A stretch of 64,000 nt of DNA from a virus. Lineage: Duplodnaviria > Caudoviricetes. The DNA lies in the IMG/VR virus record IMGVR_UViG_3300029286_001711; one strand, written 5' to 3'. Positions 1 through 64,000 of the stretch are shown here, one piece after another. The position numbers and the translations under genes were made by a program. How positions within the stretch are numbered: position 1 is the first letter of the stretch; every line of letters begins with the position of its first letter. The notes beneath the pieces were generated by a model. It ran no database searches, was not told where the DNA came from, and worked only from the letters and a program-made list of their open reading frames with translations.

Positions 1-506
1 CCCATTTTCTTAAAAACAGAGATTACATCGGAGTCACTAGCACCTGTAAGGTCCATAGTTTCAACATCAGTTTCGTCACCTAGACCTAAGTCAGTGTTAT
101 CCTCACCGCCGAAATCAAGACCACCTAAATCAGTGTCTTCACCTCCGTCGTCAAGTCCACCTAAGTCTAAGTCAATATCTTCAGTGTCATCTAAATCTTC
201 GTCCTCGTCTCCAAGTTCAAGATCTAATTCACCTTCAATACCTTCTTCACCTTCTGTGTTTTCGTCCTCATCACCTTCTCCTTCAACTTCGTCATCAGAA
301 TCCAATTCTAAGTCCAAATCTAATTCATCCTCTTCCTTCAAATTCCTTTTTTTCTTCGAACCAGTTAATGATTCCTTTACCATTTCTTCAATTTCTGAAC
401 CCATTGTGTGAGCCAGTATTTCTTTTGCGTTGGATTTGAAAGTGGCGTCAATTTGTGATGCCTCAAGAAGAGCTTCCTCAATAATCGATTTCTTTTCGTT
501 TGCCAT
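1..506 (-). CDS. Prohead core/scaffold-like protein (runs off window start)
   Basis: Manual translation from ATG at 506: MANEKKSIIEEALLEASQIDATFKSNAKEIL...VKESL, then a long D/E/G-rich tract, open to base 1; downstream of the prohead protease; ATATTTAT motif at 565-572. Confidence 0.65.
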   Translation of the reverse strand, partial: MANEKKSIIEEALLEASQIDATFKSNAKEILAHTMGSEIEEMVKESLTGSKKKRNLKEEDELDLDLELDSDDEVEGEGDEDENTEGEEGIEGELDLELGDEDEDLDDTEDIDLDLGGLDDGGEDTDLGGLDFGGEDNTDLGLGDETDVETMDLTGASDSDVISVFKKM

Positions 507-650
507 TTTCAATTTATTTTGTTTATGGTTATTTTACTTGCAAGTATATCTGCAAGATTTCTAAATAAATATGTTTGCCAAACGCAAAGTGCAAATAGTC
601 AAGAGAAATAAGTGAAAATTTTTATTTAAAATGGTGGATATTTATTATTA

Positions 651-1124
651 ATGAAAAGAAACATTAAAAATATCTTAAGAGAATTTACTGAAAACCGTAT
701 CAAAACTGAGAATTTTGATAAAAAAGTAGATTATATGCAAAAGAAAGCAAAAGAAAATTCAAACTATCCTGAGGCTACAGAAAAAGTTAGTTACATGAAA
801 GATAAGATAGAAAAAGATGTTAGAGACGCATATATTGATGTAACTGGTGAAGAACCCGTTAATGATGAAATTGTTATTACCGTTGATGATAACATTAAAG
901 ACGGTAAGATTGGATCATTCAAACATCCAGAAAATGGAAAAGACCTTGGAGATATGAAAATACACCCCAAGGCCTTAAAAGATACAGAATACGTTAAAGA
1001 TATTATTAAACACGAATTAATTCATGCAGCTCACGGAGTTGAAGACACCGAAGGTAGAAACCATGGTGGTGTGTTTCAAAAAGTGGCTGACCGTGTTGGT
1101 TTACCTAAAAAATATCGTAATTAA
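651..1124 (+). CDS. SprT-like zinc metalloprotease domain protein
   Basis: HELIH (HExxH) followed by HGGVFQKVADRVG, SprT-like pattern; ATATTTAT at 638-645. Confidence 0.65.
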   Translation: MKRNIKNILREFTENRIKTENFDKKVDYMQKKAKENSNYPEATEKVSYMKDKIEKDVRDAYIDVTGEEPVNDEIVITVDDNIKDGKIGSFKHPENGKDLGDMKIHPKALKDTEYVKDIIKHELIHAAHGVEDTEGRNHGGVFQKVADRVGLPKKYRN

Positions 1125-1372
1125 GATTTAGATACCACCTTAACTGGTTCAGGAACTGTAACAACATCTTCAATGTCACTCTTAGTTGCCCCAACTACTT
1201 CATAATCCAAAACAGAATCCTTTAAATACAAACGTACACGAGCCTCAGCTTCAGTACAAGTCATTGCATCCACAAGATACTTAGTTTTAATTTTTTTTAA
1301 TTTACCATTTTGTTCGTTAATTGTTTCGAACTCAACCTTTACAAGGTAATACTTTGCTACATTATCTTCCAT
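1121..1372 (-). CDS. DUF4494-like protein (Bacteroidota family)
   Basis: YYLVKVEFE...KYLVDAMTCTEAEARV resembles DUF4494. Confidence 0.65.
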   Translation of the reverse strand: MEDNVAKYYLVKVEFETINEQNGKLKKIKTKYLVDAMTCTEAEARVRLYLKDSVLDYEVVGATKSDIEDVVTVPEPVKVVSKS

Positions 1373-1401
1373 AATTTATAATTTTATATAATAATTTTAT
1401 C

Positions 1402-1433
1402 AAAAAAAAAGGGATATGTAAATCATATCCCCT
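1402..1433 (-). terminator. Intrinsic terminator
   Basis: GGGATATG/CATATCCC stem followed by a T9 run on the minus strand. Confidence 0.7.
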
Positions 1434-1456
1434 TATTTAATATTTTTATTTGTATA

Positions 1457-1924
1457 TTACTCTTCGTTATCTAAATCTCTTGGAGTAGGTTTACCGCCTC
1501 TAAGATGACCTAAATGTTTCTTCTCTACATTAATAAGTGACTCTCTTAATTTTTTTAAGGGTTCATCCATAGATGTTAAAAAACTTTCCATTTCTTTTCT
1601 AAAAGTATCGTCTAACATATCTGAATGAACGTTTTCAATACCTTTTAAAGCCTCAACAATTTTATTATAATTTCCTTTTACAATACCTAGATACGCACCA
1701 GCGTGTTGTGCGTACATATTGGGGTCGTCATAACCACCAATTTCATTAATTCTACTTTCTTTTATTATATTATTTTTGTGTTTTTCTATTATAGATTCAA
1801 CACTTTCATAACCTCTTTTATCTACCGATTTAAGTTTATCTAAGAAAGTATTTAAAGACATATCCAATAATTTAGGATTCCAATCTTCTCCGTGGTGTTC
1901 TTTAAGTCTTCGGTTGTTTTTCAT
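1457..1924 (-). CDS. Hypothetical protein, putative virion protein
   Basis: 155 aa ORF; ATATTTAT at 1993-2000; LKE/IKE/INE motifs. Confidence 0.6.
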   Translation of the reverse strand: MKNNRRLKEHHGEDWNPKLLDMSLNTFLDKLKSVDKRGYESVESIIEKHKNNIIKESRINEIGGYDDPNMYAQHAGAYLGIVKGNYNKIVEALKGIENVHSDMLDDTFRKEMESFLTSMDEPLKKLRESLINVEKKHLGHLRGGKPTPRDLDNEE

Positions 1925-2005
1925 TTTTTTTCTGCTAGCTGCTTTTTGATCTTTTTTGCTTAAGCTGCTTTTTGCTAAAGCAGCTGCAAAAAATAAATAT
2001 CTTAT

Positions 2006-2824
2006 TTATCTTAAAAAATTATTTAATCCTTGTAATAATTTTTGATTTTTCGTGTTGGTAATATCAGTGAAGGGGATTGTTGTTGGCTTATATTCTTCTA
2101 CTAAGCTCCATTGACAAGTGTATCCATTACAACCCATTTTATTTTCTACCGATTCAGTATATGTTTTTAAATCTGAAGAATCTGAAGATATCCACGAACC
2201 TGGGGTTGATGGTGAAGTTACAATATCCCAACAAATTAATTCGAAGTCGTCTTGAACAACATTCTTACCACCTTCTTGTTTAAGGGATCCAACACCACGA
2301 GATGAAATACCAACTGTCCAACCTTTTCTAATCATGTTGACAACCTTGTCACCGACAGAACTAATAACACCTAATTTATGATAACCTGGGGTAGTATCTA
2401 GTTCTAATTTACCCATTAAGGTTTTACCTTCCCACCAAGTTTCTGTGATTCTATGCGAAACTCTATCAGCATCAATGATTGATGATTCTGGGTGGTTTAA
2501 TTCACCAAGTGAGGTTCCCATTTTAATATATTCTTGATATCTATCATTTTCTCTTTCAAGAATCTCTTTAGGATATATCCTTCCGTTTTTATTTTCAATA
2601 CCCCATTTTTGAAGTACGGCATAAACAATAACCACATCAGGCAAACTACCGTCTTTACCGATATTTGTACCTGATTTAAATTCATTTAATGTTAATAAAT
2701 GTTCTTTAATTAAATCGGAATTCTTTCTACCTTTGTATGTTAAATCAGGGGAAATGTATCCAGAGTCGTATTCAACTAAAATACCTTTACCTGTATCACC
2801 TGGTCTTAAAATTTTCATATGCAA
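2006..2824 (-). CDS. Prohead protease (T4 gp21-like)
   Basis: N(K)NGRIYP, GELNHP, VSH, GISSRGVGS, WDIVTSPSTPG motifs; head gene context. Confidence 0.92.
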   Translation of the reverse strand: MHMKILRPGDTGKGILVEYDSGYISPDLTYKGRKNSDLIKEHLLTLNEFKSGTNIGKDGSLPDVVIVYAVLQKWGIENKNGRIYPKEILERENDRYQEYIKMGTSLGELNHPESSIIDADRVSHRITETWWEGKTLMGKLELDTTPGYHKLGVISSVGDKVVNMIRKGWTVGISSRGVGSLKQEGGKNVVQDDFELICWDIVTSPSTPGSWISSDSSDLKTYTESVENKMGCNGYTCQWSLVEEYKPTTIPFTDITNTKNQKLLQGLNNFLR

Positions 2825-2845
2825 AGTTTTATTAATAAATATGCC

Positions 2846-2863
2846 ATAAATATCGATATTTAT
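2846..2863. promoter_or_regulatory. Back-to-back putative late promoter motifs (palindrome ATAAATATCGATATTTAT)
   Basis: Perfect 18-bp palindrome between divergent genes 2824(-) and 2869(+); each half gives ATATTTAT on one coding strand. Confidence 0.65.
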
Positions 2864-2868
2864 CTTAT

Positions 2869-4809
2869 ATGAAGAATGTGGTTAGAAAAATCTTAAAAGA
2901 GAATGATTTTGATTGGGTCGGTGATATATTAAATTCAGAATATTTCCCTGCAACACCAGATATGTTAACCGTAGGTACAAAAATTATTGTAGACGGACGT
3001 GAATTAGATGATGATGAAATTACCCTGGATGAATGGGAAATGGAACCTGGAACTATAATTTCTATTGAAAAATACAATGATAATGATATTATATTAGTTA
3101 AATTTGATAATTGGATTAGTCCAGAGGGTAACAATATTGTCTTAAACTCCAGCCCAATGTGGAAAAATAAAAGGGAGGAATGTGCCGGAGATAATTGTTG
3201 GTCTTTTGTGAGAGAATATAGAAAATACCCCAATGAAGTTGATATTGACATATACTTACTAAACCCTAATTATAAAGAAAAATTGAAAGAAGAAACTATA
3301 AGAAGAGAATTAAAAATGGAACTACCAGATTCCGTATTAAGAATGAACCGTATTTTTAAAGAAAACGGTCATGAATTATATGTTGTTGGTGGTGCTGTTA
3401 GAGATTTATTAAATAAACAAGAGCCAAAAGATTTTGATTTGGCAACTGATGCTACACCAGAAAAAGTTAAATCCATGTTACGTATGTATCGTACGATAGA
3501 TATGGGGGAACAATTCGCTATTGTTAATGTTGTTACAGAAAATGGTCAATATGAGATTGCCACATTCCGTAAGGATATTGGTAAAGGTAGAAGACCCGAT
3601 TCAGTAGAGTATACTTCAATCGACCAAGATGTATTACGTAGAGATTTAACAATGAATGCTCTTTTCTATGATATAGATAAGGGTGAAGTAGTTGACTTGG
3701 TTGGTGGTATTGGTGACATAGAAAGTAACATAGTTAGGACCGTTGGTTCCGCATCCGAACGCTTTGATGAAGATAAGTTACGTATACTTAGAGCACTTAG
3801 GTTTGCAGCTAGAGTGGGTTCTGAATTAGATAAAGACATTATTGATGCAATAACCAAAGATAAAACACCCATTAGTGGTAATGGTTTACCGTTATCTCAA
3901 GAAAGAATTAGAGATGAATTTTTAAAAGGTATTAAACAGGCACAATCTGTTGGTTATTTTACTCAGATGATTGACAAGTATAATTTATGGGATTGGATAT
4001 TCTCACGTCTAGTAGTTACAACGGAACCAATGATTGAGACTAAAAATCCTTTAATATTAATAGCTACTTTATTGAGAAGTAACGATGTTAGATTAGTTGA
4101 AAAAACTTTAGTTGACAGACTTAAGTATACTTCAGACGAGGGTAAACAGATTAGTTTCTTAATACAGTTTTTAGGTTTAAACTCTAGTAATGCATTTAAA
4201 TTGAGGGAAAAATTTGAAACTAGTAAATTAGATGAAACAACTTTAATTGATTTCGCTAGATTTAACGGTATGAATATGAAATTAGTCGAAGCTTTCATAA
4301 AATATCGTATTACTACATCTGGTGATGCTCTTAAAAGAAGGGGGTTAGTGGGTAAGGAAATTGGTAATGAAAAGGAGAGATTAGAAAAAGAGATTTTTGA
4401 TAAACTCATAACCGAATCTAAAAGAAGTGTCTCCTATTCAGCTATAGTATTAACTGAAGAATCTAGAAGTAGACTACTTGAGTACGTTAAGACACCTGGT
4501 AATGATTTATTTGCAACTTGGGAAACTTTAGCTCACCATATGACTATTAATATGGGACCATTAAAAGATGAATACCGACCATTATTAGGTCAGTCATTTG
4601 ATTTATTGATTACTCACATCGGTAGAACGGATAAAGTTTTAGCTGTTAAAGTAGATACCGAATTTAGAACCAAAAATTTAAACCCGCATATTACTGTGGC
4701 GGTAAATAAAGGTGAGGGTGGTAAACCAGCAATGGCAAATCAAATAGACCAATGGACCCCTGTATACCCTTTCGAAGTGGAAGGTAAACTAGAAGAAATA
4801 TATTTCTAA
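2869..4809 (+). CDS. cca: tRNA nucleotidyltransferase (CCA-adding/PolyA_pol family) with N-terminal extra module and C-terminal 2H phosphoesterase
   Basis: VGGAVRD, DFD, TFRKD, RRDLTMNAL, EDKLRILRALRF, SQERIRDE; C-terminal HMTI and HITV = two Hx(T/S) motifs. Confidence 0.88.
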   Translation: MKNVVRKILKENDFDWVGDILNSEYFPATPDMLTVGTKIIVDGRELDDDEITLDEWEMEPGTIISIEKYNDNDIILVKFDNWISPEGNNIVLNSSPMWKNKREECAGDNCWSFVREYRKYPNEVDIDIYLLNPNYKEKLKEETIRRELKMELPDSVLRMNRIFKENGHELYVVGGAVRDLLNKQEPKDFDLATDATPEKVKSMLRMYRTIDMGEQFAIVNVVTENGQYEIATFRKDIGKGRRPDSVEYTSIDQDVLRRDLTMNALFYDIDKGEVVDLVGGIGDIESNIVRTVGSASERFDEDKLRILRALRFAARVGSELDKDIIDAITKDKTPISGNGLPLSQERIRDEFLKGIKQAQSVGYFTQMIDKYNLWDWIFSRLVVTTEPMIETKNPLILIATLLRSNDVRLVEKTLVDRLKYTSDEGKQISFLIQFLGLNSSNAFKLREKFETSKLDETTLIDFARFNGMNMKLVEAFIKYRITTSGDALKRRGLVGKEIGNEKERLEKEIFDKLITESKRSVSYSAIVLTEESRSRLLEYVKTPGNDLFATWETLAHHMTINMGPLKDEYRPLLGQSFDLLITHIGRTDKVLAVKVDTEFRTKNLNPHITVAVNKGEGGKPAMANQIDQWTPVYPFEVEGKLEEIYF

Positions 4810-4810
4810 T

Positions 4811-4836
4811 AAAAAACCCCGATTTCTCGGGGTTTT
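4811..4836. terminator. Bidirectional intrinsic terminator
   Basis: AAAAAACCCCGA-TTTC-TCGGGGTTTT between convergent genes. Confidence 0.8.
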
Positions 4837-4842
4837 GTGTTT

Positions 4843-5274
4843 CTAGTTCTTTTTCCTGTAAAATTTAAAATCTTCATCAACTTCAAATACATCGGTTATT
4901 ATCTTTTCCGATATCTTATTAAGTTTTGGTAGTAGTTTATCTGAATTAACTGGTGTTGGTTCCTTCTGGAATAACGTCATCTCTACAGACATAAAACTTC
5001 TTTTATCATGTGAAATACCTGATGATGCCATATTAAAATCCACTATTGCTTTACCAAAAAAATGATTTGTATCTAATACTTCAAATAATTTTCTCTTAAT
5101 TTTTTTAGATTTTTGTTTTATAACACCGTCAAAATTTTCCTCATACTTATTTTTTGGTTTTCCCCACGCTGATATCTGAATATAAATTGATTCAGGATTT
5201 CTGTTGTCAACCGTACCCGATATCACATTGTAGTCGTAAGGTAGATTTAATCTAATCTCTTTTCCTCTTTTCAT
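4843..5274 (-). CDS. Hypothetical protein
   Basis: 143 aa ORF directly downstream of GS. Confidence 0.6.
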   Translation of the reverse strand: MKRGKEIRLNLPYDYNVISGTVDNRNPESIYIQISAWGKPKNKYEENFDGVIKQKSKKIKRKLFEVLDTNHFFGKAIVDFNMASSGISHDKRSFMSVEMTLFQKEPTPVNSDKLLPKLNKISEKIITDVFEVDEDFKFYRKKN

Positions 5275-5278
5275 GAAA

Positions 5279-6433
5279 CTATTGTTTTATTTGCTCCATT
5301 GTTATTCCAACCTTGTCAAATACAGTTTCAATCATCACTTTTGATACACAATAAGGGTCACAGTTAGCCGCTGGTCTTCTATCTTCAAAATAACCCCTCT
5401 CGTTGGTATAAGTAGCAACAGGTATACGAATACTCGAACCCCTATCACTATTACCAAAACTAAATTCTTCCATACTTGAAGTTTCGTGTCTACCTGTTAA
5501 ACGTTTTTCATTTTCAACACCATATACATCGATGTGTTCTTTGTGACGTTCTTTTAGTTTTTCACAAGCTTCAAGAATCTTTTTTAATCCACCTTTATCA
5601 CGCATTTCTTTTGTTGAAAAATTAACGTGACAACCACTACCGTTCCAATTACCTTCAACTGGTTTTGGACTGTAAGAAATACCGAACCCATGTTTTTCAA
5701 CAACTCTTTCAAGTATGTATCGTGAAAGCCATAACTGATCCGAACCGTTAAGTGCTGTAACAGGACCTATTTGGTACTCCCATTGAGCAATTAAAACTTC
5801 AGCATTAATACCACCAATCATTAAACCGATTTCAGCACATTTATGTAAATGTTCCTCAACTAATTCTCGTCCGATAACATTTAAACCACCCACACCACAA
5901 TAGTAGTCACCCTGTGGTCTTGGTTTACCATCTGGTCCTGGATTAAACCCTAACGGGATTCCACCACCATATTTAAAATGATTTGTTTTATCTGGAGCGT
6001 GTGTAAGTACATATTCTTGCTCCCATCCGAACCACGGAACTTCTTTTAAGTTCGCATCGTATTCTTTTAATTTGAGTTCATTAAGAAGGTCTCTTAATTT
6101 AGCTCTTGTATTTGATTTATGTGGGGTTTTACCATCTGGGTTGAATACCTCACAATAAACTAATTTATGTTGATTCCCTCTAAAAGGATCGTCTACAACA
6201 TAGACGGGTTTTAGTACACAATCTGTACCCTTAAAACCATACTTTTCTTCGTCTCCAGCTTGTTTAGTTGAACTGCCATCAAAACTCCATAACGGATAAG
6301 ATTCAGGATACCCTTGTTTAGGTTGCCCATCTGTTTCTAGGATATCAGTATTATCCACCACTTTAGTTTTAGACCTAATATTTTGTGGGATATTACCATC
6401 AAGCCAAATGTACTCTAAAAATACTTTACTCAT
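5279..6433 (-). CDS. glnII: Glutamine synthetase type II
   Basis: EYIWLDG, RSKTK, WSFDGSST, FGWEQEY, INAEV, QWEYQIGP, WNGSGCH, RLTGRHET, RGSSIRIP, EDRRPAANCDPY. Confidence 0.95.
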   Translation of the reverse strand: MSKVFLEYIWLDGNIPQNIRSKTKVVDNTDILETDGQPKQGYPESYPLWSFDGSSTKQAGDEEKYGFKGTDCVLKPVYVVDDPFRGNQHKLVYCEVFNPDGKTPHKSNTRAKLRDLLNELKLKEYDANLKEVPWFGWEQEYVLTHAPDKTNHFKYGGGIPLGFNPGPDGKPRPQGDYYCGVGGLNVIGRELVEEHLHKCAEIGLMIGGINAEVLIAQWEYQIGPVTALNGSDQLWLSRYILERVVEKHGFGISYSPKPVEGNWNGSGCHVNFSTKEMRDKGGLKKILEACEKLKERHKEHIDVYGVENEKRLTGRHETSSMEEFSFGNSDRGSSIRIPVATYTNERGYFEDRRPAANCDPYCVSKVMIETVFDKVGITMEQIKQ

Positions 6434-6514
6434 AATTTTGCCATTTGTTAGAAATTATTATATAGTCAATTATACTAATTATAATTGATAGAGGAAACCC
6501 CTATCTTTAAACTA

Positions 6515-6539
6515 AAAGACCTCGTTTATCGAGGTCTTT
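6515..6539. terminator. Hairpin/terminator
   Basis: AAAGACCTCG-TTTAT-CGAGGTCTTT perfect stem after the 6546 stop. Confidence 0.65.
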
Positions 6540-6545
6540 AATTTT

Positions 6546-6857
6546 TTACTGTACAGGTGATGTTGGTTCTTCTGGTGTGATAGGTTCCATTCCTAATCCC
6601 TCCTTAGATTTACGATACCCCAATAATCCAGCCCCAGTCATTATCGTACCAGTGGCGAATAATAGAACGTTAGCTGATTCTGGTGATTTTGTATATAATG
6701 AAGAGATTGCCCCCATTACACCTACAATACCACCAATGAATACTAGGTAAATACCACAAGTTCCTGAACCAGATGTTTTACCGTTATTATTACTTGTCAT
6801 TTGTGCAAAAGAAAATTTATTAATATCTATTTGCGTGATGTCTTTTAAGTTTGCCAT
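6546..6857 (-). CDS. Two-TM membrane protein (holin-like candidate)
   Basis: Two hydrophobic segments (IYLVFIGGIVGVMGAI; VLLFATGTIMTGAGLLG). Confidence 0.5.
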   Translation of the reverse strand: MANLKDITQIDINKFSFAQMTSNNNGKTSGSGTCGIYLVFIGGIVGVMGAISSLYTKSPESANVLLFATGTIMTGAGLLGYRKSKEGLGMEPITPEEPTSPVQ

Positions 6858-7198
6858 TAGAAAAATGTTTTAATTGCTACTATTATTGATAAAACAATTT
6901 GAATAAATGCTAATATTGCAACTGTTGCAGTCCAACGATTTTTTTGTTTATAAAGTTCATCTTTAGATTCTTTCATTTGGGTCGGTGACCAAACTTCATT
7001 AACCTTTTCTTGCCAAGCTTTAAGTTCGGATGTCAATTCCTTAGTGTTTTTTACATCACTAAGTTTATCGTTTATTTCTTTAAATCTTTCATCGAAATCA
7101 CTTCTAAGGTTCTCGTAGTTGTTGTTCATCCTATCGAGTTCCTTAAGAACTAATTTTGAGTATTCAGCCCAAAGAGATTTAAAATCACTATTTTCCAT
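6857..7198 (-). CDS. Coiled-coil protein with C-terminal TM anchor
   Basis: Heptad-like N-terminal region; TVAILAFIQIVLSIIVAI at the C terminus. Confidence 0.55.
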   Translation of the reverse strand: MENSDFKSLWAEYSKLVLKELDRMNNNYENLRSDFDERFKEINDKLSDVKNTKELTSELKAWQEKVNEVWSPTQMKESKDELYKQKNRWTATVAILAFIQIVLSIIVAIKTFF

Positions 7199-7452
7199 TA
7201 TACCATTTGTTTTACACCCTCAAATACAGCAATAATTGATGTAAAGAGTGCTTCATAATTTTTTAGTTTAACCCTATCATTTTGTTCATGGGTTAAATTA
7301 TTTAACCCGTCATGAATTAAACCGTTAATTTTATCTGTTAATTCGTCATGATAAGGTATTGATTCTTCCATTTCAAAAATCTCTTTTTGTGACTCCATTT
7401 TGCCCACAATTTCACGTAATTTTTTTAAATTATCTGAATTTTTATTAACCAT
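7198..7452 (-). CDS. Hypothetical protein
   Basis: 84 aa ORF, translationally coupled. Confidence 0.55.
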   Translation of the reverse strand: MVNKNSDNLKKLREIVGKMESQKEIFEMEESIPYHDELTDKINGLIHDGLNNLTHEQNDRVKLKNYEALFTSIIAVFEGVKQMV

Positions 7453-7470
7453 TTAAAACTAAGTTTTAAT

Positions 7471-8292
7471 TTAATTTGTTAAACTATTTTTTAAGTTATA
7501 TACCTTTGTAATATTTTCTTTAAACGTATCTTCACTATACACTATGTTATAAACAACATCTTTAGCTTCCAATAATTTTGATTTAATATCTAAACTACCG
7601 CCATATTCTTTAAGTGCGTTATTAATTAAAACAATGGATTCTTTTACCATGGTTTTTAAAAAAGCCTCTTTTTCTTTATCATCTGTAGACATAATAGTTT
7701 TAATAACTTTTTTCTCCTCTTCTGATAGTGTTGAATATTTTTCGTTGTACTTATCTACAGCACTGTTTAAAAATTTGTTAGCGTCTACTGTTGGTTTTTT
7801 AGTACTTTCCAAAATTTCTTTAGGTGTGGTTAACCATTTTTTAACTACCTCAAAAGATTCATGAAGTGTGTTAAGTGTCTCAACCGATTTCTCTAATGTA
7901 ATTAGGTTGTTTATTGCCTCGTGAATGTTTTTAGGTTTATTTAATAACATAGTACTAGTTGATTGAAACATTTCACCTGGTACTAAATAACTTTTATAAA
8001 TAACATTTAATTTATCACCTAATTTAATATTTTCTTTAATAATATCTTTTTTATTAAAATTATCGAAAAGAGAAATGTTTTCTTTCAAATATTCAACAGC
8101 ACTAACCTCAGAAGGTAAATACCCGTTCTCAATATTTTTATAAACAACAAATTGTGCTTTAAGAATAGGGTTTTCAACTAAATTTTTTATAAAATTTTTG
8201 TAAATTTTTTTATCCTTACTATTTTTAGATTCCGTTATATAGGAATTCGCTAAAAATTTAGCGTATATATCTTTAATTGTTCCGAAATTCAT
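7471..8292 (-). CDS. Hypothetical protein adjacent to portal (likely head assembly)
   Basis: 273 aa; ATATTTAT at 8307-8314; position next to portal. Confidence 0.6.
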   Translation of the reverse strand: MNFGTIKDIYAKFLANSYITESKNSKDKKIYKNFIKNLVENPILKAQFVVYKNIENGYLPSEVSAVEYLKENISLFDNFNKKDIIKENIKLGDKLNVIYKSYLVPGEMFQSTSTMLLNKPKNIHEAINNLITLEKSVETLNTLHESFEVVKKWLTTPKEILESTKKPTVDANKFLNSAVDKYNEKYSTLSEEEKKVIKTIMSTDDKEKEAFLKTMVKESIVLINNALKEYGGSLDIKSKLLEAKDVVYNIVYSEDTFKENITKVYNLKNSLTN

Positions 8293-8331
8293 AATTCTTT
8301 TTTTATATAAATATTATAATTTTATAGTAAG

Positions 8332-10266
8332 TTAAAATTCTTCTTCATCTTCTTTATCTTCATCACCGATTAGGTTTTTTATACCTTCAGTCATCATCAT
8401 AATATCTTCGTTTTTACGTCTACCTTCTAATAAAAGTTTATCAATTATGTTCTTATCCTGATTACGGAAACCCTCTCCGAATCCACCTGTTTCAGGTGTT
8501 CCAGCCTCAGGACCACCAACCTCTTCTCCGCCTAGACCAGCATCTTCTCCACCTAAACCAGCATCTTCTCCACCTAAACCAGCATCTTCATCTCCACCAA
8601 AATCGAGACCACCGCCTCCACCTCCGCCGAAACCTCCACCACCTAAATCCATTCCACCTTCATCTCCACCACCTTCTTCGGTACCAGCTGTTGCTTGTTC
8701 ACCACCACCAATTTCACCGTAAAGACTATCAACTCTATTAAAGAATCCAGTCTTTTTAATTATAGACGCGGTATTCTCTAATTCAGCTGATGCGGCCCTT
8801 TCCATTCTTTGTTGTTCAAGGTCAGTTTTAATATCCTCATCAGTCCAGTTAAAGATGTTTTTCTTCGCCCAAGTATGTGATGATGGAGCAATACCACCAT
8901 CAACTTGTGAAACTAAATCTTTATAAAGTAAAACTTTTTCTTTCCATTGTTCTACTTTCAACATCTCACCTTGAGTAGATGGGTTGGTTAGATTTAAAGT
9001 GAAATTATTTAAATCATCTGTAAAACCTAAAATATATAAATGAATAATAGCTAATTTATTCAATTCCTGAATCATTGATTGTTGAATACGGTTAATAGTT
9101 CTAGCAAAACGTATATCTAACAAGGCTAAATTTTTTCCGTCACCAGCTGCCTCATCAAAACCTAAGAATGGTTTTGGTACTCTAAGAGCTGTTAATAACT
9201 TTTTCTGAATATATTCAATGTCAGCAATTTGGTCCAAATTACTGGCACCCGCCAACGTTTCAATTGGGTTTGGTGCGTTTGGATCTCTAACGGGAACAAA
9301 ATAATCTTGGTCGACTGCTAACGTATTATAACGTAAATCAACCTGACCAGTTTTTTGGTCTACAACCTGATTTCTTTTGAATTTATTAGCTACTTTTTGT
9401 ACGTAAGCATCAACGTCTTTATCATCAATGTTACCCACATATATTTTAAATACACGTCTTTCTGGTGCTCTTACAACACGATAAACTAACATTGCATCTT
9501 CAGAAAGTAATAATTGTTTCCAAATTCTTCTTGCTTTCTCTAAAACGGAAGTACCGTACGGTAATCTTCTATCATCACCCAATAATCTAAAATGGGCAAC
9601 TTCCCATGGGTTAAAATCTAAACTTTTATCACGCCAGTGGAAGGTTACTTGTTTTTTCTTAGTTGTAGCTCCATCACTTTCTTTAGTTTGTTGTGGAAAC
9701 ATACCTTCTTCCTTACGTTCCATCTCAATATTAGTTAACTGAGATGAACCGATAATACCTCTAGAGTGGTCAATTTTTAAGAATACAAAATTATCACCAT
9801 ACTTACACGTATTACGAGTCCACATTGGTAAGTTAGTTTGAATATCTATAATATTATAAAATAAATCTTCTAATACGTTTTTAACTCTTTTTGAATTTGA
9901 TTGAATAGTTAAAACCTTCCCTTGTTCACTTGGTGTACAAGATTCTTCGGACATAATATCTAAAGCGGCAGCTATTTCTGGTGTAAATTCCATTGCCTCA
10001 TAATCCATATATGACGCAATTCTTGATGTTTCGTAATAGACGGCTTTTTGGTACAATTCACTATCAACCCTAGCCCATTGAGCTTCAAGATAGTTTTGTT
10101 GTTGTCCTTCTAATTTTTCCTTTTCATACTGTTGCTTAGAGTTAGTGGTGATTACATCACCGTCACCTAAAGTGTATTTAGGGGTTGTTCTTTGAACTGG
10201 TTTGTTTTGTCCAAACAAGTAGAAGAGTTTTTGATATACTGTTAAATCTTTATTATTATCTGCCAT
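8332..10266 (-). CDS. Portal protein (T4 gp20-like)
   Basis: PEIAAALDI, YGDNF, HFRL, EDAMLVYRVVRAPERRVFKIYVGN, QDYFVPVR, IETLAG, KLLTALRVPK. Confidence 0.93.
   Translation of the reverse strand: MADNNKDLTVYQKLFYLFGQNKPVQRTTPKYTLGDGDVITTNSKQQYEKEKLEGQQQNYLEAQWARVDSELYQKAVYYETSRIASYMDYEAMEFTPEIAAALDIMSEESCTPSEQGKVLTIQSNSKRVKNVLEDLFYNIIDIQTNLPMWTRNTCKYGDNFVFLKIDHSRGIIGSSQLTNIEMERKEEGMFPQQTKESDGATTKKKQVTFHWRDKSLDFNPWEVAHFRLLGDDRRLPYGTSVLEKARRIWKQLLLSEDAMLVYRVVRAPERRVFKIYVGNIDDKDVDAYVQKVANKFKRNQVVDQKTGQVDLRYNTLAVDQDYFVPVRDPNAPNPIETLAGASNLDQIADIEYIQKKLLTALRVPKPFLGFDEAAGDGKNLALLDIRFARTINRIQQSMIQELNKLAIIHLYILGFTDDLNNFTLNLTNPSTQGEMLKVEQWKEKVLLYKDLVSQVDGGIAPSSHTWAKKNIFNWTDEDIKTDLEQQRMERAASAELENTASIIKKTGFFNRVDSLYGEIGGGEQATAGTEEGGGDEGGMDLGGGGFGGGGGGGLDFGGDEDAGLGGEDAGLGGEDAGLGGEEVGGPEAGTPETGGFGEGFRNQDKNIIDKLLLEGRRKNEDIMMMTEGIKNLIGDEDKEDEEEF
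8537..8590 (-). repeat. 21-nt tandem repeat encoding LGG(E/D)EDAG-like units in the portal tail
   Basis: ACCAGCATCTTCTCCACCTAA repeated about 3 times. Confidence 0.85.
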
Positions 10267-10344
10267 TAATTTTTTTTCAAAACTTTGTTATTTACACATA
10301 AATATTCAAATTTAAAGGTAAGCTAACAAACTTAAATGTGAATG

Positions 10345-10581
10345 TTATACTACATAGTCGCAGTCGACATAGGCCAAATGATCACCGTTAGTTAAAATAT
10401 TATACACATAAGTGGTAATATTATCTATGTAACCGTTACATCCTATTAGTCCTTTTTGGGTTTCACTTTTTTTTTGAAAAGGTGTTGGACTCCATTGATA
10501 ATTCATTGGACCAGCACCCCTTCTAACGTTTTTCGAATTAGGAAATGGGTTATTTTGTGATGTTCTTGTACTTTTAGCCAT
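10345..10581 (-). CDS. Hypothetical protein
   Basis: 78 aa between terminase and portal. Confidence 0.5.
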   Translation of the reverse strand: MAKSTRTSQNNPFPNSKNVRRGAGPMNYQWSPTPFQKKSETQKGLIGCNGYIDNITTYVYNILTNGDHLAYVDCDYVV

Positions 10582-10584
10582 TTA

Positions 10585-12408
10585 TTATTTTCTTACTATT
10601 TTTTTATTTTTTTCTTTATCCTTAAACCCACTAAGTCCCATAAAAACCCAGTTATGTTCTGATGTTGCTGTTTGAACGTGTCTAGCAAGTTCACCACTGT
10701 TTAAAAGACCGTTATATTCGGTTGTATTTAACTGACCTATAGATTCACTAGTTGTAGTTGATACAACCCAAGAGTCTAACATTGCTTTAGCTTGACCCTT
10801 ACTTTTTTCTAAATCCTTAAAAGAAGTTTGACTAACGAAACAACACATCGCAATGCCCATTAAAAGGTCATCATGATACCCTTTCATATGGTCTGGTCTT
10901 CCGTTTTTAAATACGAAAGTATCCATCTCAGCAAGTGCTCTAATAGACCTAACTTTAAATGAATCTAAACGAACAGCCTCCTCAAGTTTGGTTATGATTG
11001 TATTTCTATTTTTTTGGAAGTTAAGACCTGGTAATTTACCATCTCTCATATGTTTTTCCAATGTCTTATTGTTTGTTACTGAATCAATACCTATTACCAC
11101 ATCGTAGTACATTTTTTTTGATGAGTAACCAAGTTCAATCATTTTTAACACCGATGAAACACCGTAACCACCAGTGATATCGACAACAACAAAGGCTTCA
11201 TACCTGTTACCATACTCTGTGGCAATCTCACCTAAAATATCTGGTGCAATTTTACCGTGATATTCAGCAACCTGATGTCCTGTTGTAAAATCCATAATAC
11301 AGATAGTACCAAAGTCATCTGCAGAACCCGACGCAGCATCAACAGCCATAATATATTCATGACCGAGAATTGGATCTTCCCAAATCCACATACCATTATC
11401 CAACCATTCAGTTCTGATAGGGTCTTTAACGTTATTTTTTCTGTGGTAATCAATATATTTGTGGTTGATAACGTTGTCACCTGAACCGTTAAATGCACAC
11501 AATAGTTCTTGTGCAATCATTCTGGCGTTGTTATTTAACTGACCACACATCATCTCAAACCAAGGTGATGTTGGTGTCCAACCTTCATTTTCTAATCGTT
11601 CAAATTGAGTGAAATCCATCTCAACCATCTCATCAATAACCTCATCAGCCTCATTCTTTTTCTGCCATTTCATACCTTTGTTATAACGAGGATCTTGAAA
11701 CCATCTCATTTCAACAATATTAAATGGGTTATTGGTTTTTTCTTTTGTTGTGGCCGCCATATACGTTTTATAGTATAAAGGATCCATACCATTTGGTGTA
11801 CTAATTAAAATCGCCCTACCACCTGTAGAAAGGGCTGGTTGAGCTGCGGAGTAAACTTCTTCACCTCCTTCAATGTAAGCTGCCTCATCCATCACAAGTA
11901 GTGTTGGTGTGTAACCACGTAAGGCATCCATTGAAGTAGCTACGGCTTTTACCTCAGAACCGTTCTTTAATCTATAATGTTTTTGTGAATTTTTTTCTAC
12001 ATCAAACCAAGAGGTATCGTTACCAGTTGCCCACACATTCATCCAGTCGGGAAGTTGAGCGGTAAAATCTTTAACTTTTTTAAGGAATTCAATAGCTGTT
12101 TCTTGTTTGTTTGCCAAAATAAGTACCCTTTGTGGGTTATTTGGGTCAGCTAAAGCCGTCATAACGGCGATATAAGCCGCAGTTGTGGTTGATACACCCG
12201 CCTGACGTGGTTTCATCACAATATTAAAACGATTGTCTTTATACGCCTTAATTAATTCTTTCTGTTTAGGGAATAATTTGAAATTAACGAAACTCTTTTG
12301 TGTTTGGTCAAATGTTGTAAGGTAACCCTCAATTGCGTGAGCAGGATCTTTAATACATTTACCTATCTCTAGAAGTTTCTGACCCTTATTTTGTGGAATT
12401 GTAGACAT
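10585..12408 (-). CDS. terL: Terminase large subunit
   Basis: KPRQAGVST (Walker A region), LVMDEAA (Walker B), ISTPNG, nuclease AVDAASG...DD, HDDLLM. Confidence 0.93.
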   Translation of the reverse strand: MSTIPQNKGQKLLEIGKCIKDPAHAIEGYLTTFDQTQKSFVNFKLFPKQKELIKAYKDNRFNIVMKPRQAGVSTTTAAYIAVMTALADPNNPQRVLILANKQETAIEFLKKVKDFTAQLPDWMNVWATGNDTSWFDVEKNSQKHYRLKNGSEVKAVATSMDALRGYTPTLLVMDEAAYIEGGEEVYSAAQPALSTGGRAILISTPNGMDPLYYKTYMAATTKEKTNNPFNIVEMRWFQDPRYNKGMKWQKKNEADEVIDEMVEMDFTQFERLENEGWTPTSPWFEMMCGQLNNNARMIAQELLCAFNGSGDNVINHKYIDYHRKNNVKDPIRTEWLDNGMWIWEDPILGHEYIMAVDAASGSADDFGTICIMDFTTGHQVAEYHGKIAPDILGEIATEYGNRYEAFVVVDITGGYGVSSVLKMIELGYSSKKMYYDVVIGIDSVTNNKTLEKHMRDGKLPGLNFQKNRNTIITKLEEAVRLDSFKVRSIRALAEMDTFVFKNGRPDHMKGYHDDLLMGIAMCCFVSQTSFKDLEKSKGQAKAMLDSWVVSTTTSESIGQLNTTEYNGLLNSGELARHVQTATSEHNWVFMGLSGFKDKEKNKKIVRK

Positions 12409-12467
12409 AAAAATGGTGTTCCTTTATTATATAAATATTAAGAAACATCATTTAATTCTATCAGCAA

Positions 12468-12500
12468 TAAAAAACCCATCTGGAGCGAACAGATGGGTTT
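12468..12500 (-). terminator. Intrinsic terminator
   Basis: AAACCCATCTG/CAGATGGGTTT 11-bp stem with a U-tract on the minus strand. Confidence 0.8.
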
Positions 12501-12555
12501 AATTGGGAGCTTTCATCCCACATAACTACCGCGGTCCTAAATCGTGGTAATATTT

Positions 12556-14268
12556 TTAGTACTTTCTATTTAAAATATCTGTTAGACCTCTAACAGAATC
12601 AAAATCACCAGCATCAAGAGCTTGGTCGATAGCGTCTGTTAATTCTTCTTCAGACCAATTTTCTGGGTCATTATCTTCATCTTCACCGTCTTCAGATTCT
12701 GGTTCATCTTTTCCACCTAGAAGACCTTTTAATAGTTCGTCTTCATCTTCATCCTCTGGACCTTCTGGACCTTCTGGATTTTCTCCACCACCTTGGTCAC
12801 TAAATTGACCTAAAGCTGAATCAACATCATAGTCGTTTTGTTCTTTACGAACATCATCAGCCATTTCTCTAACGGCTCTTTTAGCTTCTTCAGAATCATT
12901 TAATAAACCCTGTACTATGCCGTTAAATTCAGCTGGTGGTAACGTTGATAATCTATTGAAAATATGGCTCTTGTATGGTAAATCGTCAGCGTTAAGTGAC
13001 TCCATAAATTTCTCCCAAATTTTTGGCCCTAGTCTAATATCCCAAGGTTCTGATTCAAGATTATCTGTTTTATCTAAAACGTAATCTCTAGTTTCTTTAT
13101 CGGCGTCAAGACCATGTAATGACATTAATTCTAACACACCTTTAGTAAGTTCGTGTAATAGGAACGGGAATGTCATACCTTGTGCGATGATTTTAGGTTT
13201 TGGACCTGAAAGGTCGACTCTAACCTGACCCGCGTGGGTACCATGTTCACTTTCTTGTGCGATTGTATCGTCATTCATAGCCCAATACATGAAATCATTA
13301 CCAGCCATAATTTTACTGTAATTATTAGCTAGATTTGGGTCTATTCTATTTAATTCATCTTGTGCTAAGTGATACATGTATTGTCCCTTACGAGCTGCAC
13401 CATGCATCATAGCGTTCATTAACCTACGTTTTGTAACGTTAGGTTTAAGTTCTTCTTCAGATTTTCCTTGAGGTGGTCTTTTATTACCCTTCTTCATTTT
13501 TAAACCTGTTTTATGTATAGGGTTTTGACCCATAATTCTAACTTCAAAATCTACCGCATCCTCTGGGATGTCATACTCTGAACGAACCAACTCTACAGCC
13601 AATCTTTCAAGTTCTGCTCTGTGTCTATCCTCTATTGGTAGAACATTTGTTAATCCTTGAAATAATGTTCTCTGTGCAGAATCAAGATTTACTTGACCAC
13701 GCCCTCCCATTTTAGCTTGAAGATTTGCCTTAACATCATTGACGATGTTGTCAGCCATTCTTTTCACTGTTTCTGGGTCTAAATGTTTTGCATAGTCATT
13801 TTCACCACTGTCAATCTTATTCTTTAAATCATCGTTCATGTCTTCTTTTAATAATCGGTTAAAAATATTTTCAATTAATTCTCTTTTTTTCATCCTAGCT
13901 GGTTCGTTAGATTCAACCATTCTAAGAATTTGTTCTTTAGTTAAATTACCTATTTGTTTGGTAACGTCATCAATTTGTTTGTCAACGTTTTTCATTTCTT
14001 CTCTATTAGCTCTAGCCTCTTCAGTATTCTTTTGAGAAGCGTTGGTATTCATTTGTTGGTCATACCTTTTTGCTCTATCAGTCATACCTGAAGGTAACGA
14101 CGCTAATTTCTTAGCGTTATCAGCCATGGATTGTGATTTTTTCACACCATTTTGGGTTCCCTCTTTCTCTTTAGTTAAATTTTGTAATTTAAGTTCTAAC
14201 TGTTTTTGTTGGTCTAGACCACTTGTGTCTTCCTCATTTACAAATTTACTAATTTTTTTATTAGTCAT
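12556..14268 (-). CDS. Hypothetical protein, putative virion/head protein
   Basis: 570 aa; VNE/LLKE motifs, acidic tail; in operon behind ATATTTAT at 17558-17565. Confidence 0.6.
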   Translation of the reverse strand: MTNKKISKFVNEEDTSGLDQQKQLELKLQNLTKEKEGTQNGVKKSQSMADNAKKLASLPSGMTDRAKRYDQQMNTNASQKNTEEARANREEMKNVDKQIDDVTKQIGNLTKEQILRMVESNEPARMKKRELIENIFNRLLKEDMNDDLKNKIDSGENDYAKHLDPETVKRMADNIVNDVKANLQAKMGGRGQVNLDSAQRTLFQGLTNVLPIEDRHRAELERLAVELVRSEYDIPEDAVDFEVRIMGQNPIHKTGLKMKKGNKRPPQGKSEEELKPNVTKRRLMNAMMHGAARKGQYMYHLAQDELNRIDPNLANNYSKIMAGNDFMYWAMNDDTIAQESEHGTHAGQVRVDLSGPKPKIIAQGMTFPFLLHELTKGVLELMSLHGLDADKETRDYVLDKTDNLESEPWDIRLGPKIWEKFMESLNADDLPYKSHIFNRLSTLPPAEFNGIVQGLLNDSEEAKRAVREMADDVRKEQNDYDVDSALGQFSDQGGGENPEGPEGPEDEDEDELLKGLLGGKDEPESEDGEDEDNDPENWSEEELTDAIDQALDAGDFDSVRGLTDILNRKY

Positions 14269-14269
14269 T

Positions 14270-14689
14270 TTAATTTTTCACTTTAGTTTCATTATAATTT
14301 AGGACTAAGTCCATCGAATATAATTTATTTTCTATTGACTCTTTTGATTCACCGAATCTAAAAACAATCCTTTCTTCTGGGTAATCTTCATCACTATCTT
14401 CCAATTTCTCCCAACCTAAAGCTATAATACCTTCAACAGCGTTATAAATTTGAAATACTCCAGAGTTTTGGACTAATTCTAAGTCTAAATCTTCAGTCTT
14501 CAAGTTACCTACAAGTTTAATGTAATTAGGTTCAGGAGTCAAATCATTCTTATCTGTAACAACAGAAGATTCATACCAACTTTCATCCCAATCCCAATCA
14601 GTTCTATCCGAAAAGAGGAACTCAAAAATGTGTTCCCCTTTGTGGTTTGTACCAATTTTATTAATATATATTAGGAATAACTCTTTCAT
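14270..14689 (-). CDS. Hypothetical protein
   Basis: 139 aa coupled ORF. Confidence 0.6.
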   Translation of the reverse strand: MKELFLIYINKIGTNHKGEHIFEFLFSDRTDWDWDESWYESSVVTDKNDLTPEPNYIKLVGNLKTEDLDLELVQNSGVFQIYNAVEGIIALGWEKLEDSDEDYPEERIVFRFGESKESIENKLYSMDLVLNYNETKVKN

Positions 14690-14691
14690 TA

Positions 14692-17232
14692 CTAATCTCT
14701 ACGTTTTTTATTACGTAACATTCTGAAATCTTCAGAATCCAAATCACCACTATCATTCATATCCAATTTATATTGGTTACCAACAAGTTTACCCTTTTTT
14801 CTAGCTTTCGGAGAAGGTTCTTCACCTGGCGTAATGTACGGCGGTGGTGTAAACGGTCTCTTAGACGGGTTTGGTCTGTCAGTATCTGGTTTTCCAGGTT
14901 TTGTTGTTGGAGCCGGTGTTGTACTTGGTTTTGATGGTGCTGTCTTTGGACTCATAGGGTTAAATCTTCTATTGTTTAATGGTAAATTATCGTCATTATC
15001 TGACATATAATCAAGGCCATTTCTTTCTCTATAGTTGTATTTAAAATCCCCATTATTATTAATATTAGTTATATCACGATTAACATCACCACTAACCCTA
15101 CCAGTACCAGCACATGCTATACAAGTATTTGGTCTAGTGCTGAATCCGATTTTTTTCTCTTGGCCAGTACCGTTACATATTGGACAAGTATCGTCATCTT
15201 CCATATAACCCATACTCTCGTTTGAACCATAATCATCTGCCATATAGTCCATATAATCCTCTTCAAACTCATCTTCATATTCTGCCTTTGGAGAAGGTTC
15301 TTCACCTGGCGTAATATATGGTGGAGGTGTAAAAGGACGTTTACTAGGGTTAGGTCTATCTGTATCTGGCTTTCCTGGTTTTGTTGTTGGAGCTGGAGTT
15401 GTGCTTGGTTTTGATGGTGCTGTTTTTGGCATCATACTTGGGACGTTATCGATATCCATCATATAGTCCGACATAAAATCTGTTTTAGATTTCACATACT
15501 CAACCATTTTACCTATCTCATCAAAATTAAAATATTTTTTCTTAGAACCACCTTTTTCAACAGTAAAATTATTACGGTCAATACGAATAAAATAGTTATC
15601 ACCTACAAGATGATCATCATCAATATCAACATCACCACCTAATTTACCTTTAACATAACGTAAAAGTTTGTCAACGTGACCTTCATCGTATCCACCCTTC
15701 ATTTTATTAACGGTTCCTTGAATGTTCATGTAATCTGTCATGTTATCAATATCTTCAACACCATCAGCGGTATAATTACCGTATAAATCTTCATCCCTAT
15801 CGTCCATATAATCTTTATTAACTTCACTATACGGGTAGGTATCATCAGACATCCAATCTTCTTCAAAATCAGGATAACCGCTTGTTTCGGTTTCATATTC
15901 ATCATAAGGTAATTCCTCATCAAAAAGTAATTGACCATCGATGTCTTCATCACCACCGATATTTGGGTTGTCTTCTCTCATCCAATCAGTCATGAAATCC
16001 TCATCTGGGTCATCATAGTCTAAACCAGAATTACCAACATAAACCTCTTCATCAACGTCAACCTCTTCTGGCGAAAACATCATATACTGATTTTCACCAG
16101 TTCTTCTATAAGAATTATCTTCATCATCAACGTTATAATTATTGGTCTCCCAATCCATCATAGGTTTTTCATTATCACCAGGATAAACATCAACATCAAC
16201 ATCTCCACCACCATAAGTTGTAGAAACAAGACCTTGTTTTTCTTCGTCAGATAAACTATTCCAATCTAAAGTTGTGTCATCAGTAACACCAGTGCCACCA
16301 CAATTTACACAACCTTCCATTTCGTCATCATAACCACTTCCTTGACAACCTGGACAATCATCGTCACCCATGTAATCCTTATCAGTTTCACCATATAAAT
16401 CACTAGCAGTTAATATATTAGATGACCCACTATCGTCACCCATGAAATCAAATTCCTCATCGGAACCTTCATCTTCTTTTTTCTTAACCGCACGAATAAT
16501 ATCTTTTTTATCTTCACTATCCATAGATTCTAAATCTAAGGCTGAAATAATACTCTTAGCAACCCACTTCATTGTATCTGAAGATAAGTCTTCAGTGTCT
16601 CTAATTTTCTGACCTAATTTACCAGTCATTTTTTGAATACTTTTAATAGGATCATCTTCATCACTTAAGTCTTCATCACCTAAAGTCATATTCTCATCTG
16701 AATCACCTTTTCCAAAATCAAAATCAGGGGCCTTATCTTCACCAGTATCACCGAAATCAAAATCAGGAGCCTTATCTTCACCAGTGTTTCCAAAATCAAA
16801 ATCAGGAGCCTTATCTTCACCAGTGTTTCCAAAATCAAAATCAGGGGTTGAAGATGGTTCAGATTTCTTTTTCGATTTAAGAACAAATCTCTTTTCCTCG
16901 ATTATATCTGAAGAAAGGATATCAGTACCTTTTTCTACGTTGAAAGTTTTGTTTAAATCTTCAAACATAAAATTAAGTTCTCTTACCGCTTCTTCATATG
17001 AATGGTATTGGTATTTTGGTTTATTAGCGACACCGCCGATAAAATCAAAATTCTTACCATCATTAGATTCTTTAATGAAATATTTTCTATTTTCTCTTAC
17101 AATACCGTAAGCTTTCCCATCTGGTGATTTTTTCACCAATTCTACGGCTGAATTTGATATACTCTCATTAACAGGTGTTTTACCCATCAATTCTCTCATT
17201 CGTTGTAAGTTTTTATTTGTTAGATTACTCAT
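14692..17232 (-). CDS. Very acidic repeat-rich protein with two CxxCxGxG zinc-ribbon pairs
   Basis: CPGCQGSG...CVNCGGTG and CPICNGTG...CIACAGTG; PDFDFG repeats; duplicated Pro-rich segment. Confidence 0.7.
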   Translation of the reverse strand: MSNLTNKNLQRMRELMGKTPVNESISNSAVELVKKSPDGKAYGIVRENRKYFIKESNDGKNFDFIGGVANKPKYQYHSYEEAVRELNFMFEDLNKTFNVEKGTDILSSDIIEEKRFVLKSKKKSEPSSTPDFDFGNTGEDKAPDFDFGNTGEDKAPDFDFGDTGEDKAPDFDFGKGDSDENMTLGDEDLSDEDDPIKSIQKMTGKLGQKIRDTEDLSSDTMKWVAKSIISALDLESMDSEDKKDIIRAVKKKEDEGSDEEFDFMGDDSGSSNILTASDLYGETDKDYMGDDDCPGCQGSGYDDEMEGCVNCGGTGVTDDTTLDWNSLSDEEKQGLVSTTYGGGDVDVDVYPGDNEKPMMDWETNNYNVDDEDNSYRRTGENQYMMFSPEEVDVDEEVYVGNSGLDYDDPDEDFMTDWMREDNPNIGGDEDIDGQLLFDEELPYDEYETETSGYPDFEEDWMSDDTYPYSEVNKDYMDDRDEDLYGNYTADGVEDIDNMTDYMNIQGTVNKMKGGYDEGHVDKLLRYVKGKLGGDVDIDDDHLVGDNYFIRIDRNNFTVEKGGSKKKYFNFDEIGKMVEYVKSKTDFMSDYMMDIDNVPSMMPKTAPSKPSTTPAPTTKPGKPDTDRPNPSKRPFTPPPYITPGEEPSPKAEYEDEFEEDYMDYMADDYGSNESMGYMEDDDTCPICNGTGQEKKIGFSTRPNTCIACAGTGRVSGDVNRDITNINNNGDFKYNYRERNGLDYMSDNDDNLPLNNRRFNPMSPKTAPSKPSTTPAPTTKPGKPDTDRPNPSKRPFTPPPYITPGEEPSPKARKKGKLVGNQYKLDMNDSGDLDSEDFRMLRNKKRRD
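16711..16846 (-). repeat. 39-nt tandem repeat (PDFDFG(N/D)TGEDKA, about 3.5 copies)
   Basis: CAAAATCAAAATCAGG recurring with period 39. Confidence 0.9.
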
Positions 17233-17244
17233 ATTTTATAGTTT

Positions 17245-17541
17245 TTATTTAATTGAAAATGTTCCAGTTGAATTACCTGGATCGTTTGATAATGGGTTTT
17301 CCCATACCCCTATTGATGTTCCACTAGTAGCTCCAAATCTCTTTCTTCCGATTAGAAATGCCGCACCACTAATTAAACCACCATTACTAACACCAACTGG
17401 TATTATAACTGGTGCTGCCATAGCTGGTAATATTACATCATTAATTGTTACAGCAATCCCGTTGGGGACTAAGACAGCGTGATAATCATAACTTGTATAA
17501 TTAGCTGATGCTACTGCGTGAATTACTTCTCCTGTTACCAT
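17245..17541 (-). CDS. Hypothetical protein (possible structural)
   Basis: 98 aa; ATATTTAT at 17558-17565. Confidence 0.55.
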   Translation of the reverse strand: MVTGEVIHAVASANYTSYDYHAVLVPNGIAVTINDVILPAMAAPVIIPVGVSNGGLISGAAFLIGRKRFGATSGTSIGVWENPLSNDPGNSTGTFSIK

Positions 17542-18341
17542 TTTAAAATGTTTTTATATAAATATCTGTTATGTTCCAATGTTACTGATTTATCGTAAGC
17601 AACTGTTTTAATGTCAGAAAGTCTATCTAACATACCGTTACGTCTTAAAACTTTGAATACCATGTTCTCTACTGAAAACTCACCATTAGCATCTAAACCA
17701 GCTTGACGCATTTTTTTAATTTTATCTTTAATTTTGTCAGATTTCTCAACTACAGAATCGTAATTCTTAGAATCTTTCATTTCATGAAAAAGATCATCAA
17801 TAGCATCCATAATACGTTCTGATTTTAATTTAACGTTTATGTTATCGATTTTAATTGGTTTTTTCTCTGGTTGAACTACCCATTCATTTCTTAATATAGA
17901 ATAAACACCAGTAGATACGTGTTCTTCTTTGATGTCTTGTACATATATTTCAATATCAAAGCCATAAATTTTTATATCATGAGAATCGTTCCAAGCTGTG
18001 CTTTTAGTTTTTAAAAAGTCTTGAATTAAAGTCTCATCAACGGGAACCTCTGTATAATCAATAAGGATATGTAAATCTACATCGGAGTATTTAGACCAAT
18101 TATAATTAGCCAAACTTCCTGTTAAACAAATATCTTCGATATCAACCCCAGGAAGTTCCAATCCTTCAAAATAATCATCAGCAATTTTAAGTAAGGTCTT
18201 TCTAACTTCTGGTTGTAATTTTTGGTTCTCATCCCAGATTTTTGGGTTTAAGGCATCTTGCATTTTAAAACCAGTTAAATCTATCGACCTATCACTTTTA
18301 CCGACTTTCTTTACTTCTTTTATTTTTACCTTTTCTTTCAT
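17535..18341 (-). CDS. Pol-beta-superfamily nucleotidyltransferase
   Basis: TGSLANYNWSKYSDVDLH (GS...DxD) and DIEIYVQD third acidic residue. Confidence 0.75.
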   Translation of the reverse strand: MKEKVKIKEVKKVGKSDRSIDLTGFKMQDALNPKIWDENQKLQPEVRKTLLKIADDYFEGLELPGVDIEDICLTGSLANYNWSKYSDVDLHILIDYTEVPVDETLIQDFLKTKSTAWNDSHDIKIYGFDIEIYVQDIKEEHVSTGVYSILRNEWVVQPEKKPIKIDNINVKLKSERIMDAIDDLFHEMKDSKNYDSVVEKSDKIKDKIKKMRQAGLDANGEFSVENMVFKVLRRNGMLDRLSDIKTVAYDKSVTLEHNRYLYKNILKW

Positions 18342-18348
18342 CTACATT

Positions 18349-18369
18349 ATAAATATTCATGATATTTAT
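18349..18369. promoter_or_regulatory. Divergent ATATTTAT pair
   Basis: ATAAATAT at 18349-18356 and ATATTTAT at 18362-18369 between divergent genes. Confidence 0.6.
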
Positions 18370-18377
18370 TAAAAAGA

Positions 18378-18710
18378 ATGAGAAAAAAGATTATTTTAAA
18401 AGAACATCAAATTAAGAAACTTATTGAAGCCAGAATTAATGATTTCAATGTAGAAGATATTGCTAAACGCCTAGAATCAATTGATTGTTCAGGTGAGGAT
18501 TTAAAGTATTTAGTTACAAATATTCTTAAAAAATACGGATATGAGGGTGTTAAAGTCCTTTTCTTAGGACATGATGAACAAACAAAAGACCTCCGATATG
18601 TTGCTTATACCGAAGGCCCAATATTTGTTTATAAAACTAAATCAGAAGTTAGTCCTGAAGACAGACCTTGTCTTACTGTTTACGAAGTAAAAGTATTCCA
18701 ACAAATCTAA
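18378..18710 (+). CDS. Hypothetical protein, putative head cargo
   Basis: Leader MRKKIILKEHQIKKLIE. Confidence 0.55.
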   Translation: MRKKIILKEHQIKKLIEARINDFNVEDIAKRLESIDCSGEDLKYLVTNILKKYGYEGVKVLFLGHDEQTKDLRYVAYTEGPIFVYKTKSEVSPEDRPCLTVYEVKVFQQI

Positions 18711-19882
18711 TTACTTAATGGAAAATAAATCTTAGGGTGTGATTGATAATCATACAACTGCAGATCTTCTTCCATTAAACACTTACAAAAGTTATCATCT
18801 GAAAAACTTCTCAACACTGCTTGAGCATCAATAGGACCCACTCCACACTCACCTGATTCTGTAGGCCACCATTCCGTGTTAATGTTTAGCTTAGGTAGTG
18901 GGTATGGTTCTCTGCTTATTTGTTCTTTTACTCCATCTACATGGTTATTATAAATGTGCACATCTCCAAGATTACAGATAAGCTCATCAGGAATCATATT
19001 TACCATCTTACCTAACAGTTCTAATAACAATCCATAAGAAGCTACATTAAATGGCCACCCAAGTGCTGTATCTACTGAACGTTGATTCCAACTTAAAGAG
19101 ATTGCTCTACTTGGGATATTAAAATTGTCGTATTCAAACATATCCTCTTCTTCAGTACTTTCAACCCAAACACCATCTAACATTTTCTGAAATTTATGGG
19201 GTTTCATTTGATTGAATCTATTTGAATATAAATCCCATCTTTCTTCTCTACTCAACTCTCTTGTATAAACTTGAAATCCATAATGACAAGGTGGTAAAAC
19301 CATATGATGTAATTCACCAACATTCCAAGCATTAACCATTAATCTCCTACTATCGGGATTTTGTTTTAAATCAGTAATAAGTTGTTGGATTTGGTCTATT
19401 GTTTGAGTGTTGTATTTTTGACCACCGTAGTTAACTATTTCATTTTCCCAACGTCTCCATTGTTTACCGTAGATAGGACCTAAATCCCCCCACTCTTTAG
19501 CAAATTCATCGTGATTTTTGATGTTGAGTATAAACTCATCTAAACTCATTAATCTGTTGTGACTACCTGTTATTGGATTAAAAATTTCTTTGTAATATCT
19601 TTTTTCGAAATTTTTATAACAATCACCATCCCAAATGTGACAGTTATTATCAACTAGGTATTTGATGTTGGTGTCTCCTCTGAGAAACCATAGTAGTTCG
19701 GTGACAATCGCTTTAAAAGCCATTCGCTTGGTGGTGAGTAAAGGAAATCCGTCCCGAAAATCATGTCGGAGTTGTCTTCCAAATACTGAAATTGTTCCTG
19801 TTCCTGTTCTGTCAGTTTTTTGTTTTCCATTGTCTAAAATATCTTGAAGTAGTTCCTTATATTGTTTGTCGAGGTTGTTCAT
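18707..19882 (-). CDS. thyA: Thymidylate synthase
   Basis: DRTGTGT, FPLLTTK, ELLWFL, LGPIYGKQWR, PDSRR, LPPCH, QRSVD, PFN, DVHIY. Confidence 0.96.
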   Translation of the reverse strand: MNNLDKQYKELLQDILDNGKQKTDRTGTGTISVFGRQLRHDFRDGFPLLTTKRMAFKAIVTELLWFLRGDTNIKYLVDNNCHIWDGDCYKNFEKRYYKEIFNPITGSHNRLMSLDEFILNIKNHDEFAKEWGDLGPIYGKQWRRWENEIVNYGGQKYNTQTIDQIQQLITDLKQNPDSRRLMVNAWNVGELHHMVLPPCHYGFQVYTRELSREERWDLYSNRFNQMKPHKFQKMLDGVWVESTEEEDMFEYDNFNIPSRAISLSWNQRSVDTALGWPFNVASYGLLLELLGKMVNMIPDELICNLGDVHIYNNHVDGVKEQISREPYPLPKLNINTEWWPTESGECGVGPIDAQAVLRSFSDDNFCKCLMEEDLQLYDYQSHPKIYFPLSN

Positions 19883-20174
19883 TTTTCTTATTTATAATTT
19901 CGTTTAACCTATTAACCTTTTCTGATGTATCAACATCGTCATTCTTTTTGGTTTGATACTTTTTAATGTGTTTACTAAAGACAGAACCTTGTGATTCAGC
20001 AATTTCAAATCTAATATAACTCTTATGGTCTATATTAGAATAGGTGTATTGACGGCCTGCATTAAATGTAATGACCAAGTCCCTGCTTGCCTGATTATAT
20101 TCAGACGCAAGAATATTGGACGATTTAAAAAGACAGGAAACTATTCCATCTTTTTCTATTCTTTCAACTAACAT
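19857..20174 (-). CDS. KTSC domain protein
   Basis: SSNI..EYN...LVITF..G..YTY.......F..AESQGSVF..HIK. Confidence 0.8.
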   Translation of the reverse strand: MLVERIEKDGIVSCLFKSSNILASEYNQASRDLVITFNAGRQYTYSNIDHKSYIRFEIAESQGSVFSKHIKKYQTKKNDDVDTSEKVNRLNEIINKKNEQPRQTI

Positions 20175-20380
20175 TAGTCTATGTAAGTTACCCAGTTCTT
20201 TATTGTACTTAAATGATGTACTTCAGTAATAATTTTTTCATCACCATGTATGGTTAGAATTAAGTAATCACCAGTAACAGTTACAGTTACACCGTTATAA
20301 TCGTTAGAGTAAACGGAGGCGTCAAATTCTTTTGCGTTTGGATTTTCTTTGAAGAAAATTGTAATTTTTTTATAATTCAT
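20174..20380 (-). CDS. Hypothetical protein
   Basis: 68 aa coupled to KTSC gene. Confidence 0.5.
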   Translation of the reverse strand: MNYKKITIFFKENPNAKEFDASVYSNDYNGVTVTVTGDYLILTIHGDEKIITEVHHLSTIKNWVTYID

Positions 20381-20416
20381 ATTAAAACTTAGTTATTTTT
20401 ATTCAGAAAGGGAATG

Positions 20417-20635
20417 TTATCTAACATTACACATCTTTCTTTTTATCTTATATATATTTTTTTTATATTCTACAATGTCTTCTTCAACTAAACGGTCAAA
20501 CTCAAAATTTTTACTAGATGTTGAACTAATATAAGCATAATAATCGTATCGTTCCTTAATCTTCTTATTCAATGAACAAATCTTCAATCTATAATATAAT
20601 ATTAGGGGATATTTTTTCATAAACTTTATTTTCAT
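20417..20635 (-). CDS. Hypothetical protein (start reassigned)
   Basis: Start moved to ATG 20635 to avoid overlap with clpC. Confidence 0.35.
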   Translation of the reverse strand: MKIKFMKKYPLILYYRLKICSLNKKIKERYDYYAYISSTSSKNFEFDRLVEEDIVEYKKNIYKIKRKMCNVR

Positions 20636-20672
20636 ACAATAGTAAATATATTTTCTAAAAAAGAAATACCCT

Positions 20673-23198
20673 ATGAGTATGAAAAAAATGGTACCTAAAG
20701 TTAGATCAATTTTAAAGAATGCTTTCAGAGAATCCATTAGACTTGGTGACTCTAAAATTAAACCAGAACATATATTACTATCAGTATTTAGCGATAAAAC
20801 AAATGGTGCAACAGAAGTTCTAAAAGAAATGGGAACAAATGTTATGGAATTAACAGAAAAGTTAGAAGGTTACTTGAGACTTAAATTAAAAAACCCTATT
20901 ATTGTAGAAGTAAAGATAATTCCTCTTAGTGAATCTTCTAAAAACGCTTTAAGTTCCGCAGAACTGGAGTCTGATAAATTAAGAGACGATTTTATAGGTA
21001 TCGAACATTTAATGTTAGCAATCTTAAAGAATCGTTCACTAGATGGGACAAAAGTTTTAGGAAATCAGGGTATTACCTATAGAACATTTAAAGAAACTTT
21101 ATTACATTTAAAACAACAAAAAATAAATATGAATATGTCAGGAGATTTTGAAGAATTAGACGACTACGGTAAGAAGGCGAAGAAAGCCTCACAAGGTAAG
21201 TCAACCACACCAATTTTAGATAATTTTGGTAAAGATGTAACCAAACTTGCCGCAGAAGGCCATATAGATCCCATCATTGGTAGGTCTGATGAAATTGAAA
21301 GAGTTTCACAAATTCTTTCAAGACGTAAAAAGAACAACCCAATTCTCATTGGAGAACCAGGTGTTGGTAAAACAGCCATCGTTGAAGGATTGGCACTTAA
21401 AATTATCGAAAGGAAATGTCCACGTATCCTTTTTGACAAACGTGTAGTTAGTTTGGATTTAGCATCACTTGTTGCTGGAACCAAATATCGTGGACAGTTT
21501 GAAGAAAGAATGAAAGGTATCATGCAGGAACTTGAAAAAGCTGACGATGTTATCCTTTTCATTGATGAAATCCACACCATGGTTGGTGCTGGTAACGCTT
21601 CAGGTTCGTTAGACGCGTCTAACATTTTAAAACCAGCGTTAGCTCGTGGTGATATCCAATGTATTGGAGCCACAACTCTCGATGAATATCGTGAGAACAT
21701 CGAAAAAGATGGAGCGTTAGCAAGACGTTTCCAAATGGTTCTTGTTGAACCGCCTTCTAAAGAAGAAACACTTATTATCCTTGATAATATTAAAGGTAAG
21801 TATGAGGACCACCACAAAGTGAGTTACTCACGTGAGGCAGTTGAAGCTTGTGTTAAATTAGCTGACCGTTATATCACAGACCGTGAACAACCAGATAAGG
21901 CTATCGACATCATGGATGAAGTTGGGGCTAGAATGCAGGTTCACATTAAACCACCACAAGATATTCTCGATTTAGAAGAGAAGATTTCTGAAGTTGGAAA
22001 ACAAAAAATTGAAGTTGTTAAGGCTCAACGTTATGAAGACGCCGCAAAACTTCGTGACGACGAAAAACGTCTTCAAGATAATCTTGAACAAGCAACCGAA
22101 GATTGGGCAAAAAACCTTGATAAGGTAAGACCCGTAATTTCAGAAGAAGATGTAGCGAAAGTTGTATCTATGGTAACAGGTATCCCTGTAACTAAGGTTG
22201 GTCAAAGTGAGACAGAGAAACTTCTCGCAATGGATAAAGAAATCAAAGATAAAGTTATCGGTCAAGATGACGCTATCGGTAAAATAACTAAAGCGATTAA
22301 GAGAAATCGTGTTGGTATTAAAAACCAAAACAAACCAATTGGTTCATTTATGTTCCTTGGTCCGACTGGTGTGGGTAAAACACACTTAGCTAAGAAATTA
22401 GCTGAAAGTATTTTTGGTTCACCTGACTCTCTTGTTCGTGTTGATATGAGTGAGTTCATGGAGAAACACTCTGTATCTAAATTAATCGGGGCACCTCCAG
22501 GGTATGTAGGTTACGAAGAAGGTGGACAGTTAACTGAGAAAATCAGAAGAAAACCATATTCAGTAATCTTATTGGATGAAATCGAAAAGGCACATCCTGA
22601 CGTGTTTAACGTATTACTTCAAGTATTAGACGAAGGTCACTTGAGTGATGGTTTAGGTAGAAAGATTGATTTCAAGAACGCACTTATCATCATGACTTCT
22701 AATGTTGGAGCACGTAAACTTCAAGAGTTTGGAGCTGGTGTTGGATTTGGAACTAAATCTAAAACTGACGGTGTTGATGAAGCAGCTGAGTCTGTAATTC
22801 AAGATTCACTTAAAAAGACTTTCTCACCAGAGTTCTTAAATCGTCTTGATGATGTTATCATCTTCAAATCTTTAGATAAAGAAGATATTAAGAAAATTGT
22901 TGAAATTCCTCTTAATGAAGTAATCGAAAGAGTAAAAGAAATGGGTTATACCCTTAAGTTTGACGAGTCTCTTAAAGAGTATCTTGTTGAAAAAGGTTAC
23001 GACGAGAAATATGGAGCACGTCCTCTTAATAGAGCAATCCAAAAGTATGTTGAAGACCCAATCTCTGAAAAGGTGTTAGATGGTGGTATTACCGCGGGTG
23101 ATACGCTTACAATATCTTACGATACCAAAACGGAAGATGTAAAAATCGACATTAAAAAGCCTAAAGCTTCTAAGAAAAAAGAAGATAAAGGTAAGTAA
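20673..23198 (+). CDS. clpC: ClpC-type AAA+ chaperone/protease ATPase subunit
   Basis: Clp-N repeats, GEPGVGKT, LFIDE, UVR-like M segment (QRYEDAAKLRD), GPTGVGKT, RVDMSEF, LLDEIEKAHPD, VGF loop; true start may be 20679 or 20688. Confidence 0.93.
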   Translation: MSMKKMVPKVRSILKNAFRESIRLGDSKIKPEHILLSVFSDKTNGATEVLKEMGTNVMELTEKLEGYLRLKLKNPIIVEVKIIPLSESSKNALSSAELESDKLRDDFIGIEHLMLAILKNRSLDGTKVLGNQGITYRTFKETLLHLKQQKINMNMSGDFEELDDYGKKAKKASQGKSTTPILDNFGKDVTKLAAEGHIDPIIGRSDEIERVSQILSRRKKNNPILIGEPGVGKTAIVEGLALKIIERKCPRILFDKRVVSLDLASLVAGTKYRGQFEERMKGIMQELEKADDVILFIDEIHTMVGAGNASGSLDASNILKPALARGDIQCIGATTLDEYRENIEKDGALARRFQMVLVEPPSKEETLIILDNIKGKYEDHHKVSYSREAVEACVKLADRYITDREQPDKAIDIMDEVGARMQVHIKPPQDILDLEEKISEVGKQKIEVVKAQRYEDAAKLRDDEKRLQDNLEQATEDWAKNLDKVRPVISEEDVAKVVSMVTGIPVTKVGQSETEKLLAMDKEIKDKVIGQDDAIGKITKAIKRNRVGIKNQNKPIGSFMFLGPTGVGKTHLAKKLAESIFGSPDSLVRVDMSEFMEKHSVSKLIGAPPGYVGYEEGGQLTEKIRRKPYSVILLDEIEKAHPDVFNVLLQVLDEGHLSDGLGRKIDFKNALIIMTSNVGARKLQEFGAGVGFGTKSKTDGVDEAAESVIQDSLKKTFSPEFLNRLDDVIIFKSLDKEDIKKIVEIPLNEVIERVKEMGYTLKFDESLKEYLVEKGYDEKYGARPLNRAIQKYVEDPISEKVLDGGITAGDTLTISYDTKTEDVKIDIKKPKASKKKEDKGK

Positions 23199-23202
23199 TA
23201 TT

Positions 23203-23228
23203 AAAACCCCTCTAATGAGGGGTTTTTT
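23203..23228 (+). terminator. Intrinsic terminator
   Basis: AAAACCCCTC-TAAT-GAGGGGTTTTTT. Confidence 0.85.
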
Positions 23229-23266
23229 GTTTCAAAATAATTCATTATCTTTATAAAAAATAAATT

Positions 23267-23863
23267 ATGGGAATATACGTTAGAAATCGAAAAACATTAG
23301 AGATGAAAAAAGTATCTCACACAAAATTCACAACTTTAATTGCAACATTTTTGGTTGTTTTTTTAATAACTTTAAGAATTGGTTATGGACTTGGATATGA
23401 TGTGGGTAAAAAAACTCAATTAAAAGAAAGTGATGTAGTCCTAATATTCAACGATTTAGAAAATACTAGTTTTACACCCAAAAAATTTTATGAATACTTA
23501 AAACAAGTTAATATTAAATTCCCAGAGATTATATTCGCTCAATCAATGAAAGAGTGTGGTTTTAAATCATCACTTTTTAAAAACAACAATAACCTTTTCG
23601 GAATGAGGGAGGCTAGTAGAAGACCTAATCTACAAAGTGATATCGTAAACGGTTATGGGTATTATGATAATTGGAAATTATCGGTAATTGATTATGCTTT
23701 ATATCAAGCCAACATAGGTGTTAATAAACTTAAAACCGAAGACCAATATTTAGAATTTATTAAGGAAATGGGGTATTTTGATGTTGACCACCCAAATAAT
23801 GTTACCTACCTATCTGACGTAAAATCTATCGCTAAAAATATTGAAAAATATATTAAAGAGTAG
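23267..23863 (+). CDS. Glucosaminidase-domain (GH73-like) peptidoglycan hydrolase with N-terminal TM
   Basis: FAQSMKECG, NNNLFGM, Y..WK.SV.DY; hydrophobic N-terminal segment. Confidence 0.75.
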   Translation: MGIYVRNRKTLEMKKVSHTKFTTLIATFLVVFLITLRIGYGLGYDVGKKTQLKESDVVLIFNDLENTSFTPKKFYEYLKQVNIKFPEIIFAQSMKECGFKSSLFKNNNNLFGMREASRRPNLQSDIVNGYGYYDNWKLSVIDYALYQANIGVNKLKTEDQYLEFIKEMGYFDVDHPNNVTYLSDVKSIAKNIEKYIKE

Positions 23864-24133
23864 ATCCTGGTTTTTTACCACCATAAGGTACTTTCATAAC
23901 TGGAAATTTATCCCCAGTTAATCTATGACCCTTTCTAGGTAATTCTATTCTATCAATATCATGAAATTGTAAGAATTTTTCTACTTCTGCTTTAAATAAA
24001 TCCATTACTTCACGGTGTGCTAAATCTGGGTGATTTTTTTAATATCAACCATTAATTCAACTAACGTATCTTGAATAGTAGAGGCACCCTCTTTAATTAG
24101 TCTTTGTACTTTTTTATAACCCTCGTTAATCAT
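23853..24133 (-). pseudogene. Frameshifted ~93 aa ORF (A7 run)
   Basis: ATG overlapping the DHH gene stop; frame 0 stops at 24020 while the -1 frame stays open to 23853; A7 run at 24034-24040. Confidence 0.5.
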
Positions 24134-25586
24134 TTTGTATATCTTTAGGTTGACCACCAATTTCTGGTGTTATAGATTTTAATTCTTCAAATACAACTAA
24201 TTTAAGTTCTTTTACAAATGAATCTTGTAATTCTTTAAGGAAGAATGTACCCATTTTACCAAAATACATTAAACCCGATATGTTTGTTATACACTTATGT
24301 CCACCACTATTAGCTTGGATTATATCCCAACCAGAGATTGTTAACATTTTAAGTGCTTTTCTTTCTCTATCGTTTAAAGTGGTATATGGTTTATCTAAAA
24401 TCCTTTTTATTGCGTTTTGCCATCTTTCTACTGTGTAATCAGGTGCTGCACCGTTGGGTACTGTATTTAATCCGTTAACTGTTTCACCGTATATAGCAAT
24501 TAAATCGTTATATGTGAAACCAACACTCTCAGCCTCAAAAGATTTATGTTTTTCACCAAAGTATTTTAATGAATCGACAGTTACTCTAAAATCTCTTAAA
24601 GCGGTCTCAGATTTACTTAATACCCTTTGTGCTATTTCCCCTAAGTTAACACCCTTTAATGTTCTTTCAGATTTAAAAGGATTACAACTAGCTTGTAAAA
24701 GACCTAATGGCCATGCAATAACCAAAAAGTTAGCGTCTGGAAAATTCTTGAAGGGAACATAACGGTCATAAGCCCCAGGTTTCATTAGTGGACCACCACC
24801 ATATTGTGATATAATACCAGTTACAGAATCGTATTTAACCTTATCACTGGCTTTCATTGTCTCACCGTAAGCCATAGCGTGTTGAGTCATTACCTCTGGT
24901 GAAATATAACCCTCTTCTTTAGCCAATCCAACTATGTTTTGGTATATGTTTAAAAGAGATGGGGTACAACCCATAACTAGTCTTTCTAAAAATCTCGGTT
25001 TGTTTTTGTAAGCTAACAAAAGTTTATTAGTTACAAGAGCCATGGCTTTCTTATTACTCTCAAGACTTTTTTCTTTATCTAAAGAGAAAACAAACTTCAT
25101 AACCTGCTCTGGTGTAATACCTAACTTAGCATAGTTAGCACTATCTACTGTAGATATCATCAAGACATCCAAATGTGGAAATATTTCTTTTGGTGAAACT
25201 ATTTGTGAGATAGTTTCAACATTAGACCTAGCTTGTCTAAAAGATTTAGAAGTTTCAGCTGATGTACCGATTTGTTTATCGTGGTGGTCAGTATGAATTA
25301 TGAACATAGGTTTACCGTGAGCAAAGTCAACTAAGACTGGCATGATATCACCTTTAGCCATCGGTTTTTTAATAGCAAATTCTCTGTCACCGTATTGGAT
25401 AACTTCACAATCAACCACTTCAATTCCATAACTTTCTAAATAGTTTTTCATTGCAATAGCTGTTGTAACACCATCAGTATCTTGATGAAAATAAATCTTT
25501 GCACTCTCATATCTTTGAGCTAGTTCTTTGATGTTTCTAACACCAGATTCTAAAAGGATATTTTTTTCTAATAGTAAAGTCGACAT
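24126..25586 (-). CDS. DHH-family phosphoesterase-like protein
   Basis: HQDTDG, VDFAHG, HTDHH, late GGH motif; ATATTTAT at 25602-25609. Confidence 0.7.
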   Translation of the reverse strand: MSTLLLEKNILLESGVRNIKELAQRYESAKIYFHQDTDGVTTAIAMKNYLESYGIEVVDCEVIQYGDREFAIKKPMAKGDIMPVLVDFAHGKPMFIIHTDHHDKQIGTSAETSKSFRQARSNVETISQIVSPKEIFPHLDVLMISTVDSANYAKLGITPEQVMKFVFSLDKEKSLESNKKAMALVTNKLLLAYKNKPRFLERLVMGCTPSLLNIYQNIVGLAKEEGYISPEVMTQHAMAYGETMKASDKVKYDSVTGIISQYGGGPLMKPGAYDRYVPFKNFPDANFLVIAWPLGLLQASCNPFKSERTLKGVNLGEIAQRVLSKSETALRDFRVTVDSLKYFGEKHKSFEAESVGFTYNDLIAIYGETVNGLNTVPNGAAPDYTVERWQNAIKRILDKPYTTLNDRERKALKMLTISGWDIIQANSGGHKCITNISGLMYFGKMGTFFLKELQDSFVKELKLVVFEELKSITPEIGGQPKDIQND

Positions 25587-25608
25587 TAAAATTCTTTTAT
25601 AATAAATA

Positions 25609-25830
25609 TCACGATCTTTTATTCAATTCTTCTTCTTGAATTTTTATGTATTTATCCAAATATTGTTTAGCTTTGTATAAATCCTGAATCCCATTCTTAT
25701 GTTTCCAACGTGTAACATATTTAACGACATTACCCTCAAAAAAATCGAGGTTATGTTGTGCCGAGTAGTCCCACATCTCTGTTTTTCCTTGATTGTAGTG
25801 GGATGGGTGTGTAACTTGTTCTTTATTCAT
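25609..25830 (-). CDS. DUF3310 family protein
   Basis: VTHPSHY, EGNVVKYVTRWKHKNG.QDL.KA..YL. Confidence 0.85.
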   Translation of the reverse strand: MNKEQVTHPSHYNQGKTEMWDYSAQHNLDFFEGNVVKYVTRWKHKNGIQDLYKAKQYLDKYIKIQEEELNKRS

Positions 25831-25897
25831 AATTAATTTGTATAATTAAAACTATTGTTATATCTTTGTAATTGTAAACAAAAACCTAATAAACTGT

Positions 25898-26914
25898 ATG
25901 TCAAAAACTAAAGAGACCGCACAAATCGTAAAGCTTACGGATTTCAATTTCCCACCAGAAGTATTCATACCTCTAAAAAGTGGTAAATTTATTGATACTA
26001 TAATATCCAAAAAGGGGGGTACAATGCCTGCAACCATTACAGTTGTTGTTGGTGAGCCGGGTTCGGGTAAAACAACCATGCTTGTCGATAAGATGGCTGG
26101 TATCGAGTCTATCGATAAAAATAAAAAATGTCTTTATATATCTTCCGAAATGAACCCTATTGATAATATGGAGTTAGCTGAAGATTTACCACAATTAATG
26201 GATTTAAATACATTATATCTAGCTGATTATGAAGATCCTAAAACAATTTTGGAAGATGTTCTTGATATTGGTTGGGATTACGTCCTAATTGATAGTTTCA
26301 TGGATGCTAAAGATAAAGTTAAAGATACTGCTAACATGAATTCAACAACCGTTGAAAGTTGGTTAATCAGTCTGATGATTAGACATACTAAAGGTCAAAA
26401 TAAGGCTAAAAAATACACCGCTTTTGATGTTATTCAACATATTACTAAAGGTGGTGAGTACGCTGGTTCCACAAAATTAAAACACAACACCACCGCGATG
26501 ATGTATGTTCGTATCGATGAACAAACAAATCAACGTTACCTTGTTTACGTTAAAAACCGTAGAGGTAGTATTCGTAAAAAATTATACATGTTACTCGAAG
26601 ATGGTGTTCTAGCTTACGATGGTAAAAAATATGGTGAATTAGAGAAAGCCATTAGTATTCAAAAACAAATGGATACATTCCAAAACGATAATGAGGCCAG
26701 ATTGATGGACTTACTTAAAACCTCTGAAACATCAGATAAAGAAATTTATAGTAAGATTTCTTTGGTTAAACCAGTTGGTGAGTTAGAACGTATTAGTATT
26801 GAGGAGTATAACAAAGAAATTAATGAAGCTGTTGAAAGGGTTCGTAATGGTGAAGGAATCCCTCATGAACAAGTTATGGAAGAAGTTGACAGAATTTTAG
26901 AAGGAGAAGATTAA
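25898..26914 (+). CDS. RadA/Sms-like (RecA-superfamily) ATPase
   Basis: GEPGSGKTT, YISSEM, VLIDS, HITKGGEYAGSTKLKH, KNRRG; TATCTTTG at 25861. Confidence 0.7.
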   Translation: MSKTKETAQIVKLTDFNFPPEVFIPLKSGKFIDTIISKKGGTMPATITVVVGEPGSGKTTMLVDKMAGIESIDKNKKCLYISSEMNPIDNMELAEDLPQLMDLNTLYLADYEDPKTILEDVLDIGWDYVLIDSFMDAKDKVKDTANMNSTTVESWLISLMIRHTKGQNKAKKYTAFDVIQHITKGGEYAGSTKLKHNTTAMMYVRIDEQTNQRYLVYVKNRRGSIRKKLYMLLEDGVLAYDGKKYGELEKAISIQKQMDTFQNDNEARLMDLLKTSETSDKEIYSKISLVKPVGELERISIEEYNKEINEAVERVRNGEGIPHEQVMEEVDRILEGED

Positions 26915-26975
26915 TCGTTATTGCGGTTGTATTTATCATAAAGTATCATTATATTAAACAAAACAAAGAAAAAAC

Positions 26976-28082
26976 ATGGAAAACATTAACTACGACAATT
27001 TTAAAAAAGAAGTAAAAGAAAACTACCCAATTCGTAAGAATTTAACATTAGCTGAACTTAATATCGATTTTGAAGATGTTGAGAGTCGTAATGGTAATAT
27101 TACTCTTGAGGGTGTTAAATTAAAACTATCATCAGGAGCTTTCAAATCACTTCTTAAGACCCTTAAGATTAGTGATACCTTTATTGGTAAGTTCACAGAC
27201 ATTTTCGGTATGAATTCTCGTAACCAATTGGTTAAGATTATTAAAACCAAATTGGCAACAGCAAAAGATATGAAAATATCTATCTACATTTCTCCATCAA
27301 CAATGAGAGTGGTAGCCATCACTGACGCTGGTAAACCTTATGTTTCCCCAGAGTTCTATTTTGACATGGTTGAAAACGTTATCAATGACCACGATTTAGG
27401 TATTAGTAGCATGTCCATTTCAAGTGAGGGTAATGTTCAAATTTCTACCATTAAAAGTGGTTGGGGCTTTGATATTCCAACTTTGAAAGATGAAGCTTTC
27501 CATACTGGTGTTATTGTAACAGCCGGTCCAACGGAAGAAATCGCGATTGACCCTTACATTTTACGTCTTGTTTGTGCAAACGGAATGGTTGGTCCTCGTC
27601 GTCTTGAAATGGGTCCTCGTTTAATGAATAACAGTGTTGAAGATATTAACCGTTTCATGAATGAAATTAAGGGTTTAAGTGAAACCAATGTAAAATTTCA
27701 GGGTGTATTCTCTGATAATGTTAAGAAAATGAATTCTATTTCAGCTTCTTATAATGAAGTGTTAAAGCTTCGTGAACTTGTAGCTAACAAAGTTACAGAT
27801 AAGAATGACGCTCGTGTTGAAGCTGTTCTTGACCGTTTCTTCCCAACTAACGAGATTAAGGCCTCTTATAAAGACAAAGGTATCATCCTTGACTCTTTAA
27901 CTAACCGTCATTGGAAGAACGCTAAAACCGATATGACAGCCTGGGAACTACTTAACTCATTAACTGATGTAGCATCACACGATTACGGAATGGGAATTGG
28001 TGAACACGCTAAGAATGATTTGAGAAAACAATCTGGATTGTTTATGTTCAAAAAGGAATTCGATACAGAATTTATTCTATAA
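26976..28082 (+). CDS. DUF932-like protein
   Basis: LRLVCANGM motif and T.W.L.NSLT segment. Confidence 0.55.
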   Translation: MENINYDNFKKEVKENYPIRKNLTLAELNIDFEDVESRNGNITLEGVKLKLSSGAFKSLLKTLKISDTFIGKFTDIFGMNSRNQLVKIIKTKLATAKDMKISIYISPSTMRVVAITDAGKPYVSPEFYFDMVENVINDHDLGISSMSISSEGNVQISTIKSGWGFDIPTLKDEAFHTGVIVTAGPTEEIAIDPYILRLVCANGMVGPRRLEMGPRLMNNSVEDINRFMNEIKGLSETNVKFQGVFSDNVKKMNSISASYNEVLKLRELVANKVTDKNDARVEAVLDRFFPTNEIKASYKDKGIILDSLTNRHWKNAKTDMTAWELLNSLTDVASHDYGMGIGEHAKNDLRKQSGLFMFKKEFDTEFIL

Positions 28083-28114
28083 TAAAAAAGGGACTTTTTA
28101 AGTCCCTTTTTTAT
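28083..28114. terminator. Bidirectional terminator
   Basis: TAAAAAAGGGACTT-TTT-AAGTCCCTTTTTTA between convergent genes. Confidence 0.85.
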
Positions 28115-28157
28115 TTAATTAATAATTAACCAATAAACATAATTAACATCACTTATC

Positions 28158-28538
28158 TCACGACATAATCTCTTTATTTTCGTTCGTTATACAAATTGTT
28201 ACTTCTATAACTGTTCCTATTTCATCATAACTTACTGTATAACCTAAAGGAGTTGCTAACGAATCTGAGGAAAAAACATTCCTATATGTTTTAGAATCAC
28301 TTTTTATAGGAATTGTTAAGGATATATCTGTGTAAAGAATATCACCTACCTGTATAATTCTACTCGATGTGTATATCATCACACCTCCTCTTGGAGGCAA
28401 AACAATTTCATTACAAGCCTCCACCGATATATTATATGGTGTTCCTAATTGGAAAGATAAAACAGGGTTAAATCTTGACCTCAATGCTCTCTCTAATTCT
28501 TGTTTTTTTAGTGTAATTTGTTCTGTTCTATCTGCCAT
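28158..28538 (-). CDS. Putative structural protein
   Basis: 126 aa, beta-rich, in structural cluster. Confidence 0.5.
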   Translation of the reverse strand: MADRTEQITLKKQELERALRSRFNPVLSFQLGTPYNISVEACNEIVLPPRGGVMIYTSSRIIQVGDILYTDISLTIPIKSDSKTYRNVFSSDSLATPLGYTVSYDEIGTVIEVTICITNENKEIMS

Positions 28539-28549
28539 TTTTAATAAAA

Positions 28550-29128
28550 TTAATTTGTGAAAGTAATAGCTGTACCCTGAAGTATGTAAAACTCAAAATC
28601 CACATAAACTTCAGCTTCAAATATATTTGTATGTCCTGCTAACAAGGAAATATCATAGAATCGAGGGTCTATTGAATTATCCGTGTTAACCATCATTAAA
28701 CTTACAGGTACAACAAATCCACTTGCCGTTTCGTAAACTAAGGCAGATGGTGATAGTGCTGTATGACAATCTTTGAGAGATGGGTCAAAAGAATTTACAA
28801 CTGAATTGTTATCATAAACCTTGAAAGTTAAAGTATTATCAGGGTCAAAAACTGTACCTAAGTAGAAAACGTATATATTACTTCCTGACATACTTGTCGT
28901 TGGTACTATTGCACTAATACGGTATCTATCATATTTATTACCATCTACTATGTATAATGAATTTAATGGAATCATTCCACTCTGAACTTCTGAAAAAATA
29001 GTATCAGTTGTAACTGAAATGTCTGGATTTCCACTTGGTGCCCATGTAGCAGTGTTACCACTTGTGATAATAATGTAATTATTAACTGTTGCAGGTTTTA
29101 ACTGTTCTACTCTAACTTTTTGTGACAT
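28550..29128 (-). CDS. Putative structural protein
   Basis: N terminus MSQKVRVEQLK similar to neighbour MSQVRGQQLK; ATATTTAT at 29149-29156. Confidence 0.55.
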   Translation of the reverse strand: MSQKVRVEQLKPATVNNYIIITSGNTATWAPSGNPDISVTTDTIFSEVQSGMIPLNSLYIVDGNKYDRYRISAIVPTTSMSGSNIYVFYLGTVFDPDNTLTFKVYDNNSVVNSFDPSLKDCHTALSPSALVYETASGFVVPVSLMMVNTDNSIDPRFYDISLLAGHTNIFEAEVYVDFEFYILQGTAITFTN

Positions 29129-29160
29129 ATTGGTGATTAATGTTTTTTATAAATATGTGA

Positions 29161-29186
29161 AAAGCCCACTTGTGGGCGGGCTTTTC
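29161..29186 (-). terminator. Hairpin/terminator
   Basis: AAAGCCC...GGGCTTT stem. Confidence 0.6.
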
Positions 29187-29207
29187 AGTAAATTAAAGGA
29201 TTAAAAA

Positions 29208-31310
29208 TTATACGTTATAGTAGAAATCTACTCTATCGGTTGTAATTAAATTAAACCCAGCATTAGTTCCATTCCAACAGAAAAGATTAGTTGCTGCTAT
29301 AGTAGCGAAAGTTTCATAAACACCACTACCACAACCGTTAGCTGATGTAACGAAAGAACAATCTTTATCTGGTGTACCATCACCAACCACATACCAAACA
29401 CCGTTCACTGAAACACCAACATATGAACCATTTGAAGGTGTTGCTGTAATATGTAGACCAGTGTTTGCATTATTTCCGGCTGTATTACCTGAGAGTATGA
29501 CCATACCCTTATTAAGGATGGTTGGGTTAGCACCTGCTGTTTGTGTTTTCCAAGCGAAACCACCAGAACCGGCGTCATAAGTTAAAATTTGACCAGCTGT
29601 TGCTGTAGAACCCGTTACTAAAAGTTTAACTTCTTTTACACTACGGTCTTTTAAACCAACGTTCATACTCTGACCTAGAGTTACAAATGTTGATGCTGTT
29701 ACAACACCATCGTTAAATACAGTGAATCCACTGTTTGCTAACATAGCGTTTGTTACTTGACCAGTTCCGATACCGATTGTTACGGCTCCGTTTGTTGTTG
29801 TTGCTGTTAAACCAGCTTGTGCTGTTACAGATTGAATGATTGTACCACCAATTGATACTGTTCCACCACTATTATTAGTAAGTGTTAAAGTACCGTTGTT
29901 TACTGTACCACCAGTTGTGAATGTATCTCTATAAGGTAATGTGTAAACACCAGGAGCTATTGCTTGGTTATATAATAAACCAACTGTAGCGTTTGGAGAT
30001 GCTGGAGAGGCTCCAGTAGTTGTACCACCAGTTACATAGATTTCAGTTTGTGATAAAGCTGATAAACTAACAGAGTATGTAGTACCGTCATTTCTAGTGT
30101 AACTTAAAAGATTGCCACTAGTAAGTGTACCACCTGTTGTGAATATATTAACAAACGGTAAACTATAACCTGTAGCTCCATTACTGTATTGTAAGTTGAT
30201 TGTACCGTTAGGGTTAGCACTTGTACCAGAAACTGTTACAGTACCACCTGTTACGAAAGTATCATTACTATCAACAGTAGATAAATCTAAGGTATAAGTT
30301 GTTGAATTGTTTTGAACAAAGGTAGCTAATTTAGTTGTATTATTATAAGAACTACCAGTTGTAAATGTATCTTTGTATGGTAACGTGTAAGTACCAGGAG
30401 CAACACCAGTATTATATAACAACCCAATTGTTGCGTTATTATTAGATGTTGTTGCTGTTAAAGTGTTTGTACCACCAGTTACATAGATTTCAGCTTGTGT
30501 TAGAGCTGAAAGGGTAATTGTACCACCTAAAGTTACAGTACCACCACCACCTAAACCAGAACCAGCAGTTACTGTTACGTTACTGAATGTTAAAGCTGAG
30601 TTAGGAATGTTAGCTAAATTAGCTTCGTTTACATAAAGGTAAATCTGATCCGCGTTAACACCCACACCTTGTTGTACAACAACAGTGTTATCTGGTGATG
30701 CTAAAGGACCACTATTAACTGAAGTTGTTGTTAAAATAGCTGAATAAGTTGGTGTAATACCTGTTGATGGATTGGAAATTTCCCAGAAGTCATTAACTTC
30801 ATTCCATCTAATAAATACGTTTGGTTCAGAACCACGGGATACTTCAATACCAACATCTTGTGTAGGTGTACCAGCGGTGAAATTACTATTTAATAAAATA
30901 AAATTATCAGCTATTGTTACTGTTTCAGAGTTAACTGTCGTAGCCGTACCGTTTACAATTAAGTTACCGTAAATAATAACATTATTTGAGAAACCAAATT
31001 GATTCCCTGTGATTAAATTATTATTGGCTGGGTCACCTAAAACTAGGTTATTACTTGTGTTAGTATAAATTGTTTGATTATCTGTATTTACACTAAGACG
31101 TACGTTTGCACCGTTAGGGTTAACTACTGTTAAAGCAGTGGTACCTGTAACTGACTGTATAGTGTCAGCACTTAATGATATCCATTTGAATCCACCAGAA
31201 CCGGCATCGTAGGAAGGAACTTGTCCAGGACCTGCGGTACTACCCGTTACATAAAGCTTTATCGCTTCAATGGTGTTATTCTTTAATTGTTGGCCTCTAA
31301 CTTGTGACAT
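29208..31310 (-). CDS. T/G-rich fibre-like virion protein with internal repeats
   Basis: 700 aa, (F/Y)(T/V)TGG repeats, internal duplications; ATATTTAT at 31343-31350. Confidence 0.7.
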   Translation of the reverse strand: MSQVRGQQLKNNTIEAIKLYVTGSTAGPGQVPSYDAGSGGFKWISLSADTIQSVTGTTALTVVNPNGANVRLSVNTDNQTIYTNTSNNLVLGDPANNNLITGNQFGFSNNVIIYGNLIVNGTATTVNSETVTIADNFILLNSNFTAGTPTQDVGIEVSRGSEPNVFIRWNEVNDFWEISNPSTGITPTYSAILTTTSVNSGPLASPDNTVVVQQGVGVNADQIYLYVNEANLANIPNSALTFSNVTVTAGSGLGGGGTVTLGGTITLSALTQAEIYVTGGTNTLTATTSNNNATIGLLYNTGVAPGTYTLPYKDTFTTGSSYNNTTKLATFVQNNSTTYTLDLSTVDSNDTFVTGGTVTVSGTSANPNGTINLQYSNGATGYSLPFVNIFTTGGTLTSGNLLSYTRNDGTTYSVSLSALSQTEIYVTGGTTTGASPASPNATVGLLYNQAIAPGVYTLPYRDTFTTGGTVNNGTLTLTNNSGGTVSIGGTIIQSVTAQAGLTATTTNGAVTIGIGTGQVTNAMLANSGFTVFNDGVVTASTFVTLGQSMNVGLKDRSVKEVKLLVTGSTATAGQILTYDAGSGGFAWKTQTAGANPTILNKGMVILSGNTAGNNANTGLHITATPSNGSYVGVSVNGVWYVVGDGTPDKDCSFVTSANGCGSGVYETFATIAATNLFCWNGTNAGFNLITTDRVDFYYNV

Positions 31311-31369
31311 AGTTCTTTTTTATAATTTTTAGTTATTATTTAATAAATATTCTTTACTTTTAAAAAACA

Positions 31370-31873
31370 TTAGAAATAAATCATGTTTAATTCATCTGTT
31401 GTTAATATATTAAAAGGACCCGTCCATATGACACTGGTACCACCAGTTATTATATAATCATATGGACTTCCATAACGATATTTTACCCCATTAATAAAAA
31501 ATTTAGTTTCTGTTATATCCGAAGGTGTTGTCGGTAATATTGAATTAAACACTGTTTGACCCTGTGTTGATGCAGAAAAATAGAACACCACCTCAGATAC
31601 TGTAGAACCACTACTACCAAGATTTAGTAGACTCCAATCGGCATCAGTATTAACCCACGGCGGTGCTAATAACTTGTAATAATTATCGTTGTCTTGTTGA
31701 TAGACAATCATACCTTGTCTACGACGCAGTGTAGTTACAGCATTTCTCTGTATACTATTACCAACACTCCTTAAACCGTCAATACCATAAATTGGATCAA
31801 TAACAGCGTAGGTATCCCCCGTTGTACTTGGGGCTATAAAACCAGTAACCGTTACACCACCAATTATTGCCAT
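31370..31873 (-). CDS. Putative virion structural protein
   Basis: RRQGMIVY segment; C-terminal FFING..Y...DY domain typical of phage structural proteins. Confidence 0.55.
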   Translation of the reverse strand: MAIIGGVTVTGFIAPSTTGDTYAVIDPIYGIDGLRSVGNSIQRNAVTTLRRRQGMIVYQQDNDNYYKLLAPPWVNTDADWSLLNLGSSGSTVSEVVFYFSASTQGQTVFNSILPTTPSDITETKFFINGVKYRYGSPYDYIITGGTSVIWTGPFNILTTDELNMIYF

Positions 31874-31889
31874 CTTCTATTTTTTCTTT

Positions 31890-32978
31890 TTATGAACACA
31901 TCCAAACATTTAATGAACCACCAACAATATTGATAGTCCTATAAACGTTATAGGTTTGTGATACGCCATAAGCGTTATTAAATGTTACCGTACCTAAATT
32001 AGAGTATGGAATGTTATTACCAAAACACCCAGCTACCGAATCTCTTAAATCTGTTGGTTGTACTAATGTGTTAGGTATTACTAAATAAATATATGTTGTG
32101 TTTGATGGGTCTGATGCTATTGTAACATAACTGTTAACAACACCCGACGTTAAACTTGTACTTGTAAGTCCAGTTATTTGGGCTGAATTTAAACTTGTAT
32201 TTGTACTTCTACCGTAATACCATCTAGGGTACCAAGTTGCTGAAATTGTAGTGTTAAATGTGCCCGCTTGTGAATTAACACCCGTAATTCTATATAAACT
32301 AAGTGACGCTAATGAACTACTTGATACTGTCGTACTTAAAGTTACACCCGTACTACTAGGACCTGGTGTGTCTGGGTTTAAATTTGATGCTAATATAACA
32401 ACAGAAGGTGTTAATTGTTCGATATATAGTGAACCCAAATTCACATTACTATCATTACTGTTTGCCCAACTAAATGTTTGTACTCCAATAGGAATTTGAT
32501 TACCTAACTCATAAGAAGAAGATAAATTCGTTCTAGAAAACGATGTAAATGTTGGATATTGATATGGATATAACAACGAATCCCACATTTGTTGCATTGT
32601 TTTACCACTAAAACTGGACCCTGCCGGAATACCACCTATTGTTGTTGGAGTTGGTAATGGATTACTATAAATAACTGTAGCTCCAGATAATTCAATGTTT
32701 AAAGGAATTTCAATTGTGACCGCGTCATTCCTAAGAAGGTATAAAATATTGTTTGAAGTATATCCAGTTGTGATAAAAGTATCACCCGAACCACCACCAG
32801 AACCTGTACACCCAGAAAGGTTTACATTAAAAGTTGTGTTATCATCTTTAGTAAAAGTAAGGTTACAACCAATTAAGCCAACGCTAACAATATCCCTGCT
32901 TTTCAAGAAAACAAAGTTATTATCTAATTGTGCGTGGGTTAATGCGTTAGTTTGTAGTCCCCTTAACGTTAATGCCAT
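31890..32978 (-). CDS. Putative tail fibre/baseplate-associated protein
   Basis: N-terminal LTHAQLDNNF; S/T-rich; ATATTTAT at 32992-32999. Confidence 0.6.
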   Translation of the reverse strand: MALTLRGLQTNALTHAQLDNNFVFLKSRDIVSVGLIGCNLTFTKDDNTTFNVNLSGCTGSGGGSGDTFITTGYTSNNILYLLRNDAVTIEIPLNIELSGATVIYSNPLPTPTTIGGIPAGSSFSGKTMQQMWDSLLYPYQYPTFTSFSRTNLSSSYELGNQIPIGVQTFSWANSNDSNVNLGSLYIEQLTPSVVILASNLNPDTPGPSSTGVTLSTTVSSSSLASLSLYRITGVNSQAGTFNTTISATWYPRWYYGRSTNTSLNSAQITGLTSTSLTSGVVNSYVTIASDPSNTTYIYLVIPNTLVQPTDLRDSVAGCFGNNIPYSNLGTVTFNNAYGVSQTYNVYRTINIVGGSLNVWMCS

Positions 32979-33006
32979 TTAATTTTTATTTATAAATATC
33001 TGATAA

Positions 33007-34710
33007 TTATATATCGGTTGGAATTATGTAATAAAAAGTACCAGCTATTTGTACCATCCAATAATCACCTGTACTACTAAAATAATCTACATCTCTTCCG
33101 TTAGCTAAATCAGTAACTACAGCTTCCTCATCGATTCCAACCAGACCCCTATCAAAGGCATCCTTACTTGGTTTTCCGTCTTCCCACCAACCCCAATCTT
33201 TCATCCAACGAATAGGGTCTTGCATTTCTTCAATATATCTTTCTTTATAAACGTTATAAAGTTTTGCCTTCATATAATCAAAAAGGTCATTTAGTTCATT
33301 TTCTATTTTTTTTCTATCCTTATTTATTCCACCAAGTTTTATTTCATACTCATATTTACTAATCTCTTCTTCTTGGAAAGATTTTTTTAAATTATCGATA
33401 TAAGTGTCAATGGTTTTAAGATTTTTTTGTAAATTTAAATAGTATGTGTGATTCTCTTTTTGAAACGGTTCAACGTTATCCAATATTTCTTCATCACTTA
33501 AGTCATCGATATAACTATCAGTTAACTCACGGGCTATTGTTGCCTGGTCTCTTATGTAATAATAATCAGCACTAATATATTCTATAGTTGAAAGGATACC
33601 ATTCAAATCTACAAACTCTCTGGCCCAGTCAACTTTAGCTACATCAATATCATCTTCATCACCCACCATATAACCTGTATTACCCCAGATGCGTTCTAGA
33701 CTGTAAACTTTTAAACCGTAGTTGGTGTAATGTAACTCTTCAATCTCTTCAGCATCCTCTTGTGTTAATTGAAACTGTTCAACTAGGGCCTGAATATGTG
33801 GGTTATCGACAAATCCGAGATTTTTATACATCTCAGCCATTTCCCTTTTCATATAATCTGAAATAGCTTTAATTACATTTTGGGGTACTGTTTTTAGGTA
33901 TTCTTCAGCGGTATCAACATAAGAATAATATGTTAAATCATTATCCTGAGCATCCCATAGTTTTAAACCTGTTAATTTAACATCAAAACTTAATGGGTCT
34001 ATAACTGTATCTATGTTCTTTGTATAAGGAATTTGCCAAGCGATTTTATAAGTATCATCGTCTTTAGTTAGATTTTTATTAATAACATAAATAAGAAACT
34101 TACTAGTCGTTTCACGAGTAAAGTGTGATGAGGTCTCTTTTGATGTTGTACACCATTTAGTGCCCGCACCATAATGACAAGAAGACTCCCAATTTTTAGG
34201 TCTTAGAACTAACCAATTTTTGTCTTCATAAATTTTATCAATACCTTTTCTAAGTTCTTTCTCTTTATCTTTCTTTTCTTTTCTAGTAAATGCTTCATGT
34301 ATGTCGTTTATTAAATAGTGAATCATTTCACTATCGGTAAATTTATATTGGTATAAATCTGTCGTACCTTCTTTTTTACCATCTTCATTAGTGTGAACCA
34401 GGTATGGTAATAACTCATGGAACCTTATTACTAAATTTAAAATTTCATTCGCTGTTTCTATATGTGCTTCAGTAAAGGCAGTATTGTGTTTTTCTTCGGT
34501 ATACCCAAGTAAATCACCATTTATAGAATGAACGGTTGGTAGATGGTCAATTGCCTTAACCATCCATTCCAAATATTTTTGATTACCAGAAGGATCATTC
34601 CTTACGAAAAAGTCGATTAAATCGGGGCTAACATTAGGAAATTTCTTCTTAACATCATCAATTCTATTCTCTAATAAAACTTCTTTTATTCTTTCTAATA
34701 ACATTCCCAT
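33007..34710 (-). CDS. Hypothetical protein, GAGTKWC paralog family member A
   Basis: DPSGNQKYLEW; KIYED..W...PK..ESSCHYGAGTKWCTT; leader VLLENR. Confidence 0.7.
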   Translation of the reverse strand: MGMLLERIKEVLLENRIDDVKKKFPNVSPDLIDFFVRNDPSGNQKYLEWMVKAIDHLPTVHSINGDLLGYTEEKHNTAFTEAHIETANEILNLVIRFHELLPYLVHTNEDGKKEGTTDLYQYKFTDSEMIHYLINDIHEAFTRKEKKDKEKELRKGIDKIYEDKNWLVLRPKNWESSCHYGAGTKWCTTSKETSSHFTRETTSKFLIYVINKNLTKDDDTYKIAWQIPYTKNIDTVIDPLSFDVKLTGLKLWDAQDNDLTYYSYVDTAEEYLKTVPQNVIKAISDYMKREMAEMYKNLGFVDNPHIQALVEQFQLTQEDAEEIEELHYTNYGLKVYSLERIWGNTGYMVGDEDDIDVAKVDWAREFVDLNGILSTIEYISADYYYIRDQATIARELTDSYIDDLSDEEILDNVEPFQKENHTYYLNLQKNLKTIDTYIDNLKKSFQEEEISKYEYEIKLGGINKDRKKIENELNDLFDYMKAKLYNVYKERYIEEMQDPIRWMKDWGWWEDGKPSKDAFDRGLVGIDEEAVVTDLANGRDVDYFSSTGDYWMVQIAGTFYYIIPTDI

Positions 34711-34747
34711 TTAAATAAAATTTGTATTTATATATAAATATTTATAA

Positions 34748-35545
34748 ATGATGGTAAATTCAATTTTTGATACAGAATATAAAACGGTGATAAATAATAT
34801 CTTAAGGGACATTTATCGTGGCACCGAATATTGGGGTGTTGGTGAATCTGGGACTGAGGGTGTTATTAGACCCATTACAGATGAAGATGATCCAACCTGG
34901 TCTAACTATAATTTTATTAATAGTCATTGGACGGTAAAAGATACTATCGTTATACCTTACTTGAGAAGGTTATATAATGTCGGTTTCGAAAAGGATAAGA
35001 GTTATAAAGAGAGTGAGATTAATGCAAACTTTTTTAAAGTATTATGGGATGTTAGAGAAGAGTTATTTTCTCCTGACTCTAACTTAAGAAATGACATTGT
35101 AGAGGCTATTAATAAAACAAGAAAAAAGGGTGTTGAAAGAGAGAACTATGTGAAGTTAGCTTTAGAAACCTTAAGAGGTGTTACTGTTGAACCAGTAGCT
35201 GAAGCTGGGGGTGTTCAAGATTTCATGGGAACCGATTTAATTATACACTCACATAACCCATCATTTAATAACCTTACAGCACAAGTTAAACCCTTTAGAA
35301 ATTTAACAAATGACACTGATAATTGGTTTGTTGAGACCGATGCTTTAAGAAGAGAATACACCCAAGATTTAATGATATTCGGTAAACTAAGTGGTCAAGA
35401 ATATCATGTCGCTATTTTTAAAAATAAACCTAAACTTTTTGTAATAGAAGATAAAAGGGTTACCATCCCTAAAAATTTAATTGTACTTTTAATTAACTAC
35501 AATATTTTTAACAAGAAAAGTAAGTTTAAACTTTATCGTAATTAA
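34748..35545 (+). CDS. Hypothetical protein, possible PD-(D/E)xK nuclease fold
   Basis: D...DL...AQVK pattern; ATATTTAT at 34738-34745. Confidence 0.4.
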   Translation: MMVNSIFDTEYKTVINNILRDIYRGTEYWGVGESGTEGVIRPITDEDDPTWSNYNFINSHWTVKDTIVIPYLRRLYNVGFEKDKSYKESEINANFFKVLWDVREELFSPDSNLRNDIVEAINKTRKKGVERENYVKLALETLRGVTVEPVAEAGGVQDFMGTDLIIHSHNPSFNNLTAQVKPFRNLTNDTDNWFVETDALRREYTQDLMIFGKLSGQEYHVAIFKNKPKLFVIEDKRVTIPKNLIVLLINYNIFNKKSKFKLYRN

Positions 35546-36798
35546 CAAAAGTTAATACCTTGTGTTGGTTTCTGTAAATCAATATCTACTCTTTGTGGTG
35601 TTAGCTGAACACTTTTTGTTTGATTATTATAAACATACCCCACTACTTTTTCTTTTAACGGTCTAAATCTAATTGATAATCTATGGTCTTTAGAACAATC
35701 TCTTTGTCCTTTATTAGACCAGTAAAATTCAAAGTTTTTTTGACCCTTCTCATCAATTCGAGGGATTAAAATGTTTTTATCGTACATAATACCGTTTATA
35801 TGGTTTTCAGCCTCAGTAATAATAGATTTACCTTCATCTTTAAGGTAGTTATAAACATTATCTATGATTCTATTATAAAAAAACCTAAATTTTTCTTCGT
35901 CAACACCCTCTTTTTCTAGGTTGGTTTTTAGGTCAGAATTTTTATAGATTGCATAAAATTCGGACATGTAACTATCAGTTGCGTAGTCCATTTTTTTAAC
36001 TTCTATGTAAGATCCTTTAGGGAAAATAACTTTGTCCCCAACTTTTAAATTATTGACAACCCTTAAATCAGCTTTAGCGGTTTCAAAAATTTCAGCTTTA
36101 TTTTTAACTATAGTATCTATAATACGTTTATATAGAAAATTTTCTTTTAAATTACCCTTATAAACTAATAGAACTAATTTCCAGAATGAATTAACTTCTA
36201 AATCAAGATTAGGCATACGCCAGCTACCACCTATATACTCAAAATTATCACCAACAAAACTTCTTTCATACTCTTGATGTCCAATCATACGAACGTTCTT
36301 TAGTAACTCTTCCATATTTTCTAATGTAAAATCATCACCAGACGACAGTAATTTATGTAATGCATCTCTAATAGATTTTTTAGTTGTCTCTAAAACCTCA
36401 CCACTAGTTAAAACAACGTGGCCCTTTTTCATGGTTGACGCTAAAACTCTTATCGCGTTACCAAAATAATCTAAACCTAAAATAGTTTCAATTACATTAC
36501 GAAAAACCGTTGTATTATTGATTTTTAAATCAACCTTGAAAAAATTATAAATAGTATTAATATCTTCTAATAACTCATTCTGTTCCGTAAGTCCAAGTTC
36601 TAAAATTTTATCTCTTAGCCCACAATAAATGGAATCAGTTTCTTTAGAACATAATTCTGTTAATGCATCTATATTTTCAATTAATAATCCTCTACGTTGT
36701 TGTGCAGATTCATTAACACTGTCTCGTCTTTGTAAGGCTTCTTTAATGTGTAACCCTCTACGTTGTAAAGCTCTCTCTTTATGTCCTTGTACTGCCAT
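35542..36798 (-). CDS. Hypothetical protein with N-terminal 11-aa repeats; possible PD-(D/E)xK fold
   Basis: ALQRRG repeats; KADL...YIEVK; ATATTTAT at 36803-36810. Confidence 0.5.
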   Translation of the reverse strand: MAVQGHKERALQRRGLHIKEALQRRDSVNESAQQRRGLLIENIDALTELCSKETDSIYCGLRDKILELGLTEQNELLEDINTIYNFFKVDLKINNTTVFRNVIETILGLDYFGNAIRVLASTMKKGHVVLTSGEVLETTKKSIRDALHKLLSSGDDFTLENMEELLKNVRMIGHQEYERSFVGDNFEYIGGSWRMPNLDLEVNSFWKLVLLVYKGNLKENFLYKRIIDTIVKNKAEIFETAKADLRVVNNLKVGDKVIFPKGSYIEVKKMDYATDSYMSEFYAIYKNSDLKTNLEKEGVDEEKFRFFYNRIIDNVYNYLKDEGKSIITEAENHINGIMYDKNILIPRIDEKGQKNFEFYWSNKGQRDCSKDHRLSIRFRPLKEKVVGYVYNNQTKSVQLTPQRVDIDLQKPTQGINFC

Positions 36799-36799
36799 A

Positions 36800-37066
36800 T
36801 TAATAAATATTAATCAACTGACCTTCTTCGGATATTAAATTAGAAAAAGGTGCTCGAATAAGACTATCGTATGAAAATACGATAACTGGATAAGGTGGGT
36901 TATACCTTTTTAACCAAAGTTGTGGTAATTTGTAATTGTGTTTGAATAAATTGTTGGATGACCAACGTAGGAGTGACTTATTATCATCATCTAACTGTTC
37001 TACTCTGTCAATATAACCCGATTGGTTTGTAATACTTAAAACTGAATCGTATAATTCATCTATCAT
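36800..37066 (-). CDS. Hypothetical protein
   Basis: 88 aa ORF. Confidence 0.4.
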   Translation of the reverse strand: MIDELYDSVLSITNQSGYIDRVEQLDDDNKSLLRWSSNNLFKHNYKLPQLWLKRYNPPYPVIVFSYDSLIRAPFSNLISEEGQLINIY

Positions 37067-37114
37067 AATTTAATGTTTGATAAAATATAAACATTATAAT
37101 TATAATACTGAATG

Positions 37115-37513
37115 TTATTCTTCAAGTTCACCATCTTCTAAATCACGAAGGTATTCTAAACTCTCAACAACCCATTCTATGGCCTCGATTAACTGTTCCA
37201 TATAAAATTCAGAATACTGTTCTTCAGGGTGTATTTCAACTAAAACATCTGGTTCTTTTGTTTGGATAACTCTTAAATCTTCAACGATATCGTTCAAACC
37301 ATGAACCATATCACTAAATGCCTCTTTTGTGTCATCACCAAAAGAGGTAACACTTCCTTCTGGAAATTCACCAGCCTCTTCTGTACGTTCACTAAGATAC
37401 TTTTTGATAGCTCTATCAATCTTAGATTCGTTCACAACACTACCATCACGTCTTAGTTTTTCTCTAATGATATTTGTAACACTATTTTTATTGAGCCTAA
37501 TTTTTCTACTCAT
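37115..37513 (-). CDS. Hypothetical protein, putative head cargo
   Basis: IIRE/VNES/LSE motifs; ATATTTAT at 37533-37540. Confidence 0.6.
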   Translation of the reverse strand: MSRKIRLNKNSVTNIIREKLRRDGSVVNESKIDRAIKKYLSERTEEAGEFPEGSVTSFGDDTKEAFSDMVHGLNDIVEDLRVIQTKEPDVLVEIHPEEQYSEFYMEQLIEAIEWVVESLEYLRDLEDGELEE

Positions 37514-37570
37514 TTTTACTCTTTATTTAATTATAAATATATCTTAACTTAAGATAATAAAGAATAATAT

Positions 37571-37810
37571 ATGAAAAAGTGGGAAATTGAATTGATGAAC
37601 ATTATGTCAAAAAGTAATGTTGATAGTATGCAGAAAGATGTTAATACATTTATTAATAATCTATTGAAAGAGATTAATACGGGTAATGAAAGTGGGTTAA
37701 TTTTACCTGAACAAAATGAAGATGATCAGAAACAATGGTATAGAATGGGTAAGAATAGAACAATTTTAGATTTATCTGAATATCTTAAAAAAGAATATAT
37801 TAAAGATTAA
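37571..37810 (+). CDS. Hypothetical protein
   Basis: 79 aa ORF. Confidence 0.45.
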   Translation: MKKWEIELMNIMSKSNVDSMQKDVNTFINNLLKEINTGNESGLILPEQNEDDQKQWYRMGKNRTILDLSEYLKKEYIKD

Positions 37811-38048
37811 ATTGCATTGTCTCATAACCCTCAAATGTGTCAAAATCTTCTTTACTGATTTGTTTAACTTTAAAACCGTTATCAAAAAATCCGTCAAGAA
37901 GTTCAATCATATCTTCACCTTCTACGAGTAGTTTAATTTTAAAAATTGGTTTATCTTCTTTAGTAGAAACTTCAATATACTTTGCTTTAGAATTTGTTAT
38001 AGCATCTAAAAGAACATAAACTTTACTAATATGTGAATTATCTTCCAT
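37800..38048 (-). CDS. Hypothetical protein
   Basis: 82 aa; ATATTTAT at 38054-38061. Confidence 0.55.
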   Translation of the reverse strand: MEDNSHISKVYVLLDAITNSKAKYIEVSTKEDKPIFKIKLLVEGEDMIELLDGFFDNGFKVKQISKEDFDTFEGYETMQFNL

Positions 38049-38099
38049 ATTATATAAATATAATACTGTTTATATAAAATAAATCCTTATATTTGTATT

Positions 38100-39002
38100 A
38101 TGAAAATAGGTTACGCTTGTATCAATATGACCCTAGGTGAACAAAAAATCACCACCAATCGTGGTATGGTCAAACGTACTTTTGACTCCAAAGGTGTTAA
38201 GTACGCATCAGAGTTAGCACTCCAAAATGTTCGTGATTTACTCCAAGTTATTAATTGGAATCAACGTAATAATATTAATTTTTATCGTATGTCTTCTGAC
38301 ATGTTTCCGTGGATGTCAGAATACAAATTTGATGACCTACCTGACATTCAACTTATTCGTAATATACTTTCTGGTATTGGCCGTATTACACATTCGTTAC
38401 ATTACGACCATCGTCTTACTTTCCATCCCGGCCCATTCAATGTTTTAGCATCACCAAACCAAGATGTTATTACAAAAACTGTGGCCGAACTTGACCGTCA
38501 TGCCTATATCATGAATATGCTTGGTTTACCTAAGTCTCCGTTCTCCAAAATCAATATACATGTTGGTGGTGCTTACGGTAACAAGTCTGACGCACTTAAA
38601 CGTTGGGTCGATAACTTCTCTTTATTACATGATGACACCAAAGCTCGTCTTACTATTGAGAATGACGATAAACCAAATATGTTTACTGTTGCCGACCTTA
38701 TGTATATATACGAACATACTGGTATACCTATTGTATTTGACTATCATCACCACAACTGTCATAGTGGCGGTATGTCCACCCATGACGCTTTACAGTTAGC
38801 TATATCTACATGGCCTGACGGTATCACACCTATTGTTCATGTATCAGAGCCACGTGATGACCAAAATGTACGTGCACATCATGACTATATACGTAACCAA
38901 GTTGACACTTACGGTTATGATTTAGACCTTATGTTCGAGGCCAAAGCCAAAGAATTGTCTGTGTTAGAGTATCGTAAGAATTTTAATACGTTATTGACGT
39001 AA
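38100..39002 (+). CDS. uvsE: UV damage endonuclease (UvsE/UvdE)
   Basis: GYACIN, FYRMSSDMFP, RLTFHPG, INIHVGG, LTIENDD, IPIVFDYHHH, HVSE, DLMFEAKAKE. Confidence 0.93.
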   Translation: MKIGYACINMTLGEQKITTNRGMVKRTFDSKGVKYASELALQNVRDLLQVINWNQRNNINFYRMSSDMFPWMSEYKFDDLPDIQLIRNILSGIGRITHSLHYDHRLTFHPGPFNVLASPNQDVITKTVAELDRHAYIMNMLGLPKSPFSKINIHVGGAYGNKSDALKRWVDNFSLLHDDTKARLTIENDDKPNMFTVADLMYIYEHTGIPIVFDYHHHNCHSGGMSTHDALQLAISTWPDGITPIVHVSEPRDDQNVRAHHDYIRNQVDTYGYDLDLMFEAKAKELSVLEYRKNFNTLLT

Positions 39003-39005
39003 TTT

Positions 39006-39410
39006 TTATTTTCTCATAAATCCAACGTTAAAGAGTATAAACCGAAAGTTAATACCGAAGGTTAGATTAAATACTGTAAAACTACCTGTGTTGGATAAAT
39101 TTACAAATCTTATTTTTGGTGTGTGTGGTGTTTTGTCGACTATAGATGTGCCGATTTTATTTTTCATTTCATCCAAGGAAGGTGGTTGAAATTGTGCTGA
39201 CGGTGGTAAAATAACATATTCCTCTTCACCTGTTAAAATTTTATCTAATTCTATTTGAAGGGCACTAGCCACTTCATATTCTTCTTTAGAGACACAAATC
39301 TCAATCCATAAAGTTAATATAGCAATACGTTGTGGTGTGTTCATTTGATGTTTATAAAAGTTATAAAGACCAACTATCCCTCGAATTCTATCTTCTAATT
39401 CTTTACCCAT
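39006..39410 (-). CDS. Hypothetical protein
   Basis: 134 aa ORF. Confidence 0.5.
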   Translation of the reverse strand: MGKELEDRIRGIVGLYNFYKHQMNTPQRIAILTLWIEICVSKEEYEVASALQIELDKILTGEEEYVILPPSAQFQPPSLDEMKNKIGTSIVDKTPHTPKIRFVNLSNTGSFTVFNLTFGINFRFILFNVGFMRK

Positions 39411-39427
39411 TTACTAATAATAATACA

Positions 39428-39459
39428 TTTGTATATTATATAAATAATTTGTATCTTTG
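39428..39459 (+). promoter_or_regulatory. Bacteroidota sigma70-type promoter (TTTG-N20-TATCTTTG)
   Basis: TTTG 39428-39431, TATCTTTG 39452-39459, 5 nt before the ligase ATG. Confidence 0.8.
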
Positions 39460-39464
39460 TTTTT

Positions 39465-40742
39465 ATGAGAAATATATTGAATCGTATGCAAGAATTGGTC
39501 GATAGGTTACAAACCAATTCATCTTCTAACATTAAAAAAGAATTTCTTCAAGAGTATCTTCATGACAGTGACCTTAAAAAACTCATGATGTATGTTCACA
39601 ATCCGTTTTATCAATTCCATGTAACTTCTGATAATTGTAAGAAGTTCGAAAACATGCATATTCAAAATGTTGACTGGAATGTTTTTGATTTATTAGACGC
39701 ACTACGTACACGTAGAATAACAGGTCATGAGGCCATAGGTAATATCAATACCTTTATAATGGCAAACCCAGAACATAAACAACTTATTTACAACATTATC
39801 GATAAAGACCTAAAATGTCGTGTAGGAGAGAGTTTAATTAATAAGGCAGTACCCAATACCATTCCGACATTTGACGTTGCCTTGGCAGAGAAATTTGAAC
39901 CTGAGATGGTAAACTTCGAGACTGAAGAGTGGTATGTTTCTCGTAAACTCGATGGAGTTCGTTGTATCGTTGTTATTGATGAAAACGGTAAAGTAACTTC
40001 GTTTTCACGTCAAGGTAAGATTTTTGAAACACTCGGTAAGATAGAGGAGTTTTTCTCATCGTATAAAGTTAGGGGTATTGTTTTTGACGGTGAAATTTGT
40101 ATGGTTGATGAAAAAGGTGACGAAGATTTTCAATCCATCATGAAAGAAATCCGTAGAAAGGATCATACCATTCAAAATGTTAAGTATAAAATATTTGACT
40201 GTTTAAGTTTAACTGAATTTTATAATCAAAGAAGTATTCGTAAACTATCTGAACGTTTAGATACTATTAGTCATTTTGATAGTATTGTTGAATACCTACC
40301 ACAAGAACGAATTCGTGACATCAAACATTTTCAAGAATGGATTGACATGGCCAATGAGGGTGGTTGGGAAGGTGTTATGTTACGTAAGAATGTTGGTTAC
40401 AAGGGTAAACGTAGTAAAGACCTTTTAAAAGCTAAGAAATTTCATGACGCTGAATATGTTGTAGAAGGAATAACCTTCGGACCGATTCGTAGATTAGTAG
40501 AAGGTCAAGAAGTTACTGAAACTATGACCTCACAGATTATGATTAAACATAAAGGGTTTGAGGTTGGTGTTGGTAGTGGGTTTAGTATGGAACAACGAAT
40601 GGAATTTCACCAAGACCCAAGTAAGATTGTTGGTAAAACAATTACCGTACAATACTTTGAAGAAACTCACAATCAAGAAGGTGGCATTAGTCTTAGGTTC
40701 CCAGTTTTAAAACATATCTACGAAAATGGTAGAAATGTCTAA
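39465..40742 (+). CDS. lig: ATP-dependent DNA ligase
   Basis: SRKLDGVR (KxDG), VFDGE, IFD, EGVMLR, LLKAKK, OB-fold VGSGF, LRFP. Confidence 0.93.
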   Translation: MRNILNRMQELVDRLQTNSSSNIKKEFLQEYLHDSDLKKLMMYVHNPFYQFHVTSDNCKKFENMHIQNVDWNVFDLLDALRTRRITGHEAIGNINTFIMANPEHKQLIYNIIDKDLKCRVGESLINKAVPNTIPTFDVALAEKFEPEMVNFETEEWYVSRKLDGVRCIVVIDENGKVTSFSRQGKIFETLGKIEEFFSSYKVRGIVFDGEICMVDEKGDEDFQSIMKEIRRKDHTIQNVKYKIFDCLSLTEFYNQRSIRKLSERLDTISHFDSIVEYLPQERIRDIKHFQEWIDMANEGGWEGVMLRKNVGYKGKRSKDLLKAKKFHDAEYVVEGITFGPIRRLVEGQEVTETMTSQIMIKHKGFEVGVGSGFSMEQRMEFHQDPSKIVGKTITVQYFEETHNQEGGISLRFPVLKHIYENGRNV

Positions 40743-40763
40743 AAAATTGATTATATTTGTAAT

Positions 40764-41231
40764 ATGAAAATTATTTTTATAGATATTGATGGTGTATTGG
40801 CTACCGCTCCCTGCTGGAATATGAGTAGAGACAATAAATGGGATGCCTATCCTTTCGATAAGAAAGCTGTAAAAGTTTTAAATGAAATCTTAAGTGAAAC
40901 TGGTGCTGAAATGGTATTATCTTCCGATTGGAAATATTACTATACCATGGACCAAATAAAAGAAATCTTCACAGAGTTGAATAGTGTTATTAAAGCACCA
41001 TTCGATCAGACACCTATGTTTCCGACTAACGCTATGAATTTAGGTGGTGGTAGAGTTAATGAGGTTAAGGCCTGGTTAGAGGATAACGTAGAAAAATTGG
41101 GTGTAACACATTGGGTTGCTATTGATGATTTAGATATGTTTGAGTTAGAAAACTTTGCTCATTGCCCAAGACAAATGGAAGGTATTAAACAAAGTGGCCT
41201 TAAAGATAAAATACTTAAATTTTTAAGTTAA
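40764..41231 (+). CDS. HAD domain protein (Swiss Army Knife RNA-repair-like HAD)
   Basis: IIFIDIDGVL, VLSSDW, WVAIDD; TATATTTG at 40752. Confidence 0.8.
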   Translation: MKIIFIDIDGVLATAPCWNMSRDNKWDAYPFDKKAVKVLNEILSETGAEMVLSSDWKYYYTMDQIKEIFTELNSVIKAPFDQTPMFPTNAMNLGGGRVNEVKAWLEDNVEKLGVTHWVAIDDLDMFELENFAHCPRQMEGIKQSGLKDKILKFLS

Positions 41232-41458
41232 TGTTAGAGATTTGGTCGGACTATTATAAAGTACTTGATGTGATTAATAGTTGTAAAACTATTGAACAAT
41301 TAAAGGGTGCTTCAAGGATGTTAGGGTTTTGGTTGGATAAGCATATGGATAGACAAGTCTACTCCAAAACTTTTGAAAATCATATTGAAAGAAGATTTAA
41401 AGAATTAAATGGAAAAGAAGTTGATAAAATATCGTGTAGAGAAATTACAGTTTATTAA
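41231..41458 (+). CDS. Hypothetical protein
   Basis: 75 aa coupled ORF. Confidence 0.55.
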   Translation: MLEIWSDYYKVLDVINSCKTIEQLKGASRMLGFWLDKHMDRQVYSKTFENHIERRFKELNGKEVDKISCREITVY

Positions 41459-41744
41459 AAAGCCTGTAATCCCTAATTTTGATTTTGCGACATTATATGG
41501 TGAAGTTGGGATTGATATGTCTCCAAGGTGGAGTAATCCGAATAATAACCCGTGTGTTGAAATGGTACAAAATTTATATGGTGGTGGTTATGAATCGGGA
41601 GAATATGGTTCTTATAGGGGTAGAAGTTTTGTGGATCCAGTTACAGGTGTTATTAATTATAACCTCATTTCTGATGATTGGGATTGGGATCAAAATTTAA
41701 ATTATACATTTGAATCTGACACTTGGGAGGACACTTATGAATAA
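41409..41744 (+). CDS. Hypothetical protein
   Basis: 111 aa ORF. Confidence 0.45.
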   Translation: MEKKLIKYRVEKLQFIKKPVIPNFDFATLYGEVGIDMSPRWSNPNNNPCVEMVQNLYGGGYESGEYGSYRGRSFVDPVTGVINYNLISDDWDWDQNLNYTFESDTWEDTYE

Positions 41745-42210
41745 AATTAATCGTTGGTTTTATTATAGAGTTGCAAGACTTTCTGTTAGAGCCAAATGGT
41801 CAAAAGTTAATTTATCTGAACTTAGTAGGGTTCAAGATAGAACGATGAAGATAACTTTAACTCTAATGCGTGATGGTGACACTGAAATGTTAATTAACCC
41901 TAGAGTCGATGAAAAGGTTGGTGAAAAATATTACATTAAAAAATTTAATGAAAATAACGAACCATCAGTTTTTGTTACAATTTCTAAAAACTCAAACGGA
42001 TATATCTTCAACATAATTGGTAATGAAGATATTAACGGTAAAGAAGTTAGATATCATTATGATATTTGGTTCAATGAGGGTTATGGTAGTTATGTATTAG
42101 AAAGGTTTAAACGTATATTAACACGTAGAAGAAATAAGATGGAAAAAGAAATCCGTCAGGGAGATGAAGAGGCACTAGATTTAATATTAAAAAAATTAGA
42201 AAATAAATAA
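41737..42210 (+). CDS. Hypothetical protein
   Basis: Start reassigned to ATG 41737 overlapping the previous stop. Confidence 0.55.
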   Translation: MNKINRWFYYRVARLSVRAKWSKVNLSELSRVQDRTMKITLTLMRDGDTEMLINPRVDEKVGEKYYIKKFNENNEPSVFVTISKNSNGYIFNIIGNEDINGKEVRYHYDIWFNEGYGSYVLERFKRILTRRRNKMEKEIRQGDEEALDLILKKLENK

Positions 42211-42422
42211 TGAAAAAGAAGTTGTATTTTAACGGTACGTACCTAATAAAAGGTCGTAAACTTTTTGGTAAGATTAGAGGTAAAGTTATTTCTAGCCATT
42301 ACCGTAATATCTACAGAATTGGTGACAGTATATCTGTCCCTGCTGGTGATAGTTTCAAAGAAATTAGTGAAGAACAATTTGAGGTATTAAAAAAATTTGA
42401 TTTTATAAAAGATGGAAAATAA
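42210..42422 (+). CDS. Hypothetical protein
   Basis: 70 aa coupled ORF. Confidence 0.5.
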   Translation: MKKKLYFNGTYLIKGRKLFGKIRGKVISSHYRNIYRIGDSISVPAGDSFKEISEEQFEVLKKFDFIKDGK

Positions 42423-42741
42423 AGAATATATTTTATGTGCGGCCAACTACTACAATGATGGTAAGAAACACACATTTAGTCCTAGAAATATTGAAACAGG
42501 TTTTGTGGTTTGCGGTCGTAGACATCATAACTGTATTCAAACCTTTGCACAGATAGTAGGATTTCCTTATGATGAAAAAGGTTTGGAGTTAATGAGAACT
42601 GAAGAACAAGGGTTTTTAACTAACCTGGATAGATATGTTGATAGATTAGAGGCTCTTGAAATAGCGAGAAATGCTAACCAATTATTAGATGGTGAAGGTG
42701 TAAACGAAAAAATTGGTTTGTTTAGTGAAAATTTATACTAA
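42412..42741 (+). CDS. Hypothetical phage protein
   Basis: ILCAA, CGRRHHNC, QGFLT, LFSENLY motifs. Confidence 0.65.
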   Translation: MENKEYILCAANYYNDGKKHTFSPRNIETGFVVCGRRHHNCIQTFAQIVGFPYDEKGLELMRTEEQGFLTNLDRYVDRLEALEIARNANQLLDGEGVNEKIGLFSENLY

Positions 42742-43052
42742 TGGATATTATTAAGAAAAAACATATTAGAACTTTAAAAGAAGTACAAATTAAGAAAATA
42801 GATTGGGTTGAACCTCCTTTAAATATGGAAGATCACATAGAACAACTCAGACTTGAGCGTCATAGACGTAGACATGAATTTATGGATTACGAAAGACGAG
42901 TGTTAGATGATTTTAGTACAAGATTTGATAATCTACAAAGAGACCACGAAAGGAGACTTAGAAAGGTAGATAGAATTTTTAAGTTTATAAAATGGGGTAT
43001 GGTAGCGTTTGTCATTGCCCAAATTGTTGTTACAATCATAAAAATTAAATAA
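42741..43052 (+). CDS. Coiled-coil protein with C-terminal TM
   Basis: WGMVAFVIAQIVVTII. Confidence 0.55.
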   Translation: MDIIKKKHIRTLKEVQIKKIDWVEPPLNMEDHIEQLRLERHRRRHEFMDYERRVLDDFSTRFDNLQRDHERRLRKVDRIFKFIKWGMVAFVIAQIVVTIIKIK

Positions 43053-43063
43053 AAGGATTTAAT

Positions 43064-43094
43064 TTTGCCCATCAAATATTTATCTATATATTTG
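43064..43094 (+). promoter_or_regulatory. Bacteroidota sigma70-type promoter (TTTG-N19-TATATTTG)
   Basis: TTTG 43064-43067; TATATTTG 43087-43094. Confidence 0.75.
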
Positions 43095-43113
43095 TACTAT
43101 AAATAAGAAAGAT

Positions 43114-43404
43114 ATGAATCAAGATTTCAACCCCTATAACGACATCGTTAAAAGTTTAAAGAAGACCTTAATCTTAAAGAAAGTCTCTACTTTTTTCAAA
43201 TTTTTAGTTTTAATTGGATTACCATATGTGATTGTATCAAGTATGTTTGTAAGTCCTGAACAAAACACAATTCAAATCGTGGCATTTGTAACCACTTTTA
43301 TTACCTGGGTATTTACCCTTAGAGCTTACAACCATTCAAATATGATTTCTAAAGTTTGGATTTGGTTAGAAGATACTAAGGCCAAAAAAGGTACCATCAT
43401 CTAA
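43114..43404 (+). CDS. Two-TM membrane protein
   Basis: Two hydrophobic stretches. Confidence 0.55.
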   Translation: MNQDFNPYNDIVKSLKKTLILKKVSTFFKFLVLIGLPYVIVSSMFVSPEQNTIQIVAFVTTFITWVFTLRAYNHSNMISKVWIWLEDTKAKKGTII

Positions 43405-43703
43405 TGGAACTCAAAGAATTTTTAGACAAGGTTGTCGGCAGTGGCTCCCTTCATCAAAACGACGATGGGTTGTGGAAAATTCAACCCTATGAAATTGTTA
43501 TTGAAGATAATAATAGGGGACACATTAGTGGTTTCCTCTCATTTAAAGGTGAAAGATTTCAAGATTTTAGTGCGTCAGGTCAGGATATTAAAACCGTTGA
43601 AGGTTTTGTAGAATCTTTAAATCATGGATATACTCAAGCAATTAAAGATGTTATTATAAATGGTAACATTGGAAATACTATTAAACCTTTTAAATTCGTT
43701 TAA
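43404..43703 (+). CDS. Hypothetical protein
   Basis: 99 aa coupled ORF. Confidence 0.55.
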   Translation: MELKEFLDKVVGSGSLHQNDDGLWKIQPYEIVIEDNNRGHISGFLSFKGERFQDFSASGQDIKTVEGFVESLNHGYTQAIKDVIINGNIGNTIKPFKFV

Positions 43704-45595
43704 ACCCTCTTAAGTCTTCCTTGAGTCCAGGCCTCATAACTTGGTCCAATGAAGTATACAAACTTTCTACCACGTCTTTCTGACCTTACAAGACCCGCAT
43801 CTTTGATAGAACTAAAGAATGTACTATTATGTGCTGGTCGACGTGATCCACCCAGTACTTCTTGATAGAATTCTTCAGGTGTTTTACCTGTTGGGTTAGC
43901 AATTAAATAATCTAAAAATCTTTTTGTTAAACTAGTTTCAGAGGCCGGATATTCAAACTTATAGGATGAATGTGAACTTACTGGTCTCCAAAGAATAGAA
44001 CCATCTTTTGTTGGTACATGATTCTTAAATAACACATCAAAAGCGGTCTTTTCAAAAGTCTCCGTAAATCTGTCTAAAAGAAATTCCATTAACACCGATG
44101 TATCATCACCATCAGTTATGTTAGTTATACGTGAAATCATTGCTTTAGCATCCCAATTTATAACTTCAAATAATCTATTAATACCGACACGTGATTCGGT
44201 ATTAATTAAATTTGAAAATTTAGTAAAGAACCTATTTATTGGGTATCTTGAGTAAAGGTAAATTATACTCATTTCTTTTAAATCTGAAACTGGATCCGCA
44301 TCTTCTACTACCCCAGTTCCACCACCCTCTTTAGTTTTATATAAACGACAACTAAAAAATGTATTCTCATCGGGGAATATTTTACCTTCAATAAAATAAC
44401 CATGATCTTCGATGGGTTCTTCTTCCACGACACCACCCTGATATGAGGTATCTGGATAGATTTGGAATCTACCTTCTTGATATGTCATATATGACCATCT
44501 ACCATAAACATTTCTAAATTGTGTATTATAAATACTTGTATCACCTAGGATTTCATCAAATAAATCATAAAAACCATATTCTTCAATAATATATGGAACA
44601 AAAACTTTTTGTAACTCTCTAAATCTTTCTTCTGATGTTTTTTGATTATTCTTTTCACCCAATATTTTTTCTATAGCCTCAGATTTCCTTTTGTTGTTAA
44701 GTTTATCTAACACCATTTTATAGTAATTGTCTATGGCCTCACCTAACTCCTTTGGGAGAAGTGGCATGATATAATTTAAATTAACTTGACTATCTTGTTC
44801 ATCATAACCCGTACCAGGACCACCTGCTGGAAGAAGTGGTGTGTAATAGTATCTAAACGTTGGCATTTCAGTACCAGTTCCTACGGTATTCTCACCTACT
44901 TCCCTACCAGGATTAAATGTTTTGTGAATAGCTAATTTATAAAGTGTACCTTCTTTTCTTGTTTTATCTAAAATATAAAAAAGAACACCATTTCCACCGT
45001 TAATAGATGTATATTGTTTGAAATAACTTGGTTGACCTTTTGCTGTTGTACACCATTTGGTACCAGCTCCATAATGACAAGATGCTTCATGAGTTTTAGG
45101 TACCATAACAACCCATCTACTGTCTTGATAGATTTTGTCAGCAGATCCTTTTAACTCTTTTTCTTTAGTAATTTCTATATGTTTATTTGTGGCTTGATTA
45201 ATAGCACTCCTTAAAACCGTAATATCTTTATATTCAGGACTGTAAATGTCTTTATTTTGAATAAGGTTTCTTTCTGAAAATTTATGGAAAGAATCTACTA
45301 AGTTTAAAATAAAAGTAGTTGGGCTGTCAATACTCGATATATCGTCATATCCACCGTTTAAGTCATCAGTCCAAGATGAAACTATTTGACTTAAAATATA
45401 ATCAAGATATTTTCCAGTACCAGATGGGTCTTTTTCTTGTACTGTTTTAATAACATGTGACCAATCATCTTCATTTTTTAATGGACCCCTATCTTCGTGA
45501 CCTGGTACAACATAGTTAGACCATTTATCTATAATAGATTTAGTACGTCCTTCGTTTAATAAGGATTCGAATAATATTTTTAAGGAAACTTCCAT
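43700..45595 (-). CDS. GAGTKWC paralog family member B, possible C-terminal winged helix
   Basis: DPSGTGKYLDY; KIYQD..W...PKTHEASCHYGAGTKWCTT; C-terminal LVRSERRGRKFVY; leader LLNEG. Confidence 0.7.
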   Translation of the reverse strand: MEVSLKILFESLLNEGRTKSIIDKWSNYVVPGHEDRGPLKNEDDWSHVIKTVQEKDPSGTGKYLDYILSQIVSSWTDDLNGGYDDISSIDSPTTFILNLVDSFHKFSERNLIQNKDIYSPEYKDITVLRSAINQATNKHIEITKEKELKGSADKIYQDSRWVVMVPKTHEASCHYGAGTKWCTTAKGQPSYFKQYTSINGGNGVLFYILDKTRKEGTLYKLAIHKTFNPGREVGENTVGTGTEMPTFRYYYTPLLPAGGPGTGYDEQDSQVNLNYIMPLLPKELGEAIDNYYKMVLDKLNNKRKSEAIEKILGEKNNQKTSEERFRELQKVFVPYIIEEYGFYDLFDEILGDTSIYNTQFRNVYGRWSYMTYQEGRFQIYPDTSYQGGVVEEEPIEDHGYFIEGKIFPDENTFFSCRLYKTKEGGGTGVVEDADPVSDLKEMSIIYLYSRYPINRFFTKFSNLINTESRVGINRLFEVINWDAKAMISRITNITDGDDTSVLMEFLLDRFTETFEKTAFDVLFKNHVPTKDGSILWRPVSSHSSYKFEYPASETSLTKRFLDYLIANPTGKTPEEFYQEVLGGSRRPAHNSTFFSSIKDAGLVRSERRGRKFVYFIGPSYEAWTQGRLKRV

Positions 45596-46464
45596 TAATC
45601 TTTTTCGATTACAAGCTTTTTCTTACCACCTTCAGATGTATCATAAACAACAAAATGAACTTCAGGGTGTAACTTCTTTAATTGATGTTCAATAAAACTT
45701 TCAACAGCTTTAACGTTTTTAATATCATCATCAGAAAACCCAAGGGAAATCTTTCTATATTTACCACCCACCATATGTGATTTTACACCATCAATTAATT
45801 TTTTAACAAAATGTTCGATAGCAACTTGTTTAGCGTGTTCAGGGTTCGAAGAACCCCCTTTAACATCGAGACCAAATCTCTCACCAAATTCTGGTGAAGA
45901 AACTGGGTAGTACTCACCCCTCTCATCTAAATAGAGTTCAATTAGTTGTTCACCATTAAGACCTTTAGTTAAATTAGCCGGTAATTCTTTTTGAAGATTT
46001 TTAATCATCATCTTTTTCTCTTCAGGAGTTAAAACCATTTTAATAAAAAGTTTAACACCGTCTTTTAAAGCTTTAGGTTCATGACCTCTTGCTGTATTAA
46101 TAGCGAAAGAGTTACCGTGTGTTAAAGCCTCAATAAATTTCTTGTAACTTGGTGCAAATTTTTCATGATGAATCGCTGTTTCAGTATCTCTTAAAAAAGC
46201 CTTATAATCTCTAAAATCAGAGAACGCCTCTTCTGGATTACCATTTCTCACTCTATATTCTGGATTACTTCTAACCTTAGCAAACTCTTCAGTAGAAACA
46301 TCTACTGGAACCCACTTACCGTTTTGGTTTTTGTCCATCTTAATTTTTGTTGGCATTCTAAGAATATTATCATCCCAATCAAAAACATATGAACGAAGTT
46401 TAACTTCTAATAAATGTTTTTTAACTTTACTTAATTGTGTCTCTGTTAATATAATTTTTTTCAT
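45595..46464 (-). CDS. HAD-superfamily hydrolase
   Basis: FDWDDN (DxD), INTARG, GFSDDD; leader KKIILTE...HLLE. Confidence 0.75.
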   Translation of the reverse strand: MKKIILTETQLSKVKKHLLEVKLRSYVFDWDDNILRMPTKIKMDKNQNGKWVPVDVSTEEFAKVRSNPEYRVRNGNPEEAFSDFRDYKAFLRDTETAIHHEKFAPSYKKFIEALTHGNSFAINTARGHEPKALKDGVKLFIKMVLTPEEKKMMIKNLQKELPANLTKGLNGEQLIELYLDERGEYYPVSSPEFGERFGLDVKGGSSNPEHAKQVAIEHFVKKLIDGVKSHMVGGKYRKISLGFSDDDIKNVKAVESFIEHQLKKLHPEVHFVVYDTSEGGKKKLVIEKD

Positions 46465-47783
46465 TACGTTGTCTTTGGTTTTCTTCCTTTGGGTTGTACT
46501 ATTTTTTGTAAATAAGCCCCATTTATCAATACAACACCAGTTATCACCCTATTTTCACCAGTACCTATCCATCGATTATAACCTTGGGTTGATTTTCTAC
46601 CAGGGACGTGTACTAAATAAGTTCCAGCATTAGTGACACCCACATCTTTCTGCCTACCTGGTGCACCACTGTAAGTTTCAACAACGAAACCTTCATCACC
46701 TCTATAATAACCATATCCACTAACCAAAAGTTTTACTTTATCACCTTTTTTTAATCTGACAGGGTTTGGGTTAACCTCATAAGGTATCTCACCCTTCTTT
46801 TTTCTAGCAACGGAAATTTCAACTTTTCTTTGTATTGCTTTCAATAATCCTTGTAACTTTTCTGGTAACTGAGACTGTTCGATAAATTCATTCCAATCTA
46901 TTTCATCATCATCAGCCTCCCAATATGTAGTTTTAGTTGACTCGTATTGTCTTTTAATATTTTGTATTGCTCTTTTTTGTTGTGCAGCACCACGAAACCT
47001 TTCTCTAGGTTTTAAACCATTATCAGTTTCTGTGGGATTTACTCTTGTGTCGATTTCTTTATGCCAAGGCAACTCTATTTTAATATCTTCTGATGGTGTA
47101 TCTAATTTAATATCAGTATTGATTGCCCATTTTTGATTTACTTTTTTCTTAATTACGAAAATTAGATAATGATTATCTTTTGTATATCTTTGATAATATT
47201 GTGGGTCATTTCTCATGGTTACACACCATCTAGTGTTAGAACCGTAGACGCAAGATGCTTGATGTGTTTTTGGTGAAATAAATAACCAGTCTTCATCCTC
47301 GTATATTTTCTCAACATCTTTAGCCAACCCCTTTTCAGAAGCTTTAATTATAATAGGACCTAATGCGTTTTTAAGTGAATCATACGTGTAAGAATTTATA
47401 TCCTTATTTTGTAAACCTCTACCATATTGATGGAAATCTTTTGTGATTCCTATTAAAGGTTCTATAAAAGTTTTAACCCAAAAACCACCGTTTCTATTAA
47501 ACCTATCCACGTCAGACCAAATTGGATTGTTAAAATCACTTAAACAACCTGGTTTTTCCCCTCCGAATTCTTGTTTAAAACCATCATAACCTTCAATATC
47601 TTCACCCTCCCATAACATCTTAGTCATCCACATTAGATATTTGTTATTTCCAGACGGATCCTTAGATGCCATATAATCAATAAGCATTGGTGGTATACAT
47701 TTGTAACGTGCCTTAGCATCATCAACCCTATTTTCAGTTAATAGTTGCTCAAGAATGATGTATTTTATATTTTGACTTTCCAT
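46464..47783 (-). CDS. GAGTKWC paralog family member C
   Basis: DPSGNNKYLMW; KIYED..W...PKTHQASCVYGSNTRWC; start reassigned to 47783 after ATATTTAT 47789-47796. Confidence 0.7.
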   Translation of the reverse strand: MESQNIKYIILEQLLTENRVDDAKARYKCIPPMLIDYMASKDPSGNNKYLMWMTKMLWEGEDIEGYDGFKQEFGGEKPGCLSDFNNPIWSDVDRFNRNGGFWVKTFIEPLIGITKDFHQYGRGLQNKDINSYTYDSLKNALGPIIIKASEKGLAKDVEKIYEDEDWLFISPKTHQASCVYGSNTRWCVTMRNDPQYYQRYTKDNHYLIFVIKKKVNQKWAINTDIKLDTPSEDIKIELPWHKEIDTRVNPTETDNGLKPRERFRGAAQQKRAIQNIKRQYESTKTTYWEADDDEIDWNEFIEQSQLPEKLQGLLKAIQRKVEISVARKKKGEIPYEVNPNPVRLKKGDKVKLLVSGYGYYRGDEGFVVETYSGAPGRQKDVGVTNAGTYLVHVPGRKSTQGYNRWIGTGENRVITGVVLINGAYLQKIVQPKGRKPKTT

Positions 47784-47806
47784 TGTATATAAATATATCG
47801 AAATCT

Positions 47807-48148
47807 TCAATCTTCATCATTATATGATGAAGGTGTTGGTGGTGTTGGTGTGGTTTTACTTAATTCATCTGTGAGATATAAATCGGTGATTTCACGAAGG
47901 CTGTTTTCATCTAATTTAGAAATTTTAGCCTTATTTAATAATCCACTAATTATCATATAAACAATTGTATAGTTTTCATATACCTTTGTGATATCATAAA
48001 AGCTTAAGTGGGTTCTTAATTTAATTTTCTCAAAGTCTTCACGAATAAGACTATGCATAGTACGAGTGAAGCGTACTAAATCTTTATCCTTCAATAGGAT
48101 ATTAAATCTAACAACATCGTATAATGATTTTATGGAATAATTACTCAT
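47807..48148 (-). CDS. Hypothetical protein
   Basis: 113 aa; ATATTTAT at 48156-48163. Confidence 0.55.
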   Translation of the reverse strand: MSNYSIKSLYDVVRFNILLKDKDLVRFTRTMHSLIREDFEKIKLRTHLSFYDITKVYENYTIVYMIISGLLNKAKISKLDENSLREITDLYLTDELSKTTPTPPTPSSYNDED

Positions 48149-48204
48149 ATCAATAATAAATATATAATATTGATATAGTAAATAATAATACCTAAGATTA
48201 ATAT

Positions 48205-48603
48205 ATGATTAATGTGGGTGATATTGTTAAAGTAAAAGAAAGTCAACATAAAATAGCTAAAGGTCAAAAAGTTAAATTAAGAGCTAGAGTTGTTTTTATA
48301 ACTGAAACTGGACTTGAGATTGCTAATGGCTGTATCATAAGTGTTCATAATGGTAGTGAGTTTAAGTATGTTGATTTGAAGAGAATTAAAATTATTGAAT
48401 CAGACGGTGAACTTAATCCAGAAGATAAGATTACTTTTATAGCTGAATTTAATTTAGAACCCCAAGATATGTCCGACGATTCCATTATTTTAAAAAGTCT
48501 CTATACTAAATGGAACGTTCATTTGTCAGATTGGTATACTAAGTTTCGTAAAGAAAATTTAGAAAAATATGGGTATGATACACACAAAATGATTTACAAA
48601 TGA
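48205..48603 (+). CDS. Hypothetical protein (SH3/KOW-like start)
   Basis: MINVGDIVKVK. Confidence 0.5.
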   Translation: MINVGDIVKVKESQHKIAKGQKVKLRARVVFITETGLEIANGCIISVHNGSEFKYVDLKRIKIIESDGELNPEDKITFIAEFNLEPQDMSDDSIILKSLYTKWNVHLSDWYTKFRKENLEKYGYDTHKMIYK

Positions 48604-48947
48604 GATATAAAGAAGGGGAGGAAGTTTCATTTAAAGTTTTATCACCAATTGATGAATCCGTCAATGGGAAAGTGGTGGTAGCAATTCCAGATGGAATACT
48701 TAAATGGGAAGAATATGGTGAACCGTATTATTTAGTTGAATACCGTGAAGGTTGGGATTACCATTTAATGGTAATGGATGAATTAATAGGTTTAATAGGG
48801 GAAGATAATATATCTAAACTAGAAGATGAAAAAAAATATTGGTTTGTTCGTGAAAAAAACATTGTTGGTAAGTGGGATGGAAAACGGACAATACCAGAGT
48901 TAATGAATTTTAGGTTATTAAAATATAACTTTAAGAAAAATTCTTAA
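48600..48947 (+). CDS. Hypothetical protein (SH3/KOW-like)
   Basis: MRYKEGEEVSFK...GKVV; basic C-terminal tail. Confidence 0.55.
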   Translation: MRYKEGEEVSFKVLSPIDESVNGKVVVAIPDGILKWEEYGEPYYLVEYREGWDYHLMVMDELIGLIGEDNISKLEDEKKYWFVREKNIVGKWDGKRTIPELMNFRLLKYNFKKNS

Positions 48948-49894
48948 TCGTCTAACTTGTTCCAAACATCACCAGTATAGAGTTTCCAGACACCCCTTTC
49001 TAGGTGATTTAATACTGATTGTAAATTGTAAGTGGTACTTTGGTTTTTACCGTTATGAATCCACGATACACCAATAATCGGTCTTCCTTTAAAATCTTCT
49101 TTTATTGAATCTATTGTGTAAACAATAAAACTACCCACAGAATCTTCATCAGCAAGTGTAAATTCTAGTCCTAATAAACTTTTTGGATCTTCCATTTTAT
49201 TTTCATTAATATTTTTTCGGCCTATAAAATCTGACCATATAATATGTATTGGTTTACCTAGCTTATTACTTACTGATACACCTAAAGAATCATGATAAGG
49301 CCAACTAGCTGAACGTGTTAGTGTTTGATCTTCAATATTTTCAGGCCAGATAGATTGTATAGACCTTATCCCTTTAGTTTTTTCAATCTTCGTACCTTGT
49401 TCACCCCATCTAAATCCTTGTTTGAATAACCATTTTTGTATTTCAATGAAGTCTTCATCGGTATCAAAATCAATATGCCAAGGCTTACCTTTTAAACCGT
49501 CATACCCATTAATAACATCTTTTGCCCATTCAAAATCATCTTCAGATTCGTATAGTTTATCAAAAGCTTGATTAACATCTGGGATGACACTATAACCATC
49601 AAGCATTCTATATCCGTTACCTTCAAACCATTCAAGCCTATCATTTAAGTTATCATTATCTGTACCCTCACGATAATCGTATAGTGTGAACTGGGTTATA
49701 TAGTTATCGTATATTCTAATATATCCAATACTATCTTCAGTATTAACCATGATGTCTCTTATGTAATCATAACTTTTATAGTTTTTACGTTCATTACTAT
49801 CAAACAATAAATCAATAATTTTAATACCCTCATTACCAGATAGTGGTGGGTTGAAAGTTAATATTGTATCTCTATCGAAAAAGGCAGATATCAT
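48944..49894 (-). CDS. Three-module polyprotein-like protein
   Basis: Linkers FDKLYESEDDFEWAK and NINEN; start reassigned to 49894 after ATATTTAT 49900-49907. Confidence 0.7.
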   Translation of the reverse strand: MISAFFDRDTILTFNPPLSGNEGIKIIDLLFDSNERKNYKSYDYIRDIMVNTEDSIGYIRIYDNYITQFTLYDYREGTDNDNLNDRLEWFEGNGYRMLDGYSVIPDVNQAFDKLYESEDDFEWAKDVINGYDGLKGKPWHIDFDTDEDFIEIQKWLFKQGFRWGEQGTKIEKTKGIRSIQSIWPENIEDQTLTRSASWPYHDSLGVSVSNKLGKPIHIIWSDFIGRKNINENKMEDPKSLLGLEFTLADEDSVGSFIVYTIDSIKEDFKGRPIIGVSWIHNGKNQSTTYNLQSVLNHLERGVWKLYTGDVWNKLDD

Positions 49895-49928
49895 TAACAA
49901 TAAATATTCAGGAAAACGGAAAGGGGTG

Positions 49929-50189
49929 TTAGGTCATTTGAAACCTTTTGGAAAAAGAACATCTAGGTTCGATTTGGGGTTTACTAGATATTACGTAGAA
50001 AGAACCACATTCAATATGGTTATAATTTAGATTGATACTATGTAATGATGAACCGTCAGAAGTTTGTGGTGGTGTAATCATATTAACTTTATTATACGTA
50101 AGGTTACCTTCACCTTCAACATAAGATTCATCAGTGATTTCATAGGTACCACCAGACCAAAATATTATATCGCCAACACGTAATCTCAT
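49929..50189 (-). CDS. Small hypothetical protein (SH3/KOW-like, basic C-tag)
   Basis: MRLRVGDIIF...IEPRCSFSKRFQMT. Confidence 0.55.
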   Translation of the reverse strand: MRLRVGDIIFWSGGTYEITDESYVEGEGNLTYNKVNMITPPQTSDGSSLHSINLNYNHIECGSFYVISSKPQIEPRCSFSKRFQMT

Positions 50190-50191
50190 AA

Positions 50192-50437
50192 CTATACAAA
50201 TTTGAATTTTAAAATATTACCAGCCCATTTAGTAGGGCTAACAGCACCGATGACATAGTCGTTCCACCTCTCAACTCTAAAACATTTTTGAGGAACCATT
50301 GGGTTTTCAGGAAATGTAAACCAAACACGGTTACCAACACCTCTTTCTTCTATTCTAGTTACTAAAATTGTATTACCGTGAAATCTAGATGAAATAGATC
50401 CGTGATCATTTAAACGATATGTTTTACCTATCTCCAT
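50192..50437 (-). CDS. Small hypothetical protein (SH3/KOW-like, basic C-tag)
   Basis: MEIGKTYRL...SPTKWAGNILKFKFV. Confidence 0.6.
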   Translation of the reverse strand: MEIGKTYRLNDHGSISSRFHGNTILVTRIEERGVGNRVWFTFPENPMVPQKCFRVERWNDYVIGAVSPTKWAGNILKFKFV

Positions 50438-50798
50438 TATTTTATATTGAGAATATGTTTAATTAAATCAACATCAATTTCTTCGGGTCTGTGTTTAACC
50501 AACTCAACACGTTTAATTCCGACACCTAATAAATCGTCAAAACGTCCAATAGACCAACGACCATTAACTAAGAAAGCATATAAATCATCAATCTCACCTT
50601 GTTCATTAACAATAACATAAGGTTCAACTGGTATCCACTCAAAACCCATTTTAGGATATATTTGAAATCTTGTTCGGTAACCAAACGATATTCATTAAGG
50701 CGAATGCCATTTCTAACCTTCTGTAAAAACCCACCCAAAGTTAACCCCTTGGTTAATAAATGTTTGGGTATGGGCACCATAATCAATTCATCATTCAT
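50437..50798 (-). CDS. Two overlapping ORFs (50568-50798 and 50437-50649), possibly one frameshifted gene
   Basis: TATCTTTG at 50804-50811; a -1 shift at CTAAAATG fuses them to about 120 aa. Confidence 0.4.
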
Positions 50799-50848
50799 AT
50801 ATACAAAGATAAACAAATTAGAAGAAATAGATAAATAAAAATTAGGAA

Positions 50849-52723
50849 TTACTTGATAGGTTTAACACCTTGATTTGTCATAACAAAATGACCACCGTCT
50901 TTAACACGAATCATATGGTGAACAGGTAAACTATCGGCGAAGTAGATATCTTCTGTCCATAACTTAGTATCATGATAACATTCATCACCATCATCTGGGA
51001 TAACTAATATACCCTTTTTATATAGTTCATCAATACATTTTCGATCACCTTGGGGTTCTCCACTACGATCTTGACCAATTATACATTCCCTAACCCCAGG
51101 GATATTGAAATAATCCCATAACGTGATGTTTTCTGGATAGTAATGTCCTCTTCTTAATACAACCCATAAATTTTGATCTACGTTAGATGGTGGGGTAATG
51201 TCTCTAGCCCATTCAAACTCGTCTTCTTCAGATTCTTTAAGATTTTCTTGGGGTGGGGTTATATATTTAACTCTTAATATACCATCAGTTCCAATTGTAG
51301 AGGAACTTACTTCGAAATAATTACCAGTTGATGCGGTTCTCCAATTATTAGGTCTATCTGATAATGAAGCTAACCATTCTAATATTATATTGTCAATCTC
51401 ACCCGTACCATTCCCACTATAGACATCTCTTTTATAGGTAACTCGGTCAACTTTAAATTCCTCACCAGTTAAATTAAACAATAATTTTTTACTATCCCTA
51501 ACTTCACCGTATAAGGCAATCTCATCACCTTTTACTAATGCATCTTTTTCCCATAAATAACCTAAAGTGATTGGTGTGTTAATCAATTGTTTAGCCCATT
51601 CAAAATCTTCTTCAGATTCATATAGTTTACTAAAGGCATCATCCGAACTCATCTTAGAAAACTCAAATTGACCTCTACTTAAATAAACCCACCTACCAGT
51701 TTCATTTAATCTAATATGAAATACTACACCAAAGGTACATTCACCAGGTTTTATTTCGGTAATCTTTTTATATATACCACTTCTACCACTAATATCTAAA
51801 ATTGTTCCAATTTGTTCCCATGATGGGACATAAACATTGTCACCAACATGAATTGTTCTTACACCTTCAGATTCAAATAATCTATTAAAATTATCAATAG
51901 TTGTTTTAATATTATCATCTTTAATAAAATAAAATCCCCTATTTAAATCACCAATGAAATCATCCCATTCTAAAGAACCCTTAGCACCCTCCCATTTAAT
52001 CTTAAGTTCTTCACCGTCATCATCAACTATAGTATAAAAAATTCCAGTCTCCTCATATTCTGTAGGGTGATAAAACTGTAACCCAAGAATATCTTGAGTT
52101 CTTAAGAAACTGTAATCATTTTCAGATTCATATAATTGTTTATACAGGGTATCAAAAATTTCAGAAGTGGTTGTACCGTTAACATAATCCCAACCATCAT
52201 AAAGTTCCCAATAATTTGGTGTGTCTTTCATTTCATGTTCAGCATCATTACCAGTACCCCAAGTTACACTTTTCCTAGAATCAATAAAAATAGTATTTAA
52301 TTTAATAGAGGAATAACTTCTACTGTTGAGTTTATTACCACTACTCCATTTAATACCAGGAAACATTTCTGTCAACCTATCGTAAATCATTTCTTCCTGT
52401 TCAGAAGTGGGACGGGGATCGAATTTTAAAATTATACCCCTTTCTTTTACTGCGTCATTAGATTCATTAATTGTTTCTTTTATAACGGAAGAAATATCAA
52501 CAGTAGGCAAATCAGTTATAATCCAAGTATCATTTATATAATTAAGAAAAGTTTCCACATCATAGTCAGCCATATCTTCACCTTTATAACGATGTGGCCA
52601 GTCAATAAAGACATGACCATCATAATATGAGTGAATAAGATAATCCCATTTACGTTCACCATCTCTCTTAAGACGAAAGTGTAAACCGATCAAATAGGGG
52701 ATATCATCAATGGTGTATTTCAT
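50849..52723 (-). CDS. Six-module polyprotein-like protein
   Basis: Linkers INES, LYES, LFES, LYESEEDFEWAK, LKESEEDEFEWAR; start reassigned to 52723 after ATATTTAT 52729-52736. Confidence 0.75.
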   Translation of the reverse strand: MKYTIDDIPYLIGLHFRLKRDGERKWDYLIHSYYDGHVFIDWPHRYKGEDMADYDVETFLNYINDTWIITDLPTVDISSVIKETINESNDAVKERGIILKFDPRPTSEQEEMIYDRLTEMFPGIKWSSGNKLNSRSYSSIKLNTIFIDSRKSVTWGTGNDAEHEMKDTPNYWELYDGWDYVNGTTTSEIFDTLYKQLYESENDYSFLRTQDILGLQFYHPTEYEETGIFYTIVDDDGEELKIKWEGAKGSLEWDDFIGDLNRGFYFIKDDNIKTTIDNFNRLFESEGVRTIHVGDNVYVPSWEQIGTILDISGRSGIYKKITEIKPGECTFGVVFHIRLNETGRWVYLSRGQFEFSKMSSDDAFSKLYESEEDFEWAKQLINTPITLGYLWEKDALVKGDEIALYGEVRDSKKLLFNLTGEEFKVDRVTYKRDVYSGNGTGEIDNIILEWLASLSDRPNNWRTASTGNYFEVSSSTIGTDGILRVKYITPPQENLKESEEDEFEWARDITPPSNVDQNLWVVLRRGHYYPENITLWDYFNIPGVRECIIGQDRSGEPQGDRKCIDELYKKGILVIPDDGDECYHDTKLWTEDIYFADSLPVHHMIRVKDGGHFVMTNQGVKPIK

Positions 52724-52750
52724 TAACAATAAATATCAGAAATTCAGGAA

Positions 52751-52783
52751 AAAGGGGGTCGGGGGAAAACGGTACGGGATCCG
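52751..52783. repeat. GC-rich element, left arm of an imperfect inverted repeat
   Basis: AAAGGGGGTCGGGGGAAAACGGTACGGGATCCG versus reverse complement of 57730-57759. Confidence 0.7.
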
Positions 52784-52832
52784 GCTATGCGAAAATCAAT
52801 CCACATCATTGTATTCGTAGTGAACACACTAA

Positions 52833-53090
52833 TTAGGATAAGGAAAATTTCTTTAGATGTGTAATAGGTTCAATACCAACATAAGAGAAATCAATATGTT
52901 TAAGCACAGAACGACCATTATGATACATAAAGAAAGGTTGTCCATCACCATTAAGGACGAGAGAACCATCCTGATTATAAACTTCCATCGTACTTCTTGT
53001 AAGGATTTTAAAAATCTTTCCCTTTAATTCTTCCTTCAAAGATGAAGGCCCACTTTTAAATCGATATGTCTTACCAATAAGAATATTCAT
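52833..53090 (-). CDS. Small hypothetical protein (basic C-tag)
   Basis: LIGKTYRFK...IEPITHLKKFSLS. Confidence 0.6.
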   Translation of the reverse strand: MNILIGKTYRFKSGPSSLKEELKGKIFKILTRSTMEVYNQDGSLVLNGDGQPFFMYHNGRSVLKHIDFSYVGIEPITHLKKFSLS

Positions 53091-53378
53091 TTATTGTTTT
53101 TTTAAAAAGTTAAATATTTTAAATCGATAATTAGGGATTTTAGTCATAGCAATCCATTTACCTATTACACTTCCACATATATAAACAATAATAACAGTAT
53201 AGTTACCATTTAAGAGACCCTCTATAGAAAAATAGGTTGTGGATATACTAACCAAATTAATAAAAACTGTATTTAAAAGTAATGGGATAATTTTATTCTC
53301 GTAAGTATATTTAATCTCATAAGTTTTAAAAATATTAAATAAGACCTGTGAGATGAATATGAAAATATAGGTTAACAT
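53091..53378 (-). CDS. Small multi-TM membrane protein
   Basis: Three hydrophobic segments, GSVIG motif. Confidence 0.6.
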   Translation of the reverse strand: MLTYIFIFISQVLFNIFKTYEIKYTYENKIIPLLLNTVFINLVSISTTYFSIEGLLNGNYTVIIVYICGSVIGKWIAMTKIPNYRFKIFNFLKKQ

Positions 53379-53384
53379 AATGAA

Positions 53385-53699
53385 TTAATGTCTAGGTACA
53401 ACAATCTCAACCTTCTGCTTGGGATGAATGGTATGAACATACTTAATAAGATTATCCGTTTGAACCTCAAAACTAAGTTGGGTAATCGATAACTCTTGAA
53501 TGGGTTTGGCATGTTTACCATGAGAAGGATTTAACTCAAACTCGGAGTGGTCATAGACAGCAACAGATTTATTACTATAGTAAATGGTGTCGTTCTTGGT
53601 AGACCATTTATGGTATTCTTCACAAGTTAATTTTCCCTTGTATACTGAACAAGAGACGATGGACATAATAAGTCCAATTGATATTACTATTTTTTTCAT
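53385..53699 (-). CDS. Putative lipoprotein
   Basis: Start reassigned to MKKIVISIGLIMSIVSC (lipobox-like). Confidence 0.55.
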   Translation of the reverse strand: MKKIVISIGLIMSIVSCSVYKGKLTCEEYHKWSTKNDTIYYSNKSVAVYDHSEFELNPSHGKHAKPIQELSITQLSFEVQTDNLIKYVHTIHPKQKVEIVVPRH

Positions 53700-53700
53700 A

Positions 53701-53940
53701 TTATATAAATTTAAAAACCAATTTGGAATCACCCTGAATAATATCAGGTGCTTCACCTTGAACATAGATATCCCAAAACCCCTTGGGTAGGGTACGAATA
53801 CGTGAAGTACCTATAACTTGATAATGTACATTGATACGACCAATACCCGTAAGGTAAAATTCCTTATTGGCAAGAAGACCTATCTTATGGTTAGGGTTTT
53901 CCACCCTCTCCCTGAACTTATATCGTTTACCTATCTCCAT
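53701..53940 (-). CDS. Small hypothetical protein (SH3-like, basic C-tag)
   Basis: MEIGKRYKFR...KLVFKFI. Confidence 0.6.
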   Translation of the reverse strand: MEIGKRYKFRERVENPNHKIGLLANKEFYLTGIGRINVHYQVIGTSRIRTLPKGFWDIYVQGEAPDIIQGDSKLVFKFI

Positions 53941-53943
53941 ATC

Positions 53944-54156
53944 TTAATGTGTACCGTTAGTTAATGAAACCCCATGACGAAATCCCATAATGAAATCCCT
54001 AATTTCTTCCTCATTCATTTTGGGGAGTATGGAACCTAAAATAAATCCGACCTCATTACCGACATCCGATAAATCACCATTCTGATAGGGAACCTTGGTT
54101 AACCCAGCACCTAACTTATTTAAGACCTCTTGAAACTCTATCTCACGTTCTTGCAT
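53944..54156 (-). CDS. Hypothetical protein
   Basis: 70 aa; TATCTTTG at 54256-54263. Confidence 0.55.
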   Translation of the reverse strand: MQEREIEFQEVLNKLGAGLTKVPYQNGDLSDVGNEVGFILGSILPKMNEEEIRDFIMGFRHGVSLTNGTH

Positions 54157-54410
54157 ATAGAAAAGACTATACTTAGTTTTAAATTCCTTATAGGTGGAAT
54201 TGGATAACTCGAATGTTTTTTAGTCCCTTACATTCTGAACCATAAACCTTATATACAAAGATACGAAAATTATTTTATTGAGACCACTTTTTTGGGAAAA
54301 ATTTTCCCGAAATTTTTTTTGGGTTTTTGACCCTATATAGAGTAGAACGCTATTTTCAGAAATTTTTACCCCAAAATTTTTTTACACTTTTGATCTGAAA
54401 ACGTATCCGA

Positions 54411-54492
54411 ACCCCCCTATTGGGGGCTCCCCACGTCCCGGCCAGGGGGAGGGGGGATATGCGCAGGGGGGAGGGGGCCATGGTATGGGGAC
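54411..54492. other. Non-coding G-tract island (G-quadruplex potential)
   Basis: G5, G6, G6, G5, G4 runs at 54445, 54451, 54466, 54473, 54487 in an AT-rich genome. Confidence 0.75.
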
Positions 54493-54524
54493 CCTGCCAG
54501 CCTGACATCTTGTCTGTATATTTC

Positions 54525-54716
54525 TTACGTTCGCCTCAATAGTCTACTATTAATTGGTTTGGCCGATGTCCCAGTGAACTTCGGCTTATTGTACTGCTTC
54601 ATCCTCTCCATAAACTCTTTCCTCTTCCTCTCTCTGTTGTCCATCACCTTCACGATGACAGCTGATACGATTAGGATTGTACCTACTGAGATTCCTACTA
54701 TAACATTCGCTTCCAT
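54525..54716 (-). CDS. Small single-TM protein
   Basis: VIVGISVGTILIVSAVIV then basic tail; promoter TTTG-N20-TATCTTTG at 54733-54764. Confidence 0.55.
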   Translation of the reverse strand: MEANVIVGISVGTILIVSAVIVKVMDNRERKRKEFMERMKQYNKPKFTGTSAKPINSRLLRRT

Positions 54717-54805
54717 ATTATTATCTTTAATACAAAGATAAACAATTCATTTGATATAGACAAATCTATTTGCTATGTTGTTATGTCTATCTTAGTCGTT
54801 GGAGA

Positions 54806-55075
54806 TTACATAGTCGTTGAGAATGTTAATGGTCTTAAGTGTTTGATTGGTTCTATACTTTCTTCCCGTATAGATAGTACACCTCTCTCTAGCCAACCCT
54901 CTATGTCATCATCATAAACCCAGATGGTCTTACCTGATGTCTTACCCTTAAGGAAGTACTTGTGTCTAATGAATGGTACATCACCTAGTCTATAGACTCT
55001 ATCAGCCACTTTGTCTATGACGGTCATGTAGCTATCATGTCTCATGTTATTAAACCTATCTCCTATTTGATACAT
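54806..55075 (-). CDS. Small hypothetical protein (basic C-tag)
   Basis: MYQIGDRF...IEPIKHLRPLTF. Confidence 0.6.
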   Translation of the reverse strand: MYQIGDRFNNMRHDSYMTVIDKVADRVYRLGDVPFIRHKYFLKGKTSGKTIWVYDDDIEGWLERGVLSIREESIEPIKHLRPLTFSTTM

Positions 55076-55448
55076 TCTTCTTCCTGCTCTTCTTAATCTC
55101 GTTAACTAGTATGGTGATTGATGTGACAGCCAATCCTATACCAAAACAAAACCCCATAACATCTTTTATAATCATACGATAAAGATAACCATTTTATTTG
55201 GTAGTGTCAAAAGTATTATGTACATTTGTATTGTTGATGGCCATCAGCGTGAGAGTACCAGAGTCGATTGGAGACAGCGCCAAGTGTGCCTTATATTTTC
55301 CTATTGCGGAAAATATTATTTGTTTTTTAATTATATTATCCGTATCTTTGTATTATATGGGAATGACATTTAGAGTCGATGATAAACAATCGTTTTAATG
55401 TTTTTTACACTTTGTTATACACAGTATTAATTTATAAAATATAAACAA

Positions 55449-55616
55449 ATGGAATCAGTAAAAGAATTTATCACAGAAACAAAAACAGAAATAAAAAACG
55501 GTGTTAAATACACCACACATTTTGTTAATAGACCTATTAGACAAGGCGACACACAAGGTGGTTCTGTTGGTACGTGTATTAACGGAATAAACAAAACAAC
55601 GGAAATCATAAATTAA
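55449..55616 (+). CDS. Small hypothetical protein (55 aa, below the ORF-track cut-off)
   Basis: Manual translation MESVKEFITETKTEIKNG...; preferred over the antisense ORF 55427-55609. Confidence 0.45.
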   Translation: MESVKEFITETKTEIKNGVKYTTHFVNRPIRQGDTQGGSVGTCINGINKTTEIIN

Positions 55617-55856
55617 TATTGTGTATAACTACTAGATTAACGCAATAGACATAACAAATAAAAAAAATAACAAGGTGTATCAATGCCTACATATAAAAAA
55701 GTGAAGAAGAAGTATGTCAGCGTATTTAGGTGTTGTAGTTTCATTGACTTGGCTGGTTTTAATACTTTCCTACCAACTAGAAAACGTACACTTGTTATAA
55801 AAAATTAACCCATAAAAATAGTTGATAGTATAAAATAAAATTCTTATATTTGTAGT

Positions 55857-55955
55857 ATGGAAATATTAAGTTTAGAAACAGGAGTATTAGTAATGGTGGG
55901 CGTTTGTATCACCCTATTAGTATGGCTATTACGCAGAGTCGCTAAGATGAGTTAA
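55857..55955 (+). CDS. 32-aa hydrophobic peptide
   Basis: MEILSLETGVLVMVGVCITLLVWLLRRVAKMS; TATATTTG at 55845-55852. Confidence 0.5.
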   Translation: MEILSLETGVLVMVGVCITLLVWLLRRVAKMS

Positions 55956-56253
55956 ACATGGGTTACGGTACACCCTATTTTCCCACTCTCTGTCCCTTCT
56001 CTCCAGGGAATTCCCCATTCGCTGCCGTAAAATTTGAGTCATAACTCGCAAGAGGGTCAGTTCCCTTTACGGTTTCCTTACATAATCAACCATTTCCTAT
56101 TGTCTTTTCTATACGTGGCAATCTCTTCATATACACAATCCACCACTTTTCCCCATTATTTACCACCGAGTATTCCAAGATCGAGAAATTTATACTAATT
56201 GGCAGCGGGCGTTGCCTATTGTATGGATCTACATCTTCCACACATTTACTGAA

Positions 56254-56475
56254 TTAAGATCGTAATAGAGTAGGGTTTATGGTACGTAGTAATGTCGGTT
56301 CAAAACATTCTTCCATATTTTCCTTCCATATCCAGAGTATTCTGTTCCCCCTTTCCAATATATCAACACACTCTCGTTCCCAGGCAATATATCTATATAC
56401 CTCATAGACTTTTCCTATACGGAAATTCTTTGTATAATCAATCTTAGGAATCTTCTTACAAATTACTCTTTCCAT
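56254..56475 (-). CDS. Small hypothetical protein
   Basis: IGKVYEV segment, SH3-like. Confidence 0.55.
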   Translation of the reverse strand: MERVICKKIPKIDYTKNFRIGKVYEVYRYIAWERECVDILERGNRILWIWKENMEECFEPTLLRTINPTLLRS

Positions 56476-56849
56476 TACTTCATGTTCTTTGTTACCATCT
56501 CCAATGTATATAAGTTCTCATTGTCCTTTTTGGTTCTGTTCTTTTTATTCTTAAGTAATTCAATCTCTTTCATTAATTCCAACTTTTGATTACTTACCTT
56601 TACTTCAGGTTTCTCAATGAATGAATGTTCTATTGTCTTTACTGGTCTGTCTACATAGACTATCTTTTCCTTATAGACAATTTTCTCTACAGGGATTTCC
56701 TTATTTACTATCTTATCTTTGTAGACAATTTTATCCTTATAGATAATCTTATTCTTACCGATTGGTTTACTCTCTGCTGATAGAGATTTCATTACTAAGA
56801 ATTGTATTACGTTGAGAACTATTGAACCTATTATTATCATTTCTATCAT
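56475..56849 (-). CDS. Membrane-anchored protein with (K/E)IVY(K/V)D repeats
   Basis: N-terminal TM; KIIYKDKIVYKDKIVNKE..EKIVYKEKIVYVD; TATCTTTG at 56854-56861. Confidence 0.6.
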   Translation of the reverse strand: MIEMIIIGSIVLNVIQFLVMKSLSAESKPIGKNKIIYKDKIVYKDKIVNKEIPVEKIVYKEKIVYVDRPVKTIEHSFIEKPEVKVSNQKLELMKEIELLKNKKNRTKKDNENLYTLEMVTKNMK

Positions 56850-56867
56850 AATACAAAGATAGGGAAT

Positions 56868-57092
56868 TTATTCCTCATTTCCTATTCTATAATCTATTCT
56901 ACACCAGTAGTATTTCTCCAATGTACTAACATTAAATCCCCTTTCCAATATCATCTTACCAACCAGACTCCATCCTTGTTCTCTCTCTATATAATTTAGT
57001 ATTGTATTTATAAACTCCATAGTTACATGTTCATATATTTTAGACCTTTGTTCTTTCTTACTAAAACTATGTCTCTTTAATTTGAATTCCAT
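56868..57092 (-). CDS. Small hypothetical protein (MEFKLKRH start)
   Basis: Start reassigned to ATG 57092. Confidence 0.55.
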   Translation of the reverse strand: MEFKLKRHSFSKKEQRSKIYEHVTMEFINTILNYIEREQGWSLVGKMILERGFNVSTLEKYYWCRIDYRIGNEE

Positions 57093-57094
57093 TT

Positions 57095-57301
57095 CTAATT
57101 GTATTCTACTACACATCTTACTTTCTCATTATAGAGTGCTGGACATTCTCCTGTATAAGTTTCTATTCTAAAATCTATTACATTATATCCTCTTACTATC
57201 ATGGTCTTAATCCAATCCAAAGATTCTCTATGTGTTATATCTTCACATGTAACAGAATAAATTTTTCTTATACTATGTTTCTTCAGATTCTTTTTAATCA
57301 T
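57095..57301 (-). CDS. Hypothetical protein
   Basis: 68 aa coupled ORF. Confidence 0.5.
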   Translation of the reverse strand: MIKKNLKKHSIRKIYSVTCEDITHRESLDWIKTMIVRGYNVIDFRIETYTGECPALYNEKVRCVVEYN

Positions 57302-57585
57302 TTCCTATTGTAATTTTCTAAAAACTTATTTGATGTCATATCTACGTATTCTTCCACTGTCATGAATTTGATATCTTTTATCTCTTCATTTTGTATTACC
57401 CTTTCTACTGGTTGACAACACTCATAACAGTCTGTCTTTATTGAATAATCTACTACTGCATCATATCCACAATGATGTCCTATATCAGTTAGGAAATCTT
57501 TCTTACAGTGTGGACATTCTGTTTGTACACAAATTAATACAATACCTTTACCACGTTTTAGTGCCTCTTGTAAATTATCTTCCAT
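57298..57585 (-). CDS. Zinc-ribbon protein
   Basis: CPHC...CGY...CYECC. Confidence 0.6.
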   Translation of the reverse strand: MEDNLQEALKRGKGIVLICVQTECPHCKKDFLTDIGHHCGYDAVVDYSIKTDCYECCQPVERVIQNEEIKDIKFMTVEEYVDMTSNKFLENYNRK

Positions 57586-57729
57586 TTCTTATCTTATTCT
57601 TAATCTCTTTATGTATGGTAATGGTTCCATAACTTCTTTAACCCATTTCTTATAGAAACTTCCTTTGGTTCTACAAATATAATGAATTTATCTCTTATTA
57701 TCCATTATGTGGATAATATTTCCGATCAA

Positions 57730-57759
57730 CGGATCCCGTCCACAATCCCCGACCCCTTT
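57730..57759. repeat. GC-rich element, right arm of an imperfect inverted repeat
   Basis: CGGATCCCGTCCACAATCCCCGACCCCTTT. Confidence 0.7.
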
Positions 57760-57854
57760 CTTTCCGACCGTTCCTATTGTAATTCTAATGGATTAATACT
57801 TAGTAGTAAGTCCATCATTTCTTCCTGTGTTAATAATATTGCTGTTCCCATTTC

Positions 57855-58139
57855 TTATTCATAATGATAGTTCTTTCTTTGTGTTGTAATCAAATATTTG
57901 TCCAGGAATATTTGTTCTATTTCAGGTATTGGGTTATTATCACCTAAGAACCCATCTTTACCCCATTGTCCATTTGAGTAATAAGCCACGAGTTCTTCTT
58001 CTTCATCACCTAATAGGTACCATTTGATTATATGGAAATCTTTATTCATTATACACTCATCTCTCACATATTCTACCCCATCATATTCCACTACATGTGT
58101 GAAATCTTCTCTATATCTTGGTTCTCTTATTATCTTCAT
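57855..58139 (-). CDS. Hypothetical protein
   Basis: 94 aa in small-gene array. Confidence 0.55.
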   Translation of the reverse strand: MKIIREPRYREDFTHVVEYDGVEYVRDECIMNKDFHIIKWYLLGDEEEELVAYYSNGQWGKDGFLGDNNPIPEIEQIFLDKYLITTQRKNYHYE

Positions 58140-58142
58140 TTC

Positions 58143-58340
58143 TTATTGTAATTTAAATTTTTCTATATATTGTATTGGTTTAATATCTTCCTTAATCCAT
58201 CTGTCATAAAAACGGCCATCCATTTCACAGTAATAAACAAATGTTTCCCATCCATAACCACAAAAGACCGTTTCCCATCCGTTCATACTTTCTACCCATT
58301 GTCTATATTTACGAAACCCCTCTCTATATCTTCCTTCCAT
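58143..58340 (-). CDS. Small hypothetical protein (basic C-tag)
   Basis: Ends IKPIQYIEKFKLQ. Confidence 0.55.
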   Translation of the reverse strand: MEGRYREGFRKYRQWVESMNGWETVFCGYGWETFVYYCEMDGRFYDRWIKEDIKPIQYIEKFKLQ

Positions 58341-58343
58341 TTC

Positions 58344-58580
58344 TTATTGTAGTTTTACTTTTCTTAACATTCTTGGTATACAGCAGATTTCCCATTCTAT
58401 AAATTCCTGATATGTTATTGGCCATATATGTTCATATTTCACATCACCTATTTCAAAATATCTTAGATAGTCTCTGAGTGAGATTAGTGTCTCTAATTGA
58501 TTTATTCCCATGAACTTTGATTCCAATGTTATATCGTATTTATTTAGTAAGAATTTCCTGTATTCCTTCTCCTTATCCAT
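58344..58580 (-). CDS. Small hypothetical protein (basic C-tag)
   Basis: Ends IPRMLRKVKLQ. Confidence 0.55.
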   Translation of the reverse strand: MDKEKEYRKFLLNKYDITLESKFMGINQLETLISLRDYLRYFEIGDVKYEHIWPITYQEFIEWEICCIPRMLRKVKLQ

Positions 58581-58749
58581 TTCCTTCTGATAATGTTCTT
58601 ATTCTAAACAATGGTCTTGGAGTTCCATGTTGTAATCTTCTTAATCTTTTTCTTTCTTGTTGTCGCATTACCTTTTCTAACCATTCTTCCTCTTCTCTGG
58701 TTTTCTTTCTTCTGGGAATAAAGTTATGTCTCTTTAATTTGAATTCCAT
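58573..58749 (-). CDS. 58-aa basic protein (MEFKLKRH start)
   Basis: Manual translation MEFKLKRHNFIPRRKKTREEEEW...; not in the ORF track. Confidence 0.5.
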   Translation of the reverse strand: MEFKLKRHNFIPRRKKTREEEEWLEKVMRQQERKRLRRLQHGTPRPLFRIRTLSEGNG

Positions 58750-58752
58750 TTC

Positions 58753-59127
58753 TTATTGTAAGTTGTTTTTGTAAATGTAATCATATCTTACCATCAAACC
58801 AACTTCACCTGTTGGTTTCATATCTTTCCCTACGATACCACCGATCGGTGTTACATCATATAGATAAATCCCTTCTACACCTTTTTCCTTGTAGGTTCCT
58901 GTGCTAATCTTTTCCTTTGTTCTTACTAACCATTGATGATAGGTTTCATTTGGTTTTATCATTTCTGACCTAACACACCAGTAAGGAACTTTCTTATGTA
59001 CTGCAGTTACTATTTTACCTGGGTTTTTAAAATCATCTTCAGTCTTTGTTTCAAAACTTACTAACTCCTGGTCTTCAATCTTAGTATTACTATCTTGTAG
59101 TGGTTTCCATATTTGTATTACTTTCAT
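58753..59127 (-). CDS. Hypothetical protein
   Basis: 124 aa in array. Confidence 0.55.
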   Translation of the reverse strand: MKVIQIWKPLQDSNTKIEDQELVSFETKTEDDFKNPGKIVTAVHKKVPYWCVRSEMIKPNETYHQWLVRTKEKISTGTYKEKGVEGIYLYDVTPIGGIVGKDMKPTGEVGLMVRYDYIYKNNLQ

Positions 59128-59130
59128 ATC

Positions 59131-59439
59131 TTATTGTATATTTAAATTATCTTTTGTATCACCATTGAGTATTGGTATGAGTTCGTCTGGTACATAGTAG
59201 GTGTTTCCGTATTTATCCATCTTTATTGCCTTTGTTAAGAAAGGTTCTGATGTATATCTAACAACAGGGTCTTGAGTATAATAACAGAACCTATGAATCT
59301 TTTCATTATCACCGTGTTGAGCTGTGACTGTATAGTCACCATCATCCCATAAGTTTATTATAATAGTATGATGGCAGTTTGGAAACATCTCGAACATTGT
59401 TTTTCTTACGACTTCTATTTTATCTGAAAAATTATTCAT
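59131..59439 (-). CDS. Hypothetical protein
   Basis: 102 aa in array. Confidence 0.55.
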   Translation of the reverse strand: MNNFSDKIEVVRKTMFEMFPNCHHTIIINLWDDGDYTVTAQHGDNEKIHRFCYYTQDPVVRYTSEPFLTKAIKMDKYGNTYYVPDELIPILNGDTKDNLNIQ

Positions 59440-59442
59440 TTC

Positions 59443-59739
59443 TTATCTTATTTCTAATTTCTTAATTTTCTTAATTGGTATTATATCACCCACTAGTCTT
59501 AAATGATGTGTATCTATAATTTCACTTATTGACCCTTCACTAATACCACAATATCTTTTTCTAGTATTTTCAGGTGTATGATAAACTTCTACGTCGTATC
59601 TTATATCATCATAGTGATAACCAGCACTAATTATTATATTGGTAATTGTTATGCCGTAACCATCACGTCTATAGACCTCACCTATATTCATTAGAATTAA
59701 AATTGGAAATTGGGGTTTGATTTTTATAGAATTCTTCAA
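59443..59739 (-). CDS. Small hypothetical protein (basic C-tag)
   Basis: MNIGEVYRR...IIPIKKIKKLEIR; true start probably the internal Met. Confidence 0.55.
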   Translation of the reverse strand: MKNSIKIKPQFPILILMNIGEVYRRDGYGITITNIIISAGYHYDDIRYDVEVYHTPENTRKRYCGISEGSISEIIDTHHLRLVGDIIPIKKIKKLEIR

Positions 59740-60022
59740 ACATACTTTCTATATCAAAACTATATAAAGGATTTTTTGTGTCTATCTTTTTAAGGTATTC
59801 TCCAGCACACTTATTTACATTGTGATAAACTATTCCATCCTCTTCTAGTTCATGGTCAAAACTATAAACCTCAGGTTCCATCGATTGTATTATATACCTT
59901 TCTCTATATCCAAGATTATACACATCTCTACCATAATGATATGCTTCCAAGACCACACAAACAATCTCTATCGAATCACTATTATATTTAACAACTTCTC
60001 CCTTATAGAACAATGGTGTCAT
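59678..60022 (-). CDS. Hypothetical protein (SH3-like)
   Basis: YKGEVVKY; promoter TTTG-N20-TATATTTG at 60027-60058. Confidence 0.55.
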   Translation of the reverse strand: MTPLFYKGEVVKYNSDSIEIVCVVLEAYHYGRDVYNLGYRERYIIQSMEPEVYSFDHELEEDGIVYHNVNKCAGEYLKKIDTKNPLYSFDIESMFEEFYKNQTPISNFNSNEYR

Positions 60023-60081
60023 ATCACAAATATAATCATTTCTGTGGAATTAGACAAATATATATCTGGACCGTCTTGCAT

Positions 60082-60110
60082 AAAAAACCCCCATATTTCT
60101 ATGAGGGTTT
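60082..60110 (-). terminator. Intrinsic terminator
   Basis: AAACCC.CAT/ATG.GGGTTT stem with U-tract. Confidence 0.65.
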
Positions 60111-60114
60111 ATTT

Positions 60115-60618
60115 TTATCGACCTAAAATCTTGGTGATTTGTTTGGCCTTGTTGATGTCATCTATTCCCATTACTTTGAGAACTTGATATGCTTTGAAAT
60201 CTTCATCGGAGAATTCTTCGATTTTTTGTGTGATTAGAAATTGTTTCTTTTCTTCAAGGTCTTTAATCTCTGTCTCTAATTCCACCATTTTATCTTTCGC
60301 TCCCTTTATGTCCTCTTCGATTGTTTCGAGGTTGATTACGTTTGGTTTCAATTCATATTCGTAGTAATTATATTGGGCCTGATATGACTGTCCATTGTAT
60401 GTTATTACTGAACAAGTGTATTGTGTCTGACCTCCACCACAACCTTTATGTTCTTTTGTAACTTTTACCACAACATCTAAACACTGACCTTGTGATACTC
60501 CAAGACCACCTGATGATTGTTTACCATTTGGTGTTGTTACTACTTTGTATGTTTTTCCTACTTCAATTTTCATTTTTTTTCTTTTAAGTTTGTTTTTAAT
60601 ATATTGGATTAAATTCAT
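60115..60618 (-). CDS. Hypothetical protein (SH3-like + coiled coil)
   Basis: IEVGKTYKV; C-terminal heptads. Confidence 0.6.
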   Translation of the reverse strand: MNLIQYIKNKLKRKKMKIEVGKTYKVVTTPNGKQSSGGLGVSQGQCLDVVVKVTKEHKGCGGGQTQYTCSVITYNGQSYQAQYNYYEYELKPNVINLETIEEDIKGAKDKMVELETEIKDLEEKKQFLITQKIEEFSDEDFKAYQVLKVMGIDDINKAKQITKILGR

Positions 60619-60668
60619 ATTTAATTTTACTTAAAATTTTTGATACTGTCAAACAAAAAACCCTGATG

Positions 60669-61400
60669 TTATTCAGGGTTCATTAAATTAATTATTTGCC
60701 ATTTGCCGTCATAATCTTCGACCAAACAGGTGCTATTCTCACAAAAGTCTCCTGAATTCATATAATCTTGTTCTAATTTTGGATAATGTATGTGACCACA
60801 AACAGCAACATCATAACCTTTTTGTTTGGTTAAATTCTTAGCATTATCTTCAAAATCTGATACAAAGTTAATTACTCCTTTGACAGATTGTTTAATTGTG
60901 TTAGCTAACGAATGATAAGGTAAATTAAATTTATTTCTTATATAGTTGTATACTGTGTTTAGTTTAATAATAAAATCATATGACCAACCGCCAAGAACTG
61001 CTAACCATCTCATTTTCATAATTACAAAATCTAAAACATCTCCATGAAAACAATAGTAAGTTCTACCATCTACTCCTGTGTGTACATACTTTCTAACAAT
61101 TTGAATATTGTTCATAGTAAATGGAATAAATGGTTTTAAAAAATCATCGTGATTTCCCCTAATGTATATTACTTTTGTTCCTTTCTCACTTCTCTTCATA
61201 AACTTTCTAAATATTTTGGAGCAATCGTTGTTCCACCTTCCTTTTGATTTTAATGCCCAACCATCAATGATATCGCCATTTAAAATTAATATTTCGGATT
61301 TGTTTTCTTTTAAAAACTGTAATATCTTTTCTGTTTGTGATTGTCTTGCACCAAGATGTAAATCACTCATTATAATGGTTCGCCATTTTTTCATTGCCAA
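60669..61400 (-). CDS. UDP-2,3-diacylglucosamine diphosphatase-like metallophosphoesterase
   Basis: SDLHLG, NGDIID, RGNHD, HGD, GHIH, NSGD. Confidence 0.85.
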   Translation of the reverse strand: MAMKKWRTIIMSDLHLGARQSQTEKILQFLKENKSEILILNGDIIDGWALKSKGRWNNDCSKIFRKFMKRSEKGTKVIYIRGNHDDFLKPFIPFTMNNIQIVRKYVHTGVDGRTYYCFHGDVLDFVIMKMRWLAVLGGWSYDFIIKLNTVYNYIRNKFNLPYHSLANTIKQSVKGVINFVSDFEDNAKNLTKQKGYDVAVCGHIHYPKLEQDYMNSGDFCENSTCLVEDYDGKWQIINLMNPE

Positions 61401-62095
61401 TATGAATTATGTTTTTGAAAAAAGTTCTTATTATTTCTGTTAATAAATGATTGAAACATTAATTTTATCATATACACTACACCCTTGTTTTTAAACCTTC
61501 TTGGGCTTGTGAATATGTGTTTGTCGATAATTTTAAATTTATTGGGTTTTACTTTTTTGGATAATAAATAATCTTCTGCGACTTTTATACTTTCATCAAA
61601 ACCACCAAGTTTTTTAAATATCTTTGTTTTAAATAACATAAAACCACCAAGACAAAATGGGGTTATTGGTTTAATTATTTTTTGTATAACATCGAATGAT
61701 TTATATGTGTAATTATATTCACCTGTTGTTGTTCTAACTTTTGTGGTTAATAAATGAAGTTTTTCTTTTTTCATTATATTAATTGTTTCTGTTAGTAAAT
61801 TAAAATCTAAAATAAACATGTCTGCATCCAAAAATAAAACATAAGGAGTTGTTACATATTTAATACCATTATTTCTTGCAACTGAAGGTAGGCCACCTTG
61901 AATAATTTGTAAAATAAATTTATCTTTTTCTCTTAATTCAAGTTCAACGGTTGTGTTATCCGTTGAAGAATCTGATACAATAACATTAACCCCCTCTATG
62001 TTATTTTGTTGGTTTAATAAAGATAATGTTGTGTCTATTATCTTAGATTCATTTTTACAAGGTATAACGATTGTTAGTAATTTTGAAAGTTCCAT
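61391..62095 (-). CDS. Glycosyltransferase family 2
   Basis: IVIPCKNE, VSDSSTD, ARNNG, LFLDAD, GGFDE, AEDY; ATATTTAT at 62100-62107. Confidence 0.9.
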   Translation of the reverse strand: MELSKLLTIVIPCKNESKIIDTTLSLLNQQNNIEGVNVIVSDSSTDNTTVELELREKDKFILQIIQGGLPSVARNNGIKYVTTPYVLFLDADMFILDFNLLTETINIMKKEKLHLLTTKVRTTTGEYNYTYKSFDVIQKIIKPITPFCLGGFMLFKTKIFKKLGGFDESIKVAEDYLLSKKVKPNKFKIIDKHIFTSPRRFKNKGVVYMIKLMFQSFINRNNKNFFQKHNSYWQ

Positions 62096-62134
62096 AATGA
62101 TAAATATCTTTTAATATTTTCCTAATCAAATCTC

Positions 62135-62545
62135 TCATTTCATTTTACACCAATACTTACTTGGGATTAACTCTTCCGTAAACCATTTGAAGGAAACATC
62201 TTCGTAACCATTCTTATCAGCATCTTCACTTTCAGGGTCTTCATAATCATAACACCTTGAGGATTCTATTGAATAGTCTTTAGCGTTGTAGGTTGTATTT
62301 TCAGGATCACAAGGTTTATACTTAATAATAAGCCCACCTTTTTCATCGGGGATAATATCAGCAATTGTCAGAACGTATCTAGCATCTGTTGGTTGATAAT
62401 CATCAGGAGATGGGTTGGTTTTCTGGGGATTATTATTATCAACAACATAGAAAACATCACCAATGTTAATGTTTAAACCTGATACTGCCTCTCTAGCCCA
62501 TTCCAGGTCGTCGATTTCTTCTTTTATGATTTTTCTAATATCCAT
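62135..62545 (-). CDS. Single-module member of the EDDxEWA family
   Basis: MDIRKIIKEEIDDLEWARE + NIGDVFYV. Confidence 0.7.
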   Translation of the reverse strand: MDIRKIIKEEIDDLEWAREAVSGLNINIGDVFYVVDNNNPQKTNPSPDDYQPTDARYVLTIADIIPDEKGGLIIKYKPCDPENTTYNAKDYSIESSRCYDYEDPESEDADKNGYEDVSFKWFTEELIPSKYWCKMK

Positions 62546-62546
62546 T

Positions 62547-63932
62547 TTATTCTATAACAATAATATCTACCATATCTTCATTAATCCAATAAGGTAGGTC
62601 TAAAACATTATCAGTTAAACACTCAACAAGTTGAGCACTCAGAACATCCTCATCGATATCCATACCAAAATTAAAACCAGCTTCACAATCAGAACCACTT
62701 CTCACCATCTGTTTAATTTTACCTATTCTAAATACTTGTTTAAACCACCATTCAACATTACCATTAAATGAACACAAATCTAAGGATTCTTTAAAATAAT
62801 CACTACCATTTGATTTTGGGATAAGTTTAAATTTTAGTTTATCAAGATTTTTAGGGTTACTTTGTTTAAAGACATCCCAATAGTTTTCAACCCCAGAAAC
62901 CAAATCTCTGGCCCATTCCAATTCATCTTCTTGTTCTCTAATTTTACTAACTCTCTTCCTAGCTGGTCTATACCCGTCAGCATTAATTATAAAATGTTTA
63001 CCATCTGATTTTCTCACCAGATGTGAAATTCTTTCATCGTATTCATTAGTCTCCGTGTTATTGATTAGGTAACAAATATCACCGTTTTCTGGTGTCCCTA
63101 ATGATGGTACTTGTTGATGTAAAAATAATGTCCCAACATCACCTTTAATGCCCTCACCCATTTCATATCTACGTGATAAATTATGATAATCTTCACTATC
63201 CCACCAATGTTTTCCATATTTCTGATTAAACTCTTCCATACCTGGAATTTTTACATTTAACATAAATTCTGTATAGGTCGGATAATAAGCCGCACTTCTG
63301 GTAACCACAACTTCTGGAAATTTAGTTAGTTCCTTAGCCCATTCAAAATCATCTTCAGATTCATTTAGATTACTCTCCACAACTTTCCAAGCACCACTAT
63401 TCAAAATCTTTAAAAGTTTGCCTATATCAAAAGGTGTACCTTTTGATGGGTATGAAGCCGGTAAGTTTGCTGGTAAAATATATACAACCCTATCTGTAAC
63501 TTTTGTTATAACAGCTAATATTGGTGAACCACCTGGTATTTTTGATGGTATTGAAAATTTCTGACCAACTTTAAGAAGATTGGTACTATCTAAGTCTTTA
63601 ACCCAAGATAAATCATCTTCAGATTCATATAACTGGCCAAAGAAATCGGTATTTTGAATATCAGGTGGAATTAGAGTGAACCAATCTTCATAGTTTCGAC
63701 CAACCACATCTTTTTGTACAGTAAATCTAGCAGTATGTTGACCACGATTTCTAACCCCTCCAATACTAATGATATCTTCTCCACGATTACCACCCCTAGA
63801 TTCAAAGTTGGTAACTTCAACATAATCACCCACCTTTGGCCCAACACCTTCCGTATGGCAATACAAAAAATCTCCGACCTTGGGTACCGGCTTTAATGAT
63901 TCTTTAATTATTTTACGGATAGAGTTTCTCAC
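62547..63932 (-). CDS. Four-module polyprotein-like protein
   Basis: Start reassigned to GTG 63932 after ATATTTAT 63937-63944; IIKES leader; linkers LYESEDDLSWVK, LNESEDDFEWAK, IREQEDELEWAR. Confidence 0.75.
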   Translation of the reverse strand: MRNSIRKIIKESLKPVPKVGDFLYCHTEGVGPKVGDYVEVTNFESRGGNRGEDIISIGGVRNRGQHTARFTVQKDVVGRNYEDWFTLIPPDIQNTDFFGQLYESEDDLSWVKDLDSTNLLKVGQKFSIPSKIPGGSPILAVITKVTDRVVYILPANLPASYPSKGTPFDIGKLLKILNSGAWKVVESNLNESEDDFEWAKELTKFPEVVVTRSAAYYPTYTEFMLNVKIPGMEEFNQKYGKHWWDSEDYHNLSRRYEMGEGIKGDVGTLFLHQQVPSLGTPENGDICYLINNTETNEYDERISHLVRKSDGKHFIINADGYRPARKRVSKIREQEDELEWARDLVSGVENYWDVFKQSNPKNLDKLKFKLIPKSNGSDYFKESLDLCSFNGNVEWWFKQVFRIGKIKQMVRSGSDCEAGFNFGMDIDEDVLSAQLVECLTDNVLDLPYWINEDMVDIIVIE

Positions 63933-64000
63933 GTTAATAAATATCCACATAAAAAAAGAAGAACACATCTCCTTTATTTTTTCATCCCTAAATATTCTTT

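Follow-up and report, generated by a model that had tools for sequence, protein, structure and literature searches.

The 8-bp sequence ATATTTAT is strongly supported, on sequence evidence, as the promoter box of a late gene class in an uncultured freshwater (lake) T4-like myophage, related to T4, whose host most likely belongs to the Bacteroidota. The DNA analysed was a single stretch of 64,000 nt, referred to below as the window, and the support comes from the placement of the box, its use on the sense strand, the lack of a −35 partner, its avoidance within genes, its conservation and the kinds of gene that it serves, which agrees with the late promoter proposed in an earlier note on this DNA. 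The box would be the sole recognition element, at about −13 to −6, of these promoters, and its reader would be a very diverged gp55-like sigma factor, encoded outside the window, that redirects the host core polymerase. We consider it likely that a T4-style late box and a gp55-like sigma factor go together with N-terminal leaders that act as capsid-loading propeptides cut by an S77 protease.

Abundance and placement of the putative late box

The window contains 31 copies of ATATTTAT compared with 15.7 ± 3.9 in dinucleotide shuffles, none of 100 of which reached 31. Twenty-four copies are wholly intergenic, whereas a first-order Markov model of the window's own AT-rich intergenic DNA (4,241 of the 64,000 nt) gave an expectation of 2.7 ± 1.7 and a maximum of 11 in 1,000 runs. 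The box is also the commonest 8-mer within 40 nt before starts, where it is found at 24 of the 95 called genes. A called start lies on the same strand 2–68 nt downstream of 26 of the 31 copies, and 28 are aimed at such a start once a gene re-read from GTG (63937) and a scaffold gene cut by the window edge (565) are added, in keeping with the previously described range of a few to about 70 nt. The three orphan copies are at 21123 (−), 28931 (+) and 32085 (−). About 25 sites had been listed before; all proved to be real, being exact matches on the coding strand assigned to them, but the list had omitted five copies, namely the three orphans together with 2835 (−) and 43076 (+).

Orientation is strict, with the sense form at 25 genes and the antisense form at nine, all in divergent regions, the adjacent gene being the one served. 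The palindromes reported for divergent pairs were found again as ATAAATATCGATATTTAT at 2846–2863, a spaced pair at 18349–18369 and an overlapping pair at 34734–34745. Coding cores hold fewer boxes than expected on both strands (three seen compared with 13.6 expected from codon-order shuffles, with 0 of 300 shuffles as low), and avoidance of the box is as strong on the antisense as on the sense strand, in keeping with recognition of the signal in double-stranded DNA. At the aligned window sites the box stands as a sharp 8-mer, with no −35 partner or other conserved upstream element. An A is the sixth nucleotide past the box at 23 of 28 window sites, and in a non-redundant set of 195 sites, drawn from the window together with its relatives and with the start codon at least 14 nt from the box, A makes up 73, 82 and 88% at 5–7 nt past the core and G only 2% directly after the box. 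We infer late timing for this class and a transcription start most likely at the A 5–7 nt past the box, so that about one-third of the window's late mRNAs would be leaderless, beginning at or adjoining the start codon. The remainder would mostly have leaders of approximately 8–10 nt, and two long leaders (58 and 68 nt) would open with a stem-loop.

The genes behind late boxes include those for the protease, portal, terminase, scaffold-like and structural or tail-fibre-like proteins, and the regulon would combine head, packaging and fibre-like genes with many of unknown or enzymatic function. The acidic scaffold-like gene 1–506, which the window edge cuts, has its ATG (506) 58 nt downstream of the box at 565–572 (−), and a stem-loop starts 8 nt past this box; the box at 638–645 (+) is 5 nt before the ATG of an SprT-like gene (651–1124), in a leaderless arrangement; and that at 1993–2000 (−) is 68 nt before gene 1457–1924, its stem-loop beginning 6 nt past the box. 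Two tandem boxes (2835 and 2846; 2835–2853, −) precede the prohead protease gene (2006–2818) by 16 and 27 nt, the 2846 box being back to back with one at 2856–2863 (+), 5 nt before a CCA-adding-enzyme-like gene (2869–4809). On the minus strand there follow boxes at 8307–8314 (14 nt before a head-module gene, 7471–8292), 10298–10305 (31 nt before the portal gene, 8332–10266, a position kept in most relatives), 12431–12438 (22 nt before the large terminase gene, 10585–12408, with a terminator at 12472–12500 just upstream) and 17558–17565 (16 nt before gene 17245–17541). In the spaced divergent pair, 18349 (−) serves a nucleotidyltransferase-like gene (17535–18341) and 18362 (+) the leader-bearing gene 18378–18710.

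Further minus-strand boxes are at 25602–25609 (15 nt before the leader-bearing gene 24126–25586), 29149–29156 (20 nt before gene 28550–29128 and directly after a terminator at 29158–29187), 31343–31350 (32 nt before the gene for a 700-aa structural or tail-fibre-like protein, 29208–31310) and 32992–32999 (13 nt before gene 31890–32978). The overlapping divergent boxes serve genes 33007–34710 (34734, −) and 34748–35545 (34738, +). Beyond them, again on the minus strand, are 36803–36810 (4 nt before gene 35542–36798, a leaderless arrangement), 37533–37540 (19 nt before the leader-bearing gene 37115–37513) and 38054–38061 (5 nt before gene 37800–38048), and on the plus strand 43076–43083, 30 nt before gene 43114–43404 with a host-type TATATTTG box (43087) in between. 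The remaining boxes, all on the minus strand, are at 47789–47796 (5 nt before gene 46464–47783), 48156–48163 (7 nt before gene 47807–48148), 49900–49907 (5 nt before gene 48944–49894), 52729–52736 (5 nt before gene 50849–52723), 62100–62107 (4 nt before a family-2 glycosyltransferase gene, 61391–62095) and 63937–63944 (4 nt before the re-read GTG start, 63932, of gene 62547–63932).

At 13 sites the box is only 2–8 nt from the start codon, which would also suit an element acting in RNA, i.e. a translational operator, a ribosome-loading element or a nuclease site before the start codon, and T4, with its RNA-level regulators of AU-rich start regions (RegA), offers a precedent. We nevertheless think such a role very improbable, as the distances from box to start, which span 2–68 nt, form two separate peaks, the box is avoided in genes equally on both strands, boxes directly follow terminators and form back-to-back pairs between divergent genes, and the A-rich start-like signal keeps a fixed distance from the box even where the start codon is distant.

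Conservation of the probable late promoter box

The candidate promoter box was also examined in 80 IMG/VR metagenomic genomes, selected as relatives by tblastn with the N-terminal 120 aa of the portal protein (45–99% identity), among which ATATTTAT is again the top upstream 8-mer (228 of 862 genes). The sequence [AC]TATTTAT is kept before the portal gene in 58 of 79 relatives while its flanks diverge, and TATTTAT precedes the protease gene in nearly all of them; the core of the late box is TATTTAT, usually preceded by A or C. In the cultured Flavobacterium phage immuto, whose large terminase is 31.6% identical with that of the window, nTATTTAT precedes the terminase, portal and other late genes, and 13 of its 18 sense copies fall within upstream-of-start DNA, which is 7.9% of the sequence (p = 3e-11).

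Comparison with the T4 late promoter

The phage is T4-like by its gp20-type portal, gp17-type terminase and gp21-type protease. T4 late promoters (TATAAATA at −13 to −6, with the gp55 sigma factor, gp33 co-activator and gp45 sliding clamp) have their first position at −13 and no −35 element and give late transcripts of either polarity (PMC2988020). Both systems have a single AT-only 8-bp box without a −35 element and an AT- or A-rich stretch reaching to the start, and in both the boxes lie on either strand, ahead of head, packaging and tail genes and often just past terminators; a weakly gp55-like protein is also present, here in the relatives. Unlike T4, the sense-strand ATATTTAT is neither TATAAATA nor any described T4-family late-box variant (PMC2988020), the sigma candidate is barely recognizable and many starts would yield leaderless mRNAs. 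A gp45-type sliding clamp was not found in the relatives searched.

The motif had been described as roughly the reverse complement of the T4 box. Taken as letters, this is correct, since ATATTTATA has TATAAATAT as its reverse complement, which contains TATAAATA, but the likeness is probably not the one that matters, as it is on the sense strand that the box functions. A rival view, in which the true signal is T4's TATAAATA read from the opposite strand and directed away from the gene beside it, would draw on this match and on the A that follows 11 of the 28 sites; the full T4 box, however, is present at only 11 of the 28, and in relatives C or G often occupies the position that matches its invariant last A. 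In long arrays of same-strand genes such promoters would transcribe the upstream gene in antisense, the A-rich start signal is on the gene side and divergent genes account for all antisense copies, leaving this explanation with almost no probability.

A candidate sigma factor

A conserved sigma-like family of 207–266 aa co-occurs with the late box in relatives (G001, G002, G007 and G009) and in immuto (gp118). For 15 of 17 members the sole matches are to the gp55 late sigma family, phrog_234 (best E = 3e-4), and all four of the four proteins examined matched Pfam Sigma70_r2 below threshold. Comparison with T4 gp55 by hhalign gave a probability of 4%, Foldseek E-values were all at least 0.1 and the family had no sequence match in the PDB. 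The search for a gp55-like sigma factor suggested in the earlier note thus gave diverged candidates in relatives and immuto but none in the 64,000-nt window. From its matches and its co-occurrence with the box, this family is probably the factor that reads it.

The late (or middle) promoter could instead be read by a phage-encoded true sigma-70-family protein with altered −7 specificity, in Bacteroidota style. The late box and the host −7 box align in register and differ at only two or three positions, and G001 and G002 each encode a 267–280-aa protein with Sigma70_r2 and Sigma70_r4 above the Pfam cut-offs. Immuto, however, has the same core box and a complete genome in which no Sigma70_r2 or r4 match was found, yet does have the gp55-like family, and no −33-type element lies beside the late box. 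We judge this alternative unlikely.

N-terminal leaders and the prohead protease

A subset of late proteins carries at the N-terminus a leader of 8–18 residues, often basic and helical, that ends hydrophobic-hydrophobic-x-Glu. On the plus strand these are MKRNIKNILRE (651–683; SprT-like protein), MKNVVRKILKE (2869–2901; CCA-adding-enzyme-like protein) and MRKKIILKE (18378–18404), and on the minus strand MSTLLLEKNILLE (25548–25586), MGMLLERIKEVLLE (34669–34710; a paralog family with 46464 and 43700), MSRKIRLNKNSVTNIIRE (37460–37513), MEVSLKILFESLLNE (45551–45595), MKKIILTE (46441–46464), MESQNIKYIILEQLLTE (47733–47783), MDIRKIIKE, followed by EIDDLEWA (62519–62545), and (V)RNSIRKIIKE (63900–63932), read from a GTG start. 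Gene 46464–47783 is the first of three consecutive leader-bearing genes (46464, 45595 and 43700) behind the box at 47789. All of the leader strings quoted previously are present, but their attribution to many non-structural enzymes was overstated, as only two leader-bearing proteins, the SprT-like and CCA-adding ones, are clearly recognizable as enzymes, with one weak DHH match.

The motif [ILV][ILV][KR]E occurs eight times in the first 20 residues compared with 0.95 expected from its internal rate (Poisson p = 7e-6), and [ILV][ILV][KRNTL]E occurs 15 times compared with 2.4 (p = 5e-8); the loose leader motif arises by chance in approximately 10% of internal 30-residue stretches. At the family level leaders go together with late boxes, being present in 12 of 53 late families compared with 12 of 150 others (p = 0.011), and many late genes, leaderless-mRNA ones included, encode proteins without a leader. 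SprT-like orthologs keep hydrophobic-hydrophobic-x-E down to 38% identity while neighbouring residues change, and in the SprT-like protein AF2 models residues 1–20 with low confidence, which falls below 50 at 11–13, just past the putative cut.

By analogy with T4, we infer that the leaders are propeptides whose removal would fall to the encoded S77 (gp21-type) prohead protease (2006–2818, −; Pfam Peptidase_S77, the T4 gp21 family, E = 6e-29), their presumed cutter, and that they would load proteins into the prohead in the manner of the T4 capsid targeting sequence, a plausible role. In T4, gp21 cleaves on the C-terminal side of L/I-x-E, and the ten N-terminal residues of IPIII are enough for capsid targeting (PMC9026906). 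Like the tags of T4 IPI–III and Alt (PMC9026906), the leaders are N-terminal peptides ending in I/L-x-E, the motif cut by T4-type proteases, and are borne by otherwise unrelated proteins in a phage that encodes a gp21-family protease and a scaffold-like core protein with conserved cut-type sites (invariant V-K-E-S and similar). In contrast with the T4 tags, to which they have no sequence likeness, they are often basic (RKI[IL]KE), the candidates are more numerous (about 11 in 64 kb, recognizable enzymes among them) and the L-x-E unit also occurs internally in long proteins. In the giant phages phiKZ, 201phi2-1 and SPN3US, head and ejection proteins are cleaved at S/A-x-E by gp21-like proteases (PMC9026906); these too are large phages with many candidate substrates cut after Glu and possibly a sizeable protein cargo, but they belong to another lineage, the P3 position here is hydrophobic rather than S/A, and nothing in our phage indicates an inner body or virion RNA polymerase.

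The leaders may also not be capsid addresses at all, an explanation that we rate as possible though the less probable one. They could be a by-product of selection for A-rich, unstructured 5′ coding ends, as K, N, I, R and E have A-rich codons, a leaderless form is expected for many late mRNAs, and Bacteroidota, which lack Shine–Dalgarno sites, adjust initiation through mRNA structure (PMC6847099), conditions under which A-rich 5′ codons could favour K/N/I/E-rich N-termini. Alternatively, they could be an N-terminal helix or linker, cut or not, with a role in partner binding, oligomerization or as a domain boundary; the unit L-x-E plus (S/E)EDDFEWAK recurs within long proteins, where it may be such a boundary or linker. 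Three leader proteins (33007, 43700 and 46464), moreover, are paralogs of one family, so their shared leader reflects common descent. Composition alone, however, does not give the hydrophobic-hydrophobic-x-Glu ending, which is 6–8 times over-represented in the first 20 residues, and six late genes with leaderless mRNAs have no such protein leader. The motif is that of the T4 gp21 site in a phage encoding an S77 protease, and orthologs keep it though neighbouring residues change.

Relation to the host promoter

The late promoter box is accompanied in the window by a second box of host type, TAnnTTTG, which is enriched between genes (20 compared with 7.5 ± 2.8). This box precedes the endonuclease (uvsE-like), ligase and RadA-like genes, in accordance with the earlier observation that these lack the late motif, and E. 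coli-type −35/−10 sites showed no enrichment in the window. In F. johnsoniae the Bacteroidota primary sigma factor uses −33 TTTG and −7 TAnnTTTG (PMC6847099), and the early genes of the window carry this canonical form. The host −7 box reads T−12 A−11 H H T−8 T−7 T−6 G−5 and the late box A−13 T−12 A−11 T T T−8 A−7 T−6, so that the two share T−12, A−11, T−8 and T−6, together with non-G bases at −10/−9 and a start 4–6 nt past the box. The late box differs in having A rather than T at −7, in missing the near-invariant G at −5 (2% G) and in an extra conserved A/C at −13, and it precedes virion genes, whereas the Bacteroidota-type box precedes replication and repair genes. A similar relation, by our comparison, links T4's TATAAATA to the E. 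coli −10 box, of which it is an extended form. We read the late box as probably adapted to a Bacteroidota host, with the −7 box of that host varied but kept in register.

An 8 bp box precedes the predicted late genes

The window contains 31 copies of ATATTTAT, compared with 15.7 ± 3.9 in shuffled sequences, and this whole-window count understates the effect: 24 copies fall in the 4241 nt outside gene calls, where a Markov model of that AT-rich DNA predicts 2.7. The same 8-mer is the most frequent one in the 40 nt before starts, where it is found in 24 of 95 genes, and the upstream placement on which the earlier note based its late regulon is borne out. A called start on the same strand lies 2–68 nt downstream of 26 copies. 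Two further sites can be added, namely 63937, which fits this placement if the start is re-read as a GTG 4 nt after the box, and 565, which lies 58 nt upstream of the ATG of a truncated scaffold-like gene, giving 28 gene-associated boxes out of 31. Orientation is strict, as each of the nine genes with an antisense box upstream is one partner in a divergent pair. These data confirm the original observation of the box upstream of starts, and the box does precede head, packaging and fibre-like genes as first described: it is found before a gp21-type prohead protease (2006–2818; PF03420, Peptidase_S77, E = 6e-29, 101 bits; phrog_207, E = 7e-42), a gp20-type portal (8332–10266) and a large terminase (10585–12408) of a T4-type head and packaging module, before the acidic scaffold-like gene (1–506, truncated by the window edge) and before a structural/tail-fibre-like gene, i.e. 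the virion and packaging genes expected of a T4-type late promoter.

Coding cores are depleted of the box on the sense and antisense strands alike, with three copies seen and 13.6 expected (none of 300 codon-order shuffles was as low). This is expected of a duplex-DNA signal that is harmful if it arises by chance, and argues against a purely RNA-level element. The three orphan copies inside genes, at 21123 (−), 28931 (+) and 32085 (−), comprise two antisense and one sense, the latter 211 nt upstream of gene 31370–31873; each may have survived by chance or may act as an internal or antisense promoter.

A logo of the 28 gene-associated sites confined the information to the 8-mer, with nothing conserved from −40 to −1 and no −35 partner; a single AT-rich 8 bp box without a conserved −35 element is what characterizes T4-type late promoters. 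At 23 of the 28 sites, the base six positions past the box is A. As a control for the A of nearby ATGs, we used 195 non-redundant sites, drawn both from the window and from its relatives (80 IMG/VR contigs with a related portal), with 14 nt or more between box and start codon, and A was still present at 73, 82 and 88% at 5–7 nt after the core, which gives indirect support for a box at −13 to −6.

The 80 relatives show the same pattern: no 8-mer stands upstream of more of their genes than ATATTTAT (228 of 862), and CTATTTAT is a frequent variant of it. Upstream of the portal, whose N-terminal 120 amino acids are 45–99% identical with those of the window protein, [AC]TATTTAT is kept in 58 of 79 relatives approximately 25–35 nt from the start, and GTATTTAT in several further relatives, while the flanks change completely; upstream of the protease the core is almost universal. 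The nearest cultured phage by protein, Flavobacterium phage vB_FspM_immuto (hereafter immuto; 31.6% identity in the large terminase), has nTATTTAT upstream of terminase, portal, head and tail genes, and 13 of its 18 sense copies lie directly before annotated starts, in a portion that makes up 7.9% of the sequence (p = 3e-11). Given this conservation before portal and protease genes in the relatives and in immuto, the functional core is, on comparative grounds, TATTTAT, spanning at least two very distant lineages infecting or probably infecting Bacteroidota. We consider it very likely that the box is a late promoter.

The phage and its host-type promoters

The window is 64 kb in length with 32% GC, and is densely coding, predominantly on the minus strand. 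Other recognizable genes encode thymidylate synthase, a ClpB-like ATPase, a uvsE-like endonuclease, an ATP-dependent DNA ligase and a RadA-like ATPase. No tRNA genes were found in the window, and the late genes 7471, 28550, 29208, 31890, 33007, 34748, 35542, 48944, 50849 and 62547 had no match in PHROGs or Pfam. A 384-aa protein with the N-terminus MSKVFLEYIWLDGN is encoded in the head module between portal and protease (5279–6433, −) and is kept in eight relatives, its sole match being a PHROG of unknown function, and an S/P/K-rich ORF at 94–411 (+) is the antisense reading of the scaffold-like gene and almost certainly no gene. A megablast search with 8 kb of the window gave no DNA-level match in the cultured-phage collection. 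The window sequence is present in lake-water DNA runs, and a related portal is encoded on more than 600 IMG/VR contigs; one 226 kb relative is rated 70% complete, and genomes of approximately 300 kb are therefore likely.

TAnnTTTG, the −7 box of Bacteroidota hosts, is enriched between genes (20 copies compared with 7.5 ± 2.8), and E. coli-type promoters showed no enrichment in the window; together with the link to immuto, this makes a Bacteroidota host likely. The host-type box is found before the endonuclease, ligase and RadA-like genes, as well as before a small-ORF block at 54–60 kb, which agrees with the earlier note in that the first three use a motif other than the late box. Within this part, the region 54100–56300 is gene-poor, with very short ORFs only, and contains six host-type boxes, which lie on both strands (54256, 54733, 54761, 55208, 55221 and 55845); there was no Rfam match in 53–57 kb, and the region may encode small early proteins or RNAs.

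The primary sigma factor box of Bacteroidota, as described for F. johnsoniae, is T-12 A-11 H H T-8 T-7 T-6 G-5, with the start 4–5 nt after it (PMC6847099). Placed in this register, the late box reads A-13 T-12 A-11 T T T-8 A-7 T-6 without G-5, and so departs from TAHHTTTG at both of its near-invariant positions, having A at −7 and, among the 195 distant-start sites, G in 2% directly after the box. As A-7 and the missing G-5 set it apart, the late box is, in sequence terms, a close variant of the host box and not a host-type promoter. By our own comparison, TATAAATA of T4 stands in the same close relation to the E. coli −10 box. We consider a host-box variant a better account of the late-box sequence than its description as roughly the reverse complement of the T4 box, which had been proposed at the outset; that description is correct as a string, but the strand was wrong, as the sense box is ATATTTAT, and TATAAATA is found in the window as the reverse complement at divergent sites and nowhere else.

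Relation to T4 late promoters and the candidate factor reading the box

T4 late promoters require gp55, gp33 and gp45, and the consensus sequences known from the T4 family are all TATAAATA-like (PMC2988020), whereas neither TATAAATA nor a near family variant forms the box on the non-template strand here. The late box resembles a T4 late promoter in its probable mode of working and in the genes it precedes, but differs in sequence and has a putative factor set, and for these two reasons it is filed as a variant of the T4 late promoter kind and not as a member.

No gp55 homologue was found within the window. A search of the relatives with the gp55 PHROG gave a weak match in one (E = 3e-4), which defines a conserved family found in four relatives, as immuto gp118 (annotated as hypothetical) and in more than 7800 clusters in public data, some with precomputed Sigma70_r2 matches. 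Of 17 members, 15 matched phrog_234 (best E = 3e-4) and no other family was matched consistently, while Sigma70_r2 was matched sub-threshold by four members out of four. A profile search of PDB sequences with the candidate gave no match, hhalign against T4 gp55 gave a probability of 4% with the region-2 stretch aligned, and Foldseek returned nothing at E ≤ 0.001, the top rows being sigma factors without significance. Synteny in G001 and G007, two of the relatives, suggests that the gene should be located 11–12 kb before the window start. True sigma-70-family proteins of 267–280 aa, with Sigma70_r2 and r4 above the Pfam cut-offs, are also encoded in relatives G001 (locus L091, 159621–162773) and G002 (locus L090, 141488–144649), and we keep such a protein as a rival reader of the box. 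However, immuto uses the same box, yet no true sigma-70-family protein was found in its complete genome, and for this reason the gp55-like protein, weak as its matches are, is the likely factor. For the gp45 clamp, neither phrog_223 nor PF02916 had a convincing counterpart among the relatives or in immuto, the phrog_223 control itself being without a match anywhere.

Predicted mRNA leaders

The spacing between box and start codon shows two peaks, at 4–5 nt (ten window sites) and at 13–16 nt. Initiation approximately 6 nt after the box would give leaderless mRNAs at the first peak and mRNA leaders of approximately 8–10 nt at the second. Two sites have long mRNA leaders, 565 (58 nt; 507–564, −) and 1993 (68 nt; 1925–1992, −), and in each a stem-loop begins 6–9 nt after the box, which may serve as a 5′-end stabilizer or in translational control. 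In the scaffold leader (compared with L001:14088–14147, L003:19346–19405, L004:10788–10847 and L011:18641–18700) the stem shows paired substitutions between relatives, judged by eye, with the variants CTTGCA/TGCAAG, CTTGTAG/CTGCAAG, TTCGGC/GCCGAA and TCCGC/GCGGA. RNAalifold gave no consensus structure for the scaffold 5′ leaders because the hairpins were misaligned by MAFFT. Strong terminators lie directly upstream of boxes 12431 and 29149.

The host-type box often takes the form TAT(A/C)TTTGTA with the ATG 4 nt on, and boxes of this form lie at 25861, 38088, 39452, 40752, 54733, 55845, 56854, 60027 and elsewhere, before early-looking genes. With the ATG so often just 4 nt after the box, the early mRNAs would also be leaderless. 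This is unusual for the phylum, as leaders exceed 10 nt in 87% of the transcripts predicted for F. johnsoniae that have a probable promoter (PMC6847099). No RNA run was among the matches listed for a 10 kb query. Four estuary metatranscriptome runs contained 5–10% of the words of a 2 kb query, and their contigs were few, short, mostly 85–95% alike, from relatives, and uninformative on starts, strand or level, and were therefore set aside as evidence.

N-terminal leaders of late proteins

All of the protein leader strings quoted in the earlier note, short N-terminal peptides ending hydrophobic-hydrophobic-x-Glu, are present. The motif [ILV][ILV][KR]E occurs 17 times in the window proteome, eight times in the first 20 residues (0.95 expected), and the wider motif [ILV][ILV][KRNTL]E occurs 15 times in the first 20 residues (2.4 expected). 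Eleven of 13 leader-carrier genes lie downstream of a late box, either directly or within a same-strand run that follows one, and carrier gene 6857 may belong with them, as it follows the 8307 box in a same-strand run; the exception, gene 57855, is in the early block and its motif is probably due to chance. Counting by protein family, which removes orthology inflation, the motif is present in 12 of 53 late families compared with 12 of 150 others in the window and relatives (p = 0.011), and we rejected the explanation that the association with the late box is merely inflated by orthology.

The leaders are of two kinds. Basic leaders resembling RKI(I/L)KE are carried by an SprT-like protein (HExxH kept), a CCA-adding-enzyme-like protein and the products of 18378, 62135 and 62547, which share no other similarity. 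A double LLxE leader is found in genes 33007, 46464 and 43700, and here the sharing reflects common descent, as these are paralogues over approximately 250 residues. This paralogous trio aside, a short N-terminal peptide ending L/I-x-E is thus found on otherwise unrelated proteins. The motif persists in SprT-like orthologues with as little as 38% identity, GILVE is retained close to the N-terminus of the protease family itself, the scaffold-like protein has an invariant V-K-E-S and other such sites, and immuto has proteins with similar leaders, e.g. MKKSELVKLIKEE and MKKSQLRQIIKEA. The AF2 model of the SprT-like protein has a low-confidence N-terminal helix with a dip just past the putative cut.

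Three long late proteins (48944–49894, 50849–52723 and 62547–63932, all −) have an internal unit, L(Y/K/N)E-(S/Q)E-(D/E)D(F/L)(E/S)W(A/V)(K/R), in repeated copies, as though each were a chain of small domains joined by protease-type sites; the unit is also N-terminal in genes 62135 and 2869. The CCA-adding-enzyme-like protein (2869–4809, +) has its PolyA_pol head domain at residues 170–290, after an N-terminal extension of approximately 150 residues with the leader, and further L-x-E-S-type sites near residues 513–530.

In T4, gp21 cleaves after L/I-x-E and itself carries LIE-9, and the first ten residues of IPIII suffice for head loading (PMC9026906). The phage encodes a protease of the gp21 family (Peptidase_S77), as a gp21-cleaved propeptide requires, and the leaders resemble T4 capsid targeting sequences in how long they are, how they end and which protease accompanies them, but not in sequence, number or cargo. 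Judged by this analogy, the capsid-targeting role originally proposed is plausible, and we regard the leaders as about equally likely to be cleaved propeptides for capsid loading or something else. They may not be capsid addresses at all but N-terminal composition arising from A-rich 5′ codons, which may be favoured where mRNAs lack leaders; the occurrence of L-x-E with the (S/E)EDDFEWAK unit inside long proteins also counts against capsid addressing, in contrast with the T4-like features above. When the scaffold-like protein and the SprT-like leader protein were co-folded, the score was 0.00, with no verdict either way.

If capsid loading is accepted, one may tentatively go further, to a scheme that we hold to be rather less probable, in which this clade pre-loads its large capsid with varied enzyme cargo. 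Besides a CCA-adding enzyme/phosphoesterase, the proposed cargo would include an SprT-like metalloprotease and numerous small domains freed from polyproteins. A single short hydrophobic-hydrophobic-x-Glu tag would serve as the address of every cargo protein, and all would be made from one class of late promoter, whose box would have co-evolved with the unusual −7 box of the host and would yield mostly leaderless mRNAs.

Significance

Literature searches, including searches on phage immuto, found no prior description of the box or of late promoters in Bacteroidota T4-like phages. Late transcription is a defining trait of the T4 family, for which the consensus described so far is always TATAAATA-like and comes from hosts with E. 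coli-type or cyanobacterial promoters. The box described here is different, appears to have been shaped by the odd promoter grammar of Bacteroidota, and is used by a very large and very abundant aquatic clade, with more than 600 portal-matching IMG/VR contigs and a sigma-like protein whose more than 7800 clusters come from lakes and oceans. It offers a simple annotation rule for late genes and true start codons (e.g. the GTG at 63932) in uncultured phages, and predicts that leaderless late mRNAs are widespread, in a phylum most of whose mRNAs carry leaders. Immuto is a cultured system suited to testing both the promoter and the leader ideas. If the leaders are capsid addresses, box and tag together would allow the injected protein cargo to be read directly off the sequence, and, were the wider cargo scheme true, would form a readable code for proteins made late, packed, and injected in the next round.

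Follow-up and report, generated by a model that had tools for sequence, protein, structure and literature searches.

The stretch of DNA that we analyzed (hereafter the window) spans 64,000 nucleotides of a large, T4-like freshwater phage, and on its plus strand, at positions 2869–4809, it carries a single open reading frame of 646 residues in which a leader, an N-terminal module, a class II nucleotidyltransferase and a small 2H phosphoesterase domain follow one another. The basic leader of 11 residues (2869–2901) ends I-L-K-E and is conserved N-terminally in orthologs. It is followed by an N module with the predicted fold of an SH3-like beta-barrel, ending KLKE (residues 12–141, positions 2902–3291), by a class II tRNA nucleotidyltransferase core assigned from PF01743, phrog_2244 and an alignment to 1miv (residues 150–514, 3316–4410; PF01743 head domain at 3376–3738), and by a phosphoesterase domain of ~130 residues, which we call mini-2H, recognized by its motifs and predicted fold (residues 517–646, 4417–4806; HxT motifs H557-T559 and H607-T609 at 4537–4545 and 4687–4695). 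The original prediction, made from the sequence of this locus, was of a CCA-adding enzyme joined to a 2H cyclic phosphodiesterase behind an N-terminal module; this three-part architecture was borne out, with domain matches far past chance level, and every sequence string quoted from the protein was present in the translation of the 646-residue reading frame (ENDFDW at residues 11–16, KLKE|E at 138–142, KLITE|S at 512–517, HHMTI at 556–560 and PHITV at 606–610). The description of the N-terminus as "EDDFEW-type" held in part, as the protein itself reads ENDFDW and the exact EDDFEW was seen elsewhere, in other window ORFs.

The reading frame was intact in homologs at 36–90% identity, ten metagenome contigs carried exactly the same 646-residue protein, and 79 of the 120 best homologs combined the nucleotidyltransferase core with mini-2H. 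Since the antisense ORFs at 2865–3251 and 3963–4409 were interrupted by stops in relatives, and a third (3666–3872, 68 residues) stayed free of stops only where conservation of the sense strand is highest, we find no second gene at the locus.

The gene shares a 50-nt divergent gap with the gene for a T4 gp21-type prohead core serine protease on the minus strand (2006–2818; PF03420 Peptidase_S77, E-value 6e-29; phrog_207, E-value 7e-42). This divergent synteny was kept in all close relatives, in which the slot of the fusion gene inside the head gene cluster is likewise fixed, and the phage encodes a T4-type head module (Peptidase_S77, Gp23 and Portal_T4). Within the gap, 5 nt upstream of the start codon, lies the motif ATATTTAT (2856–2863, plus strand), which occurred 31 times in the window versus 15.7 expected (none of 100 shuffles reached 31), stood on the coding strand 5–33 nt before many starts, including those of the portal, terminase and SprT-like genes, and was conserved upstream of orthologs of the fusion gene. 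We suspect that ATATTTAT acts as a promoter or a mark of late timing, and its sharing suggests late expression of the fusion gene. The T4 late promoter TATAAATA was not significantly enriched in the window (21 occurrences versus 14.9 expected, a count reached by 6 of 100 shuffles). Directly 3' of the stop codon, at 4811–4836, the sequence reads as a bidirectional, intrinsic-terminator-like element, a CCCCGA / TCGGGG hairpin (4817–4832) with an A run on one side and a T run on the other.

The nucleotidyltransferase core and the mini-2H domain

A search with Pfam HMMs matched residues 170–290 to the PF01743 PolyA_pol head over its full profile (positions 1–126) with an E-value of 4.1e-35 and 121.3 bits against a cut-off of 23. 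All of the class II motifs were present (motif A, GGAVRD at 174–179 with D-F-D at 188–190; motif B, RRD at 257–259; motif D, EDKLR at 301–305), and in a residue-level alignment motifs A–D matched the Bacillus CCA enzyme 1miv column for column, so a core of the class II CCA/poly(A) polymerase type had been correctly called. By PHROG search residues 167–502 matched phrog_2244, tRNA nucleotidyltransferase (E-value 6e-52), and a PDB sequence search returned 1miv at 5e-32 with E. coli PAP I close behind CCA enzymes at 1e-30. Among NCBIfam models the pcnB subfamily TIGR01942 scored highest (184 bits, cut-off 305), next to NF009814 for CCA enzymes (182 bits, cut-off 290). Sequence alone thus leaves the choice between CCA-adding and poly(A) polymerase activity undecided.

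This raises the alternative of a PcnB-like poly(A) polymerase core, in which case the protein would act on cleaved RNAs of host or phage, opening their cyclic-phosphate ends and adding tails, leading to RNA decay or altered RNA stability, with no repair of tRNA. The top NCBIfam score and the near equality of PAP I with the CCA enzymes in the PDB search speak for it; however, all NCBIfam matches fell under their equivalog cut-offs, such that neither label is earned, the loop from motif A to motif B differs by just a 2-residue gap from the Bacillus CCA enzyme in the 1miv alignment, the PHROG grouping is of tRNA nucleotidyltransferases, and several fused relatives also matched tRNA_NucTran2_2. 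In addition, relatives have many tRNA genes encoded without CCA, which need a CCA-type enzyme. While there were no tRNA genes within the 64-kb window, a relative that is 96% complete and has the same synteny (G001) gave 26 tRNA matches, and ~18 of the 22 tRNA genes checked lacked an encoded CCA. We consider a poly(A) polymerase quite improbable.

A known enzyme of related design, the multifunctional Cca of E. coli, has an HD domain, and its model (NF008137) matched the phage core with an E-value of 3e-23. There was no Pfam HD match in the phage protein at E-values up to 1, and residues 291–516 contain no histidine at all, in agreement with the proposal that a 2H domain stands where E. coli Cca has HD.

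Both HxT motifs of the mini-2H domain (H557-M-T559 and H607-I-T609) were invariant in 34 homologs, down to 36% identity. The domain was modeled by AlphaFold with a pLDDT of 91, and its best fold match in VIA-align, by a wide margin, was the catalytic domain of CNPase (2xmi; Z 12.8, rmsd 2.3 Å, 127 of 137 residues), followed by Acb1 (7t27, Z 7.1), a Deinococcus CPDase (Z 7.0) and LigT (Z 6.2), with Usb1, ns2 and VP3 as further matches below CNPase. The top 50 Foldseek matches were CNPase and LigT-like entries. With two invariant HxT motifs and the CNPase fold match, the 2H domain that had been predicted is real and its catalytic motifs are intact. PF08302, the CPD domain of fungal tRNA ligase, was the only Pfam family matched across the 34 members (30 of 34 at E-values up to 1, the best being 1.5e-6), and the gene's own domain (residues 510–646) scored 14.6 bits against it, under the cut-off of 23. 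Since most relatives match PF08302 and this domain falls below its cut-off, mini-2H is, judged by sequence, a family related to but distinct from PF08302. None of the 34 aligned members matched the Pfam family of Acb1 (PF23474), a PDB sequence search with the 2H domain as a single sequence or as a profile gave nothing meaningful, and the domain was without a PHROG or NCBIfam match. From its fold and its genomic associations (below), we would expect mini-2H to act as a 2',3'-cyclic phosphodiesterase at the ends of RNA.

The N module and the leader

The N module is an optional accessory, present in orthologs in 0, 1 or 2 copies, with invariant residues W16, C105, C110 and W-S-F at 111–113. Its AlphaFold model (pLDDT 79) best resembled CAP-Gly, Tudor and CarD barrels, at Z of only 5–6, and a fold search of the ESM Atlas returned weak rows with TM below 0.45. 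We found no match to the module in Pfam, PHROG or NCBIfam and no usable match on look-up in the ESM Atlas; an HMM of the module run against all window ORFs matched its own gene alone, and among longer proteins its profile matched the CCA-2H orthologs alone. We therefore rejected the idea of a portable module, and portability is confined to the short junction motif.

The leader was kept at the N-termini of orthologs whether 0, 1 or 2 N modules follow, its codons showed synonymous changes among relatives, and it was modeled as disordered (pLDDT ~42). The SprT-like protein (651) and the ORFs starting at 18378 and 62545 begin with similar leaders, and a strict leader pattern, chosen post hoc, had three N-terminal matches in the window versus 0.25 expected. 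An IRKILKE-type element also heads CCA-only homologs of other phages, sometimes not at the extreme N-terminus. Each copy of the N module ends (L/I)KE, and the internal KLKE|E repeats the end of the leader, having arisen at the insertion point of the module. The LITE|S junction occurred in the closer clade only, with MG-K in its place in the distant 2H-bearing clade. The claim that the domains are bracketed by cleavage sites is accordingly not supported, as LITE|S is not conserved and KLKE|E duplicates the leader end where the module was inserted.

There is precedent in T4 for N-terminal peptides of this kind, where 10-residue propeptides send unrelated proteins into the prohead core and are cut off after Glu by gp21 (PMC9026906). 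By this precedent, and compatibly with any enzymatic reading of the protein, the leader might be a T4-like capsid targeting sequence, a signal used throughout the clade and common to, e.g., the SprT-like protein. As the original prediction suggested, the enzyme might be injected with the DNA, putatively against host nucleases that cut the CCA ends of tRNA; it would be packaged beforehand as a tRNA repair kit, with the S77 prohead protease of gp21 type cutting at ILKE|N after the leader, perhaps at KLKE|E to remove the SH3-like module or modules, and perhaps also at LITE|S. If this were true, the injected CCA-2H enzyme would have tRNA 3' ends repaired ahead of all phage gene expression. The T4-type head module, the fixed slot in the head gene cluster, the retention of the leader with or without the N module, the (L/I)KE ends of the module copies and the similar leaders on unrelated window proteins would all fit, and the leader ends with aliphatic-x-Glu at residue 11 as a T4-type propeptide does in a phage that encodes a Peptidase_S77, which is a weak sign since the motif is common. 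Indeed, in a proteome this rich in Lys, Glu and Ile, [ILV]xE turns up very often. Moreover, LITE|S is absent from the distant 2H clade, and cutting there would undo a fusion that has been selected; the IRKILKE-type element on CCA-only homologs may mean that the leader is simply part of the enzyme; and an enzyme made late would be equally useful in the infected cell. We regard carriage in the capsid as doubtful.

Partners of the mini-2H family

The original prediction had proposed tRNA 3'-end repair, and our searches found the core and the 2H domain paired recurrently. The mini-2H family comprises 2161 clusters at 50% identity, has no dedicated Pfam or PHROG model, and is almost absent from deposited phage genomes. 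Among its best 150 representatives, 89 were small stand-alone proteins and 43 were long proteins, 27 of which also contained a class II nucleotidyltransferase. The pairing was seen in many uncultured phages, in at least two unrelated phage lineages, and with the 2H domain either N-terminal or C-terminal of the nucleotidyltransferase. Stand-alone members had comparable neighbors: on one contig a nucleotidyltransferase gene is followed by a stand-alone mini-2H gene, on two sister contigs a HAD_SAK_1 gene directly follows the mini-2H gene, and another stand-alone mini-2H gene is the last of a cassette of RNA ligase, Pol-beta NTase, Pth2 and PNK-HAD. One further protein (P0135) is a fusion of mini-2H to HAD_SAK_1. 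These recurrent fusions and adjacencies with class II nucleotidyltransferases, HAD_SAK phosphatases and RNA-repair cassettes argue for the proposed tRNA 3'-end repair. Full-text literature searches gave no description of the CCA-2H fusion, which may still be depicted within a figure.

We weighed these associations against the alternative that the two activities are independent and merely share a polypeptide, with the nucleotidyltransferase maturing phage tRNAs that lack CCA and the 2H domain serving as a counter-defense nuclease for nucleotide second messengers, whether Acb1-like substrates, 2',3'-cNMP or 2'-5' oligonucleotides. A maturation role requires no damage, given that the large tRNA arrays of relatives are mostly without CCA; the second-best fold match, Acb1 of phages, is likewise a 2H protein of small size; and 89 of the 150 family representatives above stand alone. 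On the other hand, the Z score of CNPase is far above that of Acb1, the Acb1 Pfam family was unmatched by all 34 members, and the repeated pairing with nucleotidyltransferases in both orders, with HAD_SAK and with ligase/PNKP genes points to RNA ends and not to free nucleotides. Two independent activities are, in our judgment, unlikely.

A candidate phosphatase partner is encoded in the window by a HAD_SAK_2 gene (40764–41231, plus strand; PF18143, E-value 3.2e-24, 86 bits versus a cut-off of 27.5), 21 nt after an ATP-dependent ligase gene (39465–40742). HAD_SAK denotes the "Swiss Army Knife RNA repair" HAD. A link of this gene to the fusion enzyme may be drawn, weakly, from the P0135 fusion and the mini-2H/HAD_SAK_1 adjacency, since it lies 36 kb away beside what appears to be an ordinary DNA ligase. 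The tRNA-rich relative G001 encodes HAD_SAK_1, and we found in it neither RtcB nor Tpt1, nor a clear RNA ligase, which places its 2H domain outside any sealing pathway. Across four related records, two of which are fragments, Tpt1 and RtcB were not found.

A proposed route for tRNA 3'-end repair and its known counterparts

We think it probable, though well short of certain, that the protein is a bifunctional enzyme that heals and rebuilds tRNA 3' ends. We infer its substrate, product, order of steps, phosphatase partner and biological trigger as follows. A metal-independent ribonuclease cutting tRNA would leave a truncated 3' end with a 2',3'-cyclic phosphate, which the CNPase-like mini-2H domain would open to give, if it behaves like CNPase and the Trl1 CPD domain, a 2'-phosphate and a free 3'-OH. 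Since the phosphomonoester is not an expected substrate of a 2H domain, and none of the domains fused here is a phosphatase, a separate enzyme would be needed for this second step, the phage HAD_SAK_2 protein being a candidate and a host enzyme an alternative. The class II nucleotidyltransferase core would then restore the CCA end, and the same core probably also matures phage tRNAs encoded without CCA. The order-independent pairing of mini-2H with class II nucleotidyltransferases and with HAD_SAK makes this a testable three-enzyme pathway, implies that in the hosts of these phages tRNA 3' ends come under attack by ribonucleases whose products end in cyclic phosphates, and raises the biochemical question of whether a CCA-adding enzyme could extend a 2'-phosphorylated end.

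CCA enzymes with built-in end healing are known from E. coli, with HD as the healing domain, and work attributed to Yakunin et al. in 2004 reportedly found 2',3'-cyclic phosphodiesterase, 2'-nucleotidase and phosphatase activities in E. coli Cca. The phage protein is like Cca in that one polypeptide unites a class II CCA-type nucleotidyltransferase, with a homologous core, and a phosphoesterase for blocked 3' ends. It differs in the placement of the phosphoesterase, HD lying within the body of Cca and 2H coming after the tail of the phage protein, in that the phage 2H domain would need a separate phosphatase for the phosphomonoester, and in its SH3-like N module and leader, which Cca does not have.

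CNPase and the Trl1 CPD domain (PF08302) share with mini-2H the 2H superfamily, the two HxT motifs and the best fold match, although the phage domain has ~130 residues versus ~210–250, its partner is a nucleotidyltransferase and not a ligase or kinase, and its 2'-phosphate product is assumed by analogy. The anti-CBASS 2H nuclease Acb1 is a phage protein of similarly small size with the second-best fold, but it differs in the lack of a family match in 34 members, the lower fold score, and the RNA-end enzymes that neighbor mini-2H. The leader compares with the capsid targeting sequences of T4 internal proteins and Alt, being a short N-terminal peptide that ends aliphatic-x-Glu in a phage encoding an S77 (gp21-type) protease; it is without sequence similarity to them and is also found on CCA-only homologs.

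For phages, the T4 Pnkp/ligase route is a known example of tRNA repair, acting on cuts in the anticodon loop. T4 Pnkp/Rnl1 and the "RNA repair syntax" of jumbo phages resemble the present case in that a phage end-healing enzyme and a nucleotidyl-transfer step restore damaged tRNA. In jumbo phages, 2H phosphoesterases, HAD "Swiss army knife" phosphatases and CCA-adding enzymes have been described as separate repair parts, and the text of that paper contains no description of a CCA-2H fusion (Iyer et al. 2021, PMC7824862). In contrast to sealing of the anticodon loop by Pnkp/Rnl1, the phage fusion would couple healing directly to rebuilding of the 3' CCA, and the locus thus points to a third route, whose 2H domain would be CNPase-like, very small, and drawn from a large family numbering over 2000 clusters at 50% identity.

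Nucleotidyltransferase core and C-terminal domain

Every element that the original prediction had named in the product of ORF 2869-4809 (+), which we refer to as the CCA-2H gene, was found at its predicted position in the 646-residue translation. Judged from its sequence, the central part belongs to the class II nucleotidyltransferases: it matched PF01743 (E-value 4e-35) and, over residues 167-502, phrog_2244 (6e-52), and its top solved relative was the Bacillus CCA-adding enzyme 1miv, to which motif A (GGAVRD, DxD), motif B (RRD), motif D (EDxxR) and a GG-containing stretch C-terminal to motif B (GGIGD, residues 279-283) aligned residue for residue. Family-level models could not separate a CCA-adding enzyme (182 bits) from a PcnB-type poly(A) polymerase (184 bits) for this core, both scores lying below the cut-offs. 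Since no HD domain was found in the nucleotidyltransferase body and residues 291-516 contain no histidine, the proposal that 2H replaces HD is fairly worded.

In several relatives the loop that joins motif A to motif B marks a break in the nucleotidyltransferase gene: directly behind its conserved T-F-R lies an insert (L015:6297-7172, L016:6297-7358 and L017:6297-7358, with a shorter one at L024:6297-6668) that codes for a GIY-YIG-type homing endonuclease. A short tail was added to the first piece. The second piece, which gene callers list as a separate 440-residue protein, opened with a Met of its own and reached the conserved RRPD after a head of ~25 residues; the arrangement resembles an intron or a "gene in pieces".

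Searched by itself, the ~130-residue C-terminal domain (residues 517-646) gave a sub-threshold match to the CPD domain of fungal tRNA ligase and, by sequence, no match in the PDB. Both of its HxT motifs (H557/T559 and H607/T609) were invariant in 34 aligned homologous domains, down to 36% identity, and 30 of these 34 domains matched PF08302. An AlphaFold model of the domain was confident (pLDDT 91, pTM 0.83), and among the Foldseek matches listed for it all were 2H proteins. An exhaustive structural comparison placed the CNPase catalytic domain (Z 12.8, rmsd 2.3 Å, 127/137 residues) far ahead of the next matches (Z 7.1 and below), which were Acb1, bacterial and plant CPDases, LigT, Usb1 and viral 2'-5' phosphodiesterases. 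Because of the invariant motifs, the confident model and these fold matches, we assign it as a stripped-down 2H domain (mini-2H) nearest the CNPase/Trl1-CPD branch, yet one that scores under the Pfam threshold of these nearest relatives.

Recurrence of the domain pairing

When the 120 best homologues of the full-length protein were compared, 79 had the same C-terminal domain, and most homologues with it were 490–530 residues long, i.e., core plus 2H without the N-terminal module (residues 12-141) of our protein. A mini-2H profile searched against 1.84 billion representatives identified 2161 clusters at E ≤1e-3 (1157 at E ≤1e-10). Among the best 150 representatives, 89 were stand-alone proteins of ≤200 residues; 27 of the 43 proteins longer than 350 residues in this set also had a class II nucleotidyltransferase, a pairing that a Pfam check confirmed in 13 of 16 proteins examined. 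The position of the mini-2H varied, being N-terminal or C-terminal to the nucleotidyltransferase, and the examples included giant multidomain proteins, the longest of 2332 residues (L028:8001-14999 and L034:2-2710, in other phages, with GNAT, LigT-type 2H, class II nucleotidyltransferase and mini-2H domains). Since PolB and baseplate genes share contigs with them, the giant proteins belong to a different phage lineage.

One stand-alone mini-2H gene ended a cassette whose other genes code for an RNA ligase, a Pol-beta nucleotidyltransferase, Pth2 and PNK-HAD, and another, on one contig of the giant-protein lineage, was directly 3' of a gene for a class II nucleotidyltransferase. This second gene was in turn directly followed by a HAD_SAK_1 phosphatase gene on two sister contigs, and in one protein the mini-2H was fused to HAD_SAK_1. 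The recurrent, order-independent pairing is the strongest argument that both predicted activities would act on the same RNA end, and it also points to a HAD "Swiss army knife" phosphatase as the enzyme that would complete the chemistry.

Gene neighbourhood, leader and possible capsid targeting

The window, of low GC (~32%), is from a large uncultured phage, and metagenome contigs of up to 201–212 kb carry exactly the same protein. The head module around the CCA-2H gene was T4-type, with Gp23 just upstream of the window, Peptidase_S77 (the gp21-type prohead protease; 2006-2818, −), Portal_T4 (8332-10266, −) and the large terminase (10585-12408, −). Between protease and portal the CCA-2H gene was the sole + strand gene; it shared a 50-nt divergent gap with the S77 protease gene, and at its downstream end lay a hairpin with A and T runs on its flanks (4811-4836). 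In relatives the long antisense ORFs lying within the gene were interrupted by stops. Its slot was identical in all close relatives, the order being SprT-like (+), DUF4494, a 155-residue ORF, S77 protease and CCA-2H (+), then a 143-residue ORF, a glutamine-synthetase-like gene and the portal. The glutamine-synthetase-like protein (Gln-synt_C; 5279-6433, −) sits inside the head cluster and is kept in all close relatives. Elsewhere the window encodes a UvdE UV-damage endonuclease (38100-39002, +; E-value 7e-62) and a stand-alone Pol-beta-type nucleotidyltransferase (17535-18341, −) with weak Pfam matches (phrog_36119).

The motif ATATTTAT was found on the coding strand 5 nt upstream of the CCA-2H start codon. 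It had 31 occurrences in the window (15.7 expected; e.g., 8307, 10298, 12431, 17558, 25602 and 29149), lay on the coding strand 5–33 nt before many starts on both strands, including those of portal and terminase, and was conserved in relatives. This suggests co-regulation of the CCA-2H gene with structural genes and does not establish the late timing originally proposed; the T4 late motif TATAAATA showed no significant enrichment in the window in its own right.

Residues 12-141 (the N module) had no family match. Their model was an SH3-like barrel with generic matches only (CAP-Gly, Tudor, CarD; Z 5–6), and the module was detected in CCA-2H orthologues only, in 0, 1 or 2 copies. The 11-residue leader ahead of it, ending I-L-K-E, was kept with or without a module behind it and its codons varied synonymously among relatives. 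As the insertion point is exactly after the leader and every module copy again ends (L/I)KE, we read the internal KLKE-E, originally taken as a cleavage site, as a repeat of the leader end. In T4, entry of unrelated proteins into the prohead is mediated by 10-residue propeptides, which are removed after Glu (PMC9026906); as read from the genes, a leader beside a gp21-type protease gene resembles this targeting system, and the CCA-2H protein would then be packaged into the capsid. We regard such packaging as improbable, since the motif class is frequent in this proteome, our test of the leader pattern was made post hoc, CCA-only homologues of other phages bear related leaders too, and conservation of the proposed LITE-S junction does not extend to the distant clade. 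Cleavage between core and 2H is far less probable again.

At least three unrelated proteins of the window, at 651-1124 (+), 18378-18710 (+) and 62135-62545 (−), likewise began with a basic leader ending (I/L)-(L/I)-(K/R)-E, one of them being the SprT-like metallopeptidase of the head module. An acidic-aromatic junction motif, L-x-E-S-E-(D/E)-D-F-E-W-A-(K/R), recurred inside three other multi-module proteins of the window; the motif or a variant was found at 50849-52729, 48944-49900, 62547-63968 and 62135-62545 (all −), the last starting with a leader and the variant D-D-L-E-W-A-R. No homology was detectable among the modules behind the motif, nor between these and the N module of the CCA-2H protein.

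Candidate repair route and known counterparts

The window encodes a HAD_SAK_2 "Swiss army knife RNA repair" phosphatase (40764-41231; E-value 3e-24), which begins 21 nt after an ATP-dependent ligase (pair at 39465-41231, +) with DNA_ligase_A_M and OB domains and a weak RNA_ligase match; the pair could possibly serve nucleic-acid end-healing and sealing. No tRNA genes were found in the 64-kb window. The related phage genome G001 (318 kb, 96% complete, same synteny, CCA-2H orthologue 60% identical) had a HAD_SAK_1 gene and 26 tRNA matches, with CCA not encoded in ~18 of 22 genes checked. Its tRNA array (L025, G001:C1:2001-22000) has 22 genes in 20 kb, mostly without encoded CCA and with an A-rich run directly after the discriminator base. 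Since RtcB and Tpt1 were not found in G001 and a ligase-like match was sub-threshold only, the 2H domain in this clade probably feeds no sealing pathway.

A single chain thus combines a class II nucleotidyltransferase with a CNPase-like 2H site, both of them intact, the protein is under purifying selection, and the pairing is repeated across phages. Enzymes of the CNPase and Trl1-CPD families yield a 2'-phosphate with a free 3'-OH. We propose that, where a metal-independent ribonuclease clips a tRNA 3' end, the 2H domain would open the resulting 2',3'-cyclic phosphate to give, by analogy, these same termini; a HAD_SAK phosphatase or host enzyme would remove the monoester, and the nucleotidyltransferase would restore CCA. 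The same enzyme may additionally finish phage tRNAs without CCA.

None of 50,697 deposited phage records aligned beyond the core, and the 2H domain alone matched one protein there, a hypothetical protein of a crAss-like phage. Full-text literature searches, with one key review outside their reach, turned up no account of this architecture. In a survey of jumbo phages, CCA-adding enzymes, 2H phosphoesterases and SAK-HAD phosphatases each figure as a repair part in their own right, and its text does not describe the fusion (PMC7824862). Among characterised proteins the nearest analogue is E. coli Cca, whose phosphoesterase fold differs from the 2H found here.

Follow-up and report, generated by a model that had tools for sequence, protein, structure and literature searches.

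Module-string proteins with a protease-site-like linker in an uncultured jumbo phage: candidate capsid-cargo polyproteins

Introduction

Three ORFs of an uncultured jumbo phage from lake metagenomes, named here A, B and C, code for strings of small modules separated by copies of one type of linker. They raise the question of whether this linker is a cleavage site, a binding motif or the trace of former gene fusions. The stretch of DNA analysed, hereafter the window, covers 64,000 nucleotides (IMG/VR record IMGVR_UViG_3300029286_001711); its features are listed in Table 1. ORFs A-C probably encode precursors that enter the capsid and are cleaved to give many small proteins, because their linker resembles a head-protease site of T4 type joined to an acidic tag. 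No published description of cargo polyproteins of this kind was found in the searchable literature, nor anything relevant on the leader and linker peptides IRKILKE, IKKILKE and EDDFEWA.

Table 1. Features of the window; a slash within a peptide marks the proposed cut.
Feature	Position	Strand	Description
SprT-like metallopeptidase	651..1124	+	leader MKRNIKNILRE; in head module; ATATTTAT 5 nt before ATG
Head-module protein	1457..1924	-	directly after protease gene; leader NNIIKE/S internal
Prohead protease, family S77 (T4 gp21 type)	2006..2818/2824	-	proposed processing enzyme; PF03420 E 6e-29, phrog_207 E 7e-42
CCA-adding enzyme	2869..4809	+	646 aa; opens MKNVVRKILKE/NDFDWV; ATATTTAT 5 nt before ATG
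ORF A	48944..49894	-	316 aa, ATG; 3 modules; boundaries LYE/SEDDFEWAK (residues 114-125), INE/NK (229-233)
A1/A2 linker	49520..49555	-	holds conserved 26-nt string at 49524-49549
ATATTTATT promoter-like motif	49899..49907	-	5 nt before ORF A start codon
ORF B	50849..52723	-	624 aa, ATG; 6 modules
B5/B6 linker	51200..51241	-	LKE/SEEDEFEWAR
B4/B5 linker	51587..51625	-	LYE/SEEDFEWAK; 26-nt string at 51594-51619
B3/B4 boundary	51866..51880	-	LFE/SE
B2/B3 boundary	52103..52135	-	LYE/SENDYSFL, degenerate linker
B1/B2 boundary	52454..52471	-	INE/SND, degenerate linker
ATATTTATT motif	52728..52736	-	5 nt before ORF B start codon
Stand-alone protein	62135..62545	-	136 aa; opens with leader and tag MDIRKIIKE/EIDDLEWAR
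ORF C	62547..63932	-	461 aa; leader MRNSIRKIIKE/S and 4 modules
C3/C4 linker	62904..62942	-	IRE/QEDELEWAR
C2/C3 linker	63330..63368	-	LNE/SEDDFEWAK; 26-nt string at 63337-63362
C1/C2 linker	63594..63632	-	LYE/SEDDLSWVK
ATATTTATT motif	63936..63944	-	3-4 nt before ORF C GTG

Module organization of ORFs A, B and C

An earlier note on this DNA had described the three ORFs as strings of mutually dissimilar modules with one linker type. The ORFs, all on the minus strand, and their 3, 6 and 4 modules were confirmed; dissimilarity does not extend to all modules, B6 being a paralogue of C3. The modules of ORF B are delimited as B1 (residues 1-~92), B2 (~95-198), B3 (~199-283), B4 (~284-365), B5 (366-495) and B6 (496-624), and the GTG start of ORF C is the one chosen in the earlier note. 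A fourth candidate polyprotein ORF of the same type lies just past the end of the window. In domain searches of ORFs A-C neither Pfam nor PHROG gave a family above threshold, and no peptidase module was present.

The AlphaFold2 model of B5 has a core with pLDDT above 90 flanked by two linkers below 50 that carry no secondary structure. The linkers are thus predicted to be disordered and to lie outside the B5 fold, and for this module we reject the view that they are an integral part of a single repeated fold. The SH3/KOW likeness previously suggested for several modules was recovered only weakly, for one module, B5, whose common small-barrel likenesses in VIA-align (SH3-like, Z 5-6) had no counterpart in a Foldseek search of the PDB at E ≤ 0.001. 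The model of the whole ORF A (7 sequences) is uninformative on linkers because its mean pLDDT is 50.6 and A2 alone is moderately confident. When full ORF B was aligned with 47 domain fragments in MAFFT, the fragments came out scattered, and the alignment was therefore excluded from folding.

The linker and the proposed cut

Module boundaries read [L/I]-x-E, then S or Q, usually followed by a stub of acidic and aromatic residues (EDDFEWAK). In its first half, (hydrophobic)-x-x-[L/I]-x-E, the linker conforms to the cleavage rule of S77 prohead proteases of gp21 type, an invariant Glu with L or I two residues before it; its second half is the conserved stub S-E-D-D-F-E-W-A-K. The [L/I]-x-E motif is present at 11/11 module boundaries and in 4/4 leaders. 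Its association with the stub was measured in 89 instances from this phage and its relatives, anchored solely on the acidic-aromatic-x-W half: in 72 of them (81%, 4% by chance) [L/I]-x-E ends 0-2 residues upstream. Within modules the motif occurs at about chance frequency, and cleavage therefore would need accessibility or extra determinants. The cleavage motif of phiKZ-type phages is a small residue followed by x-Glu (S/A/G-x-E); neither this motif nor that lineage applies here, as P3 is L or I in 60/89 instances and the head genes are of T4 type.

The acidic-aromatic motif is confined to real ORFs in a six-frame scan of the window, with 6 internal copies and N-terminal ones in the genes of the 136-aa stand-alone protein and the CCA-adding enzyme. 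Three divergent stretches that the earlier note had listed among the linkers (TINES, RLFESE and QLYESEND) proved by homology to be genuine module boundaries. Its observation that the linker is conserved as DNA at 49524, 51594 and 63337 was also borne out, the 26-nt string occurring 3 times in the window and in 0 of 100 shuffles. The most conserved 15-aa window in ORF A orthologues is the linker (0.95 versus 0.70 overall), and the same holds in the most distant orthologue (0.87 versus 0.43 overall). One point against the cargo reading is the place of the strongest conservation, after the proposed cut (EDDFEW), in a segment with no T4 counterpart.

Alternatively, since the stub is more conserved than [L/I]-x-E and the linker is predicted disordered like a binding motif, linker and N-terminal tag could be a short linear motif by which intact beads-on-a-string proteins bind a common partner (an assembly factor, a host protein or a chaperone such as the ClpB homologue that the phage encodes). 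This reading is compatible with their presence in the virion or their absence from it. The untagged, leaderless stand-alone homologues of modules also keep a DF/YxW/F-like start, and the mature domain may therefore use this segment for something else. We consider an uncut protein unlikely: degenerate boundaries have lost DFEW and yet always retain [L/I]-x-E-S, in length and pattern the leader corresponds to the targeting and cleavage peptide of T4, and modules also occur as separate small proteins, so that single-domain products are functional. Under the cleavage reading the stub could extend the site that the protease recognizes or act as a handle for retention or ejection; the earlier note had proposed EDDFEW as a possible scaffold-docking signal.

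The prohead protease, leaders and tagged proteins

The window encodes a candidate for the processing enzyme. The gp21-like protease recognized earlier belongs to family S77 and sits in the head module, its strand being corrected to minus. When its residues 30-240 were modelled together with a linker peptide of 41 residues, the complex scored 0.00, which speaks neither for nor against binding. The T4 record has LTE followed by AEIGG in gp23 and MAKINELLRE followed by S in gp24, which we take to be the T4 cleavage positions. In G003, where tagged genes come after the major capsid gene, the capsid protein has LINE/TDTSGG near the homologous place.

The leader is an 11-residue basic amphipathic peptide, M-K-x-L-I-K/R-K-I-L-K-E, and also occurs as MxxxIRKIIKE in front of the same motif. 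An N-terminal propeptide of ~10 aa ending in [L/I]-x-Glu opens ORF C, the 136-aa protein, the CCA-adding enzyme and the SprT-like protein. That the linker tag itself opens stand-alone proteins, as had been noticed before, is correct for the 136-aa protein and for the CCA-adding enzyme, where leader and tag sit on an extra N-terminal module of ~150 aa. The protein encoded immediately after the protease gene has the leader in three phages, at the N-terminus of its orthologues in G003 and G015 (MNIRKIIKE/E). ORFs A and B show neither leader nor tag at their own N-termini and carry the [L/I]-x-E site only internally; their targeting would therefore have to rest on internal linkers, another point against the cargo reading.

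Three phages conserve the leader-bearing SprT-like gene in their head modules, and the 1154-aa polyprotein of L001 ends in an HExxH module. The linkers might thus be cut by this metallopeptidase, or by a host protease, before or after delivery. We know of no sequence rule for SprT-type enzymes comparable to the invariant Glu with L/I two residues earlier, which is the known S77 rule, and ORFs A-C have no peptidase module. Cutting by another enzyme is accordingly given a low probability, even though metallopeptidase processing has been proposed for phage-delivered multidomain proteins (Iyer et al. 2017, PMC5512222).

Upstream motifs

ATATTTAT qualifies as a true upstream motif, since 25 of 31 copies are located no more than 60 nt ahead of genes, versus 1.4 expected. 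ORFs A, B and C share it with the portal, TerL, protease and scaffold genes, and the identity of the genes that carry it suggests late expression; no RNA run was found to contain this phage. DNA ligase, endonuclease and RecA-like genes and neighbouring small-gene clusters have a host-type TAnnTTTG box in its place. An untagged glycosyltransferase gene also bears ATATTTAT, and the motif is therefore not exclusive to cargo and head genes. The window contains no tRNA and no Rfam family, and neither ORF A nor ORF B is preceded by an unusually structured region.

The motif lies 4-9 nt before the start codon in 39% of 123 leader genes, versus ~2% expected; leader codons 7-9 are conserved as nucleotides (ATA 90% versus 37% background), and the P1' Ser codon is TCT at 8/8 boundaries in the window. 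These features would suit small genes that each carried a mobile promoter-plus-leader cassette and later fused, leaving internal linkers as relics with a role in DNA or RNA (recombination, translation of near-leaderless mRNA) and none in the protein. We judge this very improbable. The N-terminal half of the leader is missing from internal linkers, translation initiation is impossible for internal copies, synonymous linker codons vary in other genomes, and [L/I]-x-E and the stub are under the strongest purifying selection of the protein.

Relatives and exchange of modules

The leader was found in more than 120 IMG/VR phage stretches. An S77 protease of gp21 type is encoded by both leader-bearing near-complete relatives (295 and 380 kb; 2/2), the larger of which has polyproteins whose linkers number up to eight or more. 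An exact EDDFEW[AV] scan of IMG/VR was discarded as a finder, its matches being mostly unrelated glycosyltransferases. Among 50,697 phage records the polyproteins had no DNA or protein match. The records nearest by portal (~40% identity), which lack the tag, are Microcystis phage Mel-JY01, Flavobacterium phage immuto, both cultured, and an uncultured 484-kb genome.

Module order and number are not invariant across relatives, in line with the shuffling anticipated by the earlier note. Modules recur alone, leader-tagged or in different orders, and in close relatives of ORF A one additional module has been inserted precisely between two copies of the linker. The sequence comparison shows domains gained, lost and reordered at linkers, because each cassette ends in the same linker; the mechanism of exchange would be recombination there. 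Some metagenome contigs match solely the A1/A2 linker DNA stretch, and both this and the cassette indel would fit linker DNA as a recombination hotspot.

Proposed pathway and its significance

Taking the alternatives together, we lean slightly towards a T4-like capsid targeting and protease processing that has been extended to polyproteins. ORFs A-C would be transcribed together with the head genes and the polyproteins would enter the prohead, where the S77 protease would cut after each Glu to yield domains of ~85-140 aa starting with S-E-D-D-F-E-W; these would later be ejected with the DNA. A wider picture, possible but doubtful, is that of a freshwater jumbo-phage clade with a portable three-part 'packaging grammar': a promoter box immediately ahead of the start codon, a basic leader for prohead loading, and a cut linker that leaves the S-E-D-D-F-E-W handle as a second signal for capsid retention or ejection. 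A few precursor genes could in that case supply the head with dozens of interchangeable small anti-host domains, which recombination at linkers would swap.

If these are true cargo polyproteins, tailed phages would load many small effectors into the head from few genes by the logic of viral polyproteins. A sequence rule (leader, [L/I]-x-E, EDDFEW) would also be at hand to pick injected proteins in uncultured jumbo phages, which are the likeliest anti-defence factors of the first minute. The tagged fusion of CCA-adding enzyme and 2H-phosphoesterase is a hint that tRNA repair may be pre-packaged. Foreign proteins are already loaded into capsids with the T4 targeting sequence, and the short leader and linker could become tools for the same purpose.

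Comparison with known systems

In the 10-aa capsid-targeting sequence of T4, targeting depends on residues 4 and 7 and processing on residues 8 and 10 (PMC9026906). The 11-residue leader resembles it in length, hydrophobic pattern and final Glu. T4 (IPI, IPII, IPIII, Alt and gp24) and this phage share an S77 prohead protease, an N-terminal cargo peptide of 10-11 aa with hydrophobic P7, P4 and P3 and Glu at P1, unrelated cargo bodies, and cargo genes in variable regions; in gp24, as at the site proposed here, Ser follows the cut. Unlike in T4, long ORFs here contain the site repeatedly, so that one precursor would give 3-6 products (8 or more in relatives), the putative cut is followed by a conserved acidic-aromatic stub, and some precursors have no N-terminal leader.

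The phiKZ-like giant phages 201phi2-1, phiKZ and SPN3US are also jumbo phages with many head proteins, in which gp175/gp245-type proteases cleave extensively after Glu, at several sites per propeptide, and a protein mass is ejected (PMC9026906). There the cleavage strips a propeptide off a single mature protein, and no shared post-cut tag has been reported, whereas here many unrelated domains would be released; the lineage also differs.

Polyvalent proteins have 2-15 domains in shuffled architectures; packaging and delivery along with DNA are predicted for them, possibly with domain release by proteolysis (Iyer, Burroughs, Anand, de Souza, Aravind 2017, PMC5512222). ORFs A-C have in common with them several unrelated domains per polypeptide and architectures that vary among relatives. 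Polyvalent proteins carry recognisable enzymatic or DNA-binding domains, often linked to MuF, portal or metallopeptidase, none of which Pfam and PHROG searches found in ORFs A-C, and the word 'linker' is absent from the paper describing them (PMC5512222). ORFs A-C instead consist of small unannotated domains split by one conserved cleavage-like tag.

Putative polyprotein genes and their genomic setting

The window comes from a large phage and carries T4-type head genes, identified by family and profile matches. Their products are the portal (PF07230), the large terminase, a prohead protease of family S77 and an acidic protein resembling a scaffold. Its GC content is ~32% and its portal is only ~40% identical to those of the nearest phage records. 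The region is present in lake-water metagenomes of many studies, with no RNA run among them. A glutamine-synthetase-like protein is encoded within the head gene block, and a full-length ClpB-like disaggregase is also found.

ORF calls and a six-frame scan confirmed the three linker-bearing ORFs A, B and C described in the earlier note. The acidic-aromatic motif is confined to real ORFs in that scan, with six internal copies and N-terminal copies in two further proteins (see table). The claim that the linker is conserved as DNA also held: a 26-nt string of it occurs three times in the window and never in shuffled sequences. A fourth polyprotein, coded just past the window end and upstream of ORF C, has a linker of the same type (KLYESEDELDWAK) and a B5-like module; glycosyltransferase-like and other genes lie between the two. 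The best supported reading, which we rate slightly above even and base on the logic of the sequences, on signs of co-regulation and on the neighbouring genes, is that ORFs A–C code for polyproteins loaded into the capsid and processed by the protease.

Coordinates of the polyprotein genes, tagged genes and other features
Feature	Position	Strand	Remark
ORF A	48944-49894	minus	
ORF B	50849-52723	minus	
ORF C	62547-63932	minus	GTG start
Fourth polyprotein	L056:2-643		
136-aa protein	62135-62545		N-terminal acidic-aromatic motif
CCA-adding enzyme	2869-4809	plus	N-terminal acidic-aromatic motif
S77 prohead protease	2006-2818/2824	minus	
SprT-like metallopeptidase	651-1124	plus	
SprT-like metallopeptidase, G003	25877-26305	minus	
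SprT-like metallopeptidase, G015	153796-154200	minus	
Glutamine-synthetase-like protein	5279-6433	minus	
ClpB-like disaggregase	20673-23198	plus	
Upstream motif classes, example	52728-52736	minus	
Upstream motif classes, example	2835-2842	minus	
Upstream motif classes, example	12425-12440		

At its N-terminus the CCA-adding enzyme bears an additional module with the tag, and its C-terminal part has two H-x-T motifs and a weak match to the tRNA-ligase phosphodiesterase (2H) domain. Both junctions have [L/I]-x-E sites (KLKE, LITE) close by. The gene of this enzyme is missing from the corresponding place in G003, a 226-kb contig of a related phage, and the protein is possibly a fusion for tRNA repair that is packaged. 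The head modules of three phages (the present one, G003 and the complete 380-kb relative G015) all retain a small SprT-like metallopeptidase with the leader described below, which might be packaged as cargo or take part in processing as a second enzyme.

The linker is a two-part element

Linker instances in the window were pooled with those in three related contigs and in 40 homologues from databases, using the acidic-aromatic-x-W half alone as anchor. An [L/I]-x-E ends 0–2 residues upstream of this half in 72 of the 89 instances, against a chance rate of 4%; the two halves are one element. Its consensus is (F/I)-x-x-[L/I]-x-E | S/Q-E-D-D-F-E-W-A-K/R-D. Degenerate boundaries (INE|SND, LFE|SE, LYE|SENDYSFL, INE|NK) have lost the aromatic part and retain [L/I]-x-E followed by S/N. 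In the N-terminal version the site ends an 11-residue basic amphipathic leader, M-K-x-L-I-K/R-K-I-L-K-E, which starts four window proteins: ORF C, the 136-aa protein, the CCA-adding enzyme and the SprT-like peptidase. No published description of the linker or leader motif was found in the literature searched.

The serine after the Glu is coded by TCN in 19 of 19 cases and never by AGY, as one would expect if the linkers share an ancestor and have not converged. Within the window the codon is TCT at 8 of 8 boundaries. Among the IMG/VR leader genes in the matches listed (loci L057–L176), codons 7–9 of the leader are nearly fixed as AAA ATA TTA, while codons 4–6 vary freely; ATA is used in 90% of cases versus 37% in the remainder of the same genes. 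This looks like a constraint at the nucleotide level.

The earlier note would have counted a linker predicted as an integral part of a single repeated fold against its reading. When module B5 was modelled with AlphaFold2 together with the linker on either side (11 sequences), the core came out beta-rich and confident (pLDDT >90 at residues 32–145), and both linkers lay outside it, with pLDDT <50 and no secondary structure. The linker is thus predicted not to be part of the domain folds; the model of whole ORF A was too poor for use and the fold result is that of B5. The suggestion of SH3/KOW-like modules stands only as a weak likeness of the B5 core to SH3, Tudor, KOW and FeoA barrels (Z 5–6). 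No other 15-residue segment is as conserved among the orthologues of ORF A as the linker (identity 0.95 versus 0.70 overall; 0.87 versus 0.43 in the most distant one), and to judge from these alignments the linker is under selection.

Module exchange at linkers

ORF B matched 40 proteins in an exhaustive search run without profiles. Its modules are found singly as small untagged proteins, in leader-tagged small proteins that align residue for residue with the internal linker, and within polyproteins of differing length and order. In the homologous protein P0002, B3–B4 is replaced by an A1-like module. Two ORF A relatives (84% and 44% identical) have an extra ~90-aa module exactly after the linker, followed by a second linker copy in the closer one (P0049) and by a degenerate copy in P0052. 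Some lake metagenome contigs match the linker DNA alone (49517/49524-49549), with unlike flanks on both sides. By this comparison modules are gained, lost and reordered at linkers, as had been proposed. B6 and C3 are paralogues, so not all of the modules are mutually dissimilar; the picture of cassettes stands.

Immediately ahead of ORFs A and B lies a pyrimidine-rich stretch (CCCC-TTT-CCTGAAT; 52724-52757, 49894-49916). Both it and a piece inside module B5 (51381-51500) are matched by much deeper lake metagenome contigs that are unlike on either side. Some other abundant genome carries these pieces in common with the phage.

Head linkage, spread and regulation

Next after the protease gene comes one whose product opens with the leader in G003 and G015; the window counterpart of this product has the leader internally, behind an extra N-terminal piece. 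Tagged genes come after the major capsid gene in G003, and G015 has at least 33 of them, with polyproteins of 1254 aa (at least six linkers) and 1577 aa (at least eight). The leader was found in more than 120 IMG/VR stretches, a lower bound, and on at least 126 different proteins among the matches listed, where the promoter box lies 1–9 nt upstream in 39% of 123 leader genes. Among the same matches, an S77 protease is encoded by 11 of 18 long leader-bearing contigs, and the two that are ≥98% complete belong to these 11. Another related contig (IMG/VR 3300036770_006325) codes for a polyprotein of 1154 aa that contains about nine linkers and ends in an HExxH module, several leader-tagged proteins, GIY-YIG endonucleases and one product resembling, by eye, bacterial-type IF3.

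The promoter-like motif ATATTTAT has 31 copies in the window, 25 of them in sense orientation and no more than 60 nt upstream of a gene versus 1.4 expected, and is a genuine upstream motif; 52 of 99 copies are so placed in G003. It is found ahead of the genes for portal, terminase, protease and scaffold, of many large unannotated genes, and also of ORFs A, B and C and the CCA and SprT-like genes; in these last five it lies only 4–5 nt from the start codon. The gap of ATATTTAT[AT] is 13–58 nt at head and other large genes versus only 4–5 nt at tagged genes, which suggests near-leaderless mRNAs for the latter. A TAnnTTTG box stands instead before the genes for DNA ligase, endonuclease and a RecA-like protein, and before the clusters of small genes that surround the polyprotein genes. 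This box resembles the -7 element of Bacteroidota promoters and points to a Bacteroidota host. With ATATTTAT at polyprotein and head genes and TAnnTTTG around them, the polyprotein genes have the look of islands that belong to the structural-gene regulon and would be timed with it.

Comparison with known systems

In the T4 record gp23 contains LTE-AEIGG and gp24 begins MAKINELLRE-S, the sites at which the two proteins are cleaved. In the capsid protein of G003, LINE|TDTSGG lies close to the homologous place. Internal proteins of T4 begin with a capsid-targeting sequence of 10 residues, of which residues 4 and 7 serve targeting and residues 8 and 10 processing (PMC9026906). Counted back from the cleavage site, this puts a hydrophobic residue at each of P7, P4 and P3, and Glu at P1, a pattern identical in the leader described here. 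Unlike in T4, the site is repeated within long precursors, the conserved acidic-aromatic stub would stay on each product, and ORFs A and B have no N-terminal leader. The nearest published concept is the polyvalent protein as described by Iyer et al. (PMC5512222), a paper in which the word "linker" nowhere occurs and whose proteins are built of other domains.
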